Source of the DNA: Escherichia coli | GTDB taxonomy: Bacteria; Pseudomonadota; Gammaproteobacteria; Enterobacterales; Enterobacteriaceae | Reading direction: 5' to 3' (one strand) | Length of the DNA stretch: 64,000 nt | Assembly: GCF_011045215.1 (NCBI RefSeq) | Contig: NZ_CP049201.1 | Part shown: in pieces, positions 1-64,000 of the stretch | How the letters are laid out: each line of letters opens with the position of its first letter | Numbering within the stretch: position 1 is the first letter of the stretch | Made by a program: the position numbers and the translations under genes | The notes under the pieces: generated by a model | Databases searched by the model: none | What the model was told of the DNA's origin: nothing | The model's input: only the letters and a program-made list of their open reading frames with translations

Positions 1-1048
1 TGGCCAGCGCTGGAGCGAAATCATCCCAGTAATACGCCAGAATCGTTGAGCCGATCACATTGCCCAGACCGACCCACCAGTAGTGCACCTGGCCTTCTAC
101 CGCGCGGTACATCCAGCCGGTTTCGCAGCCGCCAGCCAGCACGATGCCAAAACCAAACAGTAAACCACCAATTACCGCGTTTGGTCCCGCCCACATGATT
201 TTGGGTTCAACGCCTAACTGTACGTAACTGAAGATCCCGATGGCACTCACCGCCATACCGATAATGATTGCTTTCGCCATATGAGTACGTCCGGTGATCC
301 ACATATCGCGGAACGCCGAAGTAAAGCAGATTTGCGCACGTTCAATCAGTAAACCAAAGCCGACGCCAAACAGCATTGCCAGCCCCAGTTTGGGTTGGTT
401 CATCGCCGTGAGCAGCGCCCAGCCCAGCATGCCGAAAAAGACCAGCATCCCGAGACGAAAACGACGTCGCGCCTGATCCGGTTTTTGCGTCAGCGGTGAG
501 GCGGCAGAAACTTTCTGCATTTTCACGGGAATACGGAAGATGGGCAGCAGGGTAAAGCGCGCGCCAAACCATGAACCAATGGCAGTGGCGATGGCAAAGA
601 ACCAGGCATGCAGCGAGAACTGAGGAATACCGGTAAAGAACGCCGCCAGGTTACAGCCCATTGCCAGACGCGCGCCAAAACCGGCGATAATGCCGCCAAT
701 GATGGCCTGCATAATGCGGATACGGCTGCGCGGCATTCGCAGTTTGACATTGTTGGCCCACAGCGCTGCGGCAAAGCAGCCGCCAAACATACCGAGGATC
801 ATCATCCCGTCGATGCGGGTTAATGGCGATCCTTCCAGATGGATAATTTTAAAGTAACCCCACTCTTCAGCATGGACGCCGAACAGTTGCAGGAGCTGGC
901 CGCCCCAACGGGTAAATTCACCCGTGACAGCCCAAAAGGTGCCAGTAATGCCAAAATAGTAAGTGGAGAGAATACCCGCCGCGATGACCGCGGGGATGGG
1001 CGCCCAGAATTTAATCAACCAGGCGTGTTTGAATTGCTGCCATGACAT
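1..1048 (-). CDS. yedE: YedE/YeeE-family inner-membrane transporter (putative selenium/sulfur compound transport), partial: 3' end lies beyond window start
   Basis: Minus-strand translation from ATG at 1046-1048 gives MSWQQFKHAWLIKFWAPIPAV... and stays open to position 1 (C-terminal region ...IVLAGGCETGWMYRAVEGQVHYWWVGLGNVIGSTILAYYWDDFAPALA). Not in ORF track because no stop inside window. Synteny next to yedD/amyA. Confidence 0.85.
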   Translation of the reverse strand, partial: MSWQQFKHAWLIKFWAPIPAVIAAGILSTYYFGITGTFWAVTGEFTRWGGQLLQLFGVHAEEWGYFKIIHLEGSPLTRIDGMMILGMFGGCFAAALWANNVKLRMPRSRIRIMQAIIGGIIAGFGARLAMGCNLAAFFTGIPQFSLHAWFFAIATAIGSWFGARFTLLPIFRIPVKMQKVSAASPLTQKPDQARRRFRLGMLVFFGMLGWALLTAMNQPKLGLAMLFGVGFGLLIERAQICFTSAFRDMWITGRTHMAKAIIIGMAVSAIGIFSYVQLGVEPKIMWAGPNAVIGGLLFGFGIVLAGGCETGWMYRAVEGQVHYWWVGLGNVIGSTILAYYWDDFAPALA

Positions 1049-1234
1049 GAATGTAGCCTCTGAACTCAGAAGGTTTGAAACAAGAGTCGCGAATCATACA
1101 CCATGCAAATTTATTTTCGGGGTAATAATTCACAAAAATAATAGTTAGATCAAATTTCTCTCTGAACCTGGAAAGGCTGGCGACATCAGGGCTTTAATGC
1201 CACAATCCTCTTTTCTTCTCATGCAGGACGAATG

Positions 1235-1648
1235 ATGAAAAAACTCGCAATTGCAGGCGCGCTCATGTTGCTGGCGGGCTGTGCCGAAGTCGAAAACTAT
1301 AACAATGTCGTGAAAACCCCCGCGCCGGACTGGCTGGCGGGCTACTGGCAGACCAAAGGGCCGCAACGTGCGCTGGTCAGCCCGGAAGCGATAGGCAGCC
1401 TGATTGTCACTAAAGAGGGCGATACCCTGGATTGCCGTCAGTGGCAGCGGGTGATTGCTGTGCCGGGCAAGTTGACATTGATGTCTGATGATCTCACTAA
1501 CGTTACCGTAAAACGTGAGCTGTACGAGGTTGAGCGTGACGGTAACACCATTGAGTACGATGGTATGACGATGGAGCGTGTGGATCGCCCGACGGCAGAG
1601 TGTGCCGCCGCGCTGGATAAAGCGCCGTTACCGACGCCACTGCCGTAA
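1235..1648 (+). CDS. yedD: lipoprotein YedD
   Basis: ORF 1232..1648; lipoprotein signal MKKLAIAGALMLLAGC; synteny between yedE and amyA. Confidence 0.85.
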   Translation: MKKLAIAGALMLLAGCAEVENYNNVVKTPAPDWLAGYWQTKGPQRALVSPEAIGSLIVTKEGDTLDCRQWQRVIAVPGKLTLMSDDLTNVTVKRELYEVERDGNTIEYDGMTMERVDRPTAECAAALDKAPLPTPLP

Positions 1649-1681
1649 TGAAATCTCCCCGGCTTGCTGCCGGGGATGAAT

Positions 1682-3169
1682 TTAAATCACCTCTTCGATA
1701 ACCCACACGCTAACGCTGCCGCCGTTGCAAAAGAAGGTCGCTTCGCCGTTTTCGTCGGTTACTACACTCTCTTGCCGGTTCCCAAGAAAATCACGCCAGG
1801 TTTTATTGCCGTAATTCTCTCCCAGATGAATGGTTTTTTCGCCATCATCCCCGTTCGACATGACCACCACGCAGCCGGGATATTCGTCAGTGCCACTGCG
1901 GCTAAAGGCAATGCAGTTCGGATGGTCGAAAAATAACGTCTGTACACCGTGGGCGAAACGCTGACGGGCGAGAATTAACTCATCAAGCTGTTCGATTATT
2001 GGCATATCTATCGGATAGGTTTGCCCGTCACCACCGACATCTTCGTAATGCGCACCGTAGAGGTCCGGATAGAATACCGAAGGAACGCCATTTTCCCGCA
2101 ACAAAATTAAGGCGTACGCCAGCGGTTTAAACCACGGTTCGACCGGCGCTTCGAGGGCTTGCAACGGTTGGGTGTCATGGTTGGCAACGAGGGTTACGGC
2201 GTGAAAAGGATCGGCTTCCACCAGCGTCCCAGTGAAAATCTGCGTCATGTCGTAGTCGCGTCCCATGCGCGATGCTTCATGGAATTTCATCTGCAGCGGC
2301 GCATCAAACAGCATGGTTTTGCCTTCCACCTGATCAATATACGTTTGCAGTTTATCGACTTCATGCGACCAGTACTCTGCCACAATAAACAGCGGCTTTG
2401 GCGCAACTTCCTGTACGTGTTCGATCCACTCTTTATAAAACCACGCCGGAATATGTTTGACCGCATCAAGACGAAAACCGTCGCATTGTGTTTGTTCCAT
2501 CACCCAGCGCGCCCAGTATTTAATCTCTTCCGTCACGGCATGATTGCGGAAATCGATATTCTCACCCATCAGATAATCGAAATTACCTAATTCATCATCA
2601 ACCTGATCGTTCCAGCCTTCGCCGGTGTAGTCGTTAACAATTTTAAATATGCCATCTTCATCAGGGTTTTCGATATGGTCGATACCGCTAAAACATTTGA
2701 AATCCCAGATAAACTGTGAGTATTGCCCGGCACGGGCGGGGAAGGTGTAACGCGTCCAGCCTTCGCACTCAATGATTTCTTCATCAATTTGCGTACGGTC
2801 GTCAGCATTTACACGCTGCACGCGAATAGCTTCTTTTTCATCCGCGCCCATTTTGTGGTTGACTACCACGTCCAACAGCACCGCAATGTCATTACGTTTC
2901 AGGGCGTCAATGGCGGCCAGCAGTTGTACTTTATCGCCATATTTAGTAGGGATGCTGCCTTTCTGATCAAACTCACCTAAATCAAATAAATCATAGGAGT
3001 CGTAGCCGACCGAATACCCGCCCGATGCGCCTTTATAGGCGGGCGGCAACCAGACCATATTGATACCAATATCATTAAAACCGTCGGCGCGCTCGGCCAG
3101 TTCAGGCCAGAGCTTACCGCCTTCCGGGTAATACCAGTGAAAACATTGTAACAGCGTGGGATTACGCAT
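1682..3169 (-). CDS. amyA: cytoplasmic alpha-amylase
   Basis: 495-aa ORF, glycoside hydrolase family 13 motifs ([22 protein letters not shown]); flanks fliT as in E. coli. Confidence 0.95.
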
Positions 3170-3246
3170 TCTTCGACTCCATTCAAGGGGAACATTAGAA
3201 GCGTAGCCGTAATCGGATTATTCGCGAGCCATCGACTCATTCAGAT

Positions 3247-3612
3247 TCAAAAGAGGTTATCCTGCGGAGCCAGCACAAAGCCGCCCTGATCGCCATAGGC
3301 ACTTAACACCGATTTTTGCACCGATGACTGACCGACCAGTTTCGCCAGTTCATCCATCCGAATCTGTAATAACTGCTTTACCTTGCTTTCGTTGTCGAGA
3401 ATCAGGCGCAGCATCGGGCGGAGCTGCTCCTGCATCGTGGTGGACGGGTCTATTTCTTCAGTCAGATGTGCAATCTCCTGCACCGCATTCACATACGCCA
3501 TTTCGCTGGCGATGAGTTCGTCCCATTGTTCTTCCGTTGCCAGGCGTAACATGAGCTGGCTTTTTTCGACGAGTTGTTGCCAGGCGAAATACAAATGCGG
3601 TGCATGGTTCAT
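3247..3612 (-). CDS. fliT: flagellar export chaperone / FlhDC anti-activator FliT
   Basis: 121-aa ORF immediately downstream of fliS in the fliDST operon. Confidence 0.9.
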
Positions 3613-4022
3613 CAGACTGGGTCCTGAATCAAAGAAGGGGAGAGTAACGACTCTTTCCAGGCATCGGCAATATTGCGCATTAATGCTTCCACTTCTTCGA
3701 CTGCGGAGACATCGTTGCGTAAATTGGCTTGCAGCAAGCGCCTGACCATATAGCTATAAAGAGCAATCAAGTTTTGGGTTAATTCGTCTTTGCTCTCTTC
3801 ATCAAGACTCACCCGCAGTCCGTTCTCAATGATGTTGATCGCTTTTGACAAAGAGACGCCTTTGCCTTGCTGATTGTTGTCCTGCATAAACAGGCGCGCT
3901 CTAACCAGTGCGCTCAGCACTCCATCAAATAGCATGGTGACCAGCTGCTGCTGGCTGGCGCTCATTACGGCGCTTTCGACGCCAATTTGTGCATAGGCCT
4001 GGGTGCCTTTTGCCGCGTACAT
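3612..4022 (-). CDS. fliS: flagellin-specific export chaperone FliS
   Basis: 136-aa ORF, position between fliD and fliT. Confidence 0.9.
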
Positions 4023-4046
4023 GACCTGTCTCCCGATGAATAATGA

Positions 4047-5453
4047 TTACTTGGAATTACTGTTGTTTTCGAACTGCTGCGTTAAGTAGCTGCTTGTGCT
4101 GTTTAACGAGGTCATTAAAACGTCCAGTTGGGTAAATTGTTCTTTGTAGCGCGCGACCTGCGCATCAATGCGATCGCTGGCGGCGTTGTAGTCTTTAGTT
4201 AATTTATTCAGGGTCTTACTAACGCCATCGGTAGCGGCTTTAATAATGCCCGTTGTCGAAAGCCAACTGGTCAGGTTGCTGCCGATGGTGGTCGTGATGC
4301 CGGTTTTTTTACCATCGCCAACAATCAATGCACCTACGCCGCTGGCATCTTTTTTCAGTGCAGCGGTGAGTTTGTCGGCATCCAGTTCCAGTTTGCCATC
4401 GCTGGGATCGGTCGTGATATCAATCTGCGCCAACGTTTTATAGCTGGAAGAACTGACGGTATTACTCAGCATCGATTTCAACTGCGTCTGAATCGTCCGC
4501 AGCGTGGAGTCGCCGAGCAGTGCGCCATTGCTAGAACTCTGGCTATCAGCTCCTGCATCTACGGCGGTGTATTTGGTCAGGCTGCTGAAGGTATCTATTA
4601 GCGAGTTATAGGCATTCACCCAGTCTTTAATCGCCGTTTGCGCTTTGGAGGTGTCCTGAGTGATGGTCAGCGTCTGGTTGCCCGTGGTGACATCGTTCAG
4701 GTTCAGGGTGATGTTTTCCAGCGCGTCGCTGATGGTGTTGCTGCTGTTCTCAATGGCGACGTTGTTGACCGTCAGCTGCGCATTCTGGGCGGCGACCGAG
4801 ACTTCCATGCCGTTGCTGCTGGCACTGGCGTCATAGCCCATAAAACTTTGTAGCGCATCATCACCGCTGACCGAGAGTGTCATCGCATTGTCAAGGCCGG
4901 TGTCATTTGATGTGACTGACAGACGATATTCACCGTTACCCACGTTAATGATGCTCGCACTTACGCCCGCTTTTGCGTTGTTGATGGCATCACGGATCCC
5001 GCTTAACGACGAGTTAGCCGCGCTGATATCAATGGTAATCGGATCTTTGTCGCCGCCTTGTTGAATGGTGAGTTTACTGTCGCTGGTGGCGATCGCCGTT
5101 TTCGTCTCGTCTCTGGTGGTGCGCGTGGTCAGGGTTTGCGCCTGCGCCAGATGGGTGACGCTGATGGTGTATTTCCCGGCGATAGCGTTTCCCGCAGTGG
5201 TGGCACTGAACGCGGTGGTGCTGCTGGTGGTGCTGGTGGCGGAAAAAAGATCAGCTTTAGACAATGCAGTATTGGCGGTCTGGAAAGTCGTCAGCGCGCT
5301 TTTCAGCGTACCGTAGGCGCTAAGTTTAGCGGTAAACGACGATTGCTGATTTGATATAGGGGTTAGCGTCGCTTTTTGCGCGGCGGTGAGGCTATCGAGG
5401 ATTGAACTTAAATCCAGACCTGACCCGACTCCCAGCGATGAAATACTTGCCAT
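4047..5453 (-). CDS. fliD: flagellar filament capping protein FliD
   Basis: 468-aa ORF, Ser/Thr-rich, divergent from fliC. Confidence 0.95.
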   Translation of the reverse strand: MASISSLGVGSGLDLSSILDSLTAAQKATLTPISNQQSSFTAKLSAYGTLKSALTTFQTANTALSKADLFSATSTTSSTTAFSATTAGNAIAGKYTISVTHLAQAQTLTTRTTRDETKTAIATSDSKLTIQQGGDKDPITIDISAANSSLSGIRDAINNAKAGVSASIINVGNGEYRLSVTSNDTGLDNAMTLSVSGDDALQSFMGYDASASSNGMEVSVAAQNAQLTVNNVAIENSSNTISDALENITLNLNDVTTGNQTLTITQDTSKAQTAIKDWVNAYNSLIDTFSSLTKYTAVDAGADSQSSSNGALLGDSTLRTIQTQLKSMLSNTVSSSSYKTLAQIDITTDPSDGKLELDADKLTAALKKDASGVGALIVGDGKKTGITTTIGSNLTSWLSTTGIIKAATDGVSKTLNKLTKDYNAASDRIDAQVARYKEQFTQLDVLMTSLNSTSSYLTQQFENNSNSK

Positions 5454-5615
5454 GCGATTTCCTTTTATCTTTCGACACGTAAAACGAATACCGGGGTTAT
5501 CGGCCTGAATTGCGCAAAGTTTACGTTTAATTGTTTTTTTTAATAGCGGGAATAAGGGGCAGAGAAAAGAGTATTTCGGCGACTAACAAAAAATGGCTGT
5601 TTGTGAAAAAAATTC

Positions 5616-5642
5616 TAAAGGTTGTTTTACGACAGACGATAA
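5616..5642 (+). promoter_or_regulatory. sigma-28 (FliA) class 3 promoter of fliC
   Basis: TAAAGGTT (5616-5623) - 11 nt - GACGATAA (5635-5642), ~75 nt upstream of fliC ATG; matches the TAAAGTTT-N11-GCCGATAA consensus. Confidence 0.6.
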
Positions 5643-5718
5643 CAGGGTTGACGGCGATTGAGCCGACGGGTGGAAACCCAATACGTAATCAACGACTTGC
5701 AATATAGGATAACGAATC

Positions 5719-7536
5719 ATGGCACAAGTCATTAATACCAACAGCCTCTCGCTGATCACTCAAAATAATATCAACAAGAACCAGTCTGCGCTGTCGAGTT
5801 CTATCGAGCGTCTGTCTTCTGGCTTGCGTATTAACAGCGCGAAGGATGACGCAGCGGGTCAGGCGATTGCTAACCGTTTCACCTCTAACATTAAAGGCCT
5901 GACTCAGGCTGCACGTAACGCTAACGATGGTATCTCTCTGGCGCAGACCACTGAAGGCGCACTGTCTGAGATTAACAACAACTTACAACGTGTGCGTGAG
6001 TTGACTGTACAGGCGACCACCGGTACTAACTCTGATTCTGACCTGGCTTCTATTCAGGACGAAATCAAATCCCGTTTGTCTGAAATTGACCGCGTATCCG
6101 GGCAGACCCAGTTCAACGGCGTGAACGTATTGTCTAAAGATGGCTCCCTGAAAATTCAGGTTGGCGCAAATGATGGTCAGACTATCTCTATCGACCTGAA
6201 GAAAATTGACTCTGATACTCTGGGTTTGAATGGTTTCAACGTTAATGGTTCTGGTACCATTGCAAACAAAGCGGCCACAATCAGTGACTTGACTGCTCAG
6301 AAAGCCGTTGACAACGGTAATGGTACTTATAAAGTTACAACTAGCAACGCTGCACTTACTGCATCTCAGGCATTAAGTAAGCTGAGTGATGGCGATACTG
6401 TAGATATTGCAACCTATGCTGGTGGTACAAGTTCAACAGTTAGTTATAAATACGACGCAGATGCAGGTAACTTCAGTTATAACAATACTGCAAACAAAAC
6501 AAGTGCTGCGGCTGGAACTCTGGCAGATACTCTTCTCCCGGCAGCTGGCCAGACTAAAACCGGTACTTACAAGGCTGCTACTGGTGATGTTAACTTTAAT
6601 GTTGACGCAACTGGTAATCTGACAATTGGCGGACAGCAAGCCTACCTGACTACTGATGGTAACCTTACAACAAACAACTCCGGTGGTGCGGCTACTGCAA
6701 CTCTTAAAGAGCTGTTTACTCTTGCTGGCGATGGTAAATCTCTGGGGAACGGCGGTACTGCTACCGTTACTCTGGATAATACTACGTATAATTTCAAAGC
6801 TGCTGCGGACGTTACTGATGGTGCTGGTGTCATCGCTGCTGCTGGTGTAACTTATACAGCCACTGTTTCTAAAGATGTCATTCTGGCACAACTGCAATCT
6901 GCAAGTCAGGCAGCAGCAACCGCTACCGACGGTGATACTGTCGCAACGATCAACTATAAATCTGGTGTCATGATCGGTTCCGCTACCTTTACCAATGGTA
7001 AAGGTACTGCCGATGGTATGACTTCTGGTACAACTCCAGTCGTAGCTACAGGTGCTAAAGCTGTATATGTTGATGGCAACAATGAACTGACTTCCACTGC
7101 ATCTTACGATACGACTTACTCTGTCAACGCAGATACAGGCGCAGTAAAAGTGGTATCAGGTACTGGTACTGGTAAATTTGAAGCTGTTGCTGGTGCGGAT
7201 GCTTATGTAAGCAAAGATGGCAAATTAACGACAGAAACCACCAGTGCAGGCACTGCAACCAAAGATCCTTTGGCTGCCCTGGATGCTGCTATCAGCTCCA
7301 TCGACAAATTCCGTTCCTCCCTGGGTGCTATCCAGAACCGTCTGGATTCCGCAGTCACCAACCTGAACAACACCACTACTAACCTGTCTGAAGCGCAGTC
7401 CCGTATTCAGGACGCCGACTATGCGACCGAAGTGTCCAATATGTCGAAAGCGCAGATCATCCAGCAGGCCGGTAACTCCGTGTTGGCAAAAGCTAACCAG
7501 GTACCGCAGCAGGTTCTGTCTCTGCTGCAGGGTTAA
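5719..7536 (+). CDS. fliC: flagellin (605 aa; conserved N/C termini, long central variable domain)
   Basis: MAQVINTNSLSLITQNNINKNQSALSSSIERLSSGLRINSAKDDAAGQAIANRF... and C-terminal ...QVPQQVLSLLQG. Confidence 0.95.
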   Translation: MAQVINTNSLSLITQNNINKNQSALSSSIERLSSGLRINSAKDDAAGQAIANRFTSNIKGLTQAARNANDGISLAQTTEGALSEINNNLQRVRELTVQATTGTNSDSDLASIQDEIKSRLSEIDRVSGQTQFNGVNVLSKDGSLKIQVGANDGQTISIDLKKIDSDTLGLNGFNVNGSGTIANKAATISDLTAQKAVDNGNGTYKVTTSNAALTASQALSKLSDGDTVDIATYAGGTSSTVSYKYDADAGNFSYNNTANKTSAAAGTLADTLLPAAGQTKTGTYKAATGDVNFNVDATGNLTIGGQQAYLTTDGNLTTNNSGGAATATLKELFTLAGDGKSLGNGGTATVTLDNTTYNFKAAADVTDGAGVIAAAGVTYTATVSKDVILAQLQSASQAAATATDGDTVATINYKSGVMIGSATFTNGKGTADGMTSGTTPVVATGAKAVYVDGNNELTSTASYDTTYSVNADTGAVKVVSGTGTGKFEAVAGADAYVSKDGKLTTETTSAGTATKDPLAALDAAISSIDKFRSSLGAIQNRLDSAVTNLNNTTTNLSEAQSRIQDADYATEVSNMSKAQIIQQAGNSVLAKANQVPQQVLSLLQG

Positions 7537-7647
7537 TCGTTGTAACCTGATTAACTGAGACTGACGGCAACGCCAAATTGCCTGATGCGTTGCGCTTATC
7601 AGGCCTACAAGTTGAATTGCAATTTATTGAATTCGCACATTTTTGTA

Positions 7648-7678
<31 letters not shown>

Positions 7679-7710
7679 AACATGAATGGTAATTTGTCAG
7701 CAACGTGCTT

Positions 7711-7734
7711 CCCCGCCACCGGCGGGGTTTTTTC
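7711..7734 (+). terminator. rho-independent terminator after fliC, within a REP-containing intergenic region
   Basis: ccccgcc-acc-ggcgggg hairpin followed by T-run; preceded by REP-like palindromes (gcctgatgcg...cttatcaggcctac; tgtaggccggataaggcg...gcatccggca). Confidence 0.6.
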
Positions 7735-7855
7735 TGCCTGGAATTTACCGGTAACCCCCAAATAACCCCTCATTTCACCCACTAATCGTCCGATTAAAAA
7801 CCCTGCAGAAACGGATAATCATGCCGATAACTCATATAACGCAGGGCTGTTTATC

Positions 7856-8575
7856 GTGAATTCACTCTATACCGCTGAAGGTGTAATGGATAAACACTCG
7901 CTGTGGCAGCGTTATGTCCCGCTGGTGCGTCACGAAGCATTGCGCCTGCAGGTTCGACTGCCCGCGAGCGTGGAACTTGACGATCTGCTACAGGCGGGCG
8001 GCATTGGGTTACTTAATGCCGTCGAACGCTATGACGCCCTACAAGGAACGGCATTTACAACTTACGCAGTGCAGCGTATCCGTGGCGCTATGCTGGATGA
8101 ACTTCGCAGCCGTGACTGGGTGCCGCGCAGCGTGCGACGCAACGCGCGTGAAGTGGCACAGGCAATAGGGCAACTGGAGCAGGAACTTGGCCGCAACGCC
8201 ACGGAAACTGAGGTAGCGGAACGTTTAGGGATCGATATTGCCGATTATCGCCAAATGTTGCTCGACACCAATAACAGCCAGCTCTTCTCCTACGATGAGT
8301 GGCGCGAAGAGCACGGCGATAGCATCGAACTGGTTACTGATGATCATCAGCGAGAAAACCCGCTACAACAACTGCTGGACAGTAATCTGCGCCAGCGGGT
8401 GATGGAAGCTATCGAAACGTTGCCGGAGCGCGAAAAACTGGTATTAACCCTCTATTACCAGGAAGAGCTGAATCTCAAAGAGATTGGTGCAGTGCTGGAG
8501 GTCGGGGAATCGCGGGTCAGTCAGTTACACAGCCAGGCTATTAAACGGTTACGCACTAAACTGGGTAAGTTATAA
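7856..8575 (+). CDS. fliA: RNA polymerase sigma-28 factor FliA
   Basis: 239-aa ORF with GTG start; sigma-70 family regions; upstream of fliZ. Confidence 0.95.
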   Translation: MNSLYTAEGVMDKHSLWQRYVPLVRHEALRLQVRLPASVELDDLLQAGGIGLLNAVERYDALQGTAFTTYAVQRIRGAMLDELRSRDWVPRSVRRNAREVAQAIGQLEQELGRNATETEVAERLGIDIADYRQMLLDTNNSQLFSYDEWREEHGDSIELVTDDHQRENPLQQLLDSNLRQRVMEAIETLPEREKLVLTLYYQEELNLKEIGAVLEVGESRVSQLHSQAIKRLRTKLGKL

Positions 8576-8620
8576 CGTCAGTAAATGCCGCACTTTAACT
8601 TTGACTACCAGGAGTTCTTA

Positions 8621-9172
8621 ATGATGGTGCAGCACCTGAAAAGACGGCCATTAAGCCGCTATCTTAAAGACTTTAAACACAGCCAGACCCATTGCGCGCA
8701 TTGCCGTAAATTACTCGATCGCATTACCTTAGTTCGCGACGGCAAAATAGTGAATAAAATCGAGATTTCCCGCCTGGACACGCTGCTTGATGAAAATGGC
8801 TGGCAAACGGAACAAAAATCATGGGCGGCATTGTGCCGATTTTGCGGTGATTTACATTGCAAAACGCAGAGTGATTTTTTCGATATTATCGGCTTTAAGC
8901 AATTTCTTTTTGAGCAAACTGAAATGAGCCCAGGTACGGTGCGTGAATATGTCGTTCGTCTGCGCCGTTTGGGGAATCATCTACACGAGCAAAATATTTC
9001 CCTCGATCAGCTGCAGGACGGTTTCCTTGATGAAATCCTCGCCCCGTGGCTGCCCACCACCAGCACCAACAATTACCGCATCGCATTACGGAAGTATCAA
9101 CACTATCAGCGCCAAACCTGTACCGGACTTGTGCAGAAATCCTCCAGCCAGCCTGCTTCTGATATATATTAA
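8621..9172 (+). CDS. fliZ: flagellar regulator FliZ
   Basis: ORF 8585..9172; likely start at MMVQHLKRRPLSRYL (8621); immediately downstream of fliA. Confidence 0.85.
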   Translation: MMVQHLKRRPLSRYLKDFKHSQTHCAHCRKLLDRITLVRDGKIVNKIEISRLDTLLDENGWQTEQKSWAALCRFCGDLHCKTQSDFFDIIGFKQFLFEQTEMSPGTVREYVVRLRRLGNHLHEQNISLDQLQDGFLDEILAPWLPTTSTNNYRIALRKYQHYQRQTCTGLVQKSSSQPASDIY

Positions 9173-9259
9173 ATAAGAATAAGATGTAGCGGAGTTGTTT
9201 TTGTGTTTACAAACAATGGCTCTACACTGCAAACAGACATAACAACATTCGGGGTGAAT

Positions 9260-11151
<1,892 letters not shown>

Positions 11152-11165
11152 CTCCGGGAACGCTC

Positions 11166-11834
11166 ATGCAAGAAAGTATACAACTGGTTATTGATTCCTT
11201 GCCGTTCCTGCTGAAAGGGGCTGGGTATACGCTGCAACTCAGTATCGGCGGCATGTTTTTTGGCTTACTGCTCGGGTTTATTCTCGCGCTGATGCGCCTG
11301 TCGCCAATCTGGCCCGTGCGCTGGCTGGCGCGTTTTTATATCTCTATTTTTCGTGGTACACCGCTCATCGCACAACTGTTTATGATCTATTACGGCCTGC
11401 CGCAGTTTGGTATCGAATTAGATCCCATTCCGTCAGCAATGATTGGTCTGTCGCTCAACACTGCCGCCTATGCCGCCGAAACACTGCGCGCCGCCATTTC
11501 TTCTATTGATAAAGGTCAGTGGGAAGCAGCTGCCAGTATTGGTATGACGCCGTGGCAGACCATGCGTCGCGCGATTTTGCCACAGGCGGCGCGGGTGGCG
11601 TTGCCGCCGCTGTCGAACAGCTTTATCAGCCTGGTAAAAGATACGTCGCTGGCCGCGACAATCCAGGTGCCGGAGCTGTTCCGTCAGGCGCAGTTGATTA
11701 CCTCGCGCACGCTAGAGGTGTTCACCATGTACCTGGCGGCTTCGCTCATCTACTGGATCATGGCGACAGTATTATCGACGTTGCAGAACCATTTTGAGAA
11801 TCAACTTAATCGCCAGGAGAGAGAACCAAAATGA
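11166..11834 (+). CDS. tcyL: L-cystine ABC transporter permease
   Basis: 222-aa polar amino-acid ABC permease; overlaps start of the next gene (operon). Confidence 0.9.
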   Translation: MQESIQLVIDSLPFLLKGAGYTLQLSIGGMFFGLLLGFILALMRLSPIWPVRWLARFYISIFRGTPLIAQLFMIYYGLPQFGIELDPIPSAMIGLSLNTAAYAAETLRAAISSIDKGQWEAAASIGMTPWQTMRRAILPQAARVALPPLSNSFISLVKDTSLAATIQVPELFRQAQLITSRTLEVFTMYLAASLIYWIMATVLSTLQNHFENQLNRQEREPK

Positions 11835-12583
11835 GTGCCATTGAAGTTAAGAACCTGGTGAAAAAATTTCACGGTCAGACGGTGCTGCACGGTATCGACC
11901 TTGAGGTAAAGCCTGGCGAAGTGGTGGCAATTATCGGTCCGAGTGGTTCCGGCAAAACCACGTTGCTACGCAGCATAAATCTGCTGGAACAACCCGAAGC
12001 GGGAACGATCACCGTTGGCGATATCACTATTGATACTGCACGTTCATTAAGTCAGCAAAAATCGCTGATTCGCCAGTTGCGTCAGCACGTCGGGTTTGTC
12101 TTCCAGAACTTTAATTTGTTTCCGCATCGTACGGTGCTGGAAAACATTATTGAAGGGCCGGTGATCGTCAAAGGCGAACCGAAAGAAGAGGCCACGGCGC
12201 GCGCTCGCGAGCTACTGGCGAAAGTTGGGCTGGCCGGTAAAGAAACCAGCTATCCACGTCGTTTGTCTGGCGGTCAACAGCAACGTGTTGCGATTGCACG
12301 TGCGCTGGCAATGCGTCCTGAGGTGATTTTGTTTGACGAGCCAACGTCGGCGCTGGATCCAGAGCTGGTGGGCGAAGTCCTGAACACCATCCGTCAGCTG
12401 GCGCAGGAAAAGCGCACGATGGTGATTGTGACGCACGAAATGAGCTTTGCCCGGGATGTTGCGGACCGGGCGATCTTTATGGACCAGGGGCGGATAGTCG
12501 AGCAGGGGGCCGCAAAAGCGTTATTTGCCGATCCCGAGCAGCCTCGCACCCGCCAGTTCCTCGAGAAGTTTCTGCTGCAATAA
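11831..12583 (+). CDS. tcyN: L-cystine ABC transporter ATP-binding protein
   Basis: Walker A GPSGSGKTT, ABC signature LSGGQQQRVAIARAL, Walker B ILFDEPTSALD. Confidence 0.9.
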   Translation: MSAIEVKNLVKKFHGQTVLHGIDLEVKPGEVVAIIGPSGSGKTTLLRSINLLEQPEAGTITVGDITIDTARSLSQQKSLIRQLRQHVGFVFQNFNLFPHRTVLENIIEGPVIVKGEPKEEATARARELLAKVGLAGKETSYPRRLSGGQQQRVAIARALAMRPEVILFDEPTSALDPELVGEVLNTIRQLAQEKRTMVIVTHEMSFARDVADRAIFMDQGRIVEQGAAKALFADPEQPRTRQFLEKFLLQ

Positions 12584-12812
12584 TAAGAAAAAATCAGCCC
12601 CGACGATTCGACAGTCGGGGCGGAACGCCATTTCAAGCCTGATAAAACTGCTTAACAAATCAGCATAACTCATTAATAACATAAGAGAATGTGATGGCTT
12701 GCAAAAGTAATTCATTGCCTGAATAATATAAATTATATATAAATCTTATTTATGTGATAGTTTGAATTATCATTATAAATGATACTCACTCTCAGGGGCG
12801 TTGCGGTTTACT

Positions 12813-13535
12813 ATGCAGGATACGGATTTTTTCAGCTGGCGTCGCACGATGCTGTTGCGTTTTCAGAGGATGGAGGCCGCAGAAGAGGTCTACCATGAAA
12901 TAGAGCTTCAGGCTCAGCTGCTGGAGTACGATTACTATTCGTTATGTGTTCGCCACCCGGTACCATTCACTCGACCTAAAGTGGCTTTCTACACCAATTA
13001 CCCTGAGGCGTGGGTTAGTTATTATCAGGCAAAAAACTTTCTCGCAATTGATCCGGTACTGAACCCTGAAAACTTTAGTCAGGGCCATCTAATGTGGAAT
13101 GATGACTTATTCAACGAAGCACAGCCGTTATGGGAAGCCGCGCGCGCACATGGTTTACGCCGCGGTGTCACTCAGTATTTAATGCTGCCAAACCGGGCGC
13201 TGGGCTTTTTGTCCTTTTCCCGTTGCAGCGCGCGCGAAATACCCATTCTTAGTGATGAACTGCAATTAAAAATGCAGTTACTGGTGCGCGAAAGTCTGAT
13301 GGCTCTGATGCGTTTAAATGATGAAATAGTGATGACGCCAGAGATGAATTTCAGCAAGCGCGAAAAAGAAATTCTGAGGTGGACGGCGGAAGGGAAGACA
13401 TCAGCAGAGATAGCGATGATTTTGTCAATCTCTGAGAATACGGTCAATTTCCACCAGAAAAACATGCAGAAAAAAATTAATGCACCAAATAAGACCCAGG
13501 TTGCCTGTTACGCGGCCGCTACTGGCTTAATTTGA
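12813..13535 (+). CDS. sdiA: LuxR-family quorum-sensing regulator SdiA
   Basis: ORF 12801..13535; MQDTDFFSWRRTMLLRFQ...; C-terminal LuxR HTH (EKEILRWTAEGKTSAEIAMILSISENTVNFH). Confidence 0.9.
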   Translation: MQDTDFFSWRRTMLLRFQRMEAAEEVYHEIELQAQLLEYDYYSLCVRHPVPFTRPKVAFYTNYPEAWVSYYQAKNFLAIDPVLNPENFSQGHLMWNDDLFNEAQPLWEAARAHGLRRGVTQYLMLPNRALGFLSFSRCSAREIPILSDELQLKMQLLVRESLMALMRLNDEIVMTPEMNFSKREKEILRWTAEGKTSAEIAMILSISENTVNFHQKNMQKKINAPNKTQVACYAAATGLI

Positions 13536-13564
13536 TCTCTTTTCTGTCCTGCGTGCCAGATGCA

Positions 13565-13600
13565 AAAACCGGCTGAAAGGCACGCTATCAGCCGGTTTTA
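13565..13600. terminator. bidirectional hairpin terminator between convergent sdiA and yecF
   Basis: aaaaaccggctga...tcagccggtttta inverted repeat. Confidence 0.5.
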
Positions 13601-13602
13601 TA

Positions 13603-13827
13603 TTACTGACGGTAGGCTTGTTTAATTTGCTTAACCGTTTTGGAAAATACTGCAGCCTGGGTTTCGTCTTCGATCAGCGCAAGCTGTTTTTCCATCTTTA
13701 ACATCACGCGGCCCGCGTCAGCTTGTCCCATCGCCTGCAGCATCAGCGTCAGCATCGCTTTCAGGCAGGAGACTTCATTTGCCAGTTCTTGATTATTCTC
13801 GGCAGTAGAAAAATCAGGCGTACTCAT
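13603..13827 (-). CDS. yecF: DUF2594 family small protein YecF
   Basis: 74-aa ORF, synteny between sdiA and uvrY. Confidence 0.75.
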
Positions 13828-14285
13828 TTATTTTCCTCGTCATGTTGCAATGAAAATTTGCGGTGAAAAATGTTAAGGCGGCGGAGTATACCATAAGCTT
13901 TGCTAAAAATAGCAGTGGTTGTTTTTTGAGCGTGTCGTCAACGGTGCTATTAAATGCGTTAATATAATGACCAATAAATATTTTTATCATGAATGTTTTT
14001 TGCCCGTATTGTTCGGGTTAATTAATGTTACATATTCAGCGGGCTGATTTTCATTTTTGCTGAATAAAGGTAATTTTTGTCACATTTCGTCGCAGGGCTT
14101 ACTGTGAAACGATCCGGTAAGCCGTTGGTGACGGGCGTGACCATAACTGTGGACAATCGAATTGACAAAAACGAGAGAAAAATCGAATACCCACCATTTT
14201 TAACGTTTCAAAGTTGCAATAAAAACCGCTAATATACGAATGACTAACTATCAGTAGCGTTATCCCTATTTCTGGAGATATTCCT

Positions 14286-14942
14286 TTGATCAACGTTCTA
14301 CTTGTTGATGACCACGAACTGGTGCGCGCAGGGATACGACGCATTCTGGAAGATATAAAGGGTATAAAAGTCGTCGGTGAGGCATCGTGCGGTGAAGACG
14401 CCGTTAAGTGGTGCCGGGCAAATGCCGTTGACGTGGTGCTAATGGACATGAGTATGCCGGGCATTGGCGGTCTTGAGGCGACGCGTAAAATCGCGCGTTC
14501 CACAGCTGATGTAAAAATCATCATGCTTACCGTCCATACAGAAAACCCTTTACCAGCGAAAGTCATGCAGGCCGGTGCTGCGGGCTACCTCAGCAAAGGC
14601 GCGGCTCCGCAGGAAGTCGTGAGTGCGATCCGTTCTGTCTATTCTGGGCAGCGTTACATTGCTTCTGACATCGCTCAACAAATGGCATTAAGCCAGATCG
14701 AACCAGAAAAAACAGAAAGCCCATTTGCCAGTTTGTCTGAACGTGAATTGCAGATTATGCTGATGATCACCAAGGGCCAGAAGGTCAATGAGATCTCAGA
14801 ACAGCTCAATCTCAGTCCGAAAACGGTGAACAGCTACCGCTATCGTATGTTCAGCAAACTAAACATTCATGGCGATGTTGAGCTGACTCACCTGGCAATT
14901 CGCCATGGTCTGTGTAATGCGGAGACATTATCAAGTCAGTGA
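14286..14942 (+). CDS. uvrY: two-component response regulator UvrY (NarL/FixJ family)
   Basis: 218-aa ORF with TTG start; receiver domain ([10 protein letters not shown]...[11 protein letters not shown]) and LuxR-type HTH; overlaps uvrC start. Confidence 0.95.
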
Positions 14943-16771
14943 GTGATCAGTTTGACGCAAAAGCGTTTTTAAAAACCGTAACCAGCCAGCCTGGCGTTTA
15001 TCGCATGTACGATGCTGGTGGTACGGTTATCTATGTCGGCAAAGCGAAAGACCTGAAAAAACGGCTTTCCAGCTATTTCCGTAGCAACCTCGCTTCGCGC
15101 AAAACCGAAGCGCTGGTCGCCCAGATCCAGCAAATTGATGTAACGGTTACTCATACAGAAACCGAAGCGCTGTTGCTGGAACACAACTACATCAAACTCT
15201 ATCAGCCGCGTTACAACGTTTTGCTACGCGATGATAAATCATATCCTTTTATCTTCCTGAGTGGCGATACCCACCCGCGTCTGGCGATGCATCGTGGTGC
15301 AAAGCATGCCAAAGGTGAATATTTCGGCCCGTTCCCGAATGGCTATGCCGTACGTGAAACACTGGCGCTACTGCAAAAGATTTTCCCCATTCGCCAGTGC
15401 GAAAATAGTGTTTATCGCAATCGCTCGCGTCCATGTCTGCAATATCAGATAGGGCGCTGTCTGGGACCGTGCGTTGAAGGACTGGTGAGTGAAGAAGAAT
15501 ACGCTCAGCAGGTCGAGTATGTGCGCCTGTTTTTGTCTGGCAAAGATGATCAGGTGCTTACGCAACTGATTAGCCGTATGGAAACTGCCAGTCAGAATCT
15601 GGAGTTTGAAGAAGCGGCACGTATTCGCGACCAAATTCAGGCGGTGCGACGCGTCACCGAAAAACAGTTTGTTTCCAATACCGGCGACGACCTTGACGTT
15701 ATTGGTGTGGCGTTCGATGCGGGCATGGCTTGTGTCCACGTATTGTTCATTCGTCAGGGCAAAGTGCTTGGCAGCCGCAGCTATTTCCCGAAAGTGCCTG
15801 GCGGTACGGAACTGAGCGAGGTGGTGGAAACCTTCGTAGGACAGTTCTATTTACAAGGCAGCCAGATGCGCACCTTACCGGGTGAGATCCTGCTCGATTT
15901 TAATCTTAGCGATAAAACGCTGCTCGCCGATTCCCTTTCAGAACTGGCGGGACGCAAGATTAATGTTCAAACCAAACCTCGCGGCGATAGGGCGCGTTAT
16001 CTGAAACTCGCGCGCACCAATGCGGCGACGGCCTTAACCAGCAAACTTTCGCAGCAATCTACCGTTCACCAGCGGCTTACAGCACTTGCCAGCGTGTTGA
16101 AATTGCCGGAAGTGAAGCGGATGGAGTGCTTTGACATCAGCCATACCATGGGTGAACAAACCGTCGCTTCCTGTGTGGTGTTTGATGCTAACGGCCCGCT
16201 GCGTGCGGAGTATCGGCGCTATAACATTACTGGCATCACGCCGGGCGATGATTATGCGGCGATGAATCAGGTGCTGCGTCGGCGTTATGGTAAAGCCATC
16301 GACGACAGTAAGATCCCGGATGTGATACTTATCGACGGCGGCAAAGGCCAGCTTGTGCAGGCGAAAAATGTCTTCGCCGAACTGGATGTCTCATGGGATA
16401 AAAATCATCCGCTGCTACTTGGCGTTGCCAAAGGAGCAGATCGTAAGGCTGGGCTGGAAACGCTGTTCTTTGAGCCGGAAGGTGAGGGATTCAGTTTGCC
16501 GCCAGATTCTCCCGCGCTGCATGTTATCCAGCATATTCGCGATGAATCACATGATCACGCGATTGGCGGGCACCGTAAAAAACGGGCGAAGGTCAAAAAT
16601 ACCAGTTCCCTGGAAACCATTGAAGGCGTCGGGCCAAAACGCCGGCAAATGTTGTTGAAATATATGGGCGGTTTGCAAGGTTTACGTAACGCCAGCGTCG
16701 AGGAAATTGCAAAAGTGCCGGGTATTTCGCAAGGTCTGGCAGAAAAGATCTTCTGGTCGTTGAAACATTGA
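14939..16771 (+). CDS. uvrC: excinuclease ABC subunit C
   Basis: 610-aa ORF, GIY-YIG N-terminus ([24 protein letters not shown]), GTG start overlapping uvrY. Confidence 0.95.
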
Positions 16772-16827
16772 TGTCTCTGTAGCAACATAGGGGTAATCTT
16801 ACTGACAACAGATAGTTACCCGTCATT

Positions 16828-17376
16828 ATGCAATTTAATATCCCTACGTTGCTTACACTGTTCCGTGTCATCCTTATCCCATTCTTTGTATTGGTCTTTT
16901 ATCTGCCTGTCACCTGGTCGCCGTTTGCCGCCGCGCTCATTTTCTGCGTCGCGGCGGTGACTGACTGGTTCGATGGTTTTCTGGCACGCCGCTGGAACCA
17001 GAGTACCCGGTTTGGTGCTTTCCTTGACCCTGTAGCAGATAAAGTTCTCGTGGCTATCGCCATGGTGCTGGTAACCGAGCATTACCACAGCTGGTGGGTG
17101 ACCTTACCGGCGGCAACGATGATCGCCCGTGAAATTATTATTTCTGCGCTACGCGAATGGATGGCGGAGTTGGGTAAACGCAGTAGCGTGGCTGTCTCCT
17201 GGATTGGGAAAGTGAAAACCACTGCCCAGATGGTGGCGTTGGCATGGCTGCTGTGGCGTCCGAACATTTGGGTTGAGTACGCCGGTATTGCACTTTTCTT
17301 TGTGGCTGCGGTACTGACTCTGTGGTCAATGTTGCAATATTTGAGCGCTGCGCGTGCAGATTTGCTTGATCAGTGA
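16828..17376 (+). CDS. pgsA: CDP-diacylglycerol--glycerol-3-phosphate 3-phosphatidyltransferase
   Basis: 182-aa membrane ORF with CDP-alcohol phosphatidyltransferase motif ([27 protein letters not shown]). Confidence 0.95.
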
Positions 17377-17527
17377 TCGTTTCGGCGCAATTTTCAGCAA
17401 ACGATCAAAAGTGGTGAAAAATATCGTTGACTCATCGCGCCAGGTAAGTAGAATGCAACGCATCGAACGGCGGCACTGATTGCCAGACGATAATAAAATC
17501 AAGTGATTAACTGATTGCTTGATGAAT

Positions 17528-17603
<76 letters not shown>

Positions 17604-17656
17604 GTTTAAAAGGCATCGGCGTCAGCGGATGTCTGGCTGAAAGGCCTGAAGAATTT

Positions 17657-17730
17657 GGCGCGTTAACAAAGCGGTTATGTAGCGGATTGCAAATCCGTCT
17701 AGTCCGGTTCGACTCCGGAACGCGCCTCCA
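17657..17730 (+). tRNA. cysT: tRNA-Cys (anticodon GCA)
   Basis: GGCGCGTTAACAAAGCGGTTATGTAGCGGATTGCAAATCCGTCTAGTCCGGTTCGACTCCGGAACGCGCCTCCA. Confidence 0.95.
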
Positions 17731-17742
17731 CTTTCTTCCCGA

Positions 17743-17829
17743 GCCCGGATGGTGGAATCGGTAGACACAAGGGATTTAAAATCCCTCGGCGTTCGCGCTG
17801 TGCGGGTTCAAGTCCCGCTCCGGGTACCA
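17743..17829 (+). tRNA. leuZ: tRNA-Leu (anticodon TAA)
   Basis: GCCCGGATGGTGGAATCGGTAGACACAAGGGATTTAAAATCCC...GGGTTCAAGTCCCGCTCCGGGTACCA; long variable arm typical of tRNA-Leu; its 3' 55 nt are duplicated at 39473. Confidence 0.95.
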
Positions 17830-17898
17830 TGGGAAAGATAAGAATAAAATCAAAGCAATAAGCAGTGTCGTGAAACCACCTTCGGGTGGTTTTTTTGT
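17775..17898 (+). repeat. attL: 124-bp direct repeat (3' 55 nt of leuZ plus 69 nt downstream including terminator hairpin)
   Basis: Identical by eye to 39473..39596; sequence diverges immediately outside both copies. Confidence 0.85.
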
Positions 17899-18370
17899 AT
17901 TTGTATTTTGAGCAATGGCGGTAGAGTGGCGGTGGTGTGGCGATATGCAGAAACAACAATGGTAGTGCACGTGCTGTTTAAGCTCTAAGGATGAAGCAGA
18001 ATTCTCCTGCAGCTCCTCCGTATTTCGCATAGTGAACCAAGACTTCGGTTAAACAAAATTTTTCTGGGATTTTTCCACTCGACTTCATTTTTCCTCCAGT
18101 CATCCACCAAAGGTACCTGCGCTAATCTATCTTTTTTAATCTGACAACATCCTGAGAAAAGGCAAATTCGTCAGATTTACTGTTTTTTCTACTGCTTCGA
18201 ATGCCGATGTCTGCAGTACTGATAAGAGCTCTATCTCTTTGATATAGATCTTTTATTTGATGAATTGCTCGACATATTATCGTTATGACACCTTCTTGTT
18301 AAAGGTGTTGTACTCCACATCTCGATTTTATGATGTGGGTTATGATTGGTTAGTAATAGAGTGTATCGGT

Positions 18371-18652
18371 ATGCGATGTGGTTTATTAATGGCAATCTGC
18401 TTTTGTTTGGTATCTTTTAGTGGGTATGCAGCAACAGGAAAGTCTGATGTTCAGATCAAGAAAGAAATAATTAAAGAATCCATTGAATCATATCCAGGCA
18501 ATTGTGCGTGTCCTTATAATCATGCAAGGAATGGTAGTAGGTGTGGTGGACGCAGTGCATATAGCCGTACTGGAGGGTATGATGTGGTATGTTATGAGAG
18601 TGATGTTACTGATGAAATGATCCGGCAATGGAAGCAGGAGAATGCTGATTAA
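18371..18652 (+). CDS. small Cys-rich secreted protein of unknown function (prophage cargo)
   Basis: ORF 18257..18652; probable start MRCGLLMAICFCLVSFSGYA (signal peptide) followed by GNCACPYNHARNGSRCGGRSAYSRTGGYDVVCYESD; AT-rich; followed by hairpin terminator 18729..18761. Confidence 0.5.
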   Translation: MRCGLLMAICFCLVSFSGYAATGKSDVQIKKEIIKESIESYPGNCACPYNHARNGSRCGGRSAYSRTGGYDVVCYESDVTDEMIRQWKQENAD

Positions 18653-18843
18653 TTACTTTTGACTGGTTTGTTTTGCGAGCATTATGTGTGTTGTTAACGG
18701 TACCCTAGCTAAGTGAGAGTTCCAAAATAAAACCCGCAGTTTTTACGCTGCGGGTTTTATTGTTTCTGTCGATGGGATAGGGTGCCACTTCGGCCAGCCT
18801 TGGCAACCGATTGACGGGGGATTACTCCCCCGTCGCGGTTTCC

Positions 18844-18984
18844 TTACTGCTTACACTGTAAGAACGCCGCAAACTCCGCTCCCCAGAAGCTCATCCGTAT
18901 TTCACACAGCGAACCGTGCAGCATCCAGATGATGAGGATTACCGTCACGCAGAACGTGATGGCCGTAAGCGATTTTTGCGACAT
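18844..18984 (-). CDS. Hok/Gef-family type I toxin (46 aa)
   Basis: Manual translation MSQKSLTAITFCVTVILIIWMLHGSLCEIRMSFWGAEFAAFLQCKQ: single TM helix followed by SLCEIR and ...AAF motif as in Hok/Gef; AGGAG-like SD upstream; too short for the ORF track. Confidence 0.7.
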   Translation of the reverse strand: MSQKSLTAITFCVTVILIIWMLHGSLCEIRMSFWGAEFAAFLQCKQ

Positions 18985-19165
18985 AGCGCTTGCTCCTTTT
19001 TAGGGGAGGCGCTAACCTATCACTTGCTAAGGTTAGATGGTTAGGGCCTCGGTTAAACAGGGATGTTTTCCGGGGCCTTTCCACATCTGGCCTTCGGGCA
19101 TACCCTCCGACCATCAGCCGAAAGGCACCCGCGCGTAATCTATCGTTTTTTTGTTGCTTCGGCAA
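18902..19165 (-). other. mok-like overlapping reading frame upstream of and overlapping the hok-like gene
   Basis: 87-aa ORF in another frame that starts upstream of and runs across the hok start, the arrangement seen for mok in hok/sok loci; sequence itself not recognisable. Confidence 0.35.
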
Positions 19166-19174
19166 TTCTGCTCG

Positions 19175-19435
19175 TTAATTCTGAGGTAAAGGCAAACTCA
19201 TCTGATTGTTTCCCCTGTGTGACGTTGGCAGTTCATGCCACGGGATACCTTCTGAAGATCGAACGCCTGAGGTGTGTTTCGATGTGAATTTATGGAAAGC
19301 TTCCAGTGTTGAGAAGCATACGCCGCATTCCAGGTTGTTACACTGGTAATACTTTTGTCGGACGGTGTTTGAATCATTTTCCGGACGACTTGTGCGGATA
19401 CGGGCAGATGCGCCACAAAGCGGACAACGGAACAT
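19175..19435 (-). CDS. ogr: Ogr/Delta-family zinc-finger late-gene transcription activator
   Basis: MFRCPLCGASARIRTSRPENDSNTVRQKYYQCNNLECGVCF: CPLC...CxxxxC pattern and layout as in P2 Ogr (MFHCPLCQHAAHARTSR...YHQCQNVNCSATF). Confidence 0.8.
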   Translation of the reverse strand: MFRCPLCGASARIRTSRPENDSNTVRQKYYQCNNLECGVCFSTLEAFHKFTSKHTSGVRSSEGIPWHELPTSHRGNNQMSLPLPQN

Positions 19436-19678
19436 AGCAACCTCCCTTTAGGTGGTGCTATTCTAAATTTCATCAATGCAGATTCCAACTCCTTCCCACT
19501 TTAAGCGAAGGATGGTGATAAAGTCAGAAGATGTTAGATGAAATCTAAACGGGCGATAAGTTTTCCAATATTTGAATAACAACGTGGCAGGATTTTTGTT
19601 TATCAATTATCTTACACTTTTAAGTGTAATAAATTTGTTAGTGATGACAATATTGTGAGAGGAGATTATCAATTGAAG

Positions 19679-21077
19679 ATGGCAAAAAATAACAATGATA
19701 AAATGCGGGCAAAGTATAGGCCGTTCATAAATATATGGGAACATCTTCCTTCTGAGTTCAATGAACTCATCAAGACGTTAATGGTGCTGATACGGCAAGG
19801 GGAAAATGTGGGAGCTCAGCAAAGGGAGCTTGATTCCATCGAAAACTTCAAACACCTGTTAAGTGGATGGAAGCGGGCGCAAAGGATCATAGCTGATGAA
19901 CTCATTATCAGGCTTTCTCAAATCAAGGATCTGGAGTTAGAAAAGAATTGTGCCCATTCAAAAAAGGACTATGAAACAAAGAAGAAGTGTATACGCAATA
20001 TTGAAAGGACTAGACTAGAAATTAGGATTTTACGTAGGTGCATTGATTCAATTGTATGGGCGATATTCCGCAATGAACACTCGTCTATAAGACGTTTACC
20101 TATAAATAGAAATACTGACAATCTGACAATATTTAATATACATGATTCAATGGTGGTAGCAGATGAAATCAATGCTGATCCGATGGCTATAGCTGTTATC
20201 ACTGATATTACTACGTTTGTACATACTGGTGATTTACTTGCGTTAATACCTCAGCAAGGCATAACTTTAATTGAAATAAAAAGTGGTAAGAAAAATATAG
20301 AGTTTTCAAAGGCGGCTATGTTCTCAGTGCAAAGTAAATGTCTTCATTTTGATGAGATTTATAGAAAAGACCTTGATAAAAATGACTTGAAACACTATGA
20401 CAGAGCTAAGCGTCAACTTAAAAGAGCTCAAAATGTGATAGATGTCATTGAGACTGGTAAGGGATTTGATAACTTTTTTCAGTCTCAAGTAACAATTCAT
20501 GACAGAGATTTTTGTCCCGATTTTTATACAGATAAGATTATTGAGCTTTGGTATGAGATATATAACGGTAAAACTTGGGCGATTACTGACATTAATGATT
20601 GTTTATTCCTTGGGGCATATATTAATTCTAATATGGGTTTTTGCGGTTTTAATGGATGGATGGAGGTATCTAGAATATCGGGGAGAGTGGTTTAATATTC
20701 TTGATAGCTTTTCAGATGCTTTATCACGTCCATTTTTTAGTTTGAACCTACCTGATAAATTGCTTCTGGATATCATTAATGGCAATCTAATTGTTGTGCT
20801 GTGTTTCGATCATCGTCGTTTCGTAGAAAGAGCAAATAAAAAATACCCCGGGATTTATGAGTTATTGGATTTTCCATCTCCGAAGATTAATCCTATGAGT
20901 ATGCTTTCCATCAATGGGAAGGGGGTAGTTTCTAGTGTTGATGGACAGAGTGTTTTTATTGGAAATGGTTACGAAACTCGGATTATTTTTGATCAGCAAT
21001 ATCCAGATAGTCTGATTAAGTGGTCATACCATATGAGTGATCTCAAAAAAATATTGATAAAAAAAAGCGTAAAATGA
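19679..21077 (+). pseudogene. ~470-aa cargo protein with PD-(D/E)xK-like nuclease motif, interrupted by a frameshift near 20660-20690
   Basis: ORFs 19655..20695 and 20499..21077 overlap in different frames; protein-like sequence continues across frames around the direct repeat ggatggatgg; motif HTGDLLALIPQQGITLIEIKSGK (D ... E-x-K); AT-rich; upstream palindrome ttacacttt/taagtgtaa (19612..19629). Confidence 0.5.
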
Positions 21078-21272
21078 AAAAGGAAACGCAAAGAAAAATA
21101 AAAGAGAAAAGAAAACGTAGCAGAAAACAATGCTTAAACTAACACATCTAATGCTTTAATTTGCTTTACTGTTACAATGTCCGCTTACTGGTACAGGGCG
21201 GACTGCCATATTAGATTTGGTTCTATCTCGTAAGAGTGGCCGTTCAGGTCTGCACTAATACATCTGAATGGT

Positions 21273-22382
21273 TCACTCTGTTTCTGCTATCCATTCCGGG
21301 ATTTTTGCTTCAAGCTCAAGCTGCGTGGTAAAGCCGCTGTTATCAATGGTGTGCTCGGCTTTTGCAATAATCCAGTCCTGATTATCAATCTCGCTTTTAA
21401 ATCCTGTTACCGTGCCATGCATTTCGGGGTAGAGTTCTGCGCGTCCGCGTGCCAGTGTGATGGAGAATGATGCGGCTCCGCGTTGTAGTTGTTGCCACTT
21501 TGCCGCCGCTGCGCGTCTTGCTGCCTGCTCGTTCTGATAAGTCTTGCGTAACACAAACACATTGCCTTCCGCGCCTTCCATATAATCACCTTCACGGCTG
21601 CTGCTTTTCTCTTTTTTCGGTTTTGGCGGTTTGCGGCGTTTCACGCTGACTTTTTTCTTTTTCCCGTAATTAAGATCAAGCCAGTAAGCGCGTACCCCCG
21701 TATACGCCTCGCGGTCAGCAATGCGGAACTGATGGCGATCGCCGCTGCTGCGTGTGATGGCGAACGAGGGCAACGGCTGGCCCTGTGCGTTCACGCCACC
21801 GCCGGGCATGATGAATAACAGATTACCGCTTTTTACCGTGGTGATTGCGCCCAGCATTTCCGCCATGCGCGTAAGGAAGGACATGTCACTTTCTTCGGTC
21901 TGGTCGGCGTGGTCGATTTCGATATCCATCAGCATTTCGCTGATTTGCGGTTTCAGACCGTACCGATGAGCGATGGCGGATACCACACGCTCAACGGTCA
22001 CATCATGCCAGGACATCTCACGTTTAACGTTAAATTCATCCCGAAAATCTGCGCTTCTGGCTGAAACAGTCAGCCTGTCCGGCGGTCCTTCGTGTGCGAT
22101 TTCATCAACAATGTAAGAGCCTTTTTCTGTCAGCGGTTCGCCTTTCCAGCCAATGAGAACCGTCAGGCGCGCGCCCCGTGGCGGTAGCCGCAACTGACCA
22201 TCCGCATCATCCAGCGTGATGGTGAGCTGGTCTGCCTCAAATCCCCGGTTGTCGGTCAGCGACAGGCTCATCAGGCGCTCTGCCACGCCGGACAGCGTTT
22301 TACCCTCCGCGAGAATATCAAAATCCGGCATTTTTACGGGGTCTGTGCCCTGACTGAGCAATTGCATGGTGGTGTCGGTCAT
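21273..22382 (-). CDS. P2 gpD-like tail protein (late control gene D)
   Basis: ORF 21273..22514; probable start MTDTTMQLLSQGTDPV...; P2 D-family by recollection and by position next to the tail-gene block. Confidence 0.8.
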   Translation of the reverse strand: MTDTTMQLLSQGTDPVKMPDFDILAEGKTLSGVAERLMSLSLTDNRGFEADQLTITLDDADGQLRLPPRGARLTVLIGWKGEPLTEKGSYIVDEIAHEGPPDRLTVSARSADFRDEFNVKREMSWHDVTVERVVSAIAHRYGLKPQISEMLMDIEIDHADQTEESDMSFLTRMAEMLGAITTVKSGNLLFIMPGGGVNAQGQPLPSFAITRSSGDRHQFRIADREAYTGVRAYWLDLNYGKKKKVSVKRRKPPKPKKEKSSSREGDYMEGAEGNVFVLRKTYQNEQAARRAAAAKWQQLQRGAASFSITLARGRAELYPEMHGTVTGFKSEIDNQDWIIAKAEHTIDNSGFTTQLELEAKIPEWIAETE

Positions 22383-22539
22383 CTGTTCCCTCCCTGTGCG
22401 GCATGGTCGCATGTGCGTGCGGAGGGGGTTACTGCTTTTTGTTGTCGCCGGGTCGGGAGAACGGCGCAGGGGTGAGATTACGCGCGTGGTGGGTGATGAT
22501 TGTTGCCGAATCATTTAACGGATACAAGGGGCTGAAGCT

Positions 22540-23724
22540 ATGAGTGAAACTCGTTTTCATGGTGCCCGTGTTACGGAAAATACCGACCTGGTAACAGCGA
22601 TTAACGATGTTGATTCCAGCGTTATCGGTATCGTGGCAACGGCGGATGATGCGGACGCGAAGCTGTTCCCGCTGAACAAGCCCACACTGCTGACCCGCGT
22701 CAATGACGTGCTGGGAAAATGCGGGACAACGGGGACGCTTTATCGTGCGCTTAAGGCCATCGCAGACCAGGTGAGCACAAAGGTGATCGTCGTTCGCGTG
22801 GCTGAACACAAAGAAGAAGACGGAAAAACGCAGGATCAACTGGTTATCGGTGGTTCTGAATCTGACGGCAGCTATACGGGGATGTATGCGCTGCTTGTTG
22901 CAGAGCAGGATGAAAGCATCGGATACCGTCCGCGTATTCTGGCCGCGCCGGAGCTGGACACGGAGGCGGTAACAAAATCCCTGTGCGTGATTGCGGGTAA
23001 ACTGCGCGCGTTTGTGTATGCCTCATGTCACGGCTGTAACACGATGGCTGAGGCGATTACCTACCGCCAGAAATTCAACGAACGTGAGGTGATGCTCTTA
23101 TGGCCGGACTTCATCGCCTACAACCCGAAAAGTGGCAAAAACGAAACGTTCCCCGCGCCTGCCTATGCGTGCGGCCTTCGTGCGTACATTGACCATGAGC
23201 AGGGATGGCACAAATCACTGTCCAACGTTCCGGTTAAAAATGTGCTGGGGATGTCGAGGCATGTGTTCTGGTCGTTGCAGGCCGAAGACAGCGATGCCAA
23301 CAGCCTCAACAACAAAGAAATCACGACCATTATTCGTCGCAACGGGTTCCGCTTCTGGGGCAACCGCACACCGGAAACGAACGCCTACATCTTTGAGGTG
23401 TATACCCGAACCGCACAGGTGCTGGCTGATTCAATTGCGGAAGCGCAGTTTGAAACCATCGACAGTCCATTAACACCCGCGAACGTGAAGGATGTTATCA
23501 GTGCCATCAGGGCAAAACTGGATTCGCTGGTTACTGCCGGGAAACTGATAGGCGCGGAGTGCTGGTATGACGTGGTGGATAACAGCACCACGGATTTACG
23601 TCAGGGACGTGTGCGTATTCGCTACAAATATACGCCCGTTCCGCCACTGGAAGACATGGAGCTTTACCAGACGTTTACTGATGAATACTTTGAACCCGCA
23701 TTTGCGGTGCTGGGAGGTGCCTGA
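22540..23724 (+). CDS. contractile tail sheath protein (P2 FI-like)
   Basis: 394 aa; shares FPLNKP, KLRAF, WPDF, EQGWHKSLSNV, GFRFWGNRT, YTRTAQV, YTPVPPLE with P2 FI as recalled. Confidence 0.9.
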   Translation: MSETRFHGARVTENTDLVTAINDVDSSVIGIVATADDADAKLFPLNKPTLLTRVNDVLGKCGTTGTLYRALKAIADQVSTKVIVVRVAEHKEEDGKTQDQLVIGGSESDGSYTGMYALLVAEQDESIGYRPRILAAPELDTEAVTKSLCVIAGKLRAFVYASCHGCNTMAEAITYRQKFNEREVMLLWPDFIAYNPKSGKNETFPAPAYACGLRAYIDHEQGWHKSLSNVPVKNVLGMSRHVFWSLQAEDSDANSLNNKEITTIIRRNGFRFWGNRTPETNAYIFEVYTRTAQVLADSIAEAQFETIDSPLTPANVKDVISAIRAKLDSLVTAGKLIGAECWYDVVDNSTTDLRQGRVRIRYKYTPVPPLEDMELYQTFTDEYFEPAFAVLGGA

Positions 23725-24236
23725 TGGCTGTGCCAAAACATCTTCGCTTTTTTACGCTGTTTGTGGATGGTGAAAACGAAGTGGGTAAGGTGACGTCCGT
23801 CACTCTGCCTAAGCTGACGCGCAAAACCGACAGCTACCGGGGTGGCGGCATGATGGGTGCGGTAAGTATTGATCTCGGTCTGGACGACTCCGCGCTTGAT
23901 GCGAGCTTTGTCATGGGGGGCGCAGTTCGTGAGCTGTTCCTTAAGTATGGCGGCACGATTGACGGCACGCTGCTGCGTTTTGCGGGTGAATACTACACCG
24001 ATGCAGAAAGCGACCTGTATGAAGTCGAAATGCGCGGACGTGTGACGGAAATTGATATGGGGGAAGCCAAACAGGGCGAAGCCACATCACACACTTACGC
24101 CATTAAAAACACCTACTACAAGCTGAGTGTTAACGATCGCCCGTTGTGGGAGATTGACCTGCTGAACTTCATTTACCGGAAGGACGGCAAGGACATTGTG
24201 CCCGATCGCATCCGTTCCGCGCTTGGGCTTGGCTGA
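23724..24236 (+). CDS. tail tube protein (P2 FII-like)
   Basis: 170 aa; SVTLPKLTRK...YRGGGM...LGLDD pattern as in P2 FII; directly follows FI. Confidence 0.85.
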   Translation: MAVPKHLRFFTLFVDGENEVGKVTSVTLPKLTRKTDSYRGGGMMGAVSIDLGLDDSALDASFVMGGAVRELFLKYGGTIDGTLLRFAGEYYTDAESDLYEVEMRGRVTEIDMGEAKQGEATSHTYAIKNTYYKLSVNDRPLWEIDLLNFIYRKDGKDIVPDRIRSALGLG

Positions 24237-24290
24237 TAAGTAATATGCAGGCGGCGCAGTGCGTCGCCTCTGACTGAAAGGAGTTTCCTG

Positions 24291-24656
24291 ATGAAAGAGA
24301 CGAAAAACATCGATACCGAAAACACGGTAGTTACTGACACTGTGAAAGAAACCAGTGAGCGTGGCGTAAAACTTACCCAACCAATTGAGCGAGGCGGCGA
24401 AAAAATCACGTATGTGGAGATCACCGGGGCTATTGAGCAGGCTGGATCTCTGCGAGATTTGTCGCTGTCTGATGTGCTGAATCTGAAAGCGGAATCCATG
24501 TTTACGCTGCTGTCACGCGTGACATCACCGCGACTGGATGAAGTGACGATCAAAAAAATGGCATCCCGTGACTTTATTCAGTTATGTGTGGTTGCCGTAA
24601 ATTTTTTGAGCGGTGCGGACTCTGGCGGGAAGAACGAACAGGCGACGGAAGCCTGA
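24291..24656 (+). CDS. tail assembly chaperone (P2 gpE-like)
   Basis: 121-aa ORF between tube and tape-measure genes; contains the slippery site for E' frameshifting. Confidence 0.75.
   Translation: MKETKNIDTENTVVTDTVKETSERGVKLTQPIERGGEKITYVEITGAIEQAGSLRDLSLSDVLNLKAESMFTLLSRVTSPRLDEVTIKKMASRDFIQLCVVAVNFLSGADSGGKNEQATEA
24602..24608 (+). other. predicted -1 programmed ribosomal frameshift site (TTTTTTG) producing E+E' fusion
   Basis: T6G heptamer inside gpE-like ORF; the -1 frame (ORF 24584..24820) extends to the start of the tape-measure gene, as in P2 E/E'. Confidence 0.6.
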
Positions 24657-24770
24657 TCACGGTTGTGTGCTTTGAGCACATAGAAGACTTTGTGGCGGAT
24701 ATTGCCGCCATTTTTAACTGGTCGCCCGCCGAAATCTTCATGATGACGCCCGGCGAAGTGGTTAGCTGGC

Positions 24771-27614
24771 GTGAGCGGGCGGCACTTCGCAGCGGGAATG
24801 CAGACAATGAAGACTCTTGATATCCGGGTCGCTTTCAGCGCCGTTGACAGGCTGACCCGGCCTGCCGAAAACGCCCGCCGCCTGATGGGGCAGTTTGGTG
24901 ACTCCATCCAGCGAACGCAGGGGGCGATCAAAAATCTCGAGCGTCAGGCGCGTTCATTTGAGCGCGCCCGTGACGCTGTCAGTAAAGCGGATGCTGGCAT
25001 ATTGAAAGCACGACGCCAGCTTAACGCCCTTAATCAGTTACAACGCACGGGTACAGTGCTCAGCGAAAAACAACAAAAGCTGATGCAGCAGTTAAGCACC
25101 CGGCTTGAACGCCTGAATGAATCGCGCACACGTGAAATTCAGAAAATGCGGGAGCTTGGCGGAGAGCTGAAACGCCACGGCATTTCCCTGACAGGCAGCG
25201 ATAACACCATCCAGCAGGCCATCAGACGCACCGAACAGTACAACAACCAGCTTGAACGCGAACGGCAGGCGCTTGCGCGTGTAACGCGGGCGCGTGAGCG
25301 GTATTCGCGCGCGCAGGAAACCGCGGGAAAACTGAAAACAGGTGGTGCGCTGGCAATTGGTGCGGCAGCGGCTGGCGGCTATGCTGCCGGGCGTTTTTTG
25401 CAGCCTGCGATCGGGTTCGGCAAAGAGATGTCCCGCGTTCAGGCACTGACGCGAATCGACAAAAACAGCCCGCAGTTTAAGGCGCTGCGTGAGCAGGCGT
25501 TAAAACTTGGCTCTGAAACACAGTTTACTGCGAGTGATGCCGCCAGTGGGCAGAGCTTTCTGGCAATGGCTGGTTTTACTCCGCAGTCCATTCAGGCCGC
25601 ATTGCCCGGTGTTCTTAATATGGCGCTGGCAGGTGGCGTCGAACTCGGCGAGACGGCTGATATAGGCTCCAATATCCTCACACAGTTCAACCTGACAGCC
25701 GATCAAATGGGCCGTGTTGGCGATACGCTGACAGCAGCATTCACCCGGACCAATACTGATTTACGCGCGCTGGGCGAAACCATGAAGTATACCGGTCCGG
25801 TTGCCGCAAAACTTGGTATCAGTCTTGAAGAAGCGGCAGCCATGGCCGGGATGCTTGCCAATAATGGTCTTCGTGGAAGCGATGCTGGTACGGCCATTCG
25901 CGCAAGTCTGTCCCGCCTTGCATCACCGCCAAAAGCTGCGGCTGATGCGCTGAAAGAGCTGGGGGTGTCAGTTGCTGACGCCAGAGGCAAAATGCGCCCG
26001 ATGGAGGATGTGCAGCTTGATCTCTACAAGGCGACACAAAAATACGCACAGGTGGACCAGGTTTCCTTCTTCAAGGACATCGCCGGAGAAGAGGCGTTCG
26101 TTGGTTTGCAGACGCTTGTTGCGGCGTCTGGTTCAGGAGAGCTGCAAAAACTGACCAGAGAATTGCAGGGGGCAAGGGGAGAGGCCGATCGCGTTGCAAA
26201 AGTAATGGCCGATAATCTTGATGGGGACCTGAAAAATCTCGACAGCGCATGGGAAGGTCTTCGTATTCGCATCAGTGATCTGGTTGACGGTCCGCTGCGT
26301 TCTGTCACGCAGTGGCTCACGCGGGGGCTTGAAAAAATCACCTCGCTGGCGCAGGCCCATCCGGTACTGACGCGCCAGCTACTGATAGCAGGCGGTGCGT
26401 TGCTGGCAATGACTGTAACGATTGGCTCGTTGTCGCTGGTTATTGGGGGGCTTTACGGGAAGCTGGCTACCTTGCGTCTTGGTTTTGACATTCTTACCCG
26501 GTCAATGAATGTCGTCAGGGTGTTGCCTGCGCTGTGGGGAATGGTGACGGGTTCCGTTTCTTTACTGGGAGGCGCTATCGGGGCGCTGTTCAGTCCGGTT
26601 GGTCTTATCGTGGCTGCGCTTGCCGGAGCTGCCGTTCTTATCTGGAAATACTGGGATCCCATCAGGGCATTTTTTGCAGGGGTGTTCAGCGGGATTATGG
26701 AAAGGCTGACCCCGTTGCGCGAAACCTTTGAACGGTTTGGTCCTGTTTTTGACGCAATCGGAAGCGGGATCAGCCAGGTGTTTAACTGGTTTAAATTGCT
26801 GCTGTCACCGATGGAGTCCAGCAAGGAAACGCTGGATAAATGCACCAGTGCTGGCGAGGTATTCGGTAACGTTCTTGGTGGCGCGTTACAGCTTGTTCTG
26901 ACGCCTGCAAAAATGCTGCTGGATACGCTGGCGTGGATACTTGAAAAACTCGGTGTGCTTCCGGATGAGGCGGAAAGGGCGCGTAAGAAAATCGAAGACG
27001 CACAGCGTGCGGCCATTCTTCAGGACAAGGTTGCCTTGCTTCAGGGGGATCTGGCGAAAATCAATCCGCCGAAGCCTGTGGAAAATGGCAATGGCACCGG
27101 AGGTGATAAACCCAAAGACAACAAACCGCTCACAGACAGCAATACCGGGACGCTACGCAGACTCAGCAAAATTGCTGATAACACAGGTAAGCTGGTTGAT
27201 GAGACGAAAAAACGCATTGGCCCCGGCGATATTGTCTTTAAGAACCTGCCCCGCGCACTTGCTGTTCGTGGGGAGTGGCAGGAGCGGAAGATTGCGCAGG
27301 TCAGTAAGCCTGCCCCCGCAATTAATATCACACCTGTGGTCCCGGCTCCGCTGCCTCCGACGCTGGTCCCTGTTGTTGCGGCCAGCTCCCGCCCGGTGGC
27401 GGAGTCCATACGATCTCCAGTGGCATCAGTTCCTGCAACTTCCCGTAACCGGGAGCCTGTTGCCTCCGGATTTGGCGGTGAAATTCATGTTCATCTGCAT
27501 AACGTTGTTACGCAGAATCCCCGCGAACTGGCGAAACTGGTCGGCGAAATGGTCAGTGCAGAAATGGAACGGCGCGCCCGTGCCAGGCGTGGCAGTTTTT
27601 ACGATAAAGATTGA
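24771..27614 (+). CDS. tail tape-measure protein (P2 gpT-like)
   Basis: 947-aa ORF, coiled-coil N-terminus, Gly/Ala-rich hydrophobic central segments; position after E/E'. Confidence 0.9.
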   Translation: MSGRHFAAGMQTMKTLDIRVAFSAVDRLTRPAENARRLMGQFGDSIQRTQGAIKNLERQARSFERARDAVSKADAGILKARRQLNALNQLQRTGTVLSEKQQKLMQQLSTRLERLNESRTREIQKMRELGGELKRHGISLTGSDNTIQQAIRRTEQYNNQLERERQALARVTRARERYSRAQETAGKLKTGGALAIGAAAAGGYAAGRFLQPAIGFGKEMSRVQALTRIDKNSPQFKALREQALKLGSETQFTASDAASGQSFLAMAGFTPQSIQAALPGVLNMALAGGVELGETADIGSNILTQFNLTADQMGRVGDTLTAAFTRTNTDLRALGETMKYTGPVAAKLGISLEEAAAMAGMLANNGLRGSDAGTAIRASLSRLASPPKAAADALKELGVSVADARGKMRPMEDVQLDLYKATQKYAQVDQVSFFKDIAGEEAFVGLQTLVAASGSGELQKLTRELQGARGEADRVAKVMADNLDGDLKNLDSAWEGLRIRISDLVDGPLRSVTQWLTRGLEKITSLAQAHPVLTRQLLIAGGALLAMTVTIGSLSLVIGGLYGKLATLRLGFDILTRSMNVVRVLPALWGMVTGSVSLLGGAIGALFSPVGLIVAALAGAAVLIWKYWDPIRAFFAGVFSGIMERLTPLRETFERFGPVFDAIGSGISQVFNWFKLLLSPMESSKETLDKCTSAGEVFGNVLGGALQLVLTPAKMLLDTLAWILEKLGVLPDEAERARKKIEDAQRAAILQDKVALLQGDLAKINPPKPVENGNGTGGDKPKDNKPLTDSNTGTLRRLSKIADNTGKLVDETKKRIGPGDIVFKNLPRALAVRGEWQERKIAQVSKPAPAINITPVVPAPLPPTLVPVVAASSRPVAESIRSPVASVPATSRNREPVASGFGGEIHVHLHNVVTQNPRELAKLVGEMVSAEMERRARARRGSFYDKD

Positions 27615-27620
27615 GGAGTC

Positions 27621-28115
27621 ATGGCCATGATGATGATCTATGGCATGTTTGTTTTTGAGCTGCGCACACTGCCACATCAGCAGTTACAGCAAAACAAAAG
27701 CTGGCGGCATGTGAAAAATGAACGCGTTAACCGTTCAGCAAGCTGGCAGTATATCGGTGCAGGTGATGATCGCATCGTTCTTTCCGGCGTGCTTTATCCT
27801 GAAATTACAGGTGGTGAAGTGTCGCTGTCGCTGCTGACCACGCAGGCATATACAGGGCGGCCCTGGCCTCTGATTGATGGTGTCGGGCAGATTTACGGCA
27901 TGTATGTCCTGACCGGAACGAATACGACCCGCTCCGAGTTTGATCGCTACGGTAAGGCGAAAAAAATAGAATTTTCACTGACCCTTGAACGCTGTGATGA
28001 GGATTTGCGGGAGCGCCTGCAATCCTCATCGTTCAGCGATATGCTGTCCGGCTTCAAAGATAAGGTGACATCATCCCTTAACAGCGCGGCCAGTTCAGTT
28101 AAAGGACTGTTCTGA
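27621..28115 (+). CDS. tail protein (P2 gpU-like)
   Basis: 164-aa ORF directly after tape-measure gene; MMIYGMFVFELRTLPHQQLQ... P2 U-like. Confidence 0.8.
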   Translation: MAMMMIYGMFVFELRTLPHQQLQQNKSWRHVKNERVNRSASWQYIGAGDDRIVLSGVLYPEITGGEVSLSLLTTQAYTGRPWPLIDGVGQIYGMYVLTGTNTTRSEFDRYGKAKKIEFSLTLERCDEDLRERLQSSSFSDMLSGFKDKVTSSLNSAASSVKGLF

Positions 28116-28211
28116 TTTTACATTGCCGCCGATACCCTCATATTGGGTAATGGGCGGCTTGTTGTTATATAATATATCGTAGGTCCTGATAAAACTGTTG
28201 AGGTTTCTACT

Positions 28212-29450
28212 TTATAAAGAATTGCTACTTTCTAATTCTGGGTTTCTGGATCTATTTTTACAACCTAAATCCGAGTGGTAATTCGGTATATCGTTTGTCA
28301 AATCTTGTTTGATAGCATTAATTAAGATCATTATGTCGAATTTATGCATATCGTCGCCCCCTTCAGACCTTAGATGTTCGGATGTGGTGAGTTGAGTCGC
28401 TAATTTGCTGTTTGGCCCCCACACAATATTGTTTTCGAATTTTCCTTCATGCATTCTGTTATTATATATACAGTATTGTCTAATGTTTAATCCACTGGCT
28501 AAATGTACAATAGCAGTATCTACAGTTATAACAAAATCAGCATGGCGAACCAATGCAAATGAACATCCGGCATCAGAAAATGGAGATAGAGACACATTAT
28601 CCAATCCATTGTGATTAATCTGTTCTCCCATATTAAAAACTATTGTGTGATATCCCTTAAGGTTATTAAGGTAAGCTAGTACTTTGTTTATCTGTTCATC
28701 AGATAATGTTCTGCTATTCTGAGAACCATAAGGGTTAAATATAACTAATTTTTTGTTTTTCTTCCTGAATTCATTTGCAACAATATTTGCTGGTTCATAT
28801 ATTTTGTTGTCAAAATTAAGCGCTGCAGCATAATTATTATTTTTTATCTTTAGTAAAGATAAAACTTTTTTCATTCTTTCAGATGTGTGAATGGAACGAT
28901 TATCGATTATATTTGTATCAAAAATAGTTACGGCAGGATGATTAAAACAGATAGAGTGTTTAGGTCTAAGTAAATGTAGTGTTTGCAATCTGGTTATCGC
29001 TGTGTTATCAAAATTTGAGAAGTCAACAACAAGATCTACATTCAGTTTTTTTATCTTTGCTTTTAGTTCGTTAAATTTATTTTTCTCGTAAGATATAAAG
29101 GCATCCACGCCAACAATATCAGTAAAGAGGAATGATACTCTTGAAGGTGCTATCACATATACCACCATACCGGATTTTTGAAGTTGTTTAATAAACCCTG
29201 AGGTAACGATGCCGTCACCAATGGCTTGCATGTGCATGAAAATGCACACTGTTTTATAACTATCCGGCTGTAATGATGTTTTCCTTCTGTATCGCATTTT
29301 TAGAAATGCCAGTCTGGCCTTCGTCTTTATCTTTTTTGTTTTAATATTTCGCTCTCTGTTAAGCTGTTTTAATGATGAAATAACATTCATAATGGTACCC
29401 TGAAAATCCAAATCACACATGTCATCCGAAATGAGCAGGATACTATACAA
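28212..29450 (-). CDS. glycosyltransferase family 9 (LPS heptosyltransferase-like) cargo gene
   Basis: 412-aa ORF, very AT-rich; N-terminal ...MQAIGDGIVTSGFIKQL and C-terminal ...FVITVDTAIVHLASGLN resemble the GT9 motifs of WaaC/WaaF-type enzymes; start may be internal. Confidence 0.6.
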   Translation of the reverse strand: MYSILLISDDMCDLDFQGTIMNVISSLKQLNRERNIKTKKIKTKARLAFLKMRYRRKTSLQPDSYKTVCIFMHMQAIGDGIVTSGFIKQLQKSGMVVYVIAPSRVSFLFTDIVGVDAFISYEKNKFNELKAKIKKLNVDLVVDFSNFDNTAITRLQTLHLLRPKHSICFNHPAVTIFDTNIIDNRSIHTSERMKKVLSLLKIKNNNYAAALNFDNKIYEPANIVANEFRKKNKKLVIFNPYGSQNSRTLSDEQINKVLAYLNNLKGYHTIVFNMGEQINHNGLDNVSLSPFSDAGCSFALVRHADFVITVDTAIVHLASGLNIRQYCIYNNRMHEGKFENNIVWGPNSKLATQLTTSEHLRSEGGDDMHKFDIMILINAIKQDLTNDIPNYHSDLGCKNRSRNPELESSNSL

Positions 29451-29484
29451 AAAACTGGACTACAATGGTTTGAAATGAAAGCCT

Positions 29485-30084
29485 TTATGCTTGTTTACTC
29501 CTTGATTCCACTGGGGAAGCAGGCCACTCAATATCCGGTGCTCTTGATGTATCAACACGGTTCAGCAGCACTCGATACTTCTTCCATGCCACCAGTAACG
29601 ATGTTTCTTCCTCTGTTGCAATATTCAAATCTACGGCATCTTGAAGTGGCGAAATATGCTCACTGGCTACCTGCATGAGGCTGTTTTTTGTTTCTTCCGC
29701 CTCCCGTATCCGGAACACTTTTTCTGCTTCTGCATCTTTCACCCACGTTGTGCCGTTCCACTTCTGAAACTCCCCTTCCGGGGATAACCAGGTGACATTT
29801 TCCGGTAATGGACCGAGTTCAGAAATAAATAACGCGCCCCCTGATGCCACGTCATAAACCGTTTTACCACGATGATCTTCAACGAGATGCCAGGACGTCT
29901 TATCACTGTTGAAAATAGCCACGAAGCCAGCTGGAATATCTGGCGGAGAAATATCAGTACTATTTGCAGGTAGACCTGTATGAGGTGGAATGTATGCATC
30001 ACCTTCACCAATAAATTCATTGGTTCCGACCAGCAGATTATAAATTTTTATGGTTCGTGGTTGTTCACTCATTCTGAATGCCAT
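29485..30084 (-). CDS. tail fibre assembly chaperone (Tfa / P2 G-like)
   Basis: 199-aa ORF immediately downstream of the tail-fibre fragment; Tfa-like C-terminus (...[22 protein letters not shown]). Confidence 0.8.
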
Positions 30085-31259
30085 TATGCAAGCCTCACAA
30101 TATAGTTAAATGCGATGTTTTTTACGGTGTTTTCCGCGTTGCCATAAGCGGCAATGGTAATGGTGTGTGTGTGCGAACCAATAGCGAGCGTATGTGTATG
30201 CGCACCTATTGCTACTGTGTGAGTATGAGCTCCTGCGCTTAATACGCGATTACTTGCTGTCTTGCTTGTGTTAGTTGCATGCATTCCACCACCGGTACCG
30301 GGAGTTTCTGCGTATGCTGAAGTATTGTTGTAAGCAAAGTTGTGTGTATGTGCTCCGGTGTTATTTGTGGATTTAGTTCCGTAATCAAACGACGATGTGG
30401 TTTTCGTCCCCAAATCCGTACTGGATGCGCTGGCGCTGTGGGTGTGCGATTTAATGCCGTCCTGTTCCTGAGACAATACGGCTCGACCACTGGCTGGTTT
30501 GCCCTTAATCGTCCAGCCACGCATATCAGGGATCACGCCTGACGGATAAGCGGCTGCAAGTTTCGGGTATGCAGATTTGTCAAAAGTCTGCCCCTGCATC
30601 AGGGCATAACCAGACGGAACGGTATCTGATGGCCACGGGATTGGTGCGCCAGGCGGATAAAACTGCTCTGATGGCGTATAGAGTGAATAAACTGTACCGT
30701 CCGTTAACCCTTCCGGCTTATTAGCAGAATATGCTGGTGACGTATGAATCGTCACGCTGGCATTACTGGTATAATCCCATTGAATATTTACACCAGTCGC
30801 ATAATTTCCGATTGCAACGTAAATATCGTAAGTATCACCAGATGTATTGACCCAGGCAAAATTTGTAAACCCTGTCGATGTGCGCTGCCATAAAGCACCA
30901 GTAATCCCCTTCGGATTACCATTACCTGCACGCAAAACAAGTTCAGATATACCTGCCTGTTGAGGTGAACCGACGTTATATCCAGCCCCACCAATCAACG
31001 TAATTGAAACAACAGAACTCGCCTGCGGCATGGTTACCGTTGCTAATTTGAACCAACCAGCACCACCGCTAAATGACATAGTTGTTGAGTTAAGCGTACC
31101 AATATCTTTCGGTGTCAGTGTTATATCCGCTGAAAGCGCCTTACCATTCACCTTACGGGCAGAAGGTACGGTCTGGCAAGAGCCGCCCGGCAAACGTCCT
31201 GGCATCAGTCTGCGCTTTACTTTAAGCGCAATGTATTGCTCGGTTGCTACATCCCGCAC
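30084..31259 (-). pseudogene. tail fibre protein, C-terminal portion only (N-terminus deleted)
   Basis: 391-aa ORF with HTHT/His-x-His repeats ([24 protein letters not shown]) typical of fibre tips; reading frame runs into the portal fragment junction at ~31236-31259. Confidence 0.7.
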
Positions 31260-32030
31260 CCGCTGCTTTCCCGGCAGGATTTCTCGGCGCTGGCGCTGGA
31301 CTGGTTTGTGTTCGGTAACGCATTCCTTGAGCTTCGGAGCAATATGCTCGGCGAACCACTTAAATTACGGCACGCACTGGCGAAATACATGCGACGCGGA
31401 AGCGATCTTGAATCATGGTGGTATGTGCAGGATGGCAAGGACGCGTTTCAGTTTCGCCCTGGCAAAGTGTGCCACCTGATGAATCCGGACATTAACCAGG
31501 AAATTTACGGCATGCCGGAATATCTTGGAGCATTACTCTCGGCCAGCCTGTCTCATTCGGCGGACATGTTCAGAAAACTGTATTACGACAACGGATCCCA
31601 CGCCGGGTGCATCATCTACATCGGTGCAGCGCAGGTAAACCGCGAAAGCATGGACTCCCTGAAAGAAACGTTACAGGGTGCGCGTGGTGGTGGTGCGTTT
31701 AAAAACGTGCTCATCCACGCGCCCAACGGGGGCAAAGAGGGGGTGCAAATTTTGCCGTTCCAGCAGATCACCGCAAAGGATGAGTTCATGAATGTTAAGG
31801 CGGCATCCCGTGATGATGTGCTGGCTGCGCACCGCGTTCCGCCGCAACTGATGGGGGCGATGCCGGGCGAAAAAAGTGCGTTTGGTGATGTGGAGAAGGC
31901 CGCGCGGGTTTACGCAATTAACGAGCTGATGCCCGTCATGGAGGCTATGAAGCACATCAATGACTGGCTTGGCGAAGAGGTGATCCGCTTTAACCCTTAC
32001 GCACTGCTGGACACCCAGCCCACATCCTGA
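31236..32030 (+). pseudogene. portal protein fragment (P2 gpQ-like, C-terminal part)
   Basis: 264-aa ORF divergent from the tail-fibre fragment; portal-like sequence (…IYGMPEYLGALLSASLSHSADMFRKLYYDNGSHAG…); shorter than P2 Q (recalled ~344 aa); P,O,N,M,L and baseplate genes absent. Confidence 0.6.
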
Positions 32031-32560
32031 CGCGCTTCGCTTGTCTGCTGCTTCGCCGGGGCATAAAAAATTTATGCCCCGACTCTCCAGCTCCTGTATC
32101 AATCAGATAATTTCACGACGTCTTCCAGCTTATTGCCATCATCGACGGTCAGGCTCTTACGCAATCCCATCGCGCTGACTGCATGTTCTCGCCGCCTCAG
32201 TGCGATTTTGACGGCCTTATCTGCCACCCCATCAAATCAAAAGCCCTCACGTCTTTTTCACGCTCAGCGTGAGAAATACAGCCATTCTGTTGTGTTGCTG
32301 CGACATCGTTCAGGGGATGCTATTTATCCCCTGAAACGCGGGCTGTTCCCCCGTCACCTGCGCGCAGAAAAAACGCGTTTTTTTGTGCACGCACGGATCC
32401 TTGACGGATCCAGCCGCCACGGGGGCCGGAAGGGCAAAAAGTCGTTCAAAAAAATTGTGCAAATTTGTGCACTATCGTGCAGTGTGCATCGTGCTGTTTT
32501 CTGCGCAAAAAACGGATGGTAAATTTGTTCGTAGCAGGGAAATTTTAATGAGCGCAAGAC

Positions 32561-33091
32561 ATGAAGAAAGATTCATATCCTTATTTGATTTGCATGACTG
32601 TTTCAGTGCTAGGGATTATTTTCCTCTTTTACTGGTGGAGGGCAGATATCTACAGGATTACATATCTTAATTCGCGTATATCCAATTATTACATCTTGTG
32701 TAGTATGGGTATGTCCTTTTTCTTCTCCTTGTTTCTGGTGAAGAGGGGGGTAGTGAAGCAAAGTGGCTGGAAAGGACTGTCGGAATACCTGAAGGTTTAT
32801 GCTGGCTCTTGCATTCTTACAGGGATATTCCTGATTATTCCTCTTATGATGGTGACTTATTTTTTACCAGGAGTAACATCATCATATGTTGCACCGTATG
32901 AGTATACATCTGGTAGTTCAAGAAGCTGTTCCGGAGCGTTTGTTGATGATCCCGAACTGCATAAAAATATTCTTATTTGCTATCCGTATGGTAACTATGA
33001 ATATGACAATATTATCTATGTTGAAAAGAAAACTAATGCATTGGGCGTTGTTGTGACGTATGCACAGACTGCACGAGACGATGCTGAATAA
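32561..33091 (+). CDS. integral membrane protein of unknown function (hotspot cargo)
   Basis: 176 aa, about 3-4 hydrophobic helices then a soluble tail; AT-rich; preceded by TGTGCA-type repeats at 32455..32494. Confidence 0.55.
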   Translation: MKKDSYPYLICMTVSVLGIIFLFYWWRADIYRITYLNSRISNYYILCSMGMSFFFSLFLVKRGVVKQSGWKGLSEYLKVYAGSCILTGIFLIIPLMMVTYFLPGVTSSYVAPYEYTSGSSRSCSGAFVDDPELHKNILICYPYGNYEYDNIIYVEKKTNALGVVVTYAQTARDDAE

Positions 33092-33282
33092 GATACTACA
33101 GATATAGTCCACTTTTTTGTTTATTTGTCGGGATAAAAACAAATTACCCCGACTCACCATGTATTAATCTTCCGCTTTAAGTTAGTATTTTAGCTGCGCT
33201 GTCCTGCTATTCAGCAAAGCGGCGTACTTTAATGCGTCCTGTGCTTTCTGGAATTTAAGTGCATAGTCAGTGGCGATTTTTT

Positions 33283-33564
33283 CTAGTTCAGCGATTCGGT
33301 TGTTTTTGGTTTCCAGCCAATCAAGTAGCGCCAATACTTCAGGATCCCGACATCCAACACTGTTACGCGTGATTTTTCATAATGTTCGTCGGCAAGAGTT
33401 CGGCCAATTTTGAAATCTCCATCATCACCATAACCGGAGCAGGCATAAACAACCTGTGCTCCAGATATTCGCTGAATTGACATTTCCTCGCCGCAAATAG
33501 GGCATTTCGGTACTGGCACAGGTGAATAACGTTCACGTAATGCCTGATAGTTGATTTCGCTCAT
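33283..33564 (-). CDS. small zinc-ribbon protein (possibly frameshifted)
   Basis: MSEINYQALRERYSPVPVPKCPICGEEM...YACSGYGDD; an alternative frame downstream (to ~33182) reads as a coherent helical tail (DPEVLALLDWLETKNNRIAELEKIATDYALKFQKAQDALKY). Confidence 0.45.
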   Translation of the reverse strand: MSEINYQALRERYSPVPVPKCPICGEEMSIQRISGAQVVYACSGYGDDGDFKIGRTLADEHYEKSRVTVLDVGILKYWRYLIGWKPKTTESLN

Positions 33565-33627
33565 TAAGTCGTTCTCCTTGTTTATGTTCTGAGGTGGAGA
33601 GCAGGGCGAACTCGCCCTGATGTTGTG

Positions 33628-33929
33628 TTATTCAGGAAATAACGCCCGGATATTTCCGGCCATCTGACTGGTTATCTGTGCGGTTGATACTGGCTGTGAT
33701 GCGGGGCGTTCTGTCCTGGTTTGTGTCACTGATAACGCTTCATCATCAGCCCATGCAGCTAGTCGGTAAGCCTCTGCCGGATTCATTTTCAGAAGTGCCA
33801 GCCCGGCCAGAAAAGCCACACGTTGGCCGCTTTTGCGGGCTTCTGGTGTAAGGCTGTCCAGCCAGGCGCATGCTTCGCCTTCGTTCTTGACGGCGGCGGG
33901 CTTCAGATAGAAACTTATCCGTCTGGTTG
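33628..33929 (-). CDS. ParR/StbB-like partition adaptor protein
   Basis: From MTTPTRRISFYLKPAA...LDSLTPEARKSGQRVAFLAGLALL...NIRALFPE; resembles plasmid R1 ParR (RRTIAFKLNP...LDSIPQGERSRLNRAALTAGLAL...LRSLFPKE) from memory; lies directly downstream of the parM-like gene. Confidence 0.65.
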
Positions 33930-33943
33930 GTGTCGTCATTGGT

Positions 33944-34893
33944 TTACTCCTTGTCCATTGCGTACAGCCCATTAACCAGAGCAAACTGTGGCACCCCGTC
34001 CGCGATGAAAGTCGCATTAACTCCGCAGGCTTCGCGGATAGCGGGTGCCACAATCTCCGCCCCGCCACCGACAACCATCACCCGCCCGTAACCCGAAAAA
34101 ACCGCCAGCGCGCGGATCACGCGTTGTTTCAGTGTTTCTTCCTTTTCACGAATAACCGCCATCAGGCTGGCGTAATGCGCGTCATTGTGGATGTGTTGGC
34201 GCAACCAGGCTTCATCATGGCGATGTTCGATAATGGTATTGGCGATGTGGTGACTGGTACGCATACCGTTAGCGGCCATCACCGACAGCACGGCACCGGC
34301 CATCAGGGAGACGCCTACGTGTGGATCGCAAAACACCTGGCTGATACCTGCCAGTTGCCCCTGAACCTTTGCCACATCCAGCGTGGTTCCGCCTAAATCC
34401 ACAATCAGCAGGGATTCAAACGGACTCATGTCAGCCAGTGCTTTAAAGCCAGCCGGAATGGATTCAGGCATAACCCGCACGTTACGGATAGTGAATGCTT
34501 CGCCGTTCTGGTACTCCACCGGGCGCATAACGTTCGCTTTTTTGCGGTTGATGTTGGCCATGTCCGGCTGTGCGTTTGTGTCGAAATACTCGCTCAGTGG
34601 CAGGGTGACAACCACATCCACCTCCTGTGGCGTGATGCCTGATTTGACCAGCGTGTGATGAATGGCGATTACATTCACATCGCTGTACTGGTATTGCGTG
34701 TCGGTCGTCTGGACAAAGCGATCGCTGACCGGATCAAAACCATAGCGCACGCCATCAAGCATGTAGTTCGCGGGCTGCATGCCACCGAACGGCGCAGATC
34801 ATTCCGACTTGAAGCTGTTCGGGCTGATGGCGTTGCGGCGTTCGCCATTCTCAGTCCATGCCAGCTTGATGTTGGTGGAGCCGTCGTCGATAC
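33944..34893 (-). pseudogene. ParM/StbA-like actin-type ATPase with in-frame TGA nonsense codon
   Basis: MKICIDDGSTNIKLAWTENGERRNAISPNSFKSE-TGA(34799-34801)-SAPFGGMQPANY...; remainder matches ParM (VMPESIPAGF, IVDLGGTTLD, VMVVGGGAE); the stop replaces the Trp of R1 ParM KREWAVSFG. Confidence 0.75.
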
Positions 34894-34932
34894 AAATTTT
34901 CATGTCGCTTTTCCTTATGTTGATTAATTAAT

Positions 34933-35044
34933 CGTTTACGGGATTCTGAAATCCCGTTTTTGCCTGTTTTGTGTGCGCTTCATATATCGCGGCGCGTTTT
35001 TTGCTCATTTACGGGATTTGTGAATCCCGTTTCTGTCTGTTTTT
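34933..35044. repeat. two ~36-bp direct repeats, each with an internal dyad (acgggatt..aatcccgt), upstream of the parM-like gene
   Basis: tttacgggattctgaaatcccgtttttgcctgtttt (34933..34968) and tttacgggatttgtgaatcccgtttctgtctgtttt (35008..35044); candidate parC-like centromere/operator, or a remnant of a replication origin near the end of gene A. Confidence 0.5.
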
Positions 35045-36533
35045 TGTTTCCACTGGTCAGGCCACCCCGCAGCAGGTCTGCTTTGCGGCGGGCACGTTCA
35101 GTGGTTTCACTGATTCTCTGTGCGTGCTCTGCGTCGCGGATGGCGCGCAGCATGTCAGAAAGCACGGTAACGGGGGTTTTCATGGTGTTCTGGTCCTGCT
35201 GAAGTGTGGATGCCAGACGTGCGGCGGCTTCGAGGTCTGATGCCCCCAGCTGTTCCAGATAGCTGGCGACCGGGTTATGGCGGATCTCCGTGCTGCTTAC
35301 GCCGTGATTACGGCTCAGGCGCTGCCAGAGCTGCGTGATTCGGCTGTCCGGGCGGGTATCCGGTTTGCGTACAATTTCAAATCCCTGCGGTGCAATGATG
35401 CTGCCGTCAACGTACAGGCTGCCGCCCCGTAACAGGTGCTGCATCTGCTGTTCACCGATATGCATGCCGAGAGATTCGGCAGATTCCCGCCATTCTTTAG
35501 CGAGTAATTCGTGGTTATCAGGCAAAGGCCGCTGCTGTTTGCGGCTCTGTGTCCAGCTCTGCATTTCATCACTGCTGTTTTTTGCCTGTTTGTCACGCAG
35601 CGAACGCATCAGCGCCCGGCGTTCGTGCCGTTTCAGTGAGCGCACCCATTCATCCACATCAACGCCGTCAGGAAGCTGCGGCCACGGTGCTGGCCGTTCT
35701 TCCGGCTGTTCTGTCCCGTTGTTGTCCGTTTCCTGTACACGGGGACAGTTATTGCCACGAGTCCAAGGGGCGGCAGGGCCGCTCTGAAGGTCAAAACCAT
35801 TTTCGCGGGAGCTGTCTTCCGCTTCCGGTTTGCGTCTTACCAGCTTCCAGTTATCCGGATGCGTGCATACGCGGGAAGACTCCCCGATGAGCGGCGACCA
35901 GATCCCGTAAATCTGTACACTCTGCTCACCGTAATCGTTCAGTTCATCTGCGAGGTCGTAGGCGGTGCGAATCAGGTAGTCTTTGCGTGGAACAAGCACG
36001 CCACCCTGTTTTTCAATGTAGGTGGCAAAACACCCGGCATCAGCGGCAGCGAGTACCGCATCCATTGCGTCATCCTTCAGCCGTTGCGGGCCTTCCGGGT
36101 TGCGTGCCATCTGGCTGGCAAGGCGGCGCAGTTCACGCCACACCTGACGGGAGGGGATACCAAAGAACTGGAACTGGCGGACCCGGTGAAGGCGCGCCCA
36201 GCCGATGGCGCGTTCCACGCTCTCGGCCATTGATTTTCCGGTTTCGTGGTCAACGCGTGGCTTGCCCGTTTTCGGGTCGATGCCATCCACGGCGCGGCTG
36301 TCCAGGTTCTTTCCGATGTAGGTGGCGATGTAGCTGGTTGGCGTGCCTTTTGAGCCGTCGACGTACTCCGCCTTAAAACGCGGAGTTATGTCATCGCCCA
36401 GCTCGTGGCGGTCTTCCTGAATGGCAATATCGCAGACGTGGGACACGATGGTTTCAATCTCGTCCGGATGTGCAAAGACCATCATATGCCAGTGCACAGT
36501 GCCGTCATGGTGAGGCTCCAGCGGTGTATTCAC
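34980..36533 (-). pseudogene. replication initiation endonuclease gpA-like, N-terminally truncated
   Basis: 517-aa ORF begins within the region matching P2 A (LEPHHDGTVHWHMMVF vs P2 VEPHHDGTPHWHMMVF as recalled); the N-terminal part of a full-length A protein plus cox/B equivalents are missing. Confidence 0.7.
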
Positions 36534-36686
36534 TCAGCGAGGCACACCCGCCAGCAGTGTGATGCGCCAGCATTGCCGCAAATACGGAGGCCGGGGAGTC
36601 GTAATACGCCAGCAGTGATTCGCCATGCGGTGTCAGGCAGCGCAACGCCAGCCCGTGTGGTGTTAAGTCCACGCGGTAGCAGTCGT

Positions 36687-36836
36687 CTACTGTGAAATAA
36701 AGGGTGAGCGTTGTTCTTTAGCTGCCATTTCATCAATGACGGCTCGCTCTTCGAGGGACAGCCGAAGTGCCAGTCTTGGACCTGTGGCGGTGTTACGCGG
36801 AATGCGTGATCTGGTATCGTGAAGAACTTGTTTCAT
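36687..36836 (-). CDS. small ribbon-helix-helix-like ORF (49 aa), uncertain
   Basis: Manual translation MKQVLHDTRSRIPRNTATGPRLALRLSLEERAVIDEMAAKEQRSPFISQ: beta-strand/helix pattern of RHH proteins; lies between A fragment and the divergent repressor gene. Confidence 0.3.
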   Translation of the reverse strand: MKQVLHDTRSRIPRNTATGPRLALRLSLEERAVIDEMAAKEQRSPFISQ

Positions 36837-36911
36837 AGTGGTATATTGTGATCATCTAATAGCTCATGAAATCATTTTGGTATCAAAAAAGATACCTGTC
36901 AAGGTTTTTGT

Positions 36912-37316
36912 ATGAAAAATGATATTGGTCAGCGGTTGCGTGAGGAAAGGGAAAGATTGGGGCTTAGTCAAGTTGCTATGAGCGACATTGGTGGAGTCAA
37001 AAAGCTAACTCAGCTTAGATATGAGAAAGGAGATAGCTTTCCTGATGCTGCGTATTTGGCAGCGCTGTCTCGTTTTGGCCTTGATGTTCAGTATGTTGTG
37101 TTGGGAATTCACTCACCTGAAACTTATAACGATGATGAGCAGGAGTTGATTACTCGCTTTCGAGCAGCTTCGTTAGATGTAAAAAACGCGGTGATCGGGG
37201 CTTTAAAAGGTGCGGGCAGTGAAAAGGAAACTCAGCCATCAGGGCGTGAGTTAAATATTTCTGGTGGTAATAACCGTATCGCTGGTCGTGACTATAACGA
37301 AACTAAGGGTAGGTGA
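36912..37316 (+). CDS. XRE-family HTH repressor (P2 C-like immunity repressor) with C-terminal tail
   Basis: IGQRLREERERLGLSQVAMSDIGGVKKLTQLRYEKGDSFPDAAYLAALSRFGLD HTH; divergent from A, co-directional with int as for P2 C; C-terminal ...SGGNNRIAGRDYNE motif repeated in the next protein. Confidence 0.7.
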   Translation: MKNDIGQRLREERERLGLSQVAMSDIGGVKKLTQLRYEKGDSFPDAAYLAALSRFGLDVQYVVLGIHSPETYNDDEQELITRFRAASLDVKNAVIGALKGAGSEKETQPSGRELNISGGNNRIAGRDYNETKGR

Positions 37317-37331
37317 TAGTAGGGAGGTGAC

Positions 37332-37982
37332 ATGGCCGTCAACTCAAACGGTTCAAACAATCGCGTTGCTGGGCGTGATTTTCACGAAAAGAATATTCAG
37401 ATAGAGCGATATGATGGTTCTCATACCGTCAATATCGCAATCCCTTCGAATAATGATGATGACGCTCGCCCTTTGCTTAAGGCACAGCGTAAGGAGCTAA
37501 ATAGCTTGGTTGCTGCTATTGCAGAAGCTAGCAATACTGAAGCGTTTATTATTTGGCAAAAAGTACATGCGGAGATTGGTGTAGCTGGTATTGATGATAT
37601 GACAATAAATCAATATAAAACAGCGGAGAGTTTTCTGCATGCAATGCTTGAGCGATGTAAAGATCATGATGCCTGTAAGACTCTTGTAAGTTTATTACTA
37701 CGTAACAGTGAAGACTGTGGACTTCGACAAAAACTTCTGCGGTATTGCCATATCAATTTCGGTACAGGACGTTTAAACGATCTTACTCGTTCTCAGTTAC
37801 AGTCTGCATTGTCGTGGTTAGAGCAACAATCGGTATCAAGCCACTCAGAGAATTCGACCTTACCAGAAGTTCGCCTTCGTGCTTCAGAATTAATCCGATT
37901 TTATCCAAAAGAAATAATATTCTTTATCTGCGTAGGGGTTTTGGTAGGCGGAGCCATTTCTAGGATGTTTTTTAATTTGTAA
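37332..37982 (+). CDS. tail-anchored membrane protein of unknown function (lysogeny-operon cargo)
   Basis: 216 aa; N-terminal SNGSNNRVAGRDFHE repeat shared with the upstream repressor; single C-terminal TM helix (IIFFICVGVLVGGAISRMFF); strong SD (GGAGGTGA) after three consecutive in-frame stops. Confidence 0.6.
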   Translation: MAVNSNGSNNRVAGRDFHEKNIQIERYDGSHTVNIAIPSNNDDDARPLLKAQRKELNSLVAAIAEASNTEAFIIWQKVHAEIGVAGIDDMTINQYKTAESFLHAMLERCKDHDACKTLVSLLLRNSEDCGLRQKLLRYCHINFGTGRLNDLTRSQLQSALSWLEQQSVSSHSENSTLPEVRLRASELIRFYPKEIIFFICVGVLVGGAISRMFFNL

Positions 37983-38011
37983 TCTTACTTGAGCTAAATT
38001 GAGGCAATGAC

Positions 38012-38359
38012 ATGAAAGTAAAAAAGGTTCAACTATTAGTTGCTTTTTTATCTATGTTTTCTTTTTCCGCCGTCGCAATGCCTTTTAAAACTATTGAACG
38101 TGAGAGTTTCAATGGAGTATGGCCATTTAATACAGATGAGGTTCAATTGCAGTGTCTTGATGGTAATCCTTATGTGATGAATTTTGACGATAATAAGTTA
38201 TATGCGCTTACAGGTTTGGCTCGAATAAAAGGTAAAACATTTGGTGCGTTACCGTTAGATAACAATAATCCATTTTGGCTAGATAATGATGCCGCCCCAG
38301 GGTTAAAAAAGAATCTGGGGGACGTCACTAAGGCTGCATTTGATTTATGTGATAAGTAA
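38012..38359 (+). CDS. YebY-like (DUF2511) secreted/periplasmic protein
   Basis: 115 aa; signal peptide MKVKKVQLLVAFLSMFSFSAVA; ...WPFNTDEVQLQC... and C-terminal ...LC resemble E. coli YebY as recalled. Confidence 0.55.
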   Translation: MKVKKVQLLVAFLSMFSFSAVAMPFKTIERESFNGVWPFNTDEVQLQCLDGNPYVMNFDDNKLYALTGLARIKGKTFGALPLDNNNPFWLDNDAAPGLKKNLGDVTKAAFDLCDK

Positions 38360-38364
38360 CAAAA

Positions 38365-39366
38365 ATGTCGGTTCGTAAAACTCCATCAGGTAAATGGCTT
38401 TGCGAATGTTATCCCTACGGAGCATCGGGAAAACGCATTCGTAAACAGTTTGCGACAAAAAGTGAGGCGCTCTCTTATGAGCGCCGTTTAATGAATAGTA
38501 GAGTTGGAGACGAGTTTCAAGATGGTTCTGGTCCTCGTCTTTCTGAGTTGATTGCTCGTTGGTTTGAGATGTACGGAAAAACCTTGTCCTCTGGTGCAGA
38601 GCGCAAAGTCAAACTTGAGGCGATTTGTTCTAGGCTGGGAGATCCATTTGCTTCTCAGTTTGACAAAAATATGTTTGCTACTTATCGGGAAAGAAGGCTA
38701 TCAGGAGAATGGAATCCCAAGGGGAAGAAAAAACTTAGTGAAGCAACCGTTAATCGCGAGCAGTCATATCTACATGCTGTTTTTGCCGAACTGAAGCGCC
38801 TTGGGGAGTGGTCTGGTGAAAACCCCCTGACTGGAATTCGCAAGTTTCGTGAGGAAGAAAAGGAGCTGGCGTTTCTGTATGTAGATGAGATTGAACGCCT
38901 TTTGATTGCGTGTGATGATTCACGGAATAAAGATTTGGGGGTTGTTGTCCGTATTGGGCTTGCGACTGGTGCTCGGTGGAGTGAAGCAGAAGGATTAAAG
39001 CAATCTCAAGTACTGCCCGGTCGAATCACATTTGTTAAAACTAAAGGAAAGAAGAACCGCACTGTACCGATTTCACCTCAATTGCAGGCTATGCTTCCTA
39101 AAAAACGAGGAGCGCTATTTTCACCATGTTATGAGGCTTTTGACGCTGCAATTAAGAGAGCGAAGATAGAGCTCCCTGATGGGCAATTAACTCATGTGCT
39201 ACGTCACACGTTTGCTAGTCATTTTATGATGCGGGGCGGAAATATTCTTGTGTTGCAAAAAATACTGGGGCATAGCGATATAAAAATGACTATGCGTTAT
39301 GCGCATTTTGCTCCGGGTCATTTAGAGGCTGCTGTTGAATTAAACCCTTTTGACAATAGAGGGTAA
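38365..39366 (+). CDS. int: phage tyrosine integrase
   Basis: 333 aa; C-terminal catalytic region HVLRHTFASHFMMRGGNILVLQKILGHSDIKMTMRYAHF (R...HxxR...Y); ~110 bp from attR. Confidence 0.9.
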   Translation: MSVRKTPSGKWLCECYPYGASGKRIRKQFATKSEALSYERRLMNSRVGDEFQDGSGPRLSELIARWFEMYGKTLSSGAERKVKLEAICSRLGDPFASQFDKNMFATYRERRLSGEWNPKGKKKLSEATVNREQSYLHAVFAELKRLGEWSGENPLTGIRKFREEEKELAFLYVDEIERLLIACDDSRNKDLGVVVRIGLATGARWSEAEGLKQSQVLPGRITFVKTKGKKNRTVPISPQLQAMLPKKRGALFSPCYEAFDAAIKRAKIELPDGQLTHVLRHTFASHFMMRGGNILVLQKILGHSDIKMTMRYAHFAPGHLEAAVELNPFDNRG

Positions 39367-39472
39367 AAAGTGGCGATAAAAAGTGACAATAGATTCAAAT
39401 GGCGTCGTATAGAGCTATTTGCAAAGTTAATAAAATCATAAGGTTATGATTTATAAATGGTGGTTGATAGTT

Positions 39473-39596
39473 TTTAAAATCCCTCGGCGTTCGCGCTGTG
39501 CGGGTTCAAGTCCCGCTCCGGGTACCATGGGAAAGATAAGAATAAAATCAAAGCAATAAGCAGTGTCGTGAAACCACCTTCGGGTGGTTTTTTTGT
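39473..39596 (+). repeat. attR: second copy of the 124-bp repeat (partial leuZ 3' end 39473..39527 plus downstream terminator)
   Basis: Identical to 17775..17898. Confidence 0.85.
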
Positions 39597-39722
39597 GCCT
39601 GCAACTTGTCGTTACACCCTCCTTAATTTTTAATCACCGGCAAAGCCACTCAAAAAGTATCTCTGATACGGACCGGCATGTAAGATAGGTGCTGGCGAGT
39701 TGAGATCCACAAGGAAAAGCGT

Positions 39723-40388
39723 ATGAAAACGGGACCGTTAAACGAAAGTGAGTTGGAATGGCTGGACGATATTCTGACCAAATACAACACTGACCACGCC
39801 ATCCTTGATGTGGCGGAGCTGGACGGTTTATTGACGGCAGTGTTGAGTTCTCCGCAAGAGATTGAACCGGCACAGTGGCTGGTTGCCGTGTGGGGTGGGG
39901 CTGACTATGTGCCGCGCTGGGCGTCAGAGAAAGAGATGACGCGCTTTATGAACCTGGCTTTTCAACATATGGCCGATACCGCAGAGCGTCTGAACGAATT
40001 CCCGGAGCAGTTTGAGCCGTTATTCGGCTTGCGAGAAGTTGATGGCAGCGAGCTGACGATTGTTGAGGAGTGGTGCTTTGGCTATATGCGGGGCGTGGCA
40101 CTTTCTGACTGGTCAACATTGCCCGATTCGTTAAAACCAGCGCTGGAGGCGATAGCGCTGCACGGTACTGAGGAAAACTTCGAGCGGGTAGAGAAGATGT
40201 CGCCAGAAGCGTTTGAAGAGAGCGTAGATGCCATTCGACTGGCGGCGCTTGATTTACATGCATACTGGATGGCGCATCCGCAGGAAAAAGCTGTTCAGCA
40301 ACCGATCAAAGCAGAAGAGAAACCGGGGCGTAACGATCCTTGTCCGTGCGGCAGTGGTAAGAAATTTAAGCAGTGCTGCCTGCATTAA
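39723..40388 (+). CDS. yecA: UPF0149 family protein with SEC-C metal-binding motif
   Basis: 221 aa; C-terminal [13 protein letters not shown]; synteny with tyrP. Confidence 0.9.
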
Positions 40389-40449
40389 GAAGTCAAATTG
40401 GGTGTCAGCGTTAATTCTGGCACCCAATAAGGAATTTGAGGCTATCTAA

Positions 40450-41661
40450 TCACCCCACTTCTGGTAACAACCCTGCCGCAATCAAAAATTGCACGCCAAT
40501 CACAGCAATACCACAGAGAAACACCACCACCAGCGCCGGACGACCACCTTTGACCCGGTAACCCGCTTGAGGATTGTGCCTTCTGCTTTGCCAGGTCAAC
40601 AGCGAAGGGATAATCAATGCCAGTACCGCCAGCGCCACACCGGCGTAACCCAGCGCCATCACAAATCCTCGTGGATAAAACAGTGCAAACGCCAACGGCG
40701 GCAGAAAGGTAATTGCTCCAGTTTGCAATCGTCCACCAACGGTATTTGAACGCTGAAACAAATCAGCCAGATAATCAAATAAGCCTAACGCAACGCCGAG
40801 AAATGACGTGGCGAGGGCTAAATCAGCAAATAAATGCACTGCCAGCTCAACATGCGGAGAGGCCACCATTTCGCGTAACGCCTGTAACAGCCCGTTTAAT
40901 CCGGCATGATTAGCCAGCAATCCCATAAAGGTTGTTGAATCAATGCTGCCAAGCGTCGCCACCTGCCAGAAAATATATGCCACCAGGGGGATCGCACTAC
41001 CGATTATAAACACCCAGCGTAGCTTACGAATGTTGCCATCCATATAGCTGACAATACTCGGCACGCTACCGTGAAAACCAAACGACGTAAAAATCACCGG
41101 GATTGCAGACAGTGCCAGCCCCTGTTGCAACGGCAGGGTTAAAAGATTCACTTTGTGAATATGCGGTAGCAGCAATACCAACATCACCACCAAAAAAATA
41201 ATTTTGGCGCTGAACAGAAAACGGTTAAATAAATCGACCAGCGATGTTCCAACACAAACCACGCCACCGGCAACAAAAGTGAACAACAGCACGCCAGCGG
41301 TTGCCGACATTGAAATACCTGTCCAGTCGCTGATGCTGGAGGCCAACAATTCACCGGCACCGCTGATGTATGCCGCAGTCAGAGCATACATTAAGAACAT
41401 CATACTGAAGCCCGTCAGCCATTGACCGTAGCGTCCCAGATAGCGTTTTGCCAGCGTGCCCAGACCGGTATCTGCCGGAACATGCTGGTACACCTCCAGC
41501 AGTAATAGCGCCGTGTAGCACATCAACGCCCAAAGCCCAATCAACAAGATTAACGTAACGCTAAAACCAACACCGGCCGCAGCCAGCGGCATTGCCAGCA
41601 TGCCTGCGCCAATTGTGGTTCCCGCCACGATAAAAACACTTCCCAGGGTTCTGTTTTTCAC
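40450..41661 (-). CDS. tyrP: tyrosine-specific transport protein
   Basis: 403-aa polytopic membrane ORF; synteny. Confidence 0.9.
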
Positions 41662-41852
41662 GCTTTCTTCTGTCCTGACGATCTTTATGAGTGATATCTG
41701 CGGCGCAGGTTAAGGCATAACGGCTGCTTCGTCAAACCGACGTTACATATGGTGTAAATATAAATGTACAATAAAAAGCATTCAGTCCTGCGCTGGCGCA
41801 AAGTCTTCATAAGCGGCAATCGCTACGCTAGGCTTTTTTTTGAGGAGGAACG

Positions 41853-42092
41853 ATGGACTCTATTCACGGTCATGAAGTGTTAAATATGATGATTGAATCA
41901 GGCGAGCAATATACGCATGCCAGTCTGGAAGCTGCGATTAAAGCGCGTTTTGGTGAACAGGCACGTTTTCACACTTGCTCGGCAGAAGGGATGACAGCGG
42001 GAGAGCTGGTAGCGTTTCTGGCAGCAAAAGGCAAATTGATAGCTTCAGAAGAAGGTTTTTCGACCGATCAGAGTAAGATTTGCCGTCACTGA
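41853..42092 (+). CDS. yecH: DUF2492 family protein YecH
   Basis: 79-aa ORF between tyrP and ftnA. Confidence 0.8.
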   Translation: MDSIHGHEVLNMMIESGEQYTHASLEAAIKARFGEQARFHTCSAEGMTAGELVAFLAAKGKLIASEEGFSTDQSKICRH

Positions 42093-42129
42093 TTTGAAAC
42101 GGCGGCAGAAAACCTGCCGCCTGAGAGCA

Positions 42130-42627
42130 TTAGTTTTGTGTGTCGAGGGTAGAGAGTTCTTTGTCGATAAAATACAGACCTTCGCCGCTTTTGCCTGCCA
42201 GGCTTAATTTATCAATAATCGATTTGAACAGTTTCTCTTCTTCATGCTGCTCAGAAACATACCATTGCAGGAAATTAAATGTTGGGTAGTCCTGATTGGT
42301 CATTGCAGCATGAGCCAGTTCGTTAATTTTCTGGGTGATTAATTGTTCGTGTTTATAGGTTTCCTGGAATAATTCATCAAGTGAGGAATATTCAGCAAAC
42401 GGAGATTCAACGGTATTAATACGCGGTAAATTGCCGGTATCAGTCAGGTAATCAAACAGACGCTGCATATGCGTCATCTCTTCCTGGGCGTGACGGCGCA
42501 GGAACGCGGCAGCACCTTCGAAGGTATGATAGCTGCACCAGGCGCTCATTTGCTGATAAAGCAGTGAAGAGTACAGTTCCAGGTTCATCTGCTCATTAAG
42601 TTTTTCAATCATTTCTGGTTTCAGCAT
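42130..42627 (-). CDS. ftnA: ferritin (non-haem iron storage)
   Basis: ORF 42130..42642; start [31 protein letters not shown]...; ferritin di-iron site residues. Confidence 0.9.
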
Positions 42628-42797
42628 GATAGTGCTCCACAAAGGTTATATTTGTTGCTGTGGCGTCACTATAATTTGTTATTTTATTATTTGCAAAAGG
42701 TAAAATATAAACTTCAATTATTAAAAATACGAATGGGAATAAAACGCATTACCGCTATTTCTTTAATCAGCGAAGATCCCCTCGCTGATTAAAATAT

Positions 42798-43121
42798 TTA
42801 GAGAAAGACAGGGAAGGCGGAATGATGGCACTGATATGACAAAGTGAATTCCGTATTCAAACATAAGGAACCCGCAAAAAGGCTACAGTTGCCTACTGGC
42901 TGACCAAAGGGGATCGCGTGGGTATAGCCTTCCTGCTGGCATGCGCGATCGGCGATCCCGCGACTGACATAACGATCGGTATGGGCATGCTGCAAAAAAG
43001 CCTGGTCATAAACCAACCGTACAATACCTGTTGCCGCGTCAACTTCGCTCACATGGGCCTGGCGAGTAACTGTACACCCCGCCAGCGTTATTAATGAAAG
43101 AGTCAGAATCAGAAGTCTCAT
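42798..43121 (-). CDS. yecR: lipoprotein YecR
   Basis: 107 aa; lipobox MRLLILTLSLITLAGC. Confidence 0.8.
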   Translation of the reverse strand: MRLLILTLSLITLAGCTVTRQAHVSEVDAATGIVRLVYDQAFLQHAHTDRYVSRGIADRACQQEGYTHAIPFGQPVGNCSLFAGSLCLNTEFTLSYQCHHSAFPVFL

Positions 43122-43383
43122 GGTCCAGCCAGAAGAGTAAGAGAAAGCACTATTTTACGCGTTACAGCGCTGCGACAATGGCCGGAAAAGACGCCTGGCA
43201 GGCGCTATTTCTTGCCATCTGTAGGTGTCAGAAATAGGGGGGCTGTTTTTGGATTATCATTTTTATAACATTAAAGGGGTATTTATGTGATTTGTATCAC
43301 ATAAAGATTGATTTTTGTGATGGTTGTCATATTATAAGCGCAAAGACAATAACACCTGTATAACAAATGGTCGGAGTGCCGCG

Positions 43384-43470
43384 ATGAAACTGCGCAAAAT
43401 CCTGAAAAGTATGTTCAATAACTATTGCAAGACGTTCAAAGACGTACCGCCAGGCAATATGTTCCGATAA
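43384..43470 (+). CDS. azuC: small protein AzuC (28 aa)
   Basis: Manual translation MKLRKILKSMFNNYCKTFKDVPPGNMFR, followed by hairpin terminator 43473..43499. Confidence 0.7.
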   Translation: MKLRKILKSMFNNYCKTFKDVPPGNMFR

Positions 43471-43472
43471 CA

Positions 43473-43499
43473 AAAAACCTGCTCCGGCAGGTTTTTTTG
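43473..43499 (+). terminator. rho-independent terminator after azuC
   Basis: aaaaaacctgctccggcaggttttttt. Confidence 0.6.
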
Positions 43500-43584
43500 T
43501 GTCCTGATGACGGTGGATGTGACTATCGTTGAAGATGTGAAGCCGCTACTATAACGGTTTTCAAAATGCTATCAGGAGTTTACG

Positions 43585-43836
43585 ATGTCCCAGCCGCTGA
43601 ATGCCGATCAGGAACTGGTTTCTGATGTGGTTGCTTGCCAGTTGGTTATCAAACAAATTCTGGATGTTCTCGATGTAATCGCGCCCGTTGAAGTTCGCGA
43701 AAAAATGTCCAGCCAGCTGAAGAATATCGACTTTACTAACCATCCCGCCGCCGCAGACCCGGTCACCATGCGGGCAATCCAAAAAGCCATCGCGCTGATT
43801 GAACTCAAGTTTACCCCACAGGGCGAATCCCATTAA
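43585..43836 (+). CDS. yecJ: DUF2766 family protein YecJ
   Basis: 83-aa ORF, synteny. Confidence 0.8.
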
Positions 43837-43914
43837 AAAACCGCTGCTTCAAAAAGATGAGGCAGCGGTTTCTCAAAAACTTCATCGGCGCAATGCATTA
43901 GCGCCGATGTATGA

Positions 43915-44418
43915 TCAATGCAGCTGATGCGACACGACATTCAGAACATGTTGGTCGGTCTGCACTGGGCACATACCCGCAAGTTTCGCACTGCGCACTT
44001 CATCAAGAATGGTTTGCAGCAACAGGCCATCATGCTGCTGTTCTTTTTCCAGATCGCGCAGGAAATTGACGGTTGAATCATCATTCAGTTCTTTCGCTTC
44101 ATCGGCTAACTGCGCCAGCGTGCTTGAACGTTGCTCGTATTCTTCCATCGTTTTTTGGAACAGTTCTTCCAGAGAGTTCAGTTTTTCACCAGGAACATCA
44201 ATGGCTTTAACGATGGGGGTAGCGCCGACACTCTTCATAAAGTTAAACATGCGCATCATTTGGGTCACATTACTCTGTGCCTGGGCGCGAAGGAAAGTGG
44301 CGGTGCCGTTCAGACTCTGTTCAGAACACCAGTTACTCAGGTGAAGGTAGAGATTGGATGCGTAAAACTCGCGGTTCATTTGAGAGTTGAGTTTGAGAAG
44401 CATTCCAGCGGTTGCCAT
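43915..44418 (-). CDS. ftnB: ferritin-like protein
   Basis: 167-aa ferritin-like ORF, synteny. Confidence 0.85.
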
Positions 44419-45214
44419 ACCTAATATCCTTATATCCAGAAGTGGAGAGGTGCAAGATAAATCAAAACACCATAATTACTGTTTGCAGAATAATTCCTTT
44501 CTGCCGGTCCGAAATGTGATCGTGGAGTCAATTCTGACGATGATCTGAAATAAGAATAACGTCTGAACGGGTATAAGAAAATGCTTAAATCATCAAGTTT
44601 ATATATTTTTACATTTCATTGATGAAATCAATGTAACTGCAATGAATTTTAATGATAGTGCTTTTTGTATCTTGTTGATATTAATCGATGAATTTGAATT
44701 CATGATGAAGTGATGATTTTATAAAACGTTTTTTCATTTTTGCGAGATGGCTCTCATTATACGTGTTCTGTTAATTAATGAGCACAGTGATAATTAATGG
44801 CGAAATGAATGACGCGCATTTTCCACATCTTTGAGTTGTGGTTATTACACCATTTCAAAAACTCAACGCCAGGTAATGCGGCCTATTGACTGGTTAAAAA
44901 GAAGACATCCCGCATGGGTACCAAAGACAACAAGGATTTCCAGGCTAATCTTATGGATTAATCTGCTGTGCATTCGACAATTTGTCTGACAAATTGGCTT
45001 TCCCTTATGTCTTTTCCCGCTAAATTTATGCACGTTCTCACTGTAATTCTGCGATGTGATATTGCTCTCCTATGGAGAATTAATTTCTCGCTAAAACTAT
45101 GTCAACACGGTCACTTATCTTTTAGTTAAAAGGTAATGCTTTGTTTTCCGATTAATTTAACGAATGTCATTCGTTTTTGCCCTACACAAAACGACACTAA
45201 AGCTGGAGAGAACC

Positions 45215-46204
45215 ATGCACAAATTTACTAAAGCCCTGGCAGCCATTGGTCTGGCAGCCGTTATGTCACAATCCGCTATGGCGGAGAACCTGAAGCTCGG
45301 TTTTCTGGTGAAGCAACCGGAAGAGCCGTGGTTCCAGACCGAATGGAAGTTTGCCGATAAAGCCGGGAAGGATTTAGGGTTTGAGGTTATTAAGATTGCC
45401 GTGCCGGATGGCGAAAAAACATTGAACGCGATCGACAGCCTGGCTGCCAGTGGCGCAAAAGGTTTCGTTATTTGTACTCCGGACCCCAAACTCGGCTCTG
45501 CCATCGTCGCGAAAGCGCGTGGCTACGATATGAAAGTCATTGCCGTGGATGACCAGTTTGTTAATGCCAAAGGTAAGCCAATGGATACCGTTCCGCTGGT
45601 GATGATGGCGGCGACTAAAATTGGCGAACGTCAGGGCCAGGAACTGTATAAAGAGATGCAGAAACGGGGTTGGGATGTCAAAGAAAGCGCGGTGATGGCG
45701 ATTACCGCCAACGAACTGGATACCGCCCGCCGCCGTACAACGGGTTCTATGGACGCACTGAAAGCGGCCGGATTCCCGGAAAAACAAATTTATCAGGTAC
45801 CTACCAAATCTAACGACATCCCGGGGGCATTTGACGCTGCCAACTCAATGCTGGTTCAACATCCGGAAGTTAAACATTGGCTGATCGTCGGTATGAACGA
45901 CAGCACCGTACTTGGCGGCGTACGTGCAACCGAAGGTCAGGGCTTTAAAGCAGCCGATATCATCGGTATTGGTATTAACGGTGTGGATGCCGTAAGCGAA
46001 CTGTCTAAAGCACAGGCAACCGGCTTCTACGGTTCCCTGCTGCCAAGCCCGGATGTTCATGGCTATAAATCCAGCGAAATGCTTTACAACTGGATAGCAA
46101 AAGACGTTGAACCGCCAAAATTTACCGAAGTTACCGACGTGGTACTGATCACGCGTGACAACTTTAAAGAAGAACTGGAGAAAAAAGGTTTAGGCGGTAA
46201 GTAA
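45215..46204 (+). CDS. araF: L-arabinose ABC transporter periplasmic binding protein
   Basis: ORF 45164..46204; start MHKFTKALAAIGLAAVMSQSAMA (signal peptide). Confidence 0.9.
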   Translation: MHKFTKALAAIGLAAVMSQSAMAENLKLGFLVKQPEEPWFQTEWKFADKAGKDLGFEVIKIAVPDGEKTLNAIDSLAASGAKGFVICTPDPKLGSAIVAKARGYDMKVIAVDDQFVNAKGKPMDTVPLVMMAATKIGERQGQELYKEMQKRGWDVKESAVMAITANELDTARRRTTGSMDALKAAGFPEKQIYQVPTKSNDIPGAFDAANSMLVQHPEVKHWLIVGMNDSTVLGGVRATEGQGFKAADIIGIGINGVDAVSELSKAQATGFYGSLLPSPDVHGYKSSEMLYNWIAKDVEPPKFTEVTDVVLITRDNFKEELEKKGLGGK

Positions 46205-46273
46205 TTTGCCGGAAAAATTCCCCTCTGCATGATGCAGAGGGGGTGTGAACGACCAGTGATTCACGGAGACGTT

Positions 46274-47788
46274 ATGCAACAGTCTACCCCGTATCTCTCA
46301 TTTCGCGGCATCGGTAAAACGTTTCCCGGCGTTAAGGCGCTGACGGATATTAGTTTTGACTGCTATGCCGGTCAGGTTCATGCGTTGATGGGTGAAAATG
46401 GCGCAGGAAAATCAACTCTCTTAAAAATCCTCAGCGGCAACTATGCGCCAACCACGGGTTCTGTAGTGATTAATGGGCAGGAAATGTCCTTTTCCGACAC
46501 GACCGCAGCACTTAACGCGGGTGTGGCGATTATTTACCAGGAACTGCATCTCGTGCCGGAAATGACCGTCGCGGAAAACATCTATCTCGGCCAGCTGCCG
46601 CATAAAGGCGGCATTGTGAATCGCTCATTGCTGAATTATGAGGCGGGTTTACAACTTAAACATCTTGGTATGGATATTGACCCGGACACGCCGCTGAAAT
46701 ATCTCTCCATTGGTCAGTGGCAGATGGTTGAAATTGCCAAAGCCCTGGCGCGTAATGCCAAAATTATCGCCTTTGATGAGCCAACCAGCTCCCTCTCTGC
46801 CCGTGAAATCGACAATCTTTTCCGCGTTATTCGTGAACTGCGAAAAGAGGGGCGGGTGATCTTATACGTTTCTCACCGTATGGAAGAAATATTTGCCCTC
46901 AGCGATGCCATCACCGTCTTTAAAGATGGGCGTTATGTCAAAACCTTTACCGATATGCAGCAGGTTGACCACGACGCGCTGGTGCAGGCGATGGTCGGGC
47001 GCGACATTGGCGATATCTACGGCTGGCAACCGCGTAGTTATGGCGAGGAGCGCCTGCGTCTTGATGCTGTGAAAGCACCAGGCGTGCGTACGCCAATAAA
47101 TCTGGCGGTTCGCAGTGGTGAAATTGTTGGGCTGTTTGGTCTGGTAGGGGCGGGGCGTAGCGAATTAATGAAAGGCTTGTTTGGCGGGACGCAAATCACC
47201 GCCGGTCAGGTTTATATCGACCAACAGCCGATCGATATTCGTAAACCGAGCCACGCCATTGCCGCAGGCATGATGCTCTGCCCGGAAGATCGCAAAGCGG
47301 AAGGCATTATTCCCGTGCACTCCGTTCGCGACAATATCAACATCAGCGCCAGACGTAAACATGTGCTCGGCGGTTGTGTAATCAACAACGGTTGGGAAGA
47401 AAACAATGCCGATCACCACATTCGTTCGCTCAATATCAAAACGCCGGGCGCGGAGCAACTGATCATGAATCTCTCAGGCGGAAATCAGCAAAAAGCCATT
47501 CTGGGCCGCTGGTTATCGGAAGAGATGAAGGTCATTTTGCTGGATGAACCTACGCGCGGTATTGATGTTGGCGCTAAGCACGAAATATATAACGTAATTT
47601 ATGCGCTGGCGGCGCAGGGCGTGGCGGTGCTGTTTGCCTCCAGCGACTTACCTGAAGTCCTCGGCGTTGCCGACCGGATTGTGGTGATGCGGGAAGGTGA
47701 AATCGCCGGTGAATTGTTACACGAGCAGGCAGATGAGCGTCAGGCACTGAGCCTTGCGATGCCTAAAGTCAGCCAGGCTGTTGCCTGA
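46274..47788 (+). CDS. araG: L-arabinose ABC transporter ATP-binding protein (duplicated ABC domains)
   Basis: ORF 46229..47788; start [15 protein letters not shown]; two Walker A/ABC signature sets. Confidence 0.9.
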
Positions 47789-47802
47789 GTAAGGAGAGTA
47801 TG

Positions 47803-51155
<3,353 letters not shown>

Positions 51156-51161
51156 GAGCGG

Positions 51162-51590
51162 TTAATCTCCCGTAAGTGGAACTAACAGCACATCGACCTC
51201 ACTTGAGGCAATAACTCTTTTCGCCGAGCAGGATGCTCGCGAAAAGAAACTGTGATTGTGATTACCGCAAATCACCAAATCGAAATGATGTTTGTGACAT
51301 ACTTCCAGAATATGTTCGCTTAACTCACCGTAGGCAATAAACGTCTTGTCAACGGGATACCCCGCATCCTGAATTAACTTATCAAGAAAGCTTTGCGTTT
51401 CTTCCTGCATCACGCTGCGTAAATCTTCAAGCATCGGCGCAGCTAATTGATTGTACATTTCCGGGTCGGAAGCGAGAGTAATTAAACTGATGTGTCCCTT
51501 TACTGGCCTGGCGATAGATACCGCTTTTGCCAGCAGTTGCTGACTTTCCGGTGTAACCGCAACAGCGACAAGAATATTGCTATAGCTCAT
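51162..51590 (-). CDS. uspC: universal stress protein C
   Basis: 142-aa UspA-family ORF; synteny between otsA and flhD. Confidence 0.85.
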   Translation of the reverse strand: MSYSNILVAVAVTPESQQLLAKAVSIARPVKGHISLITLASDPEMYNQLAAPMLEDLRSVMQEETQSFLDKLIQDAGYPVDKTFIAYGELSEHILEVCHKHHFDLVICGNHNHSFFSRASCSAKRVIASSEVDVLLVPLTGD

Positions 51591-52360
51591 AACCTGTTCC
51601 TTATTCTGTGAACTTCAGGTGACATTAAAGCTTTACTCCTAATGGAGAAACGACGCAATCCCAACTCGGTCAAACAGGTAAATATTAGTCTGATTATTAG
51701 TAAAGACAATTAATCAATCACTCCCGGTGATCATATAATTTCAAATGTAATTATAAGAAAATAGTGTACTGATTCTCCGCATTAAACAAGTGGTTAATAT
51801 ATGTAAAACATTTCATTAACATTAAGTTGATTGTTGCCTTTCTTTGTATTTAATTAGTTTGTTGTGCGGTAAGTGTCTGTTTAAAAATAGCTTATCTGGT
51901 ATTGCATGAAAGTGATTATTTATAGCAGATGATTATTTACGGTGAGTTATTTTAACTGTGCGCAACATCCCATTTCGATTATTCCTGTTTCATTTTTGCT
52001 TGCTAGCGTAGCGAAAAACTTTTTAACAGATTGAAATACACCCAAAACAAAAGTATGACTTATACATTTATGTTAAGTAATTGAGTGTTTTGTGTGATCT
52101 GCATCACACATTATTGAAAATCGCAGCCCCCCTCCGTTGTATGTGCGTGTAGTGACGAGTACAGTTGCGTCGATTTAGGAAAAATCTTAGATAAGTGTAA
52201 AGACCCATTTCTATTTGTAAGGACATATTAAACCAAAAAGGTGGTTCTGCTTATTGCAGATTATCGCAACTATTCTAATGCTAATTATTTTTTACCGGGG
52301 CTTCCCGGCGACATCACGGGGTGCGGTGAAACCGCATAAAAATAAAGTTGGTTATTCTGG

Positions 52361-52720
52361 GTGGGAATAATGCATACCTCCGAGTTGCTGAAACACATTT
52401 ATGACATCAACTTGTCATATTTACTACTTGCACAGCGTTTGATTGTTCAGGACAAAGCGTCCGCTATGTTTCGTCTCGGCATAAATGAAGAAATGGCGAC
52501 AACGTTAGCGGCACTGACTCTTCCGCAAATGGTTAAGCTGGCAGAAACCAATCAACTGGTTTGTCACTTCCGTTTTGACAGCCACCAGACGATTACTCAG
52601 TTGACGCAAGATTCCCGCGTTGACGATCTCCAGCAAATTCATACCGGCATCATGCTCTCAACACGCTTGCTGAATGATGTTAATCAGCCTGAAGAAGCGC
52701 TGCGCAAGAAAAGGGCCTGA
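52361..52720 (+). CDS. flhD: flagellar master regulator subunit FlhD
   Basis: 119-aa ORF ([28 protein letters not shown]...); preceded by ~770 bp AT-rich regulatory region with no IS insertion. Confidence 0.9.
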
Positions 52721-52722
52721 TC

Positions 52723-53301
52723 ATGAGTGAAAAAAGCATTGTTCAGGAAGCACGGGATATTCAGCTGGCAATGGAATTGATCACCCTGGGCGCTCGTTTG
52801 CAGATGCTGGAAAGCGAAACACAGTTAAGTCGCGGACGCCTGATAAAACTTTATAAAGAACTGCGCGGAAGCCCACCGCCGAAAGGCATGCTGCCATTCT
52901 CAACCGACTGGTTTATGACCTGGGAACAAAACGTTCATGCTTCGATGTTCTGTAATGTATGGCAGTTTTTACTGAAAACCGGTTTGTGTAATGGCGTCGA
53001 TGCGGTGATCAAAGCCTACCGTTTATACCTTGAACAGTGCCCACAAGCAGAAGAAGGACCACTGCTGGCATTAACCCGTGCCTGGACATTGGTGCGGTTT
53101 GTTGAAAGTGGATTACTGCAACTTTCCAGCTGCAACTGCTGCGGCGGCAATTTTATTACCCACGCTCACCAGCCTGTTGGCAGCTTTGCCTGCAGCTTAT
53201 GCCAACCGCCATCCCGGGCAGTAAAAAGACGTAAACTTTCCCAGAATCCTGCCGATATTATCCCACAACTGCTGGATGAACAGAGAGTACAGGCTGTTTA
53301 A
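52723..53301 (+). CDS. flhC: flagellar master regulator subunit FlhC
   Basis: 192-aa ORF with Zn-binding Cys cluster (CNCCGGNF...CSLCQPP). Confidence 0.95.
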
Positions 53302-53427
53302 CTGATACGGTGAGGCGCAACATTCCAGCAGCGGTAACGACGTACCGCTGCTTTTTTTTGCCCCAATCGCGCGTTAACGCCTGACGACTGAACATCCTGT
53401 CATGGTCAACAGTGGAAGGATGATGTC

Positions 53428-54311
53428 GTGCTTATCTTATTAGGTTACCTGGTTGTTCTCGGTACAGTTTTCGGCGGTTATTTGATGACCGGTGGAAGCC
53501 TTGGAGCACTCTATCAACCCGCTGAACTGGTGATTATTGCCGGTGCAGGGATTGGGTCGTTTATCGTCGGCAATAATGGCAAAGCGATTAAAGGCACGCT
53601 GAAGGCGCTGCCGTTGCTGTTTCGTCGCTCCAAATACACCAAAGCAATGTATATGGATCTGCTGGCTCTGCTTTATCGGTTGATGGCGAAATCGCGGCAG
53701 ATGGGGATGTTTTCGCTGGAACGTGATATTGAAAATCCCCGTGAGAGCGAGATCTTCGCCAGCTACCCACGCATCATCGCGGATAGCGTCATGCTTGATT
53801 TTATCGTCGATTATCTGCGCCTGATTATCAGCGGTCACATGAACACCTTCGAAATCGAAGCCCTGATGGATGAAGAGATTGAGACGCACGAAAGCGAGGC
53901 AGAAGTCCCGGCGAACAGTCTGGCGCTGGTCGGGGACTCACTTCCGGCGTTTGGTATTGTCGCGGCTGTAATGGGGGTCGTTCACGCGTTAGGTTCAGCC
54001 GATCGTCCTGCCGCCGAGCTGGGGGCGCTTATCGCACATGCGATGGTGGGGACTTTCCTCGGCATTTTATTGGCTTACGGATTTATTTCCCCATTAGCGA
54101 GTGTTTTACGTCAGAAAAGCGCCGAAACCAGCAAAATGATGCAGTGCGTCAAAGTCACACTGCTTTCTAATCTGAACGGTTACGCACCGCCTATCGCCGT
54201 TGAGTTTGGTCGCAAAACGCTCTATTCCAGCGAACGTCCGTCGTTTATTGAACTGGAAGAGCATGTGCGTGCGGTGAAAAATCCGCAACAACAGACGACA
54301 ACCGAGGAAGC

Positions 54312-54315
<4 letters not shown>
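53428..54315 (+). CDS. motA: flagellar motor stator protein MotA
   Basis: 295 aa, GTG start, membrane protein. Confidence 0.95.
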
Positions 54316-57207
<2,892 letters not shown>

Positions 57208-57227
57208 ATGAGTAAAAAGGTAACAAT

Positions 57228-57731
57228 ATGACCGGTATGACGAATGTAACAAAGCTGGCCAGCGAGCCGTCAGGCCAGGAATTTCTGGTATTTACCCTTG
57301 GTGATGAAGAGTACGGTATTGATATCCTGAAAGTGCAGGAGATCCGTGGCTACGATCAGGTAACACGGATTGCGAACACGCCGGCGTTTATCAAAGGCGT
57401 CACGAATCTGCGCGGCGTTATTGTGCCGATTGTTGACTTACGAATTAAGTTCAGCCAGGTGGATGTGGACTATAACGACAACACGGTAGTTATCGTCCTG
57501 AATCTCGGACAGCGGGTGGTCGGCATCGTGGTTGACGGCGTTTCAGACGTGCTTTCATTGACGGCGGAGCAAATTCGTCCGGCACCAGAGTTTGCCGTGA
57601 CGCTTTCAACAGAATATCTCACTGGACTGGGCGCACTGGGCGACCGTATGTTGATTCTGGTGAACATCGAAAAACTGCTGAACAGCGAAGAGATGGCGCT
57701 GTTAGATAGCGCGGCGTCAGAAGTGGCGTAA
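57228..57731 (+). CDS. cheW: chemotaxis coupling protein CheW
   Basis: 167 aa. Confidence 0.95.
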
Positions 57732-57817
57732 TTCTCCCGATTTCCTCAATTGAAATAAACCCGATGATCTGCGCATCGGGTTTTTTATTTCAATTTCGCG
57801 GCGGGTGGCATCAGCAA

Positions 57818-57844
57818 TAAAGTTTCCCCCCTTCTTGCCGATAA
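57818..57844 (+). promoter_or_regulatory. sigma-28 promoter of the tar-tap-cheRBYZ operon
   Basis: TAAAGTTT (57818-57825) - 11 nt - GCCGATAA (57837-57844). Confidence 0.7.
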
Positions 57845-57875
57845 TGAGATCAACTTGTTTTCAGGAAGGTGCCTT

Positions 57876-59537
57876 ATGATTAACCGTATCCGCGTAGTCA
57901 CGCTGTTGGTAATGGTGCTGGGGGTATTCGCACTGTTACAGCTTATTTCCGGCAGTCTGTTTTTTTCTTCCCTTCACCATAGCCAGAAGAGCTTTGTGGT
58001 TTCCAATCAATTACGGGAACAGCAGGGCGAGCTGACGTCAACCTGGGATTTAATGCTGCAAACGCGCATTAACCTGAGTCGTTCAGCGGTGCGGATGATG
58101 ATGGATTCCTCCAATCAACAAAGTAACGCCAAAGTTGAATTGCTCGATAGCGCCAGGAAAACATTGGCCCAGGCCGCGACTCATTATAAAAAATTCAAAA
58201 GCATGGCACCGTTACCTGAAATGGTCGCTACCAGTCGTAATATTGATGAAAAATATAAAAACTATCACACAGCGTTAACTGAACTGATTGATTATCTTGA
58301 TTATGGCAATACTGGAGCTTATTTCGCTCAGCCAACCCAGGGAATGCAAAATGCAATGGGCGAAGCGTTTGCTCAGTACGCCCTCAGCAGTGAAAAACTG
58401 TATCGCGATATCGTCACTGACAACGCAGATGATTACCGATTTGCCCAGTGGCAACTGGCGGTTATCGCACTGGTGGTGGTATTGATTCTGCTGGTGGCGT
58501 GGTACGGCATTCGCCGTATGTTGCTTACACCGCTGGCAAAAATTATTGCTCACATTCGCGAAATCGCCGGTGGTAACCTGGCGAATACCCTGACCATTGA
58601 CGGGCACAGTGAAATGGGCGACCTGGCGCAGAGCGTTTCACATATGCAACGCTCTTTGACTGACACCGTCACTCATGTCCGCGAAGGTTCAGATGCCATC
58701 TATGCCGGTACCCGTGAAATTGCGGCGGGCAACACCGATCTTTCCTCCCGTACTGAACAGCAGGCATCCGCGCTGGAAGAAACTGCCGCCAGCATGGAGC
58801 AGCTCACCGCGACAGTGAAGCAAAACGCCGATAACGCCCGCCAGGCCTCGCAACTGGCGCAAAGTGCCTCCGACACCGCCCAGCACGGCGGCAAAGTGGT
58901 GGATGGCGTAGTGAAAACGATGCATGAGATCGCCGATAGTTCGAAGAAAATTGCCGACATTATCAGCGTTATCGACGGTATTGCCTTCCAGACTAATATC
59001 CTCGCGCTGAATGCCGCGGTTGAAGCCGCGCGAGCGGGTGAACAGGGCCGTGGTTTTGCCGTGGTGGCGGGCGAAGTGCGTAATCTTGCCAGTCGTAGCG
59101 CCCAGGCGGCAAAAGAGATCAAAGCTCTCATTGAAGACTCCGTCTCGCGCGTTGATACCGGTTCGGTGCTGGTCGAAAGCGCCGGGGAAACAATGAACAA
59201 TATCGTCAATGCTGTCACTCGCGTGACTGACATTATGGGCGAGATTGCATCGGCATCGGATGAACAGAGCCGTGGCATCGATCAAGTCGCATTGGCGGTT
59301 TCGGAAATGGATCGCGTCACGCAACAGAACGCATCGCTGGTGCAGGAATCAGCTGCCGCCGCAGCTGCGCTGGAAGAACAGGCGAGTCGTTTAACGCAAG
59401 CGGTTTCCGCGTTTCGTCTGGCAGCCAGCCCACTCACCAATAAACCGCAAACACCATCCCGTCCTGCCAGTGAGCAACCACCGGCACAGCCACGACTGCG
59501 AATTGCTGAACAAGATCCAAACTGGGAAACATTTTGA
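57876..59537 (+). CDS. tar: methyl-accepting chemotaxis protein II (aspartate/maltose receptor)
   Basis: ORF 57855..59537; start [11 protein letters not shown]; HAMP and highly conserved MCP signalling domain; C-terminal NWETF pentapeptide. Confidence 0.9.
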
Positions 59538-59582
59538 CGAGTATTTACTAACGCGGTCATTGCCGCCTGATGGGGAGCGTTG

Positions 59583-61184
59583 ATGTTTAATCGTATTCGA
59601 ATTTCGACCACGCTGTTTTTAATTTTGATTCTCTGCGGGATCTTGCAGATTGGCAGTAACGGCATGTCTTTTTGGGCATTTCGCGACGATTTGCAACGAC
59701 TGAATCAGGTCGAGCAGAGCAATCAGCAACGTGCGGCATTAGCGCAAACTCGGGCGGTAATGTTACAGGCCAGTACCGCGCTGAACAAAGCAGGCACTCT
59801 GACAGCGCTTAGCTATCCGGCGGATGACATTAAAACGTTGATGACGACGGCGCGCGCCAGTCTGACGCAATCCACCACGCTGTTTAAAAGTTTTATGGCG
59901 ATGACTGCGGGTAACGAGCACGTCAGGGCATTGCAAAAAGAGACGGAGAAAAGTTTTGCCCGCTGGCACAACGATCTCGAACATCAGGCGACCTGGCTTG
60001 AAAGTAATCAACTTTCGGATTTCCTCACTGCGCCGGTGCAGGGATCACAGAATGCGTTTGACGTTAACTTTGAGGCCTGGCAGCTGGAGATCAACCATGT
60101 GCTGGAAGCTGCCAGTGCGCAAAGCCAGCGTAACTATCAGATTTCGGCGCTGGTGTTTATCAGCATGATTATTGTTGCGGCGATCTACATCAGCAGTGCG
60201 CTGTGGTGGACGCGCAAGATGATTGTTCAACCACTGGCCATTATCGGTAGCCATTTTGACAGCATTGCTGCGGGTAATCTGGCGCGTCCGATTGCGGTAT
60301 ATGGTCGTAATGAGATCACCGCCATTTTTGCCAGCCTGAAGACCATGCAGCAGGCTTTGCGTGGGACGGTGAGTGATGTGCGTAAGGGAAGCCATGAGAT
60401 GCACATTGGGATCGCGGAGATTGTCGCAGGCAATAACGATCTCTCAAGTCGTACCGAACAGCAGGCGGCATCGCTGGCACAAACGGCCGCCAGTATGGAG
60501 CAATTAACCGCCACGGTAGGGCAAAACGCCGATAACGCACGACAGGCGTCGGAACTGGCAAAAAATGCCGCGACAACGGCGCAGGCGGGCGGTGTTCAGG
60601 TCAGTACCATGACTCACACCATGCAGGAGATCGCCACCAGCTCGCAAAAAATTGGCGACATTATCAGCGTTATCGACGGAATTGCTTTTCAGACCAATAT
60701 TCTGGCCCTGAATGCGGCAGTGGAAGCGGCTCGCGCCGGAGAGCAGGGGCGTGGTTTTGCGGTAGTGGCAGGTGAAGTGCGCAATCTTGCCAGCCGTAGC
60801 GCGCAGGCAGCAAAAGAGATCAAAGGGCTGATCGAAGAGTCAGTCAATCGTGTCCAGCAGGGTTCGAAACTGGTGAATAACGCCGCCGCGACCATGACCG
60901 ATATTGTCAGTTCGGTGACCCGCGTGAACGACATTATGGGAGAAATTGCTTCGGCGTCGGAAGAACAACGGCGGGGGATTGAGCAGGTTGCACAGGCTGT
61001 CAGCCAGATGGATCAGGTGACTCAGCAGAACGCCTCGCTGGTAGAAGAAGCGGCGGTGGCAACGGAACAACTGGCGAATCAGGCCGACCATCTTTCGTCG
61101 CGTGTGGCGGTATTTACCCTTGAAGAACATGAAGTAGCACGACATGAGTCGGCGCAGTTACAAATTGCGCCAGTGGTATCCTGA
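59583..61184 (+). CDS. tap: methyl-accepting chemotaxis protein IV (dipeptide receptor)
   Basis: ORF 59580..61184; MFNRIRISTTLFL; MCP signalling domain; no NWETF tail. Confidence 0.9.
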   Translation: MFNRIRISTTLFLILILCGILQIGSNGMSFWAFRDDLQRLNQVEQSNQQRAALAQTRAVMLQASTALNKAGTLTALSYPADDIKTLMTTARASLTQSTTLFKSFMAMTAGNEHVRALQKETEKSFARWHNDLEHQATWLESNQLSDFLTAPVQGSQNAFDVNFEAWQLEINHVLEAASAQSQRNYQISALVFISMIIVAAIYISSALWWTRKMIVQPLAIIGSHFDSIAAGNLARPIAVYGRNEITAIFASLKTMQQALRGTVSDVRKGSHEMHIGIAEIVAGNNDLSSRTEQQAASLAQTAASMEQLTATVGQNADNARQASELAKNAATTAQAGGVQVSTMTHTMQEIATSSQKIGDIISVIDGIAFQTNILALNAAVEAARAGEQGRGFAVVAGEVRNLASRSAQAAKEIKGLIEESVNRVQQGSKLVNNAAATMTDIVSSVTRVNDIMGEIASASEEQRRGIEQVAQAVSQMDQVTQQNASLVEEAAVATEQLANQADHLSSRVAVFTLEEHEVARHESAQLQIAPVVS

Positions 61185-61202
61185 AGTGATTGAGAAGGCG
61201 CT

Positions 61203-62063
61203 ATGACTTCATCTCTGCCCTGTGGGCAAACGTCTTTATTGTTACAGATGACCGAGCGCCTGGCGCTTTCCGACGCGCATTTTCGTCGGATAAGTCAATT
61301 GATCTATCAACGAGCCGGGATCGTTCTGGCTGACCATAAACGCGACATGGTTTACAACCGACTGGTTCGTCGTTTGCGTTCGCTGGGACTGACGGATTTC
61401 GGTCATTATCTGAACTTGCTGGAATCTAATCAGCACAGCGGTGAGTGGCAGGCGTTTATCAATTCGCTGACCACGAATCTGACGGCATTTTTCCGTGAGG
61501 CACATCATTTCCCTCTGCTCGCGGATCACGCACGTCGCCGTTCTGGCGAGTATCGCGTATGGAGCGCGGCGGCTTCGACCGGCGAAGAGCCGTACAGCAT
61601 TGCGATGACGCTGGCTGACACATTGGGCACCGCGCCCGGACGCTGGAAAGTGTTTGCCAGTGATATCGACACCGAAGTGCTGGAAAAAGCCAGAAGCGGT
61701 ATCTATCGCCATGAAGAGTTGAAAAACCTGACGCCGCAGCAACTGCAACGGTATTTCATGCGAGGGACGGGACCGCATGAAGGGCTGGTACGCGTGCGTC
61801 AGGAGCTGGCGAACTATGTTGATTTTGCCCCGCTGAATTTACTGGCGAAACAGTACACCGTGCCGGGGCCGTTTGATGCGATCTTCTGTCGTAACGTCAT
61901 GATCTACTTCGATCAAACTACCCAGCAGGAGATTTTGCGCCGCTTTGTTCCGCTCCTTAAACCCGACGGATTGCTGTTTGCGGGTCACTCTGAAAACTTT
62001 AGCCACCTCGAGCGCCGCTTCACGCTGCGTGGTCAGACGGTGTATGCGCTAAGTAAGGATTAA
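61203..62063 (+). CDS. cheR: chemotaxis protein methyltransferase CheR
   Basis: 286 aa. Confidence 0.95.
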
Positions 62064-62065
62064 CG

Positions 62066-63519
<1,454 letters not shown>

Positions 63520-63529
63520 GGATGCGACT

Positions 63530-64000
63530 ATGATGCAACCATCAATCAAACCTGCTGACGAGCATTCAGCTGGCGATATCATTGCGCGCATCGGCAGCCT
63601 GACGCGTATGCTGCGCGACAGTTTGCGGGAACTGGGGCTGGATCAGGCCATTGCCGAAGCGGCGGAAGCCATCCCGGATGCGCGCGATCGTTTGTACTAT
63701 GTTGTGCAGATGACCGCCCAGGCTGCGGAGCGGGCGCTGAACAGTGTTGAGGCGTCACAACCGCATCAGGATCAAATGGAGAAATCAGCAAAAGCGTTAA
63801 CCCAACGTTGGGATGACTGGTTTGCCGATCCGATTGACCTTGCCGACGCCCGTGAACTGGTAACAGACACGCGGCAATTTCTGGGAGATGTACCCGCGCA
63901 TACCAGCTTTACTAACGCGCAACTGCTGGAAATCATGATGGCGCAGGATTTTCAGGATCTCACCGGGCAGGTCATTAAGCGGATGATGGATGTCATTCAG
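63530..64000 (+). CDS. cheZ: CheY-P phosphatase CheZ (partial, 3' end beyond window)
   Basis: Manual translation from ATG 63530: [40 protein letters not shown]...; runs open to window end. Confidence 0.9.

What the first reader, a model, noticed from the sequence alone, without database searches (positions are those of the whole stretch)
5719..7536. Long (605 aa) flagellin with extended central variable domain
N- and C-terminal D0/D1 regions are canonical, but the Thr/Ala/Gly-rich central region is long, indicating an H-antigen type different from the 498-aa K-12 flagellin I recall. Useful for serotype inference and a marker that this is not a K-12 background.
Basis: partly seen in the sequence, partly recalled or inferred. 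Interest (0 to 1): 0.2.

Follow-up and report, generated by a model that had tools for sequence, protein, structure and literature searches.

The report
E. coli H51-type flagellin gene
This is an intact, ordinary E. coli flagellin gene (fliC) of the already-known H51 antigen type, so it helps serotyping and shows the strain is not K-12, but it is not a new biological feature.

Summary
Window 5719..7536 (+) is one 605-aa ORF with Flagellin_N, FliC and Flagellin_C domains. It sits in the canonical E. coli locus amyA-fliT-fliS-fliD | fliC-fliA-fliZ-tcyJ. The ends are 92-98% identical to K-12 and H7 flagellins. The central 340 residues are 47% Thr+Ala+Gly and hold all of the extra length over K-12 FliC, which I checked at 498 aa.

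The allele is the H51 genotype. It is 99.8-99.9% nt identical to fliC in four genomes that published studies typed as H51 with SerotypeFinder. 35 of 5,426 complete E. coli genomes carry it, and no other allele matches more than 9% of its central region. The exact protein is already in public databases.

The gene has a sigma-28 promoter, a Shine-Dalgarno site, a FliX-type 3'UTR and a terminator. fliA, flhDC and the mot/che genes in the window are intact.

The outer region is homologous to the solved EHEC H7 flagellin (42% identity) and keeps the D4 dimer motif (N315/N319). An H7-like outer-domain sheath is therefore a reasonable inference, but it is untested.

The allele lies in a ~3-kb low-divergence segment shared across different backgrounds. 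Its nearest central-region relatives are in Kluyvera and Pantoea.

Verdict: already known, low interest.

The parts
5719..7536 (+). fliC coding sequence, 605 aa plus stop; H51 genotype
   Evidence: ORF; Pfam Flagellin_N/FliC/Flagellin_C; 99.8-99.9% nt identity to fliC of genomes typed H51
5616..5642 (+). sigma-28 (FliA) class-3 promoter of fliC: TAAAGGTT-N11-GACGATAA
   Evidence: 2 mismatches to TAAAGTTT-N11-GCCGATAA. The window has 5 such sites against 0.76 expected, and 0 of 100 shuffles reach 5. Sequence read.
5706..5709 (+). Shine-Dalgarno AGGA, 9 nt before the ATG
   Evidence: read directly from the sequence
5719..6243 (+). N-terminal conserved part (aa 1-175; D0/D1 helices and beta-hairpin)
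   Evidence: Flagellin_N aa 5-140; 92-95% identical to K-12 and H7; model helices at 2-38, 44-101 and 106-129
6244..7263 (+). central variable (outer-domain, H-antigen) region, aa 176-515
   Evidence: 47% T+A+G. Identity is 21.6% to K-12, 41.6% to H7 and 54.8% to H45. In 5,426 genomes no match beyond 9% coverage outside the 35 carriers. Model pLDDT is mostly 85-97 for aa 181-510, with dips near 361-380 and 411-420.
6658..6678 (+). GNLTTNN motif (aa 314-320); N315 and N319 align with H7 N319 and N323 of the D4 dimer interface
   Evidence: alignments; position; role of the H7 residues (PMC8931119). Among 98 homologues G314, L316 and T318 are invariant, and N319 is kept in 92 of 98.
6808..6808 (+). 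polymorphic site: G here (Asp364) versus A (Asn364) in the commoner H51 allele
   Evidence: The Asp364 protein (P0002) was seen on 155 contigs and the Asn364 protein (P0001, UniProt Q9S0T2) on at least 1000.
7264..7533 (+). C-terminal conserved part (aa 516-605; D1/D0 helices)
   Evidence: Flagellin_C aa 519-603; 94-99% identical to K-12, H7 and H45; model helices at 517-566 and 573-604
7540..7733 (+). fliC 3'UTR, corresponding to the K-12 FliX sRNA
   Evidence: 96.9% identical over 194 nt to the annotated K-12 fliX
7711..7727 (+). intrinsic terminator stem (7 G-C pairs) followed by a T-run
5497..5523 (-). divergent sigma-28 promoter of fliD-fliS-fliT: TAAACTTT-N11-GCCGATAA
   Evidence: 1 mismatch to the consensus
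4047..5453 (-). fliD, filament cap protein (468 aa)
   Evidence: Pfam FliD_N and FliD_C; annotation of the syntenic loci
3612..4022 (-). fliS, flagellin export chaperone (136 aa)
   Evidence: Pfam FliS; annotation
7856..8575 (+). fliA, sigma-28 factor that transcribes fliC (239 aa)
   Evidence: Pfam Sigma70 r2/r3/r4; annotation
5254..8244 (.). low-divergence segment shared with H51 genomes of a different background (3' end of fliD, fliC, 5' part of fliA)
   Evidence: 2 mismatches in 2,991 nt against 221 in 10,545 nt of flank (2.10%); Poisson P = 1.2e-24

Best explanation
The feature is the chromosomal fliC gene of an E. coli strain. It encodes the flagellar filament subunit of the known H51 antigenic type.

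Shown here: the gene is intact and sits in the standard fliDST | fliC | fliAZ locus. It carries a sigma-28 promoter, a ribosome-binding site, a FliX-type 3'UTR and a terminator. Its ends are near-identical to other E. coli flagellins, and its centre is a discrete allele class.

Inferred from established flagellar biology: FlhDC, which is intact in the window, turns on fliA. FliA-RNA polymerase transcribes fliC from the class-3 promoter. FliS chaperones the C-terminal part of the protein. The flagellar type III export apparatus secretes it, and it polymerises under the FliD cap. The D0/D1 helices form the filament core and carry the TLR5-recognised surface. Residues ~176-515 form the surface-exposed outer domains, which are the H antigen.

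Further inference, less certain: the outer region is homologous over its whole length to EHEC H7 flagellin, which has three outer domains D2-D4, and it keeps the D4 dimer-interface asparagines. H51 filaments therefore probably carry an H7-like outer-domain sheath rather than the canonical K-12 or Salmonella surface.

The allele reached this background by homologous recombination of a ~3-kb segment.
For: - ORF and domains.
- Synteny with annotated E. coli loci.
- H51 label: alleles 99.8-99.9% nt identical occur in genomes typed H51 by SerotypeFinder (PMC10740950; PMC11969786).
- Discreteness: the central region matches only 35 of 5,426 genomes at >=99.8%, and everything else covers at most 9% at ~78%.
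- Prior record: the exact protein is already in public collections, in a 94-member cluster of which 40 members were read, all named members E. coli (one Escherichia sp.).
- Regulatory signals: sigma-28 sites 5 observed vs 0.76 expected, correctly placed for fliC, fliD, motA and tar. Terminator. 3'UTR 96.9% identical to K-12 FliX.
- Regulators: flhD, flhC, motAB and the che genes have full-length ORFs.
- Structure by sequence: the best PDB match is 7SN4, the EHEC H7 filament, aligned 1-605 to 1-585 with E 2.5e-192.
- Structure by fold: the AF2 model is confident through most of the outer region. The top Foldseek hits are the sheath-forming flagellins 7SN4, 9N59, 7SQD and 7SN7.
- Motif: GNLTTNN is conserved, and H7 N319/N323 mutants lose the sheath and motility (PMC8931119).
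- Mosaic divergence.
Against: - The H51 call is indirect. I could not compare with the H51 type-strain reference sequence or run SerotypeFinder, and all published labels used here are in-silico calls, not agglutination results.
- Expression and motility cannot be read from sequence, and the other flagellar gene clusters lie outside the window.
- For the sheath inference, central identity to H7 is only 41.6% with 37 window residues opposite gaps.
- Global TM-scores to 7SN4 are 0.43-0.46 with large rmsd. This is expected for a hinged multi-domain monomer, but it is not proof of the same quaternary packing.
- The other sheath interfaces were not examined.
Confidence: 0.93

Rival explanations
1. 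The gene is a new or different H type, not H51. On this reading the long centre defines an antigen that falls outside the 53 recognised H types or belongs to another of them.
For: I had no direct access to the H-type reference set. The window allele has one amino-acid difference (Asp364) from the commonest form.
Against: It differs by 2-3 nt in 1,818 from alleles in four genomes typed H51 with SerotypeFinder. The nearest other labelled E. coli types are far away in the central region: H45 54.8%, H7 41.6%, H48 21.6%. One conservative Asp/Asn change, with both forms common in databases, does not make a new type.
Confidence: 0.02
2. The gene is intact but phenotypically silent. The strain would be non-motile (H-) because of defects elsewhere, or would express a flagellin from a second locus, so the genotype would not predict the serological H antigen.
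For: Only 64 kb is visible. The flg, flhBAE and fliE-R clusters and any flk/fll/flm-type loci lie outside the window. Non-motile E. coli with an intact fliC are common (established knowledge).
Against: Everything visible is intact: promoter, Shine-Dalgarno site, ORF, fliA, fliZ, fliDST, flhDC, motAB, cheAW, tar, tap and cheRBY. There is no second flagellin gene in the window. H51 is not among the types I recall being encoded at non-fliC loci (from memory, not tested).
Confidence: 0.12
3. The outer domains serve only as an antigenic or adhesive decoration on a canonical filament. There would be no outer-domain sheath and no effect on swimming.
For: Outer domains are dispensable for motility in Salmonella and many other bacteria (PMC8931119 introduction). 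Central identity to H7 is only ~42%. The model's global superposition on 7SN4 is poor.
Against: The alignment to H7 is full-length and includes all three outer domains. The five best structural matches are all sheath-forming filaments. The D4 interface motif with both asparagines is conserved, whereas K-12 H48 lacks it.
Confidence: 0.3
4. The H51 centre is a recent import from another genus (Kluyvera or Pantoea) into E. coli.
For: The closest central-region relatives are Kluyvera cryocrescens (86.8% aa) and Pantoea (79.3% aa), well ahead of any other E. coli type (<=55.5%). Both lie in genuinely non-E. coli gene contexts.
Against: Nucleotide identity of the central region to Kluyvera (80.8%) is no higher than that of neighbouring housekeeping genes: fliA 81.4%, tcyJ 80.4%, fliD 76.1%. 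Any transfer would therefore be ancient, and an old allelic lineage retained in several genera fits equally well. GC content of the central region is the same in both (45.8 vs 45.6%).
Confidence: 0.05

Closest known systems
fliC-H51 of E. coli ST155 strains (APEC E19025 CP126931, E18005 CP126946, NCTC11129 LR134222, JS01 CP148986)
   Same: Same length (1,818 nt, 605 aa), same locus, 99.8-99.9% nt identity. The intergenic regions on both sides are identical to those of E19025.
   Different: 2 nt differences: G1090A gives Asp364 here against Asn364 there, and C1761T is synonymous. The flanking genes differ by 1-3%, so the chromosomal background is different.
EHEC O157:H7 flagellin (PDB 7SN4; sheath-forming, outer domains D2-D4)
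   Same: End-to-end alignment with E 2.5e-192. N-terminal part 95.4% and C-terminal part 97.8% identical. The D4 motif GNLTTNN is conserved. It is the best Foldseek match.
   Different: 585 vs 605 aa. The central region is only 41.6% identical, with 37 window residues opposite gaps. It is a different H antigen. Sheath formation by H51 has not been tested.
E. coli H45 flagellin (O126:H45 strain MIN10)
   Same: The closest serotype-labelled E. coli type found apart from H51: central region 54.8% identical, ends 95-99%.
   Different: 568 aa. At the DNA level only a 93-nt stretch of the central region is detectably similar (~78%).
E. coli K-12 H48 flagellin (FliC b1923, 498 aa; PDB 8CXM)
   Same: Same locus, same regulation signals, ends 92-94% identical, 3'UTR 96.9% identical.
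   Different: 107 aa shorter. The central region is 21.6% identical and lacks the GNLTTNN motif.
Kluyvera cryocrescens flagellin (P0016, 605 aa) and Pantoea flagellin (P0017, 605 aa)
   Same: Same length. Central region 86.8% and 79.3% aa identical, closer than any other E. coli H type in the set.
   Different: They sit in other genera with different neighbouring genes. Nucleotide identity is only 80.8% and 72.7% in the centre.

Membership tests
FliC/FljB-type bacterial flagellin | N-terminal flagellin helical region (Pfam PF00669) | tested here: met
   aa 5-140, E 3.9e-46, 157 bits against a cut-off of 26.6
FliC/FljB-type bacterial flagellin | C-terminal flagellin helical region (Pfam PF00700) | tested here: met
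   aa 519-603, E 5.3e-31, 107 bits against a cut-off of 23
FliC/FljB-type bacterial flagellin | Location at the E. coli fliC locus, divergent from fliDST and upstream of fliAZ | tested here: met
   Colinear with the annotated loci of E19025, NCTC11129, MG1655 and LSU61
FliC/FljB-type bacterial flagellin | Class-3 sigma-28 promoter | tested here: met
   TAAAGGTT-N11-GACGATAA at 5616-5642; sites are enriched in the window, 5 against 0.76 expected. This is a consensus match only; transcription was not measured.
FliC/FljB-type bacterial flagellin | Secretion and polymerisation into a filament | not testable with these tools
   Needs motility assays or microscopy
E. coli H51 flagellar antigen type (fliC-H51 genotype) | Near-identity over the full length to an allele that a reference-based typer calls H51 | tested here: met
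   99.8-99.9% over 1,818 nt to fliC of four genomes typed H51 with SerotypeFinder. The test is indirect because the typer itself was not run.
E. coli H51 flagellar antigen type (fliC-H51 genotype) | Central region distinct from all other H types | tested here: met
   Outside the 35 carriers, no genome among 5,426 matches more than 9% of the central 1,011 nt
E. coli H51 flagellar antigen type (fliC-H51 genotype) | Direct match to the H51 type-strain fliC sequence | not tested
   The reference set was not available and Wang et al. 2003 is not held. The accession I remembered turned out to be H45.
E. coli H51 flagellar antigen type (fliC-H51 genotype) | Agglutination with H51 antiserum | not testable with these tools
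   Serology is needed
Outer-domain-sheath (ODS) flagellins (EHEC H7, EPEC H6, Achromobacter) | Outer region homologous to the three-domain D2-D3-D4 arrangement | tested here: met
   Full-length phmmer alignment to 7SN4. Central region 41.6% identical. Foldseek top five are 7SN4 (two chains), 9N59, 7SQD and 7SN7, with E 2.5e-47 to 5.6e-30. Caveat: global TM is only 0.33-0.48.
Outer-domain-sheath (ODS) flagellins (EHEC H7, EPEC H6, Achromobacter) | Conserved D4 dimer-interface motif with two asparagines (H7 N319, N323) | tested here: met
   N315 and N319 in GNLTTNN, aa 314-320
Outer-domain-sheath (ODS) flagellins (EHEC H7, EPEC H6, Achromobacter) | Outer domains dimerise or tetramerise into a sheath in the assembled filament | not testable with these tools
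   Needs cryo-EM of H51 filaments
E. coli K-12 (H48) flagellin | 498-aa protein with the H48 central region | tested here: not met
   605 vs 498 aa; central region 21.6% identical, with 109 residues opposite gaps

The most novel reading that the evidence does not exclude
The H51 outer-domain type may be an old allelic lineage shared by Escherichia, Kluyvera and Pantoea. It would either have been retained since before these genera split or have been exchanged long ago. The evidence is that its central region diverges from Kluyvera's no more than the neighbouring housekeeping genes do, although other E. coli H types are far more different. The lineage may also build an H7-like outer-domain sheath with its own packing. 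That would make H-antigen classes trans-genus structural classes rather than E. coli-specific variants.
Probability: 0.4. Interest if true: 0.3.

Novelty: already known. Interest (0 to 1): 0.07.

Why it matters
The value is practical and modest. The window can be labelled as carrying fliC-H51, an uncommon type present in 0.65% of complete E. coli genomes. The published carriers found here include ST155 (phylogroup B1) poultry pathogens of serotypes O78:H51 and O177:H51. The gene also shows that the strain is not K-12.

The mosaic pattern is a reminder that the H type travels by recombination and should not be used alone to infer lineage. The predicted H7-like sheath and the cross-genus relatives are small extensions of published work, not new biology.

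Tried and rejected
- Wang et al. 2003 (PMC154406), the source of the H-type reference sequences, is not held. Supplementary Table S7 of the JS01 paper is not held either. The direct reference comparison was therefore replaced by labelled genomes.
- I recalled AY250023 as the H51 accession. One search shows it is H45, so I cite no accession for H51.
- After I first read P0001 as the window's exact protein. One search showed the ids were in the other order: P0002 is the window's Asp364 protein and P0001 is the Asn364 form. All statements use the corrected mapping.
- blastp against K-12 returned only the N-terminal HSP, so I used a MAFFT global alignment instead.
- I looked for internal duplication as the cause of the extra length. 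Only short, low-identity direct repeats turned up, and no tandem or inverted repeats. Rejected.
- I looked for the window's own genome among the complete genomes and the exact-protein loci. None matches the flanks better than ~99.2%, so the strain is unidentified.
- A recent inter-genus transfer was considered and rejected on nucleotide identity.
- The MS-H paper lists an H51 reference strain but gives no sequence data.
- The marginal Rfam hit ES036 at 7601-7642(-), 38.1 against 37.6 bits, was not pursued.

Full report
**1. Observation**

It carries the three Pfam families expected of an enterobacterial flagellin:
- Flagellin_N at aa 5-140, E 3.9e-46
- FliC at aa 338-509, E 1e-15
- Flagellin_C at aa 519-603, E 5.3e-31

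The neighbours are fliS (3612..4022, -), fliD (4047..5453, -), fliA (7856..8575, +) and fliZ, identified by Pfam. The region is colinear with annotated E. coli loci: amyA-fliT-fliS-fliD | fliC-fliA-fliZ-tcyJ-dcyD-tcyL-tcyN-sdiA.

The central part (aa 176-515) is 17.9% Thr, 17.1% Ala and 12.4% Gly. The protein has no Cys, Trp or His. A four-way alignment places all of the extra length in the centre:

| Comparator | N-terminal 175 aa | Central region (aa 176-515) | C-terminal 90 aa | Window residues opposite gaps |
|---|---|---|---|---|
| K-12 H48 (498 aa) | 92.0% | 21.6% | 94.4% | 109 |
| O157:H7 (585 aa) | 95.4% | 41.6% | 97.8% | 37 |
| O126:H45 (568 aa) | 95.4% | 54.8% | 98.9% | 39 |

**2. 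Which H type**

Megablast against 5,426 complete E. coli genomes finds the conserved ends in 4,519 of them. Only 35 genomes (0.65%) match the full gene, at 98.7-99.9% identity. The central 1,011 nt alone matches those same 35 at >=99.8%. Everything else covers at most 9% of it at ~78%. The allele class is therefore discrete.

Two of the 35 records are named O78:H51. Their paper states that E19025 (CP126931), E18005 (CP126946) and NCTC11129 (LR134222) were typed H51 with SerotypeFinder 2.0.1 and EcoSP; all three are ST155 (PMC10740950). A separate paper typed JS01 (CP148986, ST155) as O177:H51 with SerotypeFinder (PMC11969786). All four carry alleles 99.8-99.9% identical to the window's.

I could not run the typer or obtain the type-strain sequence. 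The accession I remembered belongs to H45.

**3. Allelic detail**

The window differs from the common H51 allele at two positions:
- G1090A at window 6808, giving Asp364 here against Asn364 in the common form
- C1761T at window 7479, synonymous

Both proteins are already in public collections, in one 94-member cluster; of the 40 members read, all named ones are E. coli apart from one partial sequence labelled Escherichia sp. The Asn364 form (P0001, named after UniProt Q9S0T2) was seen on at least 1000 contigs. The window's Asp364 form (P0002) was seen on 155. I first read these two ids the wrong way round, and one search corrected it. None of the complete RefSeq genomes has the window's exact DNA allele. 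The closest locus found (L009) differs by one nucleotide.

**4. Regulation and expression signals**

- A sigma-28 consensus site, TAAAGGTT-N11-GACGATAA, lies at 5616-5642, about 75 nt upstream of the ATG.
- A divergent site for fliD lies at 5523-5497.
- Further sites precede motA (53232) and tar (57818).
- The window holds five such sites against 0.76 expected, and none of 100 shuffles reaches five.
- An AGGA Shine-Dalgarno sequence sits 9 nt before the start codon.
- Positions 7540-7733, downstream of the stop, are 96.9% identical to the K-12 FliX 3'UTR sRNA. This stretch ends in a 7-bp all-GC stem with a T-run at 7711-7727.
- flhD, flhC, motA, motB, cheA, cheW, tar, tap, cheR, cheB and cheY are present as full-length ORFs.
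- There is no second flagellin gene in the window.

Nothing visible argues against expression. Expression itself cannot be shown from sequence.

**5. How it most likely works**

Established flagellar biology gives the pathway; this is knowledge of the system, not a test made here.
- FlhDC activates class-2 genes, including fliA.
- FliA directs transcription of fliC.
- FliS binds the C-terminal part of the protein.
- The flagellar type III apparatus exports the subunit.
- FliD caps the growing filament.
- D0/D1 form the filament core.
- The central domains face outward and constitute the H antigen.

For the outer part there is specific evidence:
- The best solved relative is 7SN4, the EHEC O157:H7 filament, aligned 1-605 to 1-585 with E 2.5e-192.
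- An AlphaFold2 model built on a 98-sequence alignment has mean pLDDT 80. Ten-residue block means are mostly 85-97 over residues ~181-510, with dips to 62-80 near residues 361-380 and 411-420.
- The top Foldseek hits are 7SN4 (E 2.5e-47), 9N59 (Azotobacter), 7SQD (Achromobacter) and 7SN7 (EPEC H6). The paper behind 7SN4, 7SQD and 7SN7 describes those three as having three outer domains D2-D4 that dimerise or tetramerise into an outer-domain sheath (PMC8931119); 9N59 was not checked.
- In H7 the sheath depends on a D4 interface. N319F/N323F and N319R/N323R mutants lose the surface order and most of their motility.
- The window protein has the same GNLTTNN stretch at aa 314-320, with N315 and N319 aligned to those residues.
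- K-12 H48 lacks the motif.

I therefore consider an H7-like sheath likely, at about 0.6-0.7. The support has limits. Central identity is 42%. Global TM is 0.43-0.46, as expected for a hinged monomer model. Only one interface was checked.

**6. Population context**

Against the O78:H51 genome, the window has 2 mismatches in 5254-8244 (2,991 nt) but 221 in the remaining 10,545 nt (2.10%); Poisson P = 1.2e-24. Divergence climbs to 2-3% in fliT, amyA, fliZ and tcyJ. Other H51 carriers differ from the window by 0.75-1.9% in the flanks. The best matches to the first 25 kb of the window are genomes with other fliC alleles. This is the familiar picture of fliC moving between backgrounds by homologous recombination. 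The H type therefore says little about lineage.

**7. Relatives outside E. coli**

In a search of 5.8 billion proteins, the nearest sequences outside the allele's own cluster are 605-aa flagellins from Kluyvera cryocrescens and Pantoea:

| Relative | Overall identity | Central-region identity |
|---|---|---|
| Kluyvera cryocrescens (P0016) | 91% | 86.8% |
| Pantoea (P0017) | 86% | 79.3% |
| Best other E. coli types | ~73% | <=55.5% |

Both sit in gene contexts unlike E. coli's. At the DNA level the centre is 80.8% identical to Kluyvera's. That is no more than fliA (81.4%) or tcyJ (80.4%), and only a little above fliD (76.1%). The pattern fits an old allelic lineage present in several genera, or an ancient exchange. 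It does not fit a recent import.

**8. Comparison with the known, and verdict**

The gene is a member of the FliC/FljB flagellin family by every testable criterion. It is a member of the fliC-H51 genotype by near-identity to alleles typed as H51. It is not K-12 H48. It resembles sheath-forming flagellins in the features I could test.

Nothing here is new. The exact protein is in public databases, the allele is in 35 complete genomes, and papers already describe H51 strains. Interest is low.

Noticed in passing
window ~18000-39400: A degraded P2-family prophage lies between the tRNA Gly-Cys-Leu cluster (17528-17826) and yecA (39723-40388). It keeps tail sheath, tube and tape-measure genes (22540-27614) and an integrase (38365-39366). 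Its tail-fibre ORF (30084-31259, 391 aa) and replication-endonuclease ORF (34980-36533, 517 aa against 940 aa) are truncated. An intact relative spans ~41 kb for 25 kb of window. K-12 has leuZ directly next to yecA.
   Followed up: partly
window 28212-29450 (-): A 412-aa ORF inside the prophage remnant corresponds to a 'glycosyltransferase family 9 protein' in the intact relative. This is an unusual cargo gene for a P2-type phage, sitting next to the tail-fibre genes.
   Followed up: no
window 29543-29741 (-): Rfam IS009 hit (187.7 bits, gathering score 117) within the tail-fibre-assembly gene of the prophage remnant.
   Followed up: no
window 6244-7263; loci L014 (Kluyvera), L015-L017 (Pantoea): The closest relatives of the H51 variable region are in Kluyvera cryocrescens (86.8% aa) and Pantoea (79.3% aa), not in other E. 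coli H types (<=55.5%). Nucleotide identity to Kluyvera (80.8%) equals that of neighbouring housekeeping genes, which suggests an old allelic lineage shared across genera.
   Followed up: partly
window ~7541-7710 (fliC-fliA intergenic); loci L008, L010, L005: Some genomes that encode the identical FliC protein lack ~155-170 nt here. That stretch is most of the region homologous to the FliX 3'UTR sRNA. Another H51 genome (L005) has an IS110-family transposase inserted between fliC and fliA.
   Followed up: partly
window 7601-7642 (-): Marginal Rfam hit to ES036 (CssrF) sRNA, 38.1 bits against a gathering score of 37.6. It lies antisense within the fliC 3'UTR.
   Followed up: no
window 5254-8244: A low-divergence segment: 2 mismatches in 2,991 nt against an O78:H51 genome whose flanks differ by 2.1%. 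This indicates that fliC with parts of fliD and fliA was shared by recombination.
   Followed up: yes
window 1-25000: No complete E. coli genome matches the first 25 kb better than 98.4% over 96% of its length. The best matches carry other fliC alleles, so the source strain's lineage is not represented among the 5,426 complete genomes, at least for this region.
   Followed up: partly
window 57751-57828 (-): Rfam C0465 sRNA hit (109.8 bits) in the cheW-tar intergenic region. It overlaps the perfect sigma-28 consensus site of tar at 57818-57844.
   Followed up: no
window 50000-50026 (-): A weak sigma-28-like site (3 mismatches) on the minus strand inside the otsA coding region. It is probably a chance match.
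   Followed up: no

Follow-up and report, generated by a model that had tools for sequence, protein, structure and literature searches.

A decayed P88-like Peduoviridae prophage between leuZ and yecA of Escherichia coli

In a 64-kb stretch of the E. coli contig NZ_CP049201.1 (64,000 nucleotides, hereafter the window), the tRNA gene leuZ is separated from yecA by a 21.6-kb insert. Judged by its gene content and nucleotide identities, this insert is a decayed Peduoviridae prophage, probably of the P88-like branch Xuanwuvirus, a genus in that family, and is closer to those phages than to P2 itself. We consider it highly probable (about 0.92) that a phage of the P88/Xuanwuvirus type integrated at leuZ by means of a 186-type integrase and then decayed in the host lineage by deletions. 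The family at leuZ is already known from many strains, and on the evidence of its deletion junctions the copy described here is an independently decayed allele.

RESULTS

Insertion site and att repeats

To the left of the insert lie uvrC-pgsA-glyW-cysT-leuZ, and yecA-tyrP follow it (Table 1). The insert lies between two copies of a 124-nt direct repeat, which are 100% identical and spaced 21,698 nt apart. This pair was the sole long direct repeat within the 16- to 41-kb region, and a chance origin was ruled out, as a perfect repeat of this length is not expected in 64 kb. The block begins at 17775, exactly where the anticodon loop of leuZ starts. Integration into tRNA genes has reportedly been classed by sublocation (Williams, 2002), with the anticodon loop as one of the classes. 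The leuZ insertion fits this class, since the block runs from the loop through the 3' end of the tRNA, leaving an intact leuZ on the left and a co-oriented fragment at 39473.

In two O157-type relatives (L002 and L007), the divergence of the neighboring phage DNA extends into attL as two SNPs downstream of the tRNA, while the block in attR keeps the host version. Because of this partition, the crossover can be placed within the first 63 nt of the block, the tRNA-proximal part. Strand exchange is predicted to occur, most likely, in or beside the 7-nt anticodon loop. Common cores as long as 50 to 110 nt are found in tRNA-integrating P2-like phages with 186-type integrases (PMC3448106).

We found the leuZ-yecA junction uninterrupted, with a single copy of the block, in 3,792 of 5,426 complete E. 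coli genomes, and the genome search returned exact two-piece matches across the empty junction (H49-H53). The int-attR-yecA junction of the window was present in 523 of these genomes (about 10%), including O157:H7. The best matches among the 5,426 genomes were 98.6 to 99.4% for the flanks and 96.6% over 89% for the element.

The initial annotation had described an interrupted leuZ-yecA junction, bracketed by perfect 124-bp repeats that hold the 3' 55 nt of leuZ and its terminator, and had raised the matter of empty-site alleles. The alignment, the coordinates (17775-17829 and 17872-17893) and the genome counts agree with all of this. The long repeat and the distal integrase, which it had singled out as worth documenting, are real but not unusual: both are conventional for P2-like relatives.

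Table 1. Features of the insert and its borders, with positions in the window.
Feature	Position	Strand	Evidence or remarks
tRNA-Gly	17528-17603		ARAGORN; Rfam tRNA match agrees
tRNA-Cys	17657-17730		ARAGORN; Rfam tRNA match agrees
leuZ, intact tRNA-Leu(UAA)	17743-17829	+	ARAGORN, Rfam, sequence
leuZ anticodon loop, TTTAAAA	17775-17781	+	Stems 17770-17774 and 17782-17786
attL identity block	17775-17898	+	3' 55 nt of leuZ (17775-17829) plus 69 nt downstream
Terminator of glyW-cysT-leuZ operon	17872-17893	+	Stem-loop and T-run inside attL block
Candidate arm-type Int sites, three tandem 11-bp	17913-17945	+	CAATGGCGGTA, GAGTGGCGGTG, GTGTGGCGATA; 186 consensus RARTGGCGRTR
93-aa ORF, cargo	18371-18652	+	Signal-peptide-like N-terminus; phrog_27544
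hok/gef-family toxin gene	18847-18987	-	100% identical to L001 copy
ogr/delta-like zinc-finger late activator	19175-19435	-	86 aa; 41.5% identity to P2 Ogr over 53 aa
Pseudogene of 487-aa orphan cargo protein	19679-21139	+	~34% GC; frameshifts +1 at 20689, -1 at 21045
gpD late-control/tail protein	21273-22382	-	Full length, 369 aa
Tail operon FI-FII-E-E'-T-U	22540-28115	+	Every gene full length
FI sheath	22540-23724	+	
FII tube	23724-24236	+	TIGR01611 tail tube match
E	24291-24656	+	
E'	24665-24820	+	
T tape measure	24807-27614	+	TIGR01760 match
U	27627-28115	+	
Glycosyltransferase-family-9-like (GT9-like) cargo	28212-29450	-	~35% GC; phrog_36326 over residues 72-412; weak PF01075
Tail fiber assembly gene	29485-30084	-	Rfam IS009 match inside (29543-29741)
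Tail fiber remnant	30084-31169	-	Equivalent to residues 343-729 only
Deletion junction 1	31165-31169		GGTAC microhomology; 11.4 kb lost
Portal remnant	31167-32030	+	Residues 62-348
176-aa ORF	32561-33091	+	Membrane-like N-terminus; phrog_1416 (unknown function)
ead/Ea22-like fragment, partition/stability gene and ParM pseudogene, together	33194-34903	-	
Partition/stability gene	33631-33939	-	
ParM pseudogene	33944-34903	-	Stop at codon 35
Replication endonuclease gpA remnant	35025-36521	-	Residues 434-932
Deletion junctions 2 and 3	36519-36523 and 36698-36706		Flank 188-bp piece of a 129-aa gene
Lysogeny operon, repressor through int	36912-39366	+	
HTH repressor	36912-37316	+	
216-aa membrane-like ORF	37332-37982	+	
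DUF2511 gene	38012-38359	+	
186-type tyrosine integrase (int)	38365-39366	+	phrog_1, E=5e-77
Candidate arm-type Int site, int side	39368-39378	+	AAGTGGCGATA
Weaker candidate arm-type copy, int side	near 39409		AAATGGCGTCG
attR, displaced leuZ 3' fragment with terminator	39473-39596	+	Repeat search, sequence
yecA	39723-40388		Downstream of attR

Gene content and relatives

Homologues of the Peduoviridae tail and late proteins FI, FII, E/E', T, U and D and an Ogr-type activator are all present, at full length relative to an intact 36.8-kb relative at the same leuZ site (L001). P2 proteins matched at 32 to 49% amino acid identity (tblastn, E-values of 1e-9 to 1e-110), compared with 93 to 97% nucleotide identity to phage relatives over the shared genes. 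These nucleotide matches span 33 to 54% of the insert; among named Xuanwuvirus members P884B11 has the highest coverage, 49%, and phage Chuche reaches 54%. Genus demarcation by whole-genome identity is inapplicable to a remnant that lacks about 16 kb. Identity to L001 is ~96 to 99% in most segments and 79.5% in the tail-fiber assembly segment. The remaining C-terminal part of gpA is 34% identical to P2 A.

The co-directional P2 order FI-FII-E-T-U-D-ogr was not found. Whereas P2 transcribes this F operon in one direction, D and ogr of the insert precede FI on the strand opposite to FI-U, with cargo between ogr and attL. The same order and orientation occur in the Xuanwuvirus members P88, P884B11, 500465-2 and 520873, in Chuche and in the leuZ prophage of E. 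coli 22AR0750, all of them complete at 33 to 37 kb, whereas the window copy is ~16 kb shorter. Phage 520873 and the intact 22AR0750 prophage also have the int and att module in common with the insert; P88, P884B11 and Chuche lack it, because none matched the int-attP junction query. The joined attP, reconstructed as int side, 124-nt block and ogr side, had no free-phage record in the phage collection, where the records with this att were prophage derived and cut at att, alongside unrelated phages with the same block.

The GT9-like gene occupies the slot between U and the fiber-assembly gene where relatives carry acetyltransferases, and the segment with the 176-aa ORF is absent from L001. The 487-aa protein had no family match in Pfam, NCBIfam, PHROG or PADLOC. 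PADLOC found no defense system among the cargo ORFs apart from weak HTH matches for the repressor, and Rfam found no Sok or other regulatory RNA, its matches being the tRNAs and IS009 only.

Could the interval be a P4-like satellite or a generic tRNA island rather than a prophage? Its small size, its location at a tRNA gene and its integrase would fit, and an "integrative element" at leuZ is listed for O145:H28 (PMC7067040). The chance of this is nonetheless negligible. Colinearity with a complete 36.8-kb P2-family prophage, from which the insert differs only by three deletions and cargo swaps, effectively refutes it, and no P4-type primase, sid or psu gene was found in the interval.

P2-protein homology, this colinearity and the deletions sustain the earlier call of a degraded P2-like prophage. 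Of the ends it had termed P2 type, the positions of ogr toward attL and int toward attR stand, but int is not of the P2 type; ogr is indeed near attL, 1.3 kb inside, but does not directly adjoin it, the 93-aa ORF and the hok gene intervening.

Integrase and attachment geometry

We classify the integrase as 186 type rather than P2 type because it is 55.9% identical to 186 Int versus 38.4% to P2 Int. The full-length protein differs by 2 residues from the widespread WP_001300279.1, and its gene stops 106 nt short of attR. The candidate arm-type sites at 17913-17945 and 39368-39378 have 0 to 1 mismatch to YAYCGCCAYTY (186 consensus). The whole window contains 34 matches to this motif versus 15.6 expected in shuffled sequence, and it is the local cluster that constitutes the relevant signal. 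The ogr side of the att block has three candidates and the int side has one or two, resembling the 186 annotation (3 + 2 around the core).

The int-distal layout is common to every relative examined and to the 523 genomes. The gene is far from the intact tRNA because, in this phage lineage, it has the same orientation as the tRNA fragment and is read in the direction of attP. Coliphage 186 (Eganvirus) likewise integrates at a tRNA gene and reads int toward attP. However, its target is ileY, the common block is 36 nt long, and the crossover is predicted at the 3' end of the tRNA; with the tRNA fragment of 186 directed toward int, int adjoins the intact tRNA, whereas the window lineage uses the anticodon-loop side of leuZ and 124 nt, with int distal. 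The 186 repressor and structural genes are only distant relatives. P2 (Peduovirus) shares with the window lineage the position of int and ogr on either side of attP, and its ogr, D, FI, FII, E, T, U, portal, gpA and int are the homologues at 32 to 49% identity, but the integration sites of P2, with a 27-bp core, are not tRNA genes.

Lambdoid mEp390 (and Fostie) also uses leuZ. The annotated attP of mEp390 is a leuZ 3'-half-plus-terminator block of ~121 nt that starts at the anticodon loop and is 88.5% identical to that of the window. This phage belongs to another family, its integrase is at most a very distant relative (21% identity, E=1e-4), and int is on the side that ends up beside the intact tRNA. 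In a second P2-like type with a near-identical leuZ block, the D gene abuts attR. Blocks of 121 to 124 nt occur in at least three lineages in opposite geometries relative to int, which would imply that the host segment was captured or exchanged repeatedly and independently. It is a speculative thought that the anticodon-loop attB of leuZ is a convergent target of at least three phage lineages, with blocks captured or exchanged independently, and that the remnant might also be retained for immunity, hok or the GT9-like cargo. If true, leuZ would be a natural system for the coevolution of attP orientation and restoration of the tRNA and terminator.

Deletions and decay

Deletions were defined by colinearity with L001. 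Three, each with microhomology, account for the missing ~16 kb. Genes for the baseplate, lysis, the head and the terminase were lost, together with the early operon and the N-terminal part of gpA. Deletion 1 removed the fiber N-terminus, I, J, W, V, S, R, the lysis genes, X, L, M, N, O, P and the 5' end of the portal gene. Deletions 2 and 3 removed the gpA N-terminus and the early operon with its Cox-like excisionase. None of the three junctions was present among the 5,426 complete E. coli genomes. Of the P2-type module for head and packaging, the portal fragment alone remains, P, O, N, M and L having been deleted; this absence is a secondary loss, because the module is complete in L001. Point mutations and frameshifts have made pseudogenes of ParM and the 487-aa cargo gene.

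Its gene complement indicates that the remnant cannot make particles or replicate. Use as a tailocin is impossible, the baseplate, spike and fiber N-terminus genes being absent. The Cox-like (recombination directionality factor) gene of the relatives (phrog_575, E=1e-27) has no counterpart anywhere in the 64-kb window; its assignment is by phrog_575 homology and position, as Pfam gave no match for the protein and BLAST did not link it to P2 Cox or 186 Apl. With the loss of this one gene, the remnant is probably locked in the chromosome, although another locus in the genome could provide a Cox-like factor in trans. It may still give immunity and express cargo.

The retained proteins are full length and 98 to 100% identical to those of L001 while their neighbors are deleted or broken, and relatives always carry a transferase-type gene in the slot between U and the fiber-assembly gene. 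Such a pattern might arise if the remnant were selected as a domesticated module, whether for repressor immunity, hok addiction, GT9-like envelope modification or use of the sheath, tube, tape measure, U and D. We regard this as unlikely: high identity may reflect recent decay alone, the junctions private to the window lineage point to recent events, and there was no PADLOC defense-system match.

The O157:H7 element and mobility

O157:H7 strains Z903 and 53_142304 carry a P2-like prophage at the same leuZ-yecA site, with the same 124-nt att block, an integrase of the WP_001300279.1 kind (2 residues different), the same repressor-orf216-DUF2511-int operon and the same tail operon. Like the window copy, it is ~21 kb long and lacks head, baseplate and lysis genes. 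In contrast, IS30 and IS3 have inserted into it, its D is truncated and its tape measure frameshifted, and it has neither ogr nor hok, but it keeps the Cox-like, early, derepression (epsilon-like), full gpA and ParM genes, the opposite of the pattern in the window. The deletion junctions also differ, so decay was independent.

From the description in PMC2669165, the O157:H7 element at leuZ is probably Sp13 of Sakai and CP-933T of EDL933. Sp13 is the only P2-like prophage in O157 Sakai, without morphogenesis genes and with an epsilon-like gene; though degraded, it excises and amplifies after mitomycin C, and packaging by helper prophages has been reported (PMC2669165). The window remnant might by analogy still excise, circularize and be packaged by helpers, given that attL, attR and the integrase are intact. 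This appears quite improbable, since, unlike the O157 element, the window copy lacks the Cox-like excisionase, the epsilon-like gene, the early genes and the N-terminal 433 residues of gpA.

DISCUSSION

The features described above are best accommodated by integration of a temperate P88/Xuanwuvirus-type phage followed by decay. Its attP would have carried a copy of leuZ from the anticodon loop through the end of the operon terminator, and recombination with the host attB by the 186-type Int would have rebuilt a complete leuZ and terminator at attL, the displaced host 3' fragment becoming attR beside yecA. Three microhomology-mediated deletions (~16 kb) and point mutations in ParM and the 487-aa cargo gene would have followed, sparing attL and attR, the operon from repressor to int, the tail genes from sheath to U, and also D, ogr, hok and the GT9-like cargo.

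Beyond annotation, the significance is small: the exact boundaries and gene map of one prophage remnant. The 124-nt repeat can be read as a phage-borne tRNA 3' half and terminator that keeps the glyW-cysT-leuZ operon functional, and int is distal because of the way attP is arranged in the lineage. The private deletion junctions may serve as lineage markers. Finally, the contrast with Sp13, which kept its early genes and is inducible, leads to a testable prediction, namely, that the window copy would be immobile.

Identity of the insert

The insert between leuZ and yecA proved to be a degraded P2-family prophage, as the initial annotation had proposed. In megablast searches of phage records, it was 93 to 97% identical to Chuche, Xuanwuvirus P884B11, P88, 500465-2, and 520873, with a coverage of at most 54% of the interval; Xuanwuvirus is a genus within Peduoviridae. 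An apparently complete 36.8-kb relative, which carries an ISKpn26 insertion, occupies the same site in E. coli 22AR0750 (L001) with identical att blocks. P2 itself is more distant, with proteins only 32 to 49% identical for ogr, D, FI, FII, E, T, U, portal, gpA, and int. Furthermore, both the element and L001 have FI-FII-E-E'-T-U on the plus strand and D and ogr upstream on the minus strand, whereas P2 has a co-directional F operon.

A single long direct repeat was found within 16 to 41 kb. Its 124-nt copies were 100% identical on alignment and comprised the final 55 nt of leuZ, as initially annotated, and 69 nt beyond, including the terminator. The repeat starts at the first base of the anticodon loop, given the positions of the loop and the anticodon. 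The element is bordered by uvrC-pgsA on the left and yecA-tyrP on the right, and both flanks follow the usual E. coli chromosomal order, from fliC to uvrC and from yecA to cheA, respectively. Positions 1-17700 (including fliC, fliD, amyA, and yedE to uvrC) and 39600-64000 (yecA, tyrP, araFGH, otsBA, tar, tap, and cheA) are ordinary core sequence, with top identities of only 98.6% and 99.4% among 5426 complete genomes.

Features of the leuZ element and its attachment site
Feature	Coordinates	Strand	Remarks
glyW	17528-17603		ARAGORN; Rfam concordant
cysT	17657-17730		ARAGORN; Rfam concordant
leuZ, tRNA-Leu(UAA)	17743-17829		ARAGORN; Rfam concordant
leuZ anticodon loop	17775-17781		7 nt, TTTAAAA; anticodon 17777-17779; ARAGORN and sequence reading
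attL	17775-17898		124-nt repeat
Terminator	17872-17893		T-run, 9-bp stem-loop, inside repeat
Candidate arm-type sites, ogr side	17913-17945		three tandem, 11 bp
hok/gef-family toxin gene	18847-18987	-	between attL and ogr
487-aa cargo gene	19679-21139		+1 frameshift at 20689, -1 at 21045
Segment absent from L001	28152-29603		holds GT9-like gene
GT9-like gene	28212-29450	-	35% GC; between gpU and tail-fibre assembly gene
Rfam IS009 (RF02111)	29543-29741	-	full-length match, 187.7 bits
Deletion junction 1	31165-31169		GGTAC microhomology; 11.4 kb lost
Segment absent from L001	32483-33194		holds 176-aa ORF, phrog_1416
Partition/stability partner of ParM	33631-33939
ParM-like plasmid-segregation gene	33944-34903	-	premature stop at codon 35
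Deletion junction 2	36519-36523		1.36 kb lost, including gpA N-terminal 433 residues
Deletion junction 3	36698-36706		early operon lost, including 67-aa Cox-like gene
Candidate arm-type site, int side	39368-39378		weaker copy near 39409
attR	39473-39596		124-nt repeat

Decay of the element

Mapping by blastn and tblastn against L001 revealed that colinearity is interrupted by three deletions. The first removed the tail-fibre N-terminus, I, J, W, V, S, R, lysC, lysB, the endolysin, the holin, X, L, M, N, O, P, and the 5' end of the portal gene. None of the three junctions occurs in any of the 5426 complete E. coli genomes; thus, within this collection, the decay is private to the lineage of the window. 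Two further genes are broken: the ParM-like gene by a premature stop and the orphan cargo gene by two frameshifts 356 nt apart. The ParM/partition pair belongs to the phage family of the element but is missing from P2 and 186.

Because the requisite genes are absent, particle formation and lysis are impossible, and the truncation of gpA makes replication very unlikely. The 67-aa gene lost at junction 3 matches phrog_575, "Cox-like excisionase and repressor" (E=1e-27), and no counterpart of it was found anywhere in the 64-kb window. Its loss points to a defect in excision. The P2-like Sp13 of O157 Sakai lacks morphogenesis genes, yet it excises, amplifies after mitomycin C, and gets packaged (PMC2669165). 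The leuZ element of O157:H7, presumably Sp13, has retained a full gpA gene along with the Cox-like, early, and derepression genes, whereas the copy described here has lost the Cox-like and early genes and has a truncated gpA.

Retained genes and cargo

The 93-aa ORF, hok, ogr, D, FI, FII, E, E', U, the HTH repressor, orf216, DUF2511, and Int are full length and 98 to 100% identical in protein sequence to L001. The tape measure is also full length (91% identical), and the fibre-assembly protein, whose C-terminus is divergent, is 77% identical over an alignment of 188/205 residues. The repressor-int operon, hok, and the cargo may still be expressed.

Two segments have no counterpart in L001. One holds a glycosyltransferase-family-9-like gene (phrog_36326; weak PF01075) in a slot filled in relatives by a "transferase" or "serine O-acetyltransferase". 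Given these varying genes, the slot resembles a variable moron locus for envelope modification. The IS009 match falls within the coding sequence of the tail-fibre assembly gene and probably represents an "sRNA" family derived from a prophage gene rather than an independent RNA gene.

The cargo ORF, located between ogr and D, has a GC content of ~34% and is intact in 22AR0750 (L001 4480-5943); its protein had no match in Pfam, NCBIfam, PHROGs, or PADLOC. The hok gene is 100% identical to the copy in the relative, and no Sok RNA was detected at the Rfam gathering threshold.

Integrase and crossover site

The 333-aa Int is 55.9% identical to Int of 186 as opposed to 38.4% for P2, differs from the widespread WP_001300279.1 by 2 residues, and, as read from its sequence, carries the expected R, H-x-x-R, and Y motifs. 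The tandem candidate sites in the ogr-side arm of attP fit the 186 consensus RARTGGCGRTR on the int strand; together with those on the int side, they mirror the annotated 3+2 layout of 186.

In the O157-type relatives L002 and L007, attL and attR differ at two positions, both downstream of the tRNA. The attL variants continue the divergence of the neighbouring phage DNA, and attR is the host version seen at empty sites. This pattern indicates that the segment of attL rightward of the tRNA came from the phage and that crossover occurred in the first, tRNA-proximal 63 nt of the block. Since the block starts exactly at the anticodon loop, strand exchange would take place in or beside it. Williams in 2002 reportedly recognized an anticodon-loop sublocation class of tRNA-gene integration, to which this element would belong.

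Repeat length and integrase position

The initial annotation had singled out the long repeat and the position of int distal to the intact tRNA. Both are real, and both have parallels. P2-like phages with 186-type integrases insert into tRNA genes through common cores that are long (50 nt in one example and 110 nt in another), preserve the tRNA, and extend variably past the gene (PMC3448106). Here, the extension stops with the operon terminator, and this terminator must also be replaced by the phage copy. The same leuZ block (121 nt, 88.5% identical) is present in the annotated attP of the lambdoid phage mEp390, where it again begins at the anticodon loop, even though the integrases of mEp390 and the element share only 21% identity. 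The long block is thus a feature of the site rather than the element. The mEp390 copy (L005 2501-2619 versus window 17775-17898) contains a paired T-stem change, GCGGG...CCCGC to GTGGG...CCCAC, so a chimeric leuZ would keep its base-pairing after integration.

In the lineage of the element, int points toward attP and has the same orientation as the tRNA fragment; as a result, the ogr side adjoins the rebuilt leuZ. This int-distal layout was common to all relatives examined. In 186 and mEp390, by contrast, the tRNA fragment points toward int, which places int proximal to the intact tRNA. The P2-like vB_EcoM-705R4 has the opposite orientation to the element, with gene D adjoining attR and yecA. 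Thus, both geometries occur at one attB. Since the deposited vB_EcoM-705R4 "phage" sequence includes yecA as well as the attR block (L006 2029-3916), it is a prophage excerpt with host DNA.

Occupancy of leuZ in E. coli

The attB query was rebuilt by joining the left and right flanks through a single copy of the block. The uninterrupted leuZ-yecA junction, regarded as normal in the initial annotation, was present in 3792 of the 5426 complete E. coli genomes, and exact two-piece matches of 303 bp to the empty site were obtained (H49-H53). The int-attR-yecA junction occurred in 523 genomes of the same set. Hence, ~30% of genomes, or roughly 1630, have something at leuZ, and about one third of those have the integrase type of the element. 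In STEC O121 and O145, leuZ has been named as a site of prophages or integrative elements (PMC8767318, PMC7067040). The prophage family and its tRNA site are both well known, and the element represents a new allele that decayed independently.

What the first reader, a model, noticed from the sequence alone, without database searches (positions are those of the whole stretch)
18371..18652. Small Cys-rich secreted protein encoded next to attL
About 93-aa precursor with signal peptide and mature region GNCACPYNHARNGSRCGGRSAYSRTGGYDVVCYESD (four Cys, likely two disulfides), AT-rich, with its own terminator. Unrecognised by eye; could be a periplasmic effector or immunity-type protein.
Basis: seen in the sequence. 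Interest (0 to 1): 0.35.

Follow-up and report, generated by a model that had tools for sequence, protein, structure and literature searches.

The report
Secreted mini-protein carried by prophage
This is a real, conserved gene for a small exported protein with two likely disulfide bonds, carried as cargo at the end of a decayed P2-like prophage next to the leuZ tRNA gene; it belongs to a large family with no curated description that phages and plasmids spread widely, and its function is still unknown.

Summary
Window 18371-18652 (+) encodes a 93-aa precursor with a Sec-type signal peptide (predicted cleavage after Ala20). The 73-aa mature protein has four nearly invariant cysteines. The gene is 40% GC and is followed by a hairpin terminator. 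It lies 472 nt inside a 21.7-kb degraded P2-like prophage bounded by a 124-bp leuZ repeat.

It is not a spurious ORF. dN/dS against the O157 allele is 0.17. 587 of 5426 complete E. coli genomes have it joined to leuZ, and a profile finds 2290 protein clusters.

Pfam, NCBIfam, PADLOC and PDB give no significant match, and PHROGs holds it only as families with no informative function. The AlphaFold model (pLDDT 80.7) has no structural neighbour.

The domain is mostly stand-alone on phages, plasmids (including 4.6-kb colicin N plasmids, beside an Exc2 exclusion lipoprotein) and islands, with no conserved partner gene. In longer proteins it is fused to SH3_3, PG_binding_1, TonB_C, staphylococcal-type nuclease and GmrSD_C domains.

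My reading is a periplasmic binding module delivered as prophage cargo (a "moron"). Its invariant cationic loop probably contacts an anionic envelope component. That step is inferred. "Effector" or "immunity" protein is not supported. Interest is moderate.

The parts
17775..17898 (+). Left copy of the 124-bp direct repeat (3' part of tRNA-Leu(UAA) leuZ plus its terminator). This is the prophage/chromosome junction on the ogr side.
   Evidence: Exact repeat of 39473-39596; tRNA-Leu at 17743-17829; terminator hairpin 17872-17893.
17950..18210 (-). Decayed second hok/sok-like copy lying between the junction and the ORF.
   Evidence: It aligns with the intact hok locus, including the ...GSLCEIR... 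coding remnant and leader motifs. Salmonella relatives have two intact hok genes in this slot.
18371..18652 (+). CDS of the 93-aa precursor, stop codon included.
   Evidence: phrog_27544 at E 1.6e-59. dN/dS 0.17. 597 of 5426 E. coli genomes carry it.
18371..18430 (+). Predicted Sec (SPase I) signal peptide, residues 1-20 (MRCGLLMAICFCLVSFSGYA).
   Evidence: Heuristic only: hydrophobic window of 2.84, Arg2, G-Y-A before the predicted cut, no lipobox; equivalent segments occur in homologues.
18431..18649 (+). Mature 73-aa protein (8.1 kDa, pI 5.8): helix 26-40, Cys-stapled loop 41-75, helix 81-91.
   Evidence: AlphaFold2 model with pLDDT 80.7 and pTM 0.65; size and pI.
18491..18595 (+). Invariant cationic Cys-loop core (Y41-Y75). 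It contains C45, C47, C58 and C74 and the R61-S62-A63-Y64-S65-R66-x-G68-G69 motif.
   Evidence: Column conservation over 290 domains; net charge +2 to +6 (5th-95th percentile) in 251 cores. The part from S37 to about G69/Y70 is the region shared with the 50-53-aa phage mini-versions.
18726..18761 (.). Hairpin terminator between the ORF and the convergent hok gene, flanked by A and T runs (probably bidirectional).
   Evidence: 15-pair stem, 6 GC pairs, T tail; sequence.
18844..18984 (-). Intact hok (Hok/Gef family toxin), the convergent neighbour.
   Evidence: RefSeq annotation of the identical locus; ORF.
18996..19130 (-). hok leader / sok-like region.
   Evidence: Rfam RF01794 sok, 40.7 bits, E 3.8e-7, below the gathering score of 59.
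19175..19435 (-). ogr (P2 late-gene activator), transcribed towards the junction. It marks the conserved phage side of the cargo slot.
   Evidence: RefSeq 'ogr/Delta-like zinc finger family protein'. The same gene order occurs in Salmonella.
38365..39366 (+). Prophage integrase at the far end of the island.
   Evidence: Pfam Int_N 5.2e-32 and Phage_integrase 3.1e-22.
39473..39596 (+). Right copy of the 124-bp direct repeat (the other prophage junction).

Best explanation
The ORF is a genuine accessory ('moron') gene of a degraded P2-like prophage integrated at leuZ. It occupies the slot between ogr and the attachment site.

Shown or strongly supported:
- It is a stand-alone transcription unit. 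It runs opposite to ogr and hok, has its own hairpin terminator, and has foreign base composition.
- It is under purifying selection.
- It is the stand-alone form of a large domain family that no curated library describes.
- That family travels mainly on phages, plasmids and islands, without a fixed partner gene.

Inferred from sequence:
- The precursor is exported by Sec and cut after Ala20. This releases a 73-aa periplasmic protein.
- Two helices pack against a loop stapled by disulfides C45-C58 and C47-C74. The pairing follows from phage mini-versions, which keep only the first pair.

Inferred mechanism (least certain):
- The loop is invariant and positively charged (R61-S62-A63-Y/W64-S65-R/K66-x-G-G, plus Y41, Y49 and D78). 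It is a binding surface for a conserved anionic component outside the cytoplasm, such as peptidoglycan or nucleic acid.
- Elsewhere the same domain is fused to SH3_3, PG_binding_1, TonB_C, staphylococcal-type nuclease and GmrSD_C domains.
- Made on its own in a lysogen, probably in stationary phase, it would coat or occupy that ligand. That would alter the envelope to the benefit of host or element, for example by exclusion of or protection from incoming phage, colicin or DNA.
For: Gene reality and export:
- establish the ORF and its RefSeq call.
- dN/dS is 0.17.
- 225 of 286 homologues have a hydrophobic leader.

Cargo status:
- The gene lies within the island bounded by the 124-bp repeat.
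- It sits between a decayed and an intact hok/sok locus, next to ogr.
- It has its own terminator.
- GC is 40% against 48-50% for island and chromosome.
- It is absent from all 50,697 GenBank phage records, searched as full length.
- 587 of 5426 E. coli genomes have it joined to leuZ. A 67%-identical homologue occupies the same slot in Salmonella.

Family:
- 2290 clusters at E<=1e-3.
- The four Cys and P48 round to 100% conservation and S62 is invariant. R61, A63, G55, G59, G68, G69, S37, Y41 and G43 are at 98% or more.
- The core is cationic, with median net charge +4.
- The AlphaFold2 model has pLDDT 80.7.

Fusions:
- SH3_3 in 15 of 44 long members scanned.
- PG_binding_1 in 3, SNase in 3, GmrSD_C in 1 and TonB_C in 1.
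- RefSeq annotates 'SH3 domain-containing protein' over plasmid hits in Rhizobium, Sinorhizobium and Brucella.

Link to mobile elements:
- 71 viral contigs and 125 plasmids carry it.
- Other contexts include relaxase, integrase and tail-gene neighbourhoods.
- Col plasmids of 4.6-10 kb keep it directly downstream of an Exc2 family lipoprotein gene.

Disulfide pairing:
- Phage mini-versions (TL-2011b gp43 and Klebsiella phages) keep only the residues aligned with C45 and C58.

Expression:
Against: - No ligand, partner or phenotype is known, and no binding was tested.
- No promoter-like site was found upstream on the + strand.
- Export is predicted by heuristics only. The disulfide geometry of the model could not be inspected.
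- The mature E. coli protein as a whole is mildly acidic (pI 5.8). Only the loop is cationic.
- Fusion partners are mixed (cell-wall binders and nucleases), so the ligand is ambiguous.
- The Exc2 adjacency comes from one plasmid lineage.
Confidence: 0.5

Rival explanations
1. Dedicated superinfection- or entry-exclusion factor. The periplasmic protein blocks DNA entry or envelope penetration by competing phages, plasmids or colicins, in the way T4 Sp/Imm or plasmid exclusion proteins do.
For: - It is periplasmic and carried by temperate phages, conjugative and Col plasmids.
- It sits directly downstream of, and co-directional with, an Exc2 family lipoprotein gene in ColN/ColE1 plasmids as small as 4.6 kb.
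- It lies in prophage cargo slots near tail-fibre and immunity genes.
Against: - It has no sequence or fold similarity to any known exclusion protein and no PADLOC hit.
- Very strong conservation across distant bacteria is unusual for factors in an arms race.
- Fusion to SH3, PG_binding and nuclease domains in chromosomal and megaplasmid proteins points to a more general module.
Confidence: 0.15
2. Metal- or calcium-binding accessory domain analogous to Excalibur. The disulfide-closed loop N50-x-A/D52-x-N/A54-G55-x-x-C58 would bind a cation that supports partner enzymes such as Ca2+-dependent staphylococcal-type nucleases.
For: - The partner set (SNase, GmrSD_C/DUF1524, SH3) is the one I recall for Excalibur domains; that recollection is from memory and was not tested.
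- The G-x-x-C spacing resembles DxDxDGxxCE.
- One family member (P0178) carries an Excalibur-like stretch by eye.
Against: - Pfam gives no Excalibur hit for any member, even at E<=1, and none for the P0178 stretch at E<=0.1.
- The loop has at most one or two Asx residues and no Glu. Positions 52 and 54 behave as an either/or single Asx: A,N in 157 sequences and D,A in 44.
- The loop is net positive.
- The mini-versions lose C47 and C74, so a four-Cys metal site is unlikely.
Confidence: 0.1
3. Orphan immunity protein or enzyme inhibitor. It would be a periplasmic antidote to a peptidoglycan-targeting toxin (a T6SS amidase, colicin M-like toxin or lysozyme) or to a nuclease.
For: - It is a small periplasmic protein on mobile elements and in colicin plasmids.
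- Its association with cell-wall and nuclease domains could reflect inhibitor-enzyme pairing.
Against: - No toxin gene is adjacent in the window or in more than 40 other contexts.
- In Col plasmids the colicin immunity gene is a different, annotated gene.
- It does not match the Ivy, MliC, PliC or PliG families in Pfam, and there is no fold match.
- Conservation is far higher than is usual for immunity proteins.
Confidence: 0.08
4. Spurious or decaying ORF in junk DNA at the edge of a dead prophage.
For: - The prophage is degraded: it has no head genes, its gpA is truncated and a neighbouring cargo gene is frameshifted.
- No promoter was predicted.
- The product is not in the proteomics table that was searched.
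Against: - dN/dS is 0.17, and synonymous sites are saturated while pN stays at 0.2-0.33 against distant homologues.
- The reading frame is intact in 578 or more genomes.
- There are 2290 homologous clusters with invariant residues.
- The structure model is confident.
Confidence: 0.02

Closest known systems
PHROGs phrog_27544 (unknown function); its core also matches phrog_14503 ('membrane associated protein', moron category) and phrog_3117
   Same: It is a direct sequence member of phrog_27544 (E 1.6e-59, residues 13-93). The Cys-loop core, from residue 37 to 69/70, matches the two other families at E 6e-7 and 2e-6.
   Different: These are automatic clusters with no established function. The one annotation, 'membrane associated protein' on phrog_14503, seems to echo the 'transmembrane anchored protein' label on the mini-versions, which probably reflects the signal peptide. 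The phrog_27544 profile starts at residue 13, so it misses the true N-terminus.
'Transmembrane anchored protein' of phiV10/epsilon15-like phages (e.g. Escherichia phage TL-2011b gp43, YP_007001994.1) and of Klebsiella phages
   Same: Both have a signal peptide followed by the motif G-x-C-x12-C-G-G-R-S-A-x-S-R-P-G-G, and both sit in a cargo position in temperate phages.
   Different: These proteins are only 50-53 aa. They lack both flanking helices and the second cysteine pair (C47, C74).
Classical P2 accessory genes (old, tin, Z/fun) and other prophage morons such as lambda bor and lom (from general knowledge)
   Same: It is an independent transcription unit in a variable slot of a P2-type genome, with foreign composition. 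It is probably expressed from the prophage and is not needed for phage growth.
   Different: It is unrelated in sequence. It occupies a different slot (ogr-attP). Its product is periplasmic, and no exclusion or virulence phenotype is known.
Excalibur extracellular calcium-binding domain (Pfam PF05901)
   Same: Both are small, disulfide-closed extracytoplasmic mini-domains with a G-x-x-C loop. The fusion partners seen here (SNase, GmrSD_C, SH3) are those I recall for Excalibur.
   Different: There is no Pfam match. The acidic DxDxDGxxCE motif is absent and the loop is cationic. I do not file it as a member.
T4 Spackle (Sp) and other small periplasmic phage proteins that act on the envelope (from general knowledge)
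   Same: It is a small, Sec-exported, phage-encoded periplasmic protein of about 8 kDa.
   Different: No sequence or fold similarity was detected against the PDB. Spackle's target, the gp5 lysozyme, has no counterpart shown here.

Membership tests
Any curated protein family (Pfam-A 2025, NCBIfam 20.0, PADLOC 2.0) | A profile HMM hit at or above the curated cut-off | tested here: not met
   Pfam gives only Sclerostin, E 0.0081, 16.3 bits against a cut-off of 27. None of 37 homologues gives a consistent hit. NCBIfam gives 0 hits and PADLOC 0 hits.
PHROG phrog_27544 | A significant full-length match to the family profile | tested here: met
   E 1.6e-59, 199 bits, residues 13-93 against profile positions 1-81 of 81. 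The family has no known function.
Sec/SPase I-exported protein | N-terminal positive n-region, hydrophobic h-region, small residues at -3 and -1, and no lipobox | tested here: met
   Arg2; 11-mer hydropathy of 2.84; G18-Y19-A20 before A21; no L-[AS]-[GA]-C. This is a heuristic result; SignalP was not available.
Sec/SPase I-exported protein | Experimental export and cleavage | not testable with these tools
   It needs a PhoA fusion or N-terminal sequencing.
Prophage moron / lysogenic-conversion cargo | Lies inside the prophage in a slot that is empty in related phages | tested here: met
   It lies within the island bounded by the 124-bp repeat, between ogr and the junction. The full-length protein is absent from all 50,697 phage records. 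That those records include P2-type phages is my assumption.
Prophage moron / lysogenic-conversion cargo | Autonomous transcription unit with its own promoter and terminator | tested here: inconclusive
   The terminator at 18726-18761 was found. No sigma-70-like site was found on the + strand upstream.
Prophage moron / lysogenic-conversion cargo | Base composition unlike the surrounding phage genes | tested here: met
   GC is 40% and GC3 29%, against 48% for the island.
Prophage moron / lysogenic-conversion cargo | Expressed from the repressed prophage | tested here: inconclusive
Excalibur (PF05901) | DxDxDGxxCE calcium-binding motif and a Pfam profile match | tested here: not met
   The sequence reads N50-H-A-R-N-G-S-R-C58-G59. 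No Pfam hit at E<=10 for the query or at E<=1 for any of 37 members. There is a single Asx swap at positions 52 and 54.
Periplasmic immunity protein (T6SS or colicin type) | Encoded next to its cognate toxin gene | tested here: not met
   The neighbours are hok/sok and ogr. No toxin recurs next to the homologues. In Col plasmids the colicin immunity gene is a separate gene.
Known periplasmic lysozyme inhibitors (Ivy, MliC/PliC, PliG) and T4 Spackle | Sequence or fold similarity to the family | tested here: not met
Hok/Gef toxin-antitoxin locus (neighbour, not the ORF itself) | A Hok-family ORF plus a sok-like antisense region | tested here: met
   This applies to 18844-19130 only: RefSeq 'Hok/Gef family protein' and Rfam sok at E 3.8e-7, below gathering. 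The target ORF is not part of this locus.

The most novel reading that the evidence does not exclude
The CxCPY...CG-x-RSA[YW]S[RK]-x-GG domain would be a new, widespread extracytoplasmic fold. Phages, plasmids and ICEs would deploy it as a stand-alone periplasmic factor that binds a universally conserved anionic envelope or nucleic-acid ligand, and so excludes or disarms incoming competitors (phage DNA, conjugative DNA, colicins). Retention on 4.6-kb Col plasmids beside Exc2, and in dead prophages, would then reflect a new class of envelope-level defence or exclusion protein.
Probability: 0.15. Interest if true: 0.65.

Novelty: new member of a known kind. Interest (0 to 1): 0.38.

Why it matters
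About 11% of complete E. coli genomes, including O157:H7 (the CP-933T/Sp13-type remnant), keep this gene intact in an otherwise decaying prophage. Relatives sit on very small colicin plasmids, on Xanthomonas and Pantoea plasmids and in many temperate phages. A gene that so many unrelated mobile elements pay to carry, and that is conserved residue for residue across distant bacteria, probably does something useful at the cell envelope.

The family has no Pfam or NCBIfam entry, no solved structure and no detectable structural neighbour. Defining its ligand would annotate thousands of 'hypothetical' proteins. It could also explain the extra domain on a set of secreted nucleases and SH3 or peptidoglycan-binding proteins.

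If it proves to be an exclusion or protection factor, it would add a periplasmic member to the catalogue of defences encoded by mobile elements. If it is only a generic binding domain, the finding is a useful but ordinary DUF-type annotation.

Tried and rejected
- Curated family searches with the query and with 37 homologues (Pfam, NCBIfam, PADLOC) gave only sub-threshold hits typical of Cys-rich sequences (Sclerostin, ragweed allergen). I rejected these as compositional.
- I looked for a conserved partner gene in 8 genomic contexts and 34 diverse viral loci, using all-against-all clustering and a PHROG scan of 89 neighbours. There is none. The neighbours are typical cargo-slot genes.
- The Excalibur and EF-hand idea was rejected as membership.
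- Excalibur-like and 'YHYH'-like stretches that I saw by eye in N-terminal extensions were not confirmed by Pfam, so I make no claim about them.
- The promoter scan found nothing convincing on the + strand. The idea that the decayed left-hand sok promoter drives the ORF could not be tested.
- The 104-aa and 145-aa neighbours in Col plasmids have no signal peptide and no Pfam hit. They give no functional clue.

Full report
**1. What is in the sequence**

Window 18371-18652 (+) is an ATG-initiated ORF of 93 codons. It reads MRCGLLMAICFCLVSFSGYA|ATGKSD...GNCACPYNHARNGSRCGGRSAYSRTGGYDVVCYESD...QENAD. The mechanical ORF list extends it upstream to a TTG at 18257 (131 aa), and many metagenome gene callers do the same (130-aa hits). 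RefSeq calls the 93-aa form in an identical copy (WP_071589622.1, 'hypothetical protein'). All homologues align from a signal peptide about 25 residues ahead of a conserved 'SD.QIK' start.

The N-terminus looks like a Sec/SPase I signal. Arg2 is positive, an 11-residue window has Kyte-Doolittle hydropathy 2.84, G-Y-A precedes the predicted cut, and there is no lipobox. The mature product would be 73 aa, 8.1 kDa and pI 5.8.

The ORF is 40% GC with GC3 of 29%. The island is 48% GC and the flanking chromosome 50%. A 15-bp hairpin with a T tail lies 74 nt downstream at 18726-18761. It is flanked by A and T runs, so it probably also ends the convergent hok transcript. No sigma-70-like promoter was scored on the + strand upstream.

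**2. Where it sits**

The window is E. coli chromosome: uvrC, pgsA, then tRNA-Gly, tRNA-Cys and tRNA-Leu(UAA) (leuZ) at 17528-17829. A 124-bp exact direct repeat, made of the 3' part of leuZ plus its terminator, occurs at 17775-17898 and at 39473-39596. It bounds a 21.7-kb island.

The island is a degraded P2-like prophage. From left to right it carries:
- ogr (19175-19435, -) and gpD;
- tail sheath, tube, E, T and U genes;
- a tail fibre gene and its assembly protein;
- a ParM-like gene and a truncated gpA;
- an integrase (38365-39366, +) next to the right-hand repeat.

It has no head genes.

ogr and int are both transcribed towards the junctions, as they are towards attP in P2 (general knowledge). 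The ORF therefore lies in the ogr-attP interval, 472 nt inside the element and on the strand opposite to ogr.

To its right is an intact hok gene (18844-18984, -) with a sok-like leader (Rfam sok, E 3.8e-7, below gathering). To its left is a decayed second hok/sok copy at about 17950-18210. The context is a prophage cargo slot flanked by addiction modules.

**3. Is it a real gene?**

Yes.
- The CDS is present at 90% identity or more in 597 of 5426 complete E. coli genomes.
- 587 of these have it contiguous with leuZ. They include O157:H7, O111 and O121 strains.
- Against the O157 allele, dN/dS is 0.17. Against homologues from Salmonella, Pseudomonas, Oxalobacter and metagenomes, synonymous sites are saturated while pN stays at 0.20-0.34.
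- A Salmonella homologue with 67% identity occupies the same slot: leuZ, ORF, hok, hok, ogr, gpD.

**4. The family**

A word-indexed search found 181 homologues. An exhaustive profile search of 1.84 billion cluster representatives found 2290 clusters at E<=1e-3 and 1455 at E<=1e-10.

Over 290 domain copies the conservation is as follows:
- the four cysteines and P48 round to 100%, and S62 is invariant;
- R61, A63, G55, G59, G68, G69, S37, Y41 and G43 are at 98% or more;
- D78 is at 95%.

The signature is S-[IL]-x2-Y-x-G-x-C-[PA]-C-P-Y-x5-G-x2-C-G-x-R-S-A-[YW]-S-[RK]-x-G-G-x4-C-[YF]-x2-D-[VI]-[TS].

The 35-residue Cys-loop core is cationic: net charge +2 to +6 (5th-95th percentile), median +4. 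Positions 52 and 54 co-vary as an either/or single Asx, with A,N in 157 sequences and D,A in 44.

Nothing curated or informative matches:
- no Pfam family at threshold, for the query or for 37 homologues;
- no NCBIfam and no PADLOC hit;
- no PDB sequence relative (best E 0.98).

PHROGs holds it as phrog_27544, of unknown function (E 1.6e-59). The core also hits phrog_14503 and phrog_3117.

**5. Clues to what it does**

(a) Minimal versions. Temperate phages of the phiV10/TL-2011b type and Klebsiella phages encode 50-53-aa proteins made of a signal peptide plus G-x-C-x12-C-GGRSADSRPGG. They are annotated 'transmembrane anchored protein'. They keep the residues aligned with C45 and C58 and lack C47 and C74. 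This argues for disulfides C45-C58 and C47-C74 rather than a four-Cys metal site. It also marks the loop plus the RSA-x-SR-x-GG tail as the functional core.

(b) Architectures. Of 296 family members analysed, 188 are stand-alone, with a short leader and a short tail. Of 44 longer members scanned:
- 15 carry SH3_3;
- 3 carry PG_binding_1;
- 3 carry a staphylococcal-type nuclease, with the domain on either side of it;
- 1 carries GmrSD_C (DUF1524);
- 1 carries TonB_C.

RefSeq annotates plasmid-borne examples in Rhizobium, Sinorhizobium and Brucella as 'SH3 domain-containing protein'. All of these partners act outside the cytoplasm, on or near the cell wall or on DNA.

(c) Carriers. Stand-alone copies sit in mobile or variable DNA.
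- They occur in P2-like prophages, in a Pseudomonas island with lambda-type tail genes and a DUF927 primase gene, next to a MobA relaxase gene, and next to integrase genes.
- 71 IMG/VR viral loci carry the domain.
- 125 plasmids carry it, led by Xanthomonas with 36, Pantoea with 30 and Escherichia with 10.

Among 34 diverse phage loci no neighbour is shared by more than 6. The neighbours are tail fibres, methyltransferases, repressors and integrases, which are typical cargo slots.

The most striking case is the ColN/ColE1-type plasmids of 4.6-10 kb. They keep a 100-aa homologue directly downstream of, and co-directional with, an 'Exc2 family lipoprotein' gene.

**6. Best explanation**

The following are shown:
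- the gene is real;
- it is prophage cargo;
- the family is large and has no curated description;
- it is linked to mobile elements.

The following are inferred from sequence:
- Sec export, with cleavage after Ala20;
- two disulfides;
- a helix, Cys-loop, helix mini-domain.

The mechanism is inferred with low certainty. The invariant cationic loop would be a binding surface for a conserved anionic extracytoplasmic ligand, either peptidoglycan or nucleic acid. The stand-alone protein supplied by the element would then modify or protect the envelope.

My confidence is about 0.9 that it is a secreted cargo protein of a novel family. It is about 0.35 for the binding-module reading and about 0.15 for a specific exclusion role.

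**7. Rivals**

- A dedicated exclusion factor is supported by the Exc2 adjacency and the carriers. No similarity to known exclusion proteins and the unusually high conservation count against it.
- An Excalibur-like cation-binding domain fits the partner set and the G-x-x-C spacing. It fails on motif, charge and Pfam match.
- An orphan immunity protein or inhibitor has no adjacent toxin anywhere, and conservation is too high.
- A spurious ORF is refuted.

**8. Comparison and novelty**

Functionally it is one more prophage moron encoding a small envelope protein, which is a known kind. As a protein family it is absent from Pfam and NCBIfam, has no structural neighbour in the libraries available, and no paper mentions its motif.

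I rate it 'new member of a known kind' with moderate interest (0.38). The higher-interest reading, a new class of periplasmic exclusion or defence domain shared by phages and plasmids, is not excluded. It has no direct support.

Noticed in passing
window 17950-18210 (- strand): There is a decayed second hok/sok-like copy between the leuZ junction and the ORF. It keeps a '...GSLCEIR...' coding remnant and leader-like motifs that align with the intact hok locus at 18800-19200. Its former sok promoter would point towards the ORF.
   Followed up: partly
window 18844-19130 (- strand): An intact Hok/Gef toxin gene has a sok-like leader (Rfam sok 40.7 bits, below the gathering score of 59). It converges on the same hairpin terminator as the ORF. 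Salmonella relatives carry two hok genes here.
   Followed up: partly
window 19655-21077 (+ strand): A cargo gene between ogr and gpD is split into overlapping 346-aa and 192-aa ORFs. In strain 14EC001 the same region (99.7% identical, 2 gap positions) encodes one 487-aa hypothetical protein (WP_038820202.1). This is a frameshift or a sequencing error. Neither part has a Pfam hit.
   Followed up: partly
window 28212-29450 (- strand): A 412-aa ORF next to the tail-fibre and assembly genes has a weak Glyco_transf_9 (heptosyltransferase) match (E 7.7e-5, 22.6 bits, just above the cut-off of 22). It may be an LPS-modifying cargo gene of the prophage.
   Followed up: no
window 33944-36533 (- strand): A ParM/StbA-like actin segregation gene whose match to the StbA_N profile begins at position 43 of 158, so the N-terminus may be truncated (33944-34780). 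A 517-aa ORF matches only the C-terminal end of the P2 gpA profile (34980-36533). Together with the missing head genes, this shows that the prophage is a rearranged remnant.
   Followed up: no
L093 (NZ_CP087297.1, 4630-bp ColN plasmid) 369-2123; also L090, L092, L095: Small colicin N/E1 plasmids carry a co-directional block of four genes. In order they encode a 145-aa HTH-like protein, an Exc2 family lipoprotein, a 100-aa homologue of the ORF, and a 104-aa cytoplasmic hypothetical protein (WP_024139128.1). The last two also occur together on a 5.6-kb plasmid that has no colicin.
   Followed up: partly
L010 (Escherichia phage TL-2011b) 2953-3114; L011 (Klebsiella phage ST512-KPC3phi13.3) 2956-3114: These are 50-53-aa mini-versions (signal peptide plus a single disulfide loop and a GGRSADSRPGG tail), annotated 'transmembrane anchored protein'. 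They sit among ant, Bro-N and YafO-type cargo genes of temperate phages.
   Followed up: partly
L012 (O157:H7 strain ECP19-598) 2803-4343: In O157:H7 an IS30 element has replaced the hok-ogr segment immediately downstream of the ORF and has truncated gpD. The ORF itself remains intact.
   Followed up: no
L091 (Xanthomonas citri plasmid plB) 4920-5201: A Xanthomonas homologue (about 80% identical to the family consensus) lies on conjugative plasmids. It sits between an avrBs3 TAL-effector gene and a Tn3-family transposon, beside an NYN-domain gene.
   Followed up: no

Follow-up and report, generated by a model that had tools for sequence, protein, structure and literature searches.

A predicted hok/sok-type toxin–antitoxin module carried by a defective P88-like prophage of Escherichia coli

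Next to the left attachment site of an Escherichia coli prophage lies a short gene that a preliminary description took for the toxin gene of a hok/mok-like type I locus. We asked whether this locus has the parts of a hok/sok system, whether a mok leader frame is one of them and what such a module may do in a prophage, using a window of 64,000 nt (the whole stretch of DNA analysed, from NZ_CP049201.1). Our preferred reading, which we hold to be about 85% probable, is that of a hok/sok-type type I toxin–antitoxin module encoding a 46-aa HokA-like peptide of cluster 72, which is standard cargo between ogr and the att site of P88-like (Xuanwuvirus, P2-like) phages and is found here in a defective prophage remnant. 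The locus as such is already known, having been catalogued through RefSeq annotation, as a named phage protein family and in a recent catalogue of Hok peptides.

The prophage and the toxin gene

The locus is carried by a defective P88-like prophage of 21.8 kb at a tRNA-Leu gene. This prophage is flanked by an exact 124-bp direct repeat consisting of the 3' half of tRNA-Leu(UAA) and 69 nt more, with the attL copy at 17775..17898 (+) and the attR copy at 39473..39596, where it adjoins the integrase gene (38365..39366); the prophage and attL context first described for the locus is thereby confirmed, with the hok gene some 950 bp inward of attL. Other strains have an intact 35-kb prophage at the same leuZ–yecA insertion site. 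Compared with an intact relative, the prophage of the window has undergone deletions of 11.4 kb, 1.4 kb and 2.1 kb and has lost its lysis, head and replication genes. Immediately upstream of hok is a prophage gene for an ogr/Delta-like zinc-finger late activator (19175..19435, −). A hok locus occupies the same place between ogr and att in P88, as gp52, and in other Xuanwuvirus genomes, and over the 821 bp of hok locus plus ogr the window is 93–94% identical to inducible P88 and other genomes of this phage group. The neighbouring cargo ORFs gave no informative match in PADLOC, Pfam and NCBIfam searches, and a literature search found no dedicated study of the hok locus in P2-like phages, P88 or Xuanwuvirus.

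The hok coding sequence runs from an ATG start over 18844..18984 (−), and its 46-aa product, MSQKSLTAITFCVTVILIIWMLHGSLCEIRMSFWGAEFAAFLQCKQ, contains both the SLCEIR and the AAF motif, in agreement with the preliminary description. Residues 7–23 are hydrophobic, as read from the sequence. Residues 7–44 match positions 5–42 of the 42 in the Pfam HOK_GEF model (PF01848, E 4.3e-7), and therefore the core claim of a Hok/Gef-like peptide stands; PHROG 251, labelled 'MokW-like host killing', is matched over the full length of the peptide (E 2.5e-23). Judged by these profiles, the Hok/Gef match is not due to chance. The peptide scores under the NCBIfam cut-offs, the best named match being HokA (E 6e-9; 35.8 bits against a curated cut-off of 89), and both cysteines are hard-coded as in K-12 hokA. 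Like the toxin of the R1 hok/mok/sok system (parB) it is a small membrane protein with an SLCEIR core, but it is shorter (46 versus 52 aa) and shares with R1 Hok 39% identity over 31 aa (BLASTP). Escalera-Maurer et al. (bioRxiv 10.1101/2025.08.07.668861) name M1, C16, T18, L30, C31, E32 and E41 (R1 numbering) as the residues that over 80% of Hok peptides conserve, and all seven have counterparts here (M1, C12, T14, L26, C27, E28 and E37, given that the BLASTP alignment with R1 Hok is offset by 4).

The NCBI pipeline annotates this gene too, and the RefSeq protein WP_000078920.1, named 'Hok/Gef family protein', is identical to the window peptide; this exact peptide occurs under that name on at least 1000 contigs. 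It is also identical, with no difference at the protein level, to unique peptide 1628 of cluster 72 in the supplementary alignment files of Escalera-Maurer et al. Expression constructs in their Table S2 include 72_1621, which differs from the window peptide by V15A, and 72_1589, which is the Stx-phage allele, and the three sequences that their text names as non-toxic include neither. By our reading of that study, both 72_1621, one residue away from the window peptide, and 72_1589 are toxic to E. coli upon arabinose induction. Of 5426 complete E. coli genomes, 1543 carry DNA homologous to the locus; E. coli O111:H8 8E and 14EC001 are examples of strains in which it is identical. Between diverged hok alleles dN/dS is approximately 0.3–0.4, and two Stx-phage alleles, both without mok, differ by seven synonymous and no non-synonymous changes, a pattern indicating that the peptide is under purifying selection.

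The 'MokW-like' label of P88 gp52 alludes to hokW-sokW of the Stx2 prophage Sp5 (Takada et al. 2021, PMC8621323), likewise a prophage-borne hok/sok module, for which Hok toxicity and Sok antitoxin activity have been shown experimentally. The identity of the window locus with hokW-sokW that this label suggests was rejected. The primers of Takada et al. and Table S2 of Escalera-Maurer et al. identify HokW as a 51-aa HokD-like peptide (MKQQKAM...) of cluster 35, unlike that of the window, and Stx phages carry the cluster-72 type as a separate locus next to lom.

The hok mRNA and a Sok-like antisense RNA

The preliminary description placed the locus at 18844..19165. Modelling of the transcript suggests a larger locus of about 18722..19165, which on the 3' side also takes in a fold-back inhibition (fbi) element, a protective hairpin and a terminator. 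A candidate hok promoter at 19137..19165 (−), read from the sequence, has a −35 hexamer TTGCCG (19165..19160), a 17-nt spacer and a −10 hexamer TAGATT (19142..19137); a generic promoter scan did not report it, and its hexamers keep their position in 10 of 11 aligned homologues despite differing flanks. Transcription is predicted to start at about 19130, the position at which the Rfam hok-leader model also begins, and would yield an mRNA of about 409 nt (18722..19130, −) running from a 5' tac element (19116..19130) to a bidirectional intrinsic terminator (18726..18761) that is common to the hok mRNA and the upstream cargo ORF at 18371..18652 (+).

The leader is recognized by Rfam RF01794, a model that is named 'sok' and in fact describes the hok mRNA leader. 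It matches 18996..19130 (−) with 40.7 bits (E 4.8e-7), and a scan at the gathering threshold of 59 bits gave no match for the window leader. P88 (47.9 bits) and an Stx phage (38.4 bits) score similarly, in contrast to R1 (87 bits) and to hokB and hokC (110–118 bits), and these scores point to the cluster-72 leader being a divergent branch of the RF01794 family. A blastn comparison with the DNA of R1 hok, hokB and hokC returned nothing at E 1e-3, the links with these systems being only the covariance model and the alignment of the Sok hairpin described below.

Fold-back elements, which the preliminary description had put forward for structure prediction, are indeed predicted. The full-length mRNA has a minimum free energy (MFE) of −177.5 kcal/mol (z = −7.2) with nt 1–15 paired to the 3' end, so that, as in R1, the message is predicted to be closed by tac/fbi pairing; the fbi element GGCCGAAGUGGCACCC (18780..18795, −) pairs with the 5' end GGGUGCCUUUCGGCU. 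A consensus fold of 12 homologues has the same closure, in which the 13 pairs of the helix are 99–100% paired across the 12 sequences and change only from GC to GU or from UG to UA. In a second long-range helix, the 3'-UTR arm 18798..18811 (−) is partnered with 19019..19033, the region targeted by the Sok 5' tail, and five of its 12 pairs show compensatory double changes (e.g. CG to UA in five sequences and AU to GC in five). Directly after the hok stop codon, a stable hairpin (18812..18835, −) of nine pairs, four with compensatory changes, is 100% paired and is also present in the fold of the window RNA; by analogy with the R1 model (PMC9841398), it may be the point at which 3' processing stops to yield a truncated, activatable mRNA. 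The ribosome-binding region (18985..19014, −) has its Shine–Dalgarno (SD) sequence AGGAG (18993..18997) paired with an anti-SD CUCC (19005..19008) in a hairpin closed by UUAGCG and CGCUAU, the 3' arm of which takes in the A and U of the hok AUG; its 10 pairs are 98–100% paired in the 12 sequences, with one-sided changes only.

Taken over the 12 homologues, the named structure is 96.4% paired as against 33–45% when partners are slid, and has nine pairs with compensatory changes as against 0–2 in these slid controls. These covariation tests rest on 12 closely related sequences. To enlarge the set, the 20-nt tac motif was searched for in 100,044 species genomes, and usable loci came only from E. 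albertii and a Citrobacter MAG, the remainder being two short, probably contaminant, contigs and three chance matches.

For the truncated mRNA the MFE structure is an alternative hairpin (GAGGC..GCCUC; 19006..19050, −) in which the anti-SD is captured and the loop displays the Sok target. This hairpin corresponds to the third helix of RF01794, and its 14 pairs are 93% paired and mostly invariant. A tac–ucb stem, the alternative pairing possible in R1, also appears in the predicted fold of the truncated RNA, and each of the 12 sequences is able to form it; all of its 12 pairs are invariant and hence carry no covariation signal. As neither this stem nor most of the Sok-target hairpin varies, the activated conformation is beyond confirmation by covariation. 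Modelled SD accessibility in the window allele is 0.12 for the full-length RNA, 0.16 for the truncated RNA and 0.06 when the Sok site is blocked; in this thermodynamic test accessibility shifts as expected in 10 of 12 alleles, but the shift is small in the window allele and the trend is accordingly regarded as weak.

A Sok-like antisense RNA had been expected on the opposite strand at around 19060..19170. We likewise predict such an RNA on the (+) strand, with a promoter and hairpin of its own and homology to SokB and SokC, and place it instead at about 19024..19086; 19131..19170 is the predicted hok promoter and lies outside the mRNA. The predicted RNA of about 60 nt, the ends of which are approximate, has a 13-nt single-stranded 5' tail, the hairpin GGCCUCGG..CCGGGGCC and a terminator with a UUU tail only, and so resembles the cis-antisense Sok of R1 with its single-stranded tail and terminator hairpin. 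Its MFE is −24.8 kcal/mol (z −3.3), compared with −16.9 for the sense strand, and the antisense strand is the more stable by 3.5–15 kcal/mol in 12 of 12 homologues. Two loop variants in the upper hairpin were out of register in the MAFFT alignment, and per-sequence folds were used there instead. The hairpin aligns with annotated SokC and SokB of K-12, GGCCUCGG...UCGGGGC being common to all three. Its 5' end would lie approximately 41 nt upstream of the hok AUG (49 nt for sokC), behind a predicted promoter at 18990..19018 (+) with −35 TTGCTC (18990..18995), 17 nt and −10 TAACCT (19013..19018). This promoter overlaps the hok SD hairpin, in the same layout over the translation start region as in R1 (TTGCGC-17-TATCCT), and in all 12 homologues the complement of the −10, AGGTTA, is invariant while the −35 is TTGCTC or TTGACT. 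The study of Escalera-Maurer et al. covered coding sequences only, with mok, Sok and mRNA structure explicitly outside its analysis, and the RNA anatomy given here is therefore additional to it.

The reading frame in the position of mok

In R1, translation of mok up to the hok SD is mandatory for translation of hok (PMC9841398), and an overlapping frame in the position of mok was part of the preliminary description. That frame is indeed open in the window allele (18902..19114, −), with possible starts at ATG 19114 and GTG 19084; the longer mechanical ORF (18902..19165, −) begins at a TTG (19165) that falls within the predicted hok promoter and precedes the start of the transcript. It does not hold as a conserved feature. 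An open overlapping frame with a start inside the transcript was present in five of the 16 alleles examined and absent in 11, in which stop codons occur and none of the frames running over the hok start contains an ATG, GTG or TTG. These 11 include P88 (93% identical), alleles sampled from the 90–95% identity band, to which most E. coli copies belong, and Stx-phage alleles. The equivalent of the R1 and K-12 mok start reads AUC-UAA in the window (19033..19038), and no homologue has a start codon there, unlike hokB and hokC, whose annotated mok frames start under the Sok 5' end. The GAGG that precedes the mok start as its SD in the R1 architecture is present at 19047..19050. Thus, in contrast to R1, there is neither a start codon at the mok position nor a conserved mok frame, and the hok SD is predicted to be sequestered directly by the adjacent anti-SD hairpin.

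A different upstream start is conserved. All 16 alleles scanned have an ATG at mRNA nt 45, shifted to nt 44 in one of them, and the pseudogene homologue L010 has lost it; in the window this ATG opens a 17-codon ORF, MWKGPGKHPCLTEALTI (19033..19086, −), which ends 37 nt before the hok SD, and across alleles the ORF from this ATG is 1 to 79 codons long.

The locus could nevertheless be a canonical hok/mok/sok system, in which the frame from ATG 19114 or GTG 19084 to the stop at 18902 is a working mok that opens the hok start and Sok acts by blocking mok translation. Consistent with this, in the window and in a Citrobacter phage allele the frame runs uninterrupted from the beginning of the transcript past the hok SD and AUG, GAAGG lies 6 nt before GTG 19084, and in the IncC plasmid, JJ2434 and E. 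albertii alleles the nt-45 ATG opens an ORF of 61–79 codons in the same frame across hok; the requirement for mok in R1 points the same way. We nonetheless regard this reading as unlikely, given that the alleles without the frame include inducible P88 and Stx-phage alleles whose peptide appears to be under purifying selection, that AUC-UAA occupies the site homologous to the mok start of R1, hokB and hokC, and that ATG 19114 and GTG 19084 both fall inside the predicted tac stem, far from the Sok 5' end. An open leader frame of 49 codons would, by our estimate, be met by chance in roughly 10% of sequences.

Since most relatives lack mok, translation of hok here can probably proceed without a mok leader ORF, unlike in R1. 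How control would then be exerted can be suggested only tentatively: GAGG at 19047..19050 might act as a switch that captures the hok anti-SD after 3' processing, and Sok might work through RNA refolding and cleavage, or via the short nt-45 ORF, and not by blocking a coupled leader ORF. If this were true, the locus would represent a mok-independent variant of the textbook hok/sok mechanism, kept in over a quarter of E. coli genomes. Alternatively, because mok is mandatory in R1 and is not conserved here, hok may be poorly translated at cluster-72 loci. The wider interest of the locus is accordingly regulatory: an abundant subfamily appears to keep its peptide, Sok and mRNA fold under selection, mostly without a mok frame, and could reveal whether hok/sok control works without translational coupling.

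Possible mechanism and role in the prophage

For the hok/sok-type module that we favour, we propose the following mechanism. A constitutive promoter (19165..19137) would produce the hok mRNA of about 409 nt, in which tac pairs with fbi, the second 5'–3' helix hides the Sok target and the anti-SD hairpin locks the hok SD; this structure comes from folding and covariation, and its consequence, a full-length RNA that is neither translated nor bound by Sok, follows the R1 paradigm. Slow trimming of the 3' end to the hairpin at 18812..18835 might then remove fbi and leave an RNA of about 320 nt (3' end near 18810), upon which the 5' end may pair with nt 47–59 (ucb) and GAGGC at nt 81–85 may take the anti-SD, so that the hok SD and the loop with the Sok target become accessible; this step is a prediction for which support is weak. 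An abundant and unstable Sok of about 60 nt (about 19024..19086, +) would pair with nt ~45–107 of the activated mRNA, restore sequestration of the SD and probably trigger cleavage by RNase III. Were sok transcription to stop, for example because the element is lost or an infecting phage shuts transcription off, the pool of stable mRNA would be translated, and Hok would enter the inner membrane and kill or arrest the cell.

On this mechanism, the most likely role of the module is addiction, that is, stabilisation of the prophage remnant, possibly together with phage exclusion. The module may instead serve mainly phage biology, through abortive infection or exclusion of other phages or through faster lysis on induction as with hokW-sokW of Sp5. 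The latter raises Sp5 release approximately two-fold after mitomycin C (PMC8621323), R1 hok/sok is reported to lower T4 plating, hok genes are about four-fold enriched in prophages (Escalera-Maurer et al.), and the locus is conserved cargo of functional P88-like and Stx phages. However, hokW is a different gene (HokD-like, 51 aa) without DNA similarity to the cluster-72 locus, Escalera-Maurer et al. report that hok is not enriched near defence systems, and no PADLOC model matches the hok locus. Because the lysis and head genes, along with those for replication, are deleted in the window, a helper role in lysis cannot operate and is moot in this prophage. We therefore consider a role chiefly in phage biology possible and yet doubtful.

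Finally, the locus may be a regulatory relic, in which an intact peptide gene is silent or cannot be activated, as at several chromosomal hok loci, and persists passively in a decaying prophage. The deletions in this prophage, the missing conserved mok and the clear pseudogene state of one homologue (L010, on an E. albertii plasmid) are consistent with such decay, and hokA, hokB and hokC, which in K-12 are core-chromosome loci (hokB and hokC with sokB and sokC) and not phage cargo, are reported, as cited by Escalera-Maurer et al., to be unable to mediate post-segregational killing and to show no activation by rifampicin. Against this, all predicted elements are intact (both promoters, tac, fbi, the SD hairpin and the Sok hairpin), locus and ogr remain close in sequence to those of inducible P88 and other Xuanwuvirus genomes, and compensatory changes in the long-range helices together with dN/dS below 1 show continuing selection on RNA and peptide, which makes a relic improbable. 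In practical terms, the limits of the module are now set at about 18722..19165 and its Sok RNA is placed, and the toxin gene could complicate cloning or deletion of the region.

The hok peptide, its prophage and its relatives

We conclude from its sequence that the locus is a genuine hok/sok module that looks functional and belongs to a catalogued subfamily, carried by a defective P88-like prophage. The Hok/Gef-like 46-aa ORF proposed in the preliminary description was confirmed at 18844..18984 on the minus strand (ATG start, 46 codons, MSQKSLTAITFCVTVILIIWMLHGSLCEIRMSFWGAEFAAFLQCKQ). Its product matches Pfam HOK_GEF (PF01848) at residues 7-44 (E 4.3e-7), PHROG 251 'MokW-like host killing' over the entire peptide (E 2.5e-23) and NCBIfam HokA (E 6e-9, under the curated cut-off). 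BLASTP gave 39% identity to R1 Hok across 31 residues, and in that alignment, at an offset of four, the peptide has every one of the seven positions conserved in >80% of Hok peptides according to a recent survey (bioRxiv 10.1101/2025.08.07.668861).

tRNA genes for Gly, Cys and Leu occupy 17528..17829, and the 3' half of tRNA-Leu plus 69 nt forms an exact 124-bp direct repeat (17775..17898 and 39473..39596). The second copy adjoins a tyrosine integrase gene (38365..39366), and comparison with an annotated relative places yecA at ~39723..40388. The hok locus, which had been placed next to attL, lies ~950 bp inside it. The leuZ/yecA site of other strains holds an intact 35-kb P2-like prophage. 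Relative to it, the element in the window has three deletions: one of 11.4 kb (junction near 31165) takes out most of the tail fibre gene and the baseplate, lysis, head and terminase genes, one of 1.4 kb (junction 36520) removes replication gene A's N-terminal part, and one of 2.1 kb near 36700 removes early genes. Because of these losses, the prophage (17775..39596) is a defective 21.8-kb P88-like remnant.

By Megablast, 20 complete E. coli genomes contain the 821-bp region with >=99.8% identity; in them the NCBI pipeline labels the gene 'Hok/Gef family protein' (WP_000078920.1), adjoining an ogr/Delta zinc-finger gene. Of 5426 complete E. coli genomes, 1543 have a homologue at >=80% identity, and the exact peptide is on at least 1000 contigs, named Hok/Gef or 'HokA'. 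In the P88-like phages (genus Xuanwuvirus, Peduoviridae, P2-like) the locus is 93-94% identical and sits between ogr and the integrase-side genome end; an 81%-identical copy adjoins lom in Stx-converting phages, and a few plasmids also have one. The copy on the E. albertii plasmid pEA5_1 is decayed, with a stop at codon 2, part of the coding region missing and the promoter region replaced, indicating that the hok module does degenerate in some replicons.

The window peptide is unique sequence 1628 in a 2025/26 preprint on Hok diversity, which reports a roughly four-fold enrichment of hok in prophages (bioRxiv 10.1101/2025.08.07.668861). Table S2 of the same preprint gives two expressed members of cluster 72, the 60% peptide cluster concerned: 72_1621, which is V15A relative to the window peptide, and 72_1589, the Stx-phage allele. 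The preprint text names only three non-toxic sequences, all others than these two, so both were probably toxic. The locus is thus already known, being annotated and part of a catalogued subfamily.

Folding of the hok mRNA and prediction of Sok

A promoter-like pair on the minus strand (TTGCCG 19165..19160, 17 nt, TAGATT 19142..19137) lies upstream of GGGUGCC at 19130, and its hexamers keep their position in 10 of 11 homologues despite differing flanks. Rfam RF01794 matches from exactly 19130 to 18996 on this strand (E 4.8e-7) with 40.7 bits, below the gathering score of 59. P88 scores 48 bits and a Stx phage 38, compared with 87-118 for K-12 hokC, hokB and an R1-type plasmid, and the cluster-72 subfamily is therefore a divergent branch. 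RF01794 is named 'sok' antitoxin; in these three classical loci it covers the hok leader on the sense strand, between the start of transcription and the hok AUG, and the annotated Sok strand is not matched.

The predicted 409-nt mRNA, from 19130 to the terminator at 18761..18726, folds at -177.5 kcal/mol (z -7.2), with nt 1-15 (tac) paired with GGCCGAAGUGGCACCC at 18795..18780 (the fold-back inhibition element, fbi). This closure was recovered in an RNAalifold consensus of 12 homologues, together with a second long-range helix (19019..19033 with 18798..18811), a hairpin pairing the hok Shine-Dalgarno (SD) sequence GGAG (18993..18996) with an anti-SD CUCC (19005..19008), and a 3' hairpin (18812..18835). 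Among these 12 sequences, which are closely related and from which the tested structure was itself derived, 96.4% of cells on the named structure were paired, versus 33-45% with partners slid by 1-3 columns, and nine pairs had compensatory double changes, versus 0-2 in the slid controls. These double changes cluster in the second long-range helix and in the 3' hairpin.

A sok-like antisense RNA had been expected around 19060..19170. Such an RNA is predicted on the opposite strand, but at ~19024..19086; the original interval is too far upstream and was rejected because 19131..19170 is promoter, outside the hok mRNA. The predicted plus-strand promoter (TTGCTC 18990..18995, 17 nt, TAACCT 19013..19018) mirrors the layout of the R1 sok promoter; it is conserved, all homologues sharing the -10 complement and having either TTGCTC or TTGACT as the -35. 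From near 19024, the predicted Sok has a 13-nt single-stranded tail, a hairpin (GGCCUCGG..CCGGGGCC) and then UUU, and it aligns with the annotated K-12 SokC and SokB, stem sequence included, which puts its 3' end near 19086. Its predicted minimum free energy is -24.8 kcal/mol (z -3.3) versus -16.9 for the sense strand, and the antisense strand is the more stable by 3.5-15 kcal/mol in 12/12 homologues. The upper stem occurs as two sequence variants, each able to pair.

Our computations show a closed full-length structure, an SD/anti-SD hairpin and a Sok promoter with its hairpin. If the R1 paradigm holds, the mRNA would be trimmed from its 3' end as far as the hairpin at 18812..18835 and so lose both fbi and the second long-range arm. 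In this truncated RNA, tac is predicted to form a stem with its alternative partner ucb (nt 1-14 with 47-59), and GAGGC (nt 81-85) a hairpin with GCCUC (nt 121-125) that would free the hok SD from the anti-SD. These helices are formable in 12/12 sequences yet nearly invariant, so covariation is uninformative on them. Modelled accessibility of the SD and AUG rose on truncation and fell with the Sok target blocked in 10 of 12 alleles; the effect was small in the window allele (0.12 full-length, 0.16 truncated, 0.06 with the Sok site blocked). Sok would restore SD sequestration and probably trigger RNase III cleavage. On our best account, such steps would provide a hok/sok switch with no need for mok coupling.

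The mok reading frame

In R1, mok starts under the Sok 5' end and must be translated as far as the hok SD (PMC9841398); the K-12 mokB and mokC annotations are placed likewise. The homologous site in the window reads GAGG, then CCCUAACC-AUC-UAA, and no start codon occurs there in any homologue aligned. The overlapping frame claimed in the position of mok does exist (ORF 18902..19165), as a -1 frame that stays open through the hok start and could begin at ATG 19114 or GTG 19084, but such a frame with an in-transcript start was found in only 5 of the 16 alleles scanned. In the P88 and Stx-phage alleles, those sampled from the 90-95% identity band, which holds most E. coli copies, and others among the 16, both overlapping frames are interrupted by stops and lack a start. 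Purifying selection on the peptide is kept in alleles without a mok frame (dN/dS 0.3-0.4), and two Stx-phage alleles differ by seven synonymous and no non-synonymous changes. Mok is thus unsupported for the cluster-72 subfamily and unproven in the window allele.

At nt 45 of the hok mRNA, an almost invariant ATG that follows GAAGG opens a short ORF (MWKGP...) of 1 to 79 codons among alleles. It has 17 codons in the window (19033..19086, minus strand, ending at 19033), and in three alleles it extends across the hok start in a mok-like manner. Conservation of this ATG may merely reflect its overlap with the Sok 3' end and the tac stem. The Hok catalogue preprint explicitly left mok unexamined (bioRxiv 10.1101/2025.08.07.668861). 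The apparent absence of a conserved mok is the sole lead worth bench work; beyond it the module offers little that is new and is of low interest.

Putative role and neighbouring genes

Most plausibly, the module would stabilise the element and perhaps also exclude other phages; no PADLOC model matched the hok locus. A lysis-helper function has been shown for hokW-sokW (PMC8621323). This role was ruled out for the window hok, as the remnant is lysis-deficient and hokW (Stx2 prophage Sp5) is a separate, HokD-like gene that differs from the cluster-72 hok. The 'MokW-like' name on PHROG 251 and P88 gp52 is misleading. Stx-converting phages have the 46-aa cluster-72 Hok locus next to lom (1566..1706 in L002; also in L015) in addition to the published HokD-like hokW-sokW, and therefore hold two unrelated hok modules.

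Between attL and hok, a small plus-strand cargo ORF (18371..18652) encodes 93 aa with a signal-peptide-like N-terminus and several Cys. It matches phrog_27544, of unknown function (E 1.6e-59), with no match in Pfam, NCBIfam or PADLOC, and its bidirectional terminator (18726..18761) also serves the hok mRNA; in P88 the slot is filled by another small gene. Further cargo at 19655..21077 (plus strand), between ogr and tail gene D, consists of overlapping ORFs (19655..20695 and 20499..21077) with no match in Pfam, NCBIfam, PHROGs or PADLOC. Related genomes have one ~1.4-kb hypothetical CDS in its place, and the two ORFs are possibly due to a frameshift. Tail gene U and the tail-fibre assembly gene flank a 412-aa ORF (28212..29450, minus strand) that weakly resembles LPS heptosyltransferases (E 5e-5), matches phrog_36326 along its whole length and may be a serotype-converting or receptor-modifying moron. 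Gathering-level Rfam matches, all on the minus strand, were IS009 within the tail-fibre assembly gene region (29543..29741, 187.7 bits), the C0465 sRNA (57751..57828, 109.8 bits) and, barely over threshold, ES036/CssrF (7601..7642, 38.1 bits).

Follow-up and report, generated by a model that had tools for sequence, protein, structure and literature searches.

Hjc and Hje (Pfam PF01870; PDB 1hh1 and 1ob8) are archaeal Holliday-junction resolvases with a minimal PD-(D/E)xK architecture, and Hjc is a dimeric protein of approximately 140 aa that serves in archaeal recombination. Shedu (SduA, DUF4263/SduA_C) is a single-gene anti-phage system, carried on mobile elements, in which a PD-(D/E)xK domain is combined with variable non-catalytic domains. 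The accessory exclusion genes of P2 (old, tin, and fun/Z) are AT-rich, independently oriented, and located between conserved P2 genes, and the cargo systems of P2 hotspots have been described (Rousset et al. 2022, PMC9122126; Vassallo et al. 2022, PMC9519451). Portal-proximal and tail-gene sites, together with the "tail protein to CI" interval, are defence or variability hotspots in P2 (PMC9122126; 10.64898/2026.02.27.708500; 10.1101/2024.10.15.618418), and the D-ogr interval falls within the last of these, which is the third hotspot (10.1101/2024.10.15.618418). Furthermore, AbiH, PD-T4-5 (AbiD-like), and PDC-S19 (DUF3644) are single-gene abortive-infection or candidate defence genes. The present analysis compares with these systems a cargo gene found between ogr and D in a P2-like prophage of Escherichia coli. 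On balance, the gene is best explained as a pseudogenised moron of a defective prophage, the intact form of which would be a candidate anti-phage or anti-mobile genetic element (MGE) defence nuclease, a function proposed on the basis of conserved residues and genomic context.

The window, i.e., the whole 64,000-nt stretch of E. coli DNA that was analyzed, contains uvrC, pgsA, and a tRNA-Gly/Cys/Leu cluster (17528-17829), followed by a P2-related element. This element is a defective P2-like prophage integrated beside the glyW-cysT-leuZ tRNA genes; capsid and terminase genes are absent, gpA is truncated, and the integrase adjoins yecA. The cargo insertion is bordered on the left by an ogr/Delta-like zinc-finger late activator (19175-19435, minus strand) and on the right by a P2 gpD-like late control/tail protein (21273-22514, minus strand; 369 aa in the annotation of sister assemblies), which is convergent with the cargo gene and beyond which FI, FII, E, T, and U are encoded on the plus strand (22540-28115). 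In L026, a P2-like prophage of canonical gene order, D lies next to ogr, which upholds the premise of the original prediction that the two genes directly adjoin in P2-type genomes, and the gap of approximately 1.84 kb between them in the window holds two overlapping plus-strand ORFs (19655..20695 and 20499..21077), opposite in strand to both neighbors. The GC content is 0.33-0.38 over 19400-21400, i.e., the ogr-D interval, versus 0.49-0.56 in both flanks, and the segment is therefore regarded as foreign cargo; layout and composition both agree with the AT-rich insertion that had been proposed. A megablast search of 5426 complete E. coli genomes found the interval in 20, and 16 of the 20 matches were full length with 99.4-99.6% identity, always at one identical chromosomal site. 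The gene is sporadic, variably placed among its carriers, and of atypical GC content, as is P2-like accessory ("moron" or hotspot) cargo, and it shares with old, tin, and fun/Z the AT-rich composition, independent orientation, and location between conserved P2 genes. By contrast, the search against PADLOC revealed no sequence relationship with the P2 exclusion or hotspot genes, and the ogr|D junction is neither of the two classical P2 hotspots.

The two ORFs had been predicted to be the parts of one broken gene, and this is borne out by uninterrupted single coding sequences at the identical site in other E. coli. The coding sequence comprises 1464 nt and 487 aa in strain A17 (WP_038820202.1) and 1398 nt and 465 aa in strain WP7-S18-ESBL-09 (WP_001107526.1), each with 99.6% nucleotide identity to the window, and intact 487-aa or 465-aa alleles, annotated as a single hypothetical coding sequence, are present in 16 complete E. 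coli genomes. Intact homologues, which the original prediction had proposed to seek in other genomes, occur in many other taxa as well. Close relatives with 60-75% identity, mostly of 485 aa, are found in Serratia, Dickeya, Yersinia, Raoultella, Morganella, and Aeromonas and form 33 clusters at 90% identity, and relatives with 33-46% identity are found in Enterobacter and Pseudomonas. An exhaustive HMMER scan of 1.84 billion representatives yielded 472 clusters at 50% identity (E<=1e-3), nearly all of 440-490 aa, and a Foldseek search against AFDB50 yielded 161 matches spanning Proteobacteria, Bacteroidota, Firmicutes, Myxococcota, and CPR; among the 50 matches listed, 49 are named "Uncharacterized protein" and one "HEPN domain-containing protein". 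An HEPN identity, raised by this one label, was ruled out because no Rx4-6H motif is conserved.

The family had been left unassigned, and it stays so after searches of Pfam, NCBIfam, PHROGs, and PADLOC, all of which were negative. Pfam gave no match at E<=10 for the intact protein and none at E<=1e-3 for 69 members, and a Pfam search of the core alone was negative or at noise level. The best profile values were all at noise level, namely the ExoVII small subunit (E 0.084), phrog_10256 (E 0.028), and SduA_C (E 0.03, in 1 of 69 sequences). PADLOC-DB v2.0.0 returned zero families at E<=10 for the intact protein, and for 10 distant members it returned two PDC-M36B matches in one member (E = 0.08 and 0.47) and nothing else; Shedu was thus matched neither by the protein nor by these members. 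Searches of PDB sequences and profiles with three alignments gave coiled-coil or noise matches only, and Shedu/DUF4263, NERD, and Mrr, the families initially suggested, gave no significant match. A literature search by protein accession found no mention of, and no experiment on, any member. The gene is accordingly an MGE-borne, nuclease-type candidate defence gene of a family missing from PADLOC v2, and Shedu may still offer the best analogy for how such a protein might work.

The suggestion of a nuclease rested on a D-(13 aa)-E-x-K motif, and this motif is present as HTGD(185)...E(199)-I-K(201) and is invariant in 69 of 69 homologues. Across these 69 sequences, which extend to approximately 20% identity, D176, D185, E199, K201, G203, R242, Q246, and P442 are invariant and N206 is conserved in 68, and D-x13-E-x-K appears from the alignment to be the most conserved feature of the family. 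The codons for D176, D185, E199, and K201 (20204-20206, 20231-20233, 20273-20275, and 20279-20281, plus strand) specify a motif on a predicted β-hairpin, and those for R242 and Q246 (20402..20416, plus strand) lie in a region predicted to form a long helix after the core. At the sequence level, the arrangement is that expected of a PD-(D/E)xK motif, i.e., an acidic residue and an acidic-x-Lys element at a spacing of 10-20. AF2 models of the full-length protein (pLDDT 86.7) and of residues 146-455 (pLDDT 88.2) place a helix at 151-165, a strand at 171-174, a hairpin at 186-190/194-198, and a helix at 204-219; D185 is at the start of one strand of the hairpin and E199 is just past the partner strand, and on this modeled geometry D185 and E199 would face each other, as in PD-(D/E)xK active sites.

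Hjc and Hje appear to come closest to the predicted catalytic hairpin. A profile of Hjc, built after its sequence had been checked against 1hh1_A, was aligned with the family by hhalign, and in the single best local alignment D185, E199, and K201 fell on D42, E55, and K57 of Hjc with P = 0.014 and a probability of 3.1%, which is not significant; hhalign against the single Hjc sequence gave no match. The family protein, with its 487 aa, adds to the Hjc plan a helical hairpin, a large helical insertion after β3, a C-terminal domain, and a basic tail, and it has no match to the Pfam family. The first catalytic glutamate of Hjc, located in helix 1, has no conserved counterpart in the family, and the invariant D176 in the β1-β2 loop may stand in its place. 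The rest of the fold is without a solved relative, and searches of Pfam and PDB and with hhalign yielded no significant profile match to an established PD-(D/E)xK family. Taken with the invariant residues and the modeled hairpin, a predicted PD-(D/E)xK-type catalytic core is considered likely rather than established.

The same observations bear on a different reading, in which the product would be a non-nuclease protein of defence or MGE conflict, ligand or partner binding would be the task of the invariant D/D/E/K/R/Q residues, as in a sensor or an NTP-binding protein, and the effector activity would be of another kind or be supplied by a neighbor such as an upstream Abi-type gene. The negative nuclease profile searches and weak fold evidence would suit this reading, as would the HEPN label on one relative and the occurrence of the gene 16-90 nt after a different Abi-type gene in three contexts, which fits a partner or adaptor role. 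However, the gene is solitary in all P2-like contexts, the three upstream genes are unrelated single-gene systems, the HEPN motif is not conserved, and the D-x13-E-x-K spacing, modeled hairpin placement, and Hjc register are exactly those of PD-(D/E)xK enzymes; a non-nuclease protein is therefore judged unlikely.

The genomic contexts of the homologues provide the main argument for function. In IMG/VR, all 14 loci matched by the close-family alignment are P2-like prophages, and a wider scan gave 30 viral loci. When P2 proteins were mapped onto the loci, the P2-like prophages proved to carry the gene, always alone, at no fewer than six positions: ogr|D in E. coli; immediately past ogr in L026; U|H in L027 and Raoultella L014; V|S in L028, L029, L034, L035, L044, L045, and Enterobacter L017; directly after int in L030-L033 and L043, with ogr and D on the other side where the contig extends (L031); and beside portal/terminase in L047, at 29% identity. 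A subgroup with 48% identity adjoins a Ren-like exclusion gene in a lambdoid-type element. On other replicons, AbiH is directly upstream of the gene in the L037 group and on an IncFIB plasmid of Enterobacter, a PD-T4-5/AbiD-like gene is directly upstream in a Pantoea conjugative plasmid, and PDC-S19/DUF3644 is directly upstream in a Dickeya integrative island that also has Fic and PDDEXK_4 genes in the vicinity. These three genes, which are immediately upstream on the same strand in three independent replicons, are not homologous to the family protein; the link is one of adjacency only, through a shared defence hotspot or possibly co-transcription. Furthermore, Pseudomonas copies are located in islands beside ComM/Mg-chelatase-like genes, which are intact (L005) or truncated (L007 and L008); a Myxococcota copy shares an integrase island with Mrr_cat and an S8-peptidase/AAA pair, and a CAP12-type TIR gene is near a copy with 26% identity in a conjugative element. 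Such a spread is what would be expected of exchangeable defence cargo, and the context points strongly to defence.

Alternatively, the gene might benefit its phage outside defence, as a helper in repair, recombination, or replication or as a lysogenic-conversion or anti-defence factor. Its carriers are temperate phages, phage-plasmid-like replicons, and conjugative elements; one ICE copy is embedded in a transfer operon, with genes for a TraG-like ATPase and an NlpC/P60 hydrolase on its two sides, and a siphovirus copy is between the tail genes and the tape-measure gene, all of which would be consistent with such a role. By contrast, no homologue was found by nucleotide and protein searches among 50,697 sequenced phage isolates, and the variable position in syntenic P2-like genomes, sporadic occurrence (20 of 5426 genomes), and adjoining known defence genes are traits of exchangeable defence cargo rather than of a core phage function, so that this role, too, is improbable. 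A free-standing, homing-endonuclease-like selfish gene, which would spread by cutting phage genomes lacking it and would thereby account for the many sites, is suggested by the nuclease-type motif and by the finding of a lone gene, usually on the opposite strand, at six or more sites flanked by conserved P2 genes. It is nevertheless very unlikely, since no known homing-endonuclease family (LAGLIDADG, GIY-YIG, HNH, His-Cys, EDxHD, or the I-Ssp6803I-type PD-(D/E)xK) was matched in Pfam or PHROG, proteins of 450-490 aa with large non-catalytic domains would be unusually big, copies are likewise found next to defence genes on plasmids, ICEs, and non-phage islands, and the P2 sites used are published accessory or defence hotspots with many unrelated cargos.

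For the favored reading, a candidate defence nuclease in the intact form, we infer a nuclease activity, a part in defence, and functions for the individual domains as follows. Starting from the N-terminus, the intact 487-aa protein would consist of a long helical hairpin, a PD-(D/E)xK core of minimal size containing D185 and E199-x-K201 together with D176, R242, and Q246, an α/β domain specific to the family in the C-terminal part, and, at the C-terminus, a helix rich in Lys and Arg. The likeliest role would be anti-phage or anti-MGE defence in the manner of superinfection exclusion, with expression from the lysogen, and the nuclease would cut invading or replicating foreign nucleic acid or, in an abortive-infection mode, nucleic acid of the host. 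Sensing and oligomerisation might fall to the helical hairpin and the C-terminal domain, and the basic tail might aid nucleic-acid binding through non-specific affinity. Evidence on the other side consists of the negative profile searches, the low hhalign probability, the lack of homologues among the 50,697 phage isolates, and the upstream scan in which no sigma-70 site passed. A further-reaching and more tentative proposal, somewhat short of an even chance, is that the intact gene founds a phylum-spanning, single-protein anti-phage family, characterized by a new architecture, a presence in at least six P2 hotspots, a position beside Abi-type genes on plasmids and islands, and a tail switched by poly-A in E. 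coli; the architecture, as modeled, would consist of the helical hairpin, the minimal core, a C-terminal domain without a solved relative, and a poly-Lys tail.

Should the intact form prove to be a defence nuclease, a new single-gene anti-phage family would be added, comprising 472 clusters with neither a domain annotation nor a solved relative, and one cargo gene would fill nearly every variable P2-like junction, including the non-classical ogr|D. WP_038820202.1, WP_001107526.1, and the natural null WP_241040781.1 differ by single nucleotides and would serve as ready-made isogenic controls. The lead is clean and cheaply testable, and it is one among many unannotated hotspot genes. For the window itself, the biological consequence is small, as the copy is an ordinary pseudogene in a defective prophage.

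The 5′ ORF of the broken gene (19679..20695, plus strand) encodes family residues 1-337, followed by V338 and a premature TAA, and thus covers the helical hairpin at the N-terminus as well as the predicted nuclease core. The 3′ part (20691..21077, plus strand, +1 frame), which is the homologous portion of the ORF at 20499..21077, encodes residues 338 to approximately 455, i.e., the C-terminal α/β domain with the near-invariant P351 and G430 and the invariant P442. A possible internal ATG is present at 20652. The frameshift is located at 20689..20690 (plus strand), where the window has GG and every intact allele has a single G (GAGTGGTTT versus GAGTGTTT), producing the TAA at 20693-20695; GG is also found in L009-L013. 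The frameshift that the original prediction placed near a direct repeat is real, but its site is not the repeat: GGATGGATGG (approximately 20653-20662) is identical in 12 of 12 alleles and the extra G is approximately 24 nt downstream, which rules out slippage at GGATGGATGG. Similarly, of the two states proposed, inactivated or slippage-variable, the former holds and the latter does not, the change being a simple G duplication outside any slippage-prone tract.

Length varies in two poly-A runs close to the 3′ end and in no other tract, and the effect is limited to the C-terminal basic tail. The first (21045..21051, plus strand) is A7 in the window versus A8 in 11 of 11 other alleles and is a probable further 1-nt lesion, located after the premature stop; found in the window only, it may be a later or private change. 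The second (21059..21066, plus strand) is A8 in the window and A6, A7, or A8 among E. coli alleles, and its length sets the C-terminus, with the Lys/Arg-rich tail either made (487 aa) or absent (465 aa). The remnant coding sequence of the basic tail (KKRKMKKETQRKIKEKRKRSRKQCLN, ending in a stop; 21078..21143, plus strand) is out of frame in the window and is conserved in orthologues of other genera. The tail, KKxxxKKxKxxRKRSRK, is conserved at the C-terminus of most enterobacterial and pseudomonad members, which indicates that the 487-aa form is ancestral and that the 465-aa form, the commonest E. coli allele, is a derivative of poly-A slippage. When both lesions were repaired in silico, the product was a 487-aa protein 100% identical to WP_038820202.1, with three nucleotide differences between the coding sequences, all synonymous. 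In the proposed course of events, the G duplication would end translation after residue 338 and the poly-A deletion would have accumulated later; the resulting 338-aa product retains the predicted active site and is most likely inactive because the C-terminal domain (P351, G430, and P442) is lost.

The exact 338-aa truncated product is WP_241040781.1, which is indexed in 35 collection blocks; 24 of these were examined and each gave a contig, from separate NCBI assemblies and SRA runs. The identical product is thus encoded on at least 24 independent E. coli contigs, which identifies GG as a real allele, fixed in one E. coli lineage, and rules out the G insertion as a sequencing artefact. Five sister loci carry GG with A8/A8 and a downstream frame that is still intact; the lineage is near-clonal at the locus, with 10 differences over 4.5 kb, all in D and FI, and the intact frame is consequently uninformative on constraint. 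Further damaged E. coli alleles are on record, with products of 340 aa and 181 aa, and IS1 cuts the gene in 3 of the 20 complete E. coli genomes. These repeated truncations would be equally expected of a costly defence gene and of a dead prophage under relaxed selection. That the gene functions in the window after all, through an assembly error, a prfB-like +1 bypass at GTT-TAA, or a split protein begun at the internal ATG, is scarcely credible: the string GGGGAG-AGTG-GTT-TAA, with an SD-like GGGGAG 4 nt upstream, is reminiscent of prfB, the downstream frame is intact in the sister loci, and the ATG is in frame 41 nt ahead of the stop, but an assembly error is contradicted by the independent contigs, tRNA-Val re-pairs poorly on moving from GUU to UUU, the spacing of the SD-like element at GTT-TAA is unlike that of prfB, the intact frame carries no information in a near-clonal lineage, a second lesion seems already to have been acquired, and every other family member is a single polypeptide.

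Upstream of the gene, which is preceded by a 243-nt spacer and a GGAG Shine-Dalgarno sequence, a plus-strand scan for sigma-70 promoters found no site that passed. The palindrome that had been assigned to the promoter region does exist, as TTACACTT-TT-AAGTGTAA (19612..19629), 50-67 nt upstream of the ATG. A function for it is not supported: it is not conserved upstream of 16 homologues, on which ground an operator role was rejected, and inverted repeats of at least 8 bp occur in 2 of 17 such upstream regions, so that the palindrome is not beyond chance. The RefSeq start of the broken gene is the ATG at 19679; an alternative start, TTG at 19673, is 8 nt past the GGAG (19661-19664) and would fit the N-terminal length of the orthologues.

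The cargo gene (19679-21077, + strand) lies in a defective P2-like element that spans about 18000-39400 of the window and retains tail, fibre, and ogr genes, together with a partition protein gene, a repressor-like gene, and an integrase gene adjoining yecA; capsid, portal, and terminase genes are absent. The gpA nickase of the element is represented by an ORF of 517 aa, the match of which covers no more than the C-terminal part of the nickase (phrog_6857, positions 357-855). In the tail module (21273-28115), D is encoded on the - strand and is divergent from FI-FII-E-T-U on the + strand, differing from the canonical P2-like order, i.e., a collinear FI...U-D-ogr, as in the canonically ordered prophage L026. 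Damage specific to the window locus was ruled out as an explanation of this arrangement because the same D(-)/FI-FII-E-T-U(+) organization is found in Raoultella prophages (loci compared: L014-L016 and L022-L025). The divergent position of D is therefore a feature of the lineage.

The gpD ORF is 369-413 aa long in the window (21273-22514) and in sister draft assemblies. Furthermore, the annotation of gpD was inspected in two complete E. coli genomes, those of strains A17 and WP7-S18-ESBL-09 (loci L001 and L002; 4833-5687 in both), and consists of an 801-nt CDS and a pseudo-fragment; thus, D itself is disrupted in some strains despite an intact cargo gene. The cargo gene and D are convergent, and a GTCCGC/GCGGAC hairpin (21179-21203; stem of 6 bp, loop of 13 nt) lies in the interval that separates their stop codons; it was not called in the terminator scan because it is not accompanied by a T-run.

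The 3′ end of the cargo gene varies among E. coli isolates in the length of two poly-A tracts (loci L001, L002, L024, and L025), the first being A7 or A8 (21045-21051) and the second A6, A7, or A8 (21059-21066). The difference between the 487-aa and 465-aa products is attributable to tract length, which determines whether a conserved Lys/Arg tail is present or absent, and the 479-aa products probably have the same origin. The commonest form is that of 465 aa, without the tail (80 contigs), and the variation may reflect either adaptive switching or decay. Moreover, in three complete E. coli genomes (L003, i.e., NZ_CM132249.1, and hits H18 and H19), the region is reduced to its first 869-968 nt. 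In L003, the cargo gene is cut by IS1A at about codon 235, and after IS1A come a partial "restriction endonuclease" fragment and yecA, in that order, which suggests that the rest of the prophage was lost by IS1-mediated deletion.

Members of the cargo-gene family are present in prophage contigs of IMG/VR (30) and in plasmid records (13), and none was detected among 50,697 sequenced phage isolates (tblastn, E of 1e-5 or better). One member with 26% identity (L052, 9001-10365) is located within the transfer region of a conjugative element of the Firmicutes type, a setting different from the phage hotspots; it is flanked on one side by a gene for a TraG-like ATPase and on the other by a gene for an NlpC/P60 hydrolase, the start of the hydrolase gene overlapping the stop of the family member.

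A second AT-rich island (28000-29500; 31-40% GC) separates gpU from the tail-fibre assembly gene and contains a 412-aa ORF (28212..29450, - strand), the sole match of which is phrog_36326, of unknown function; PADLOC yielded no match for it. The same U|H junction houses a homologue of the cargo gene in Raoultella and IMG/VR P2-like prophages, and the 412-aa ORF may therefore represent a further hotspot cargo that is unclassified.

The interval from tRNA-Leu to ogr contains a Hok/Gef-family toxin gene (18844-18984, - strand), and a degenerate hok-like remnant, recognized by a ...GSLCEIR... motif and similar flanking DNA, directly follows the tRNA-Leu gene (about 17985-18110, - strand). A 131-aa ORF (18257-18652, + strand), the N-terminus of which is hydrophobic and the C-terminal half Cys-rich, is situated in a patch of 38-42% GC flanked by the tRNA cluster on one side and hok on the other; it matches phrog_27544, of unknown function, and shows a weak match to a moron PHROG described as "membrane associated protein".
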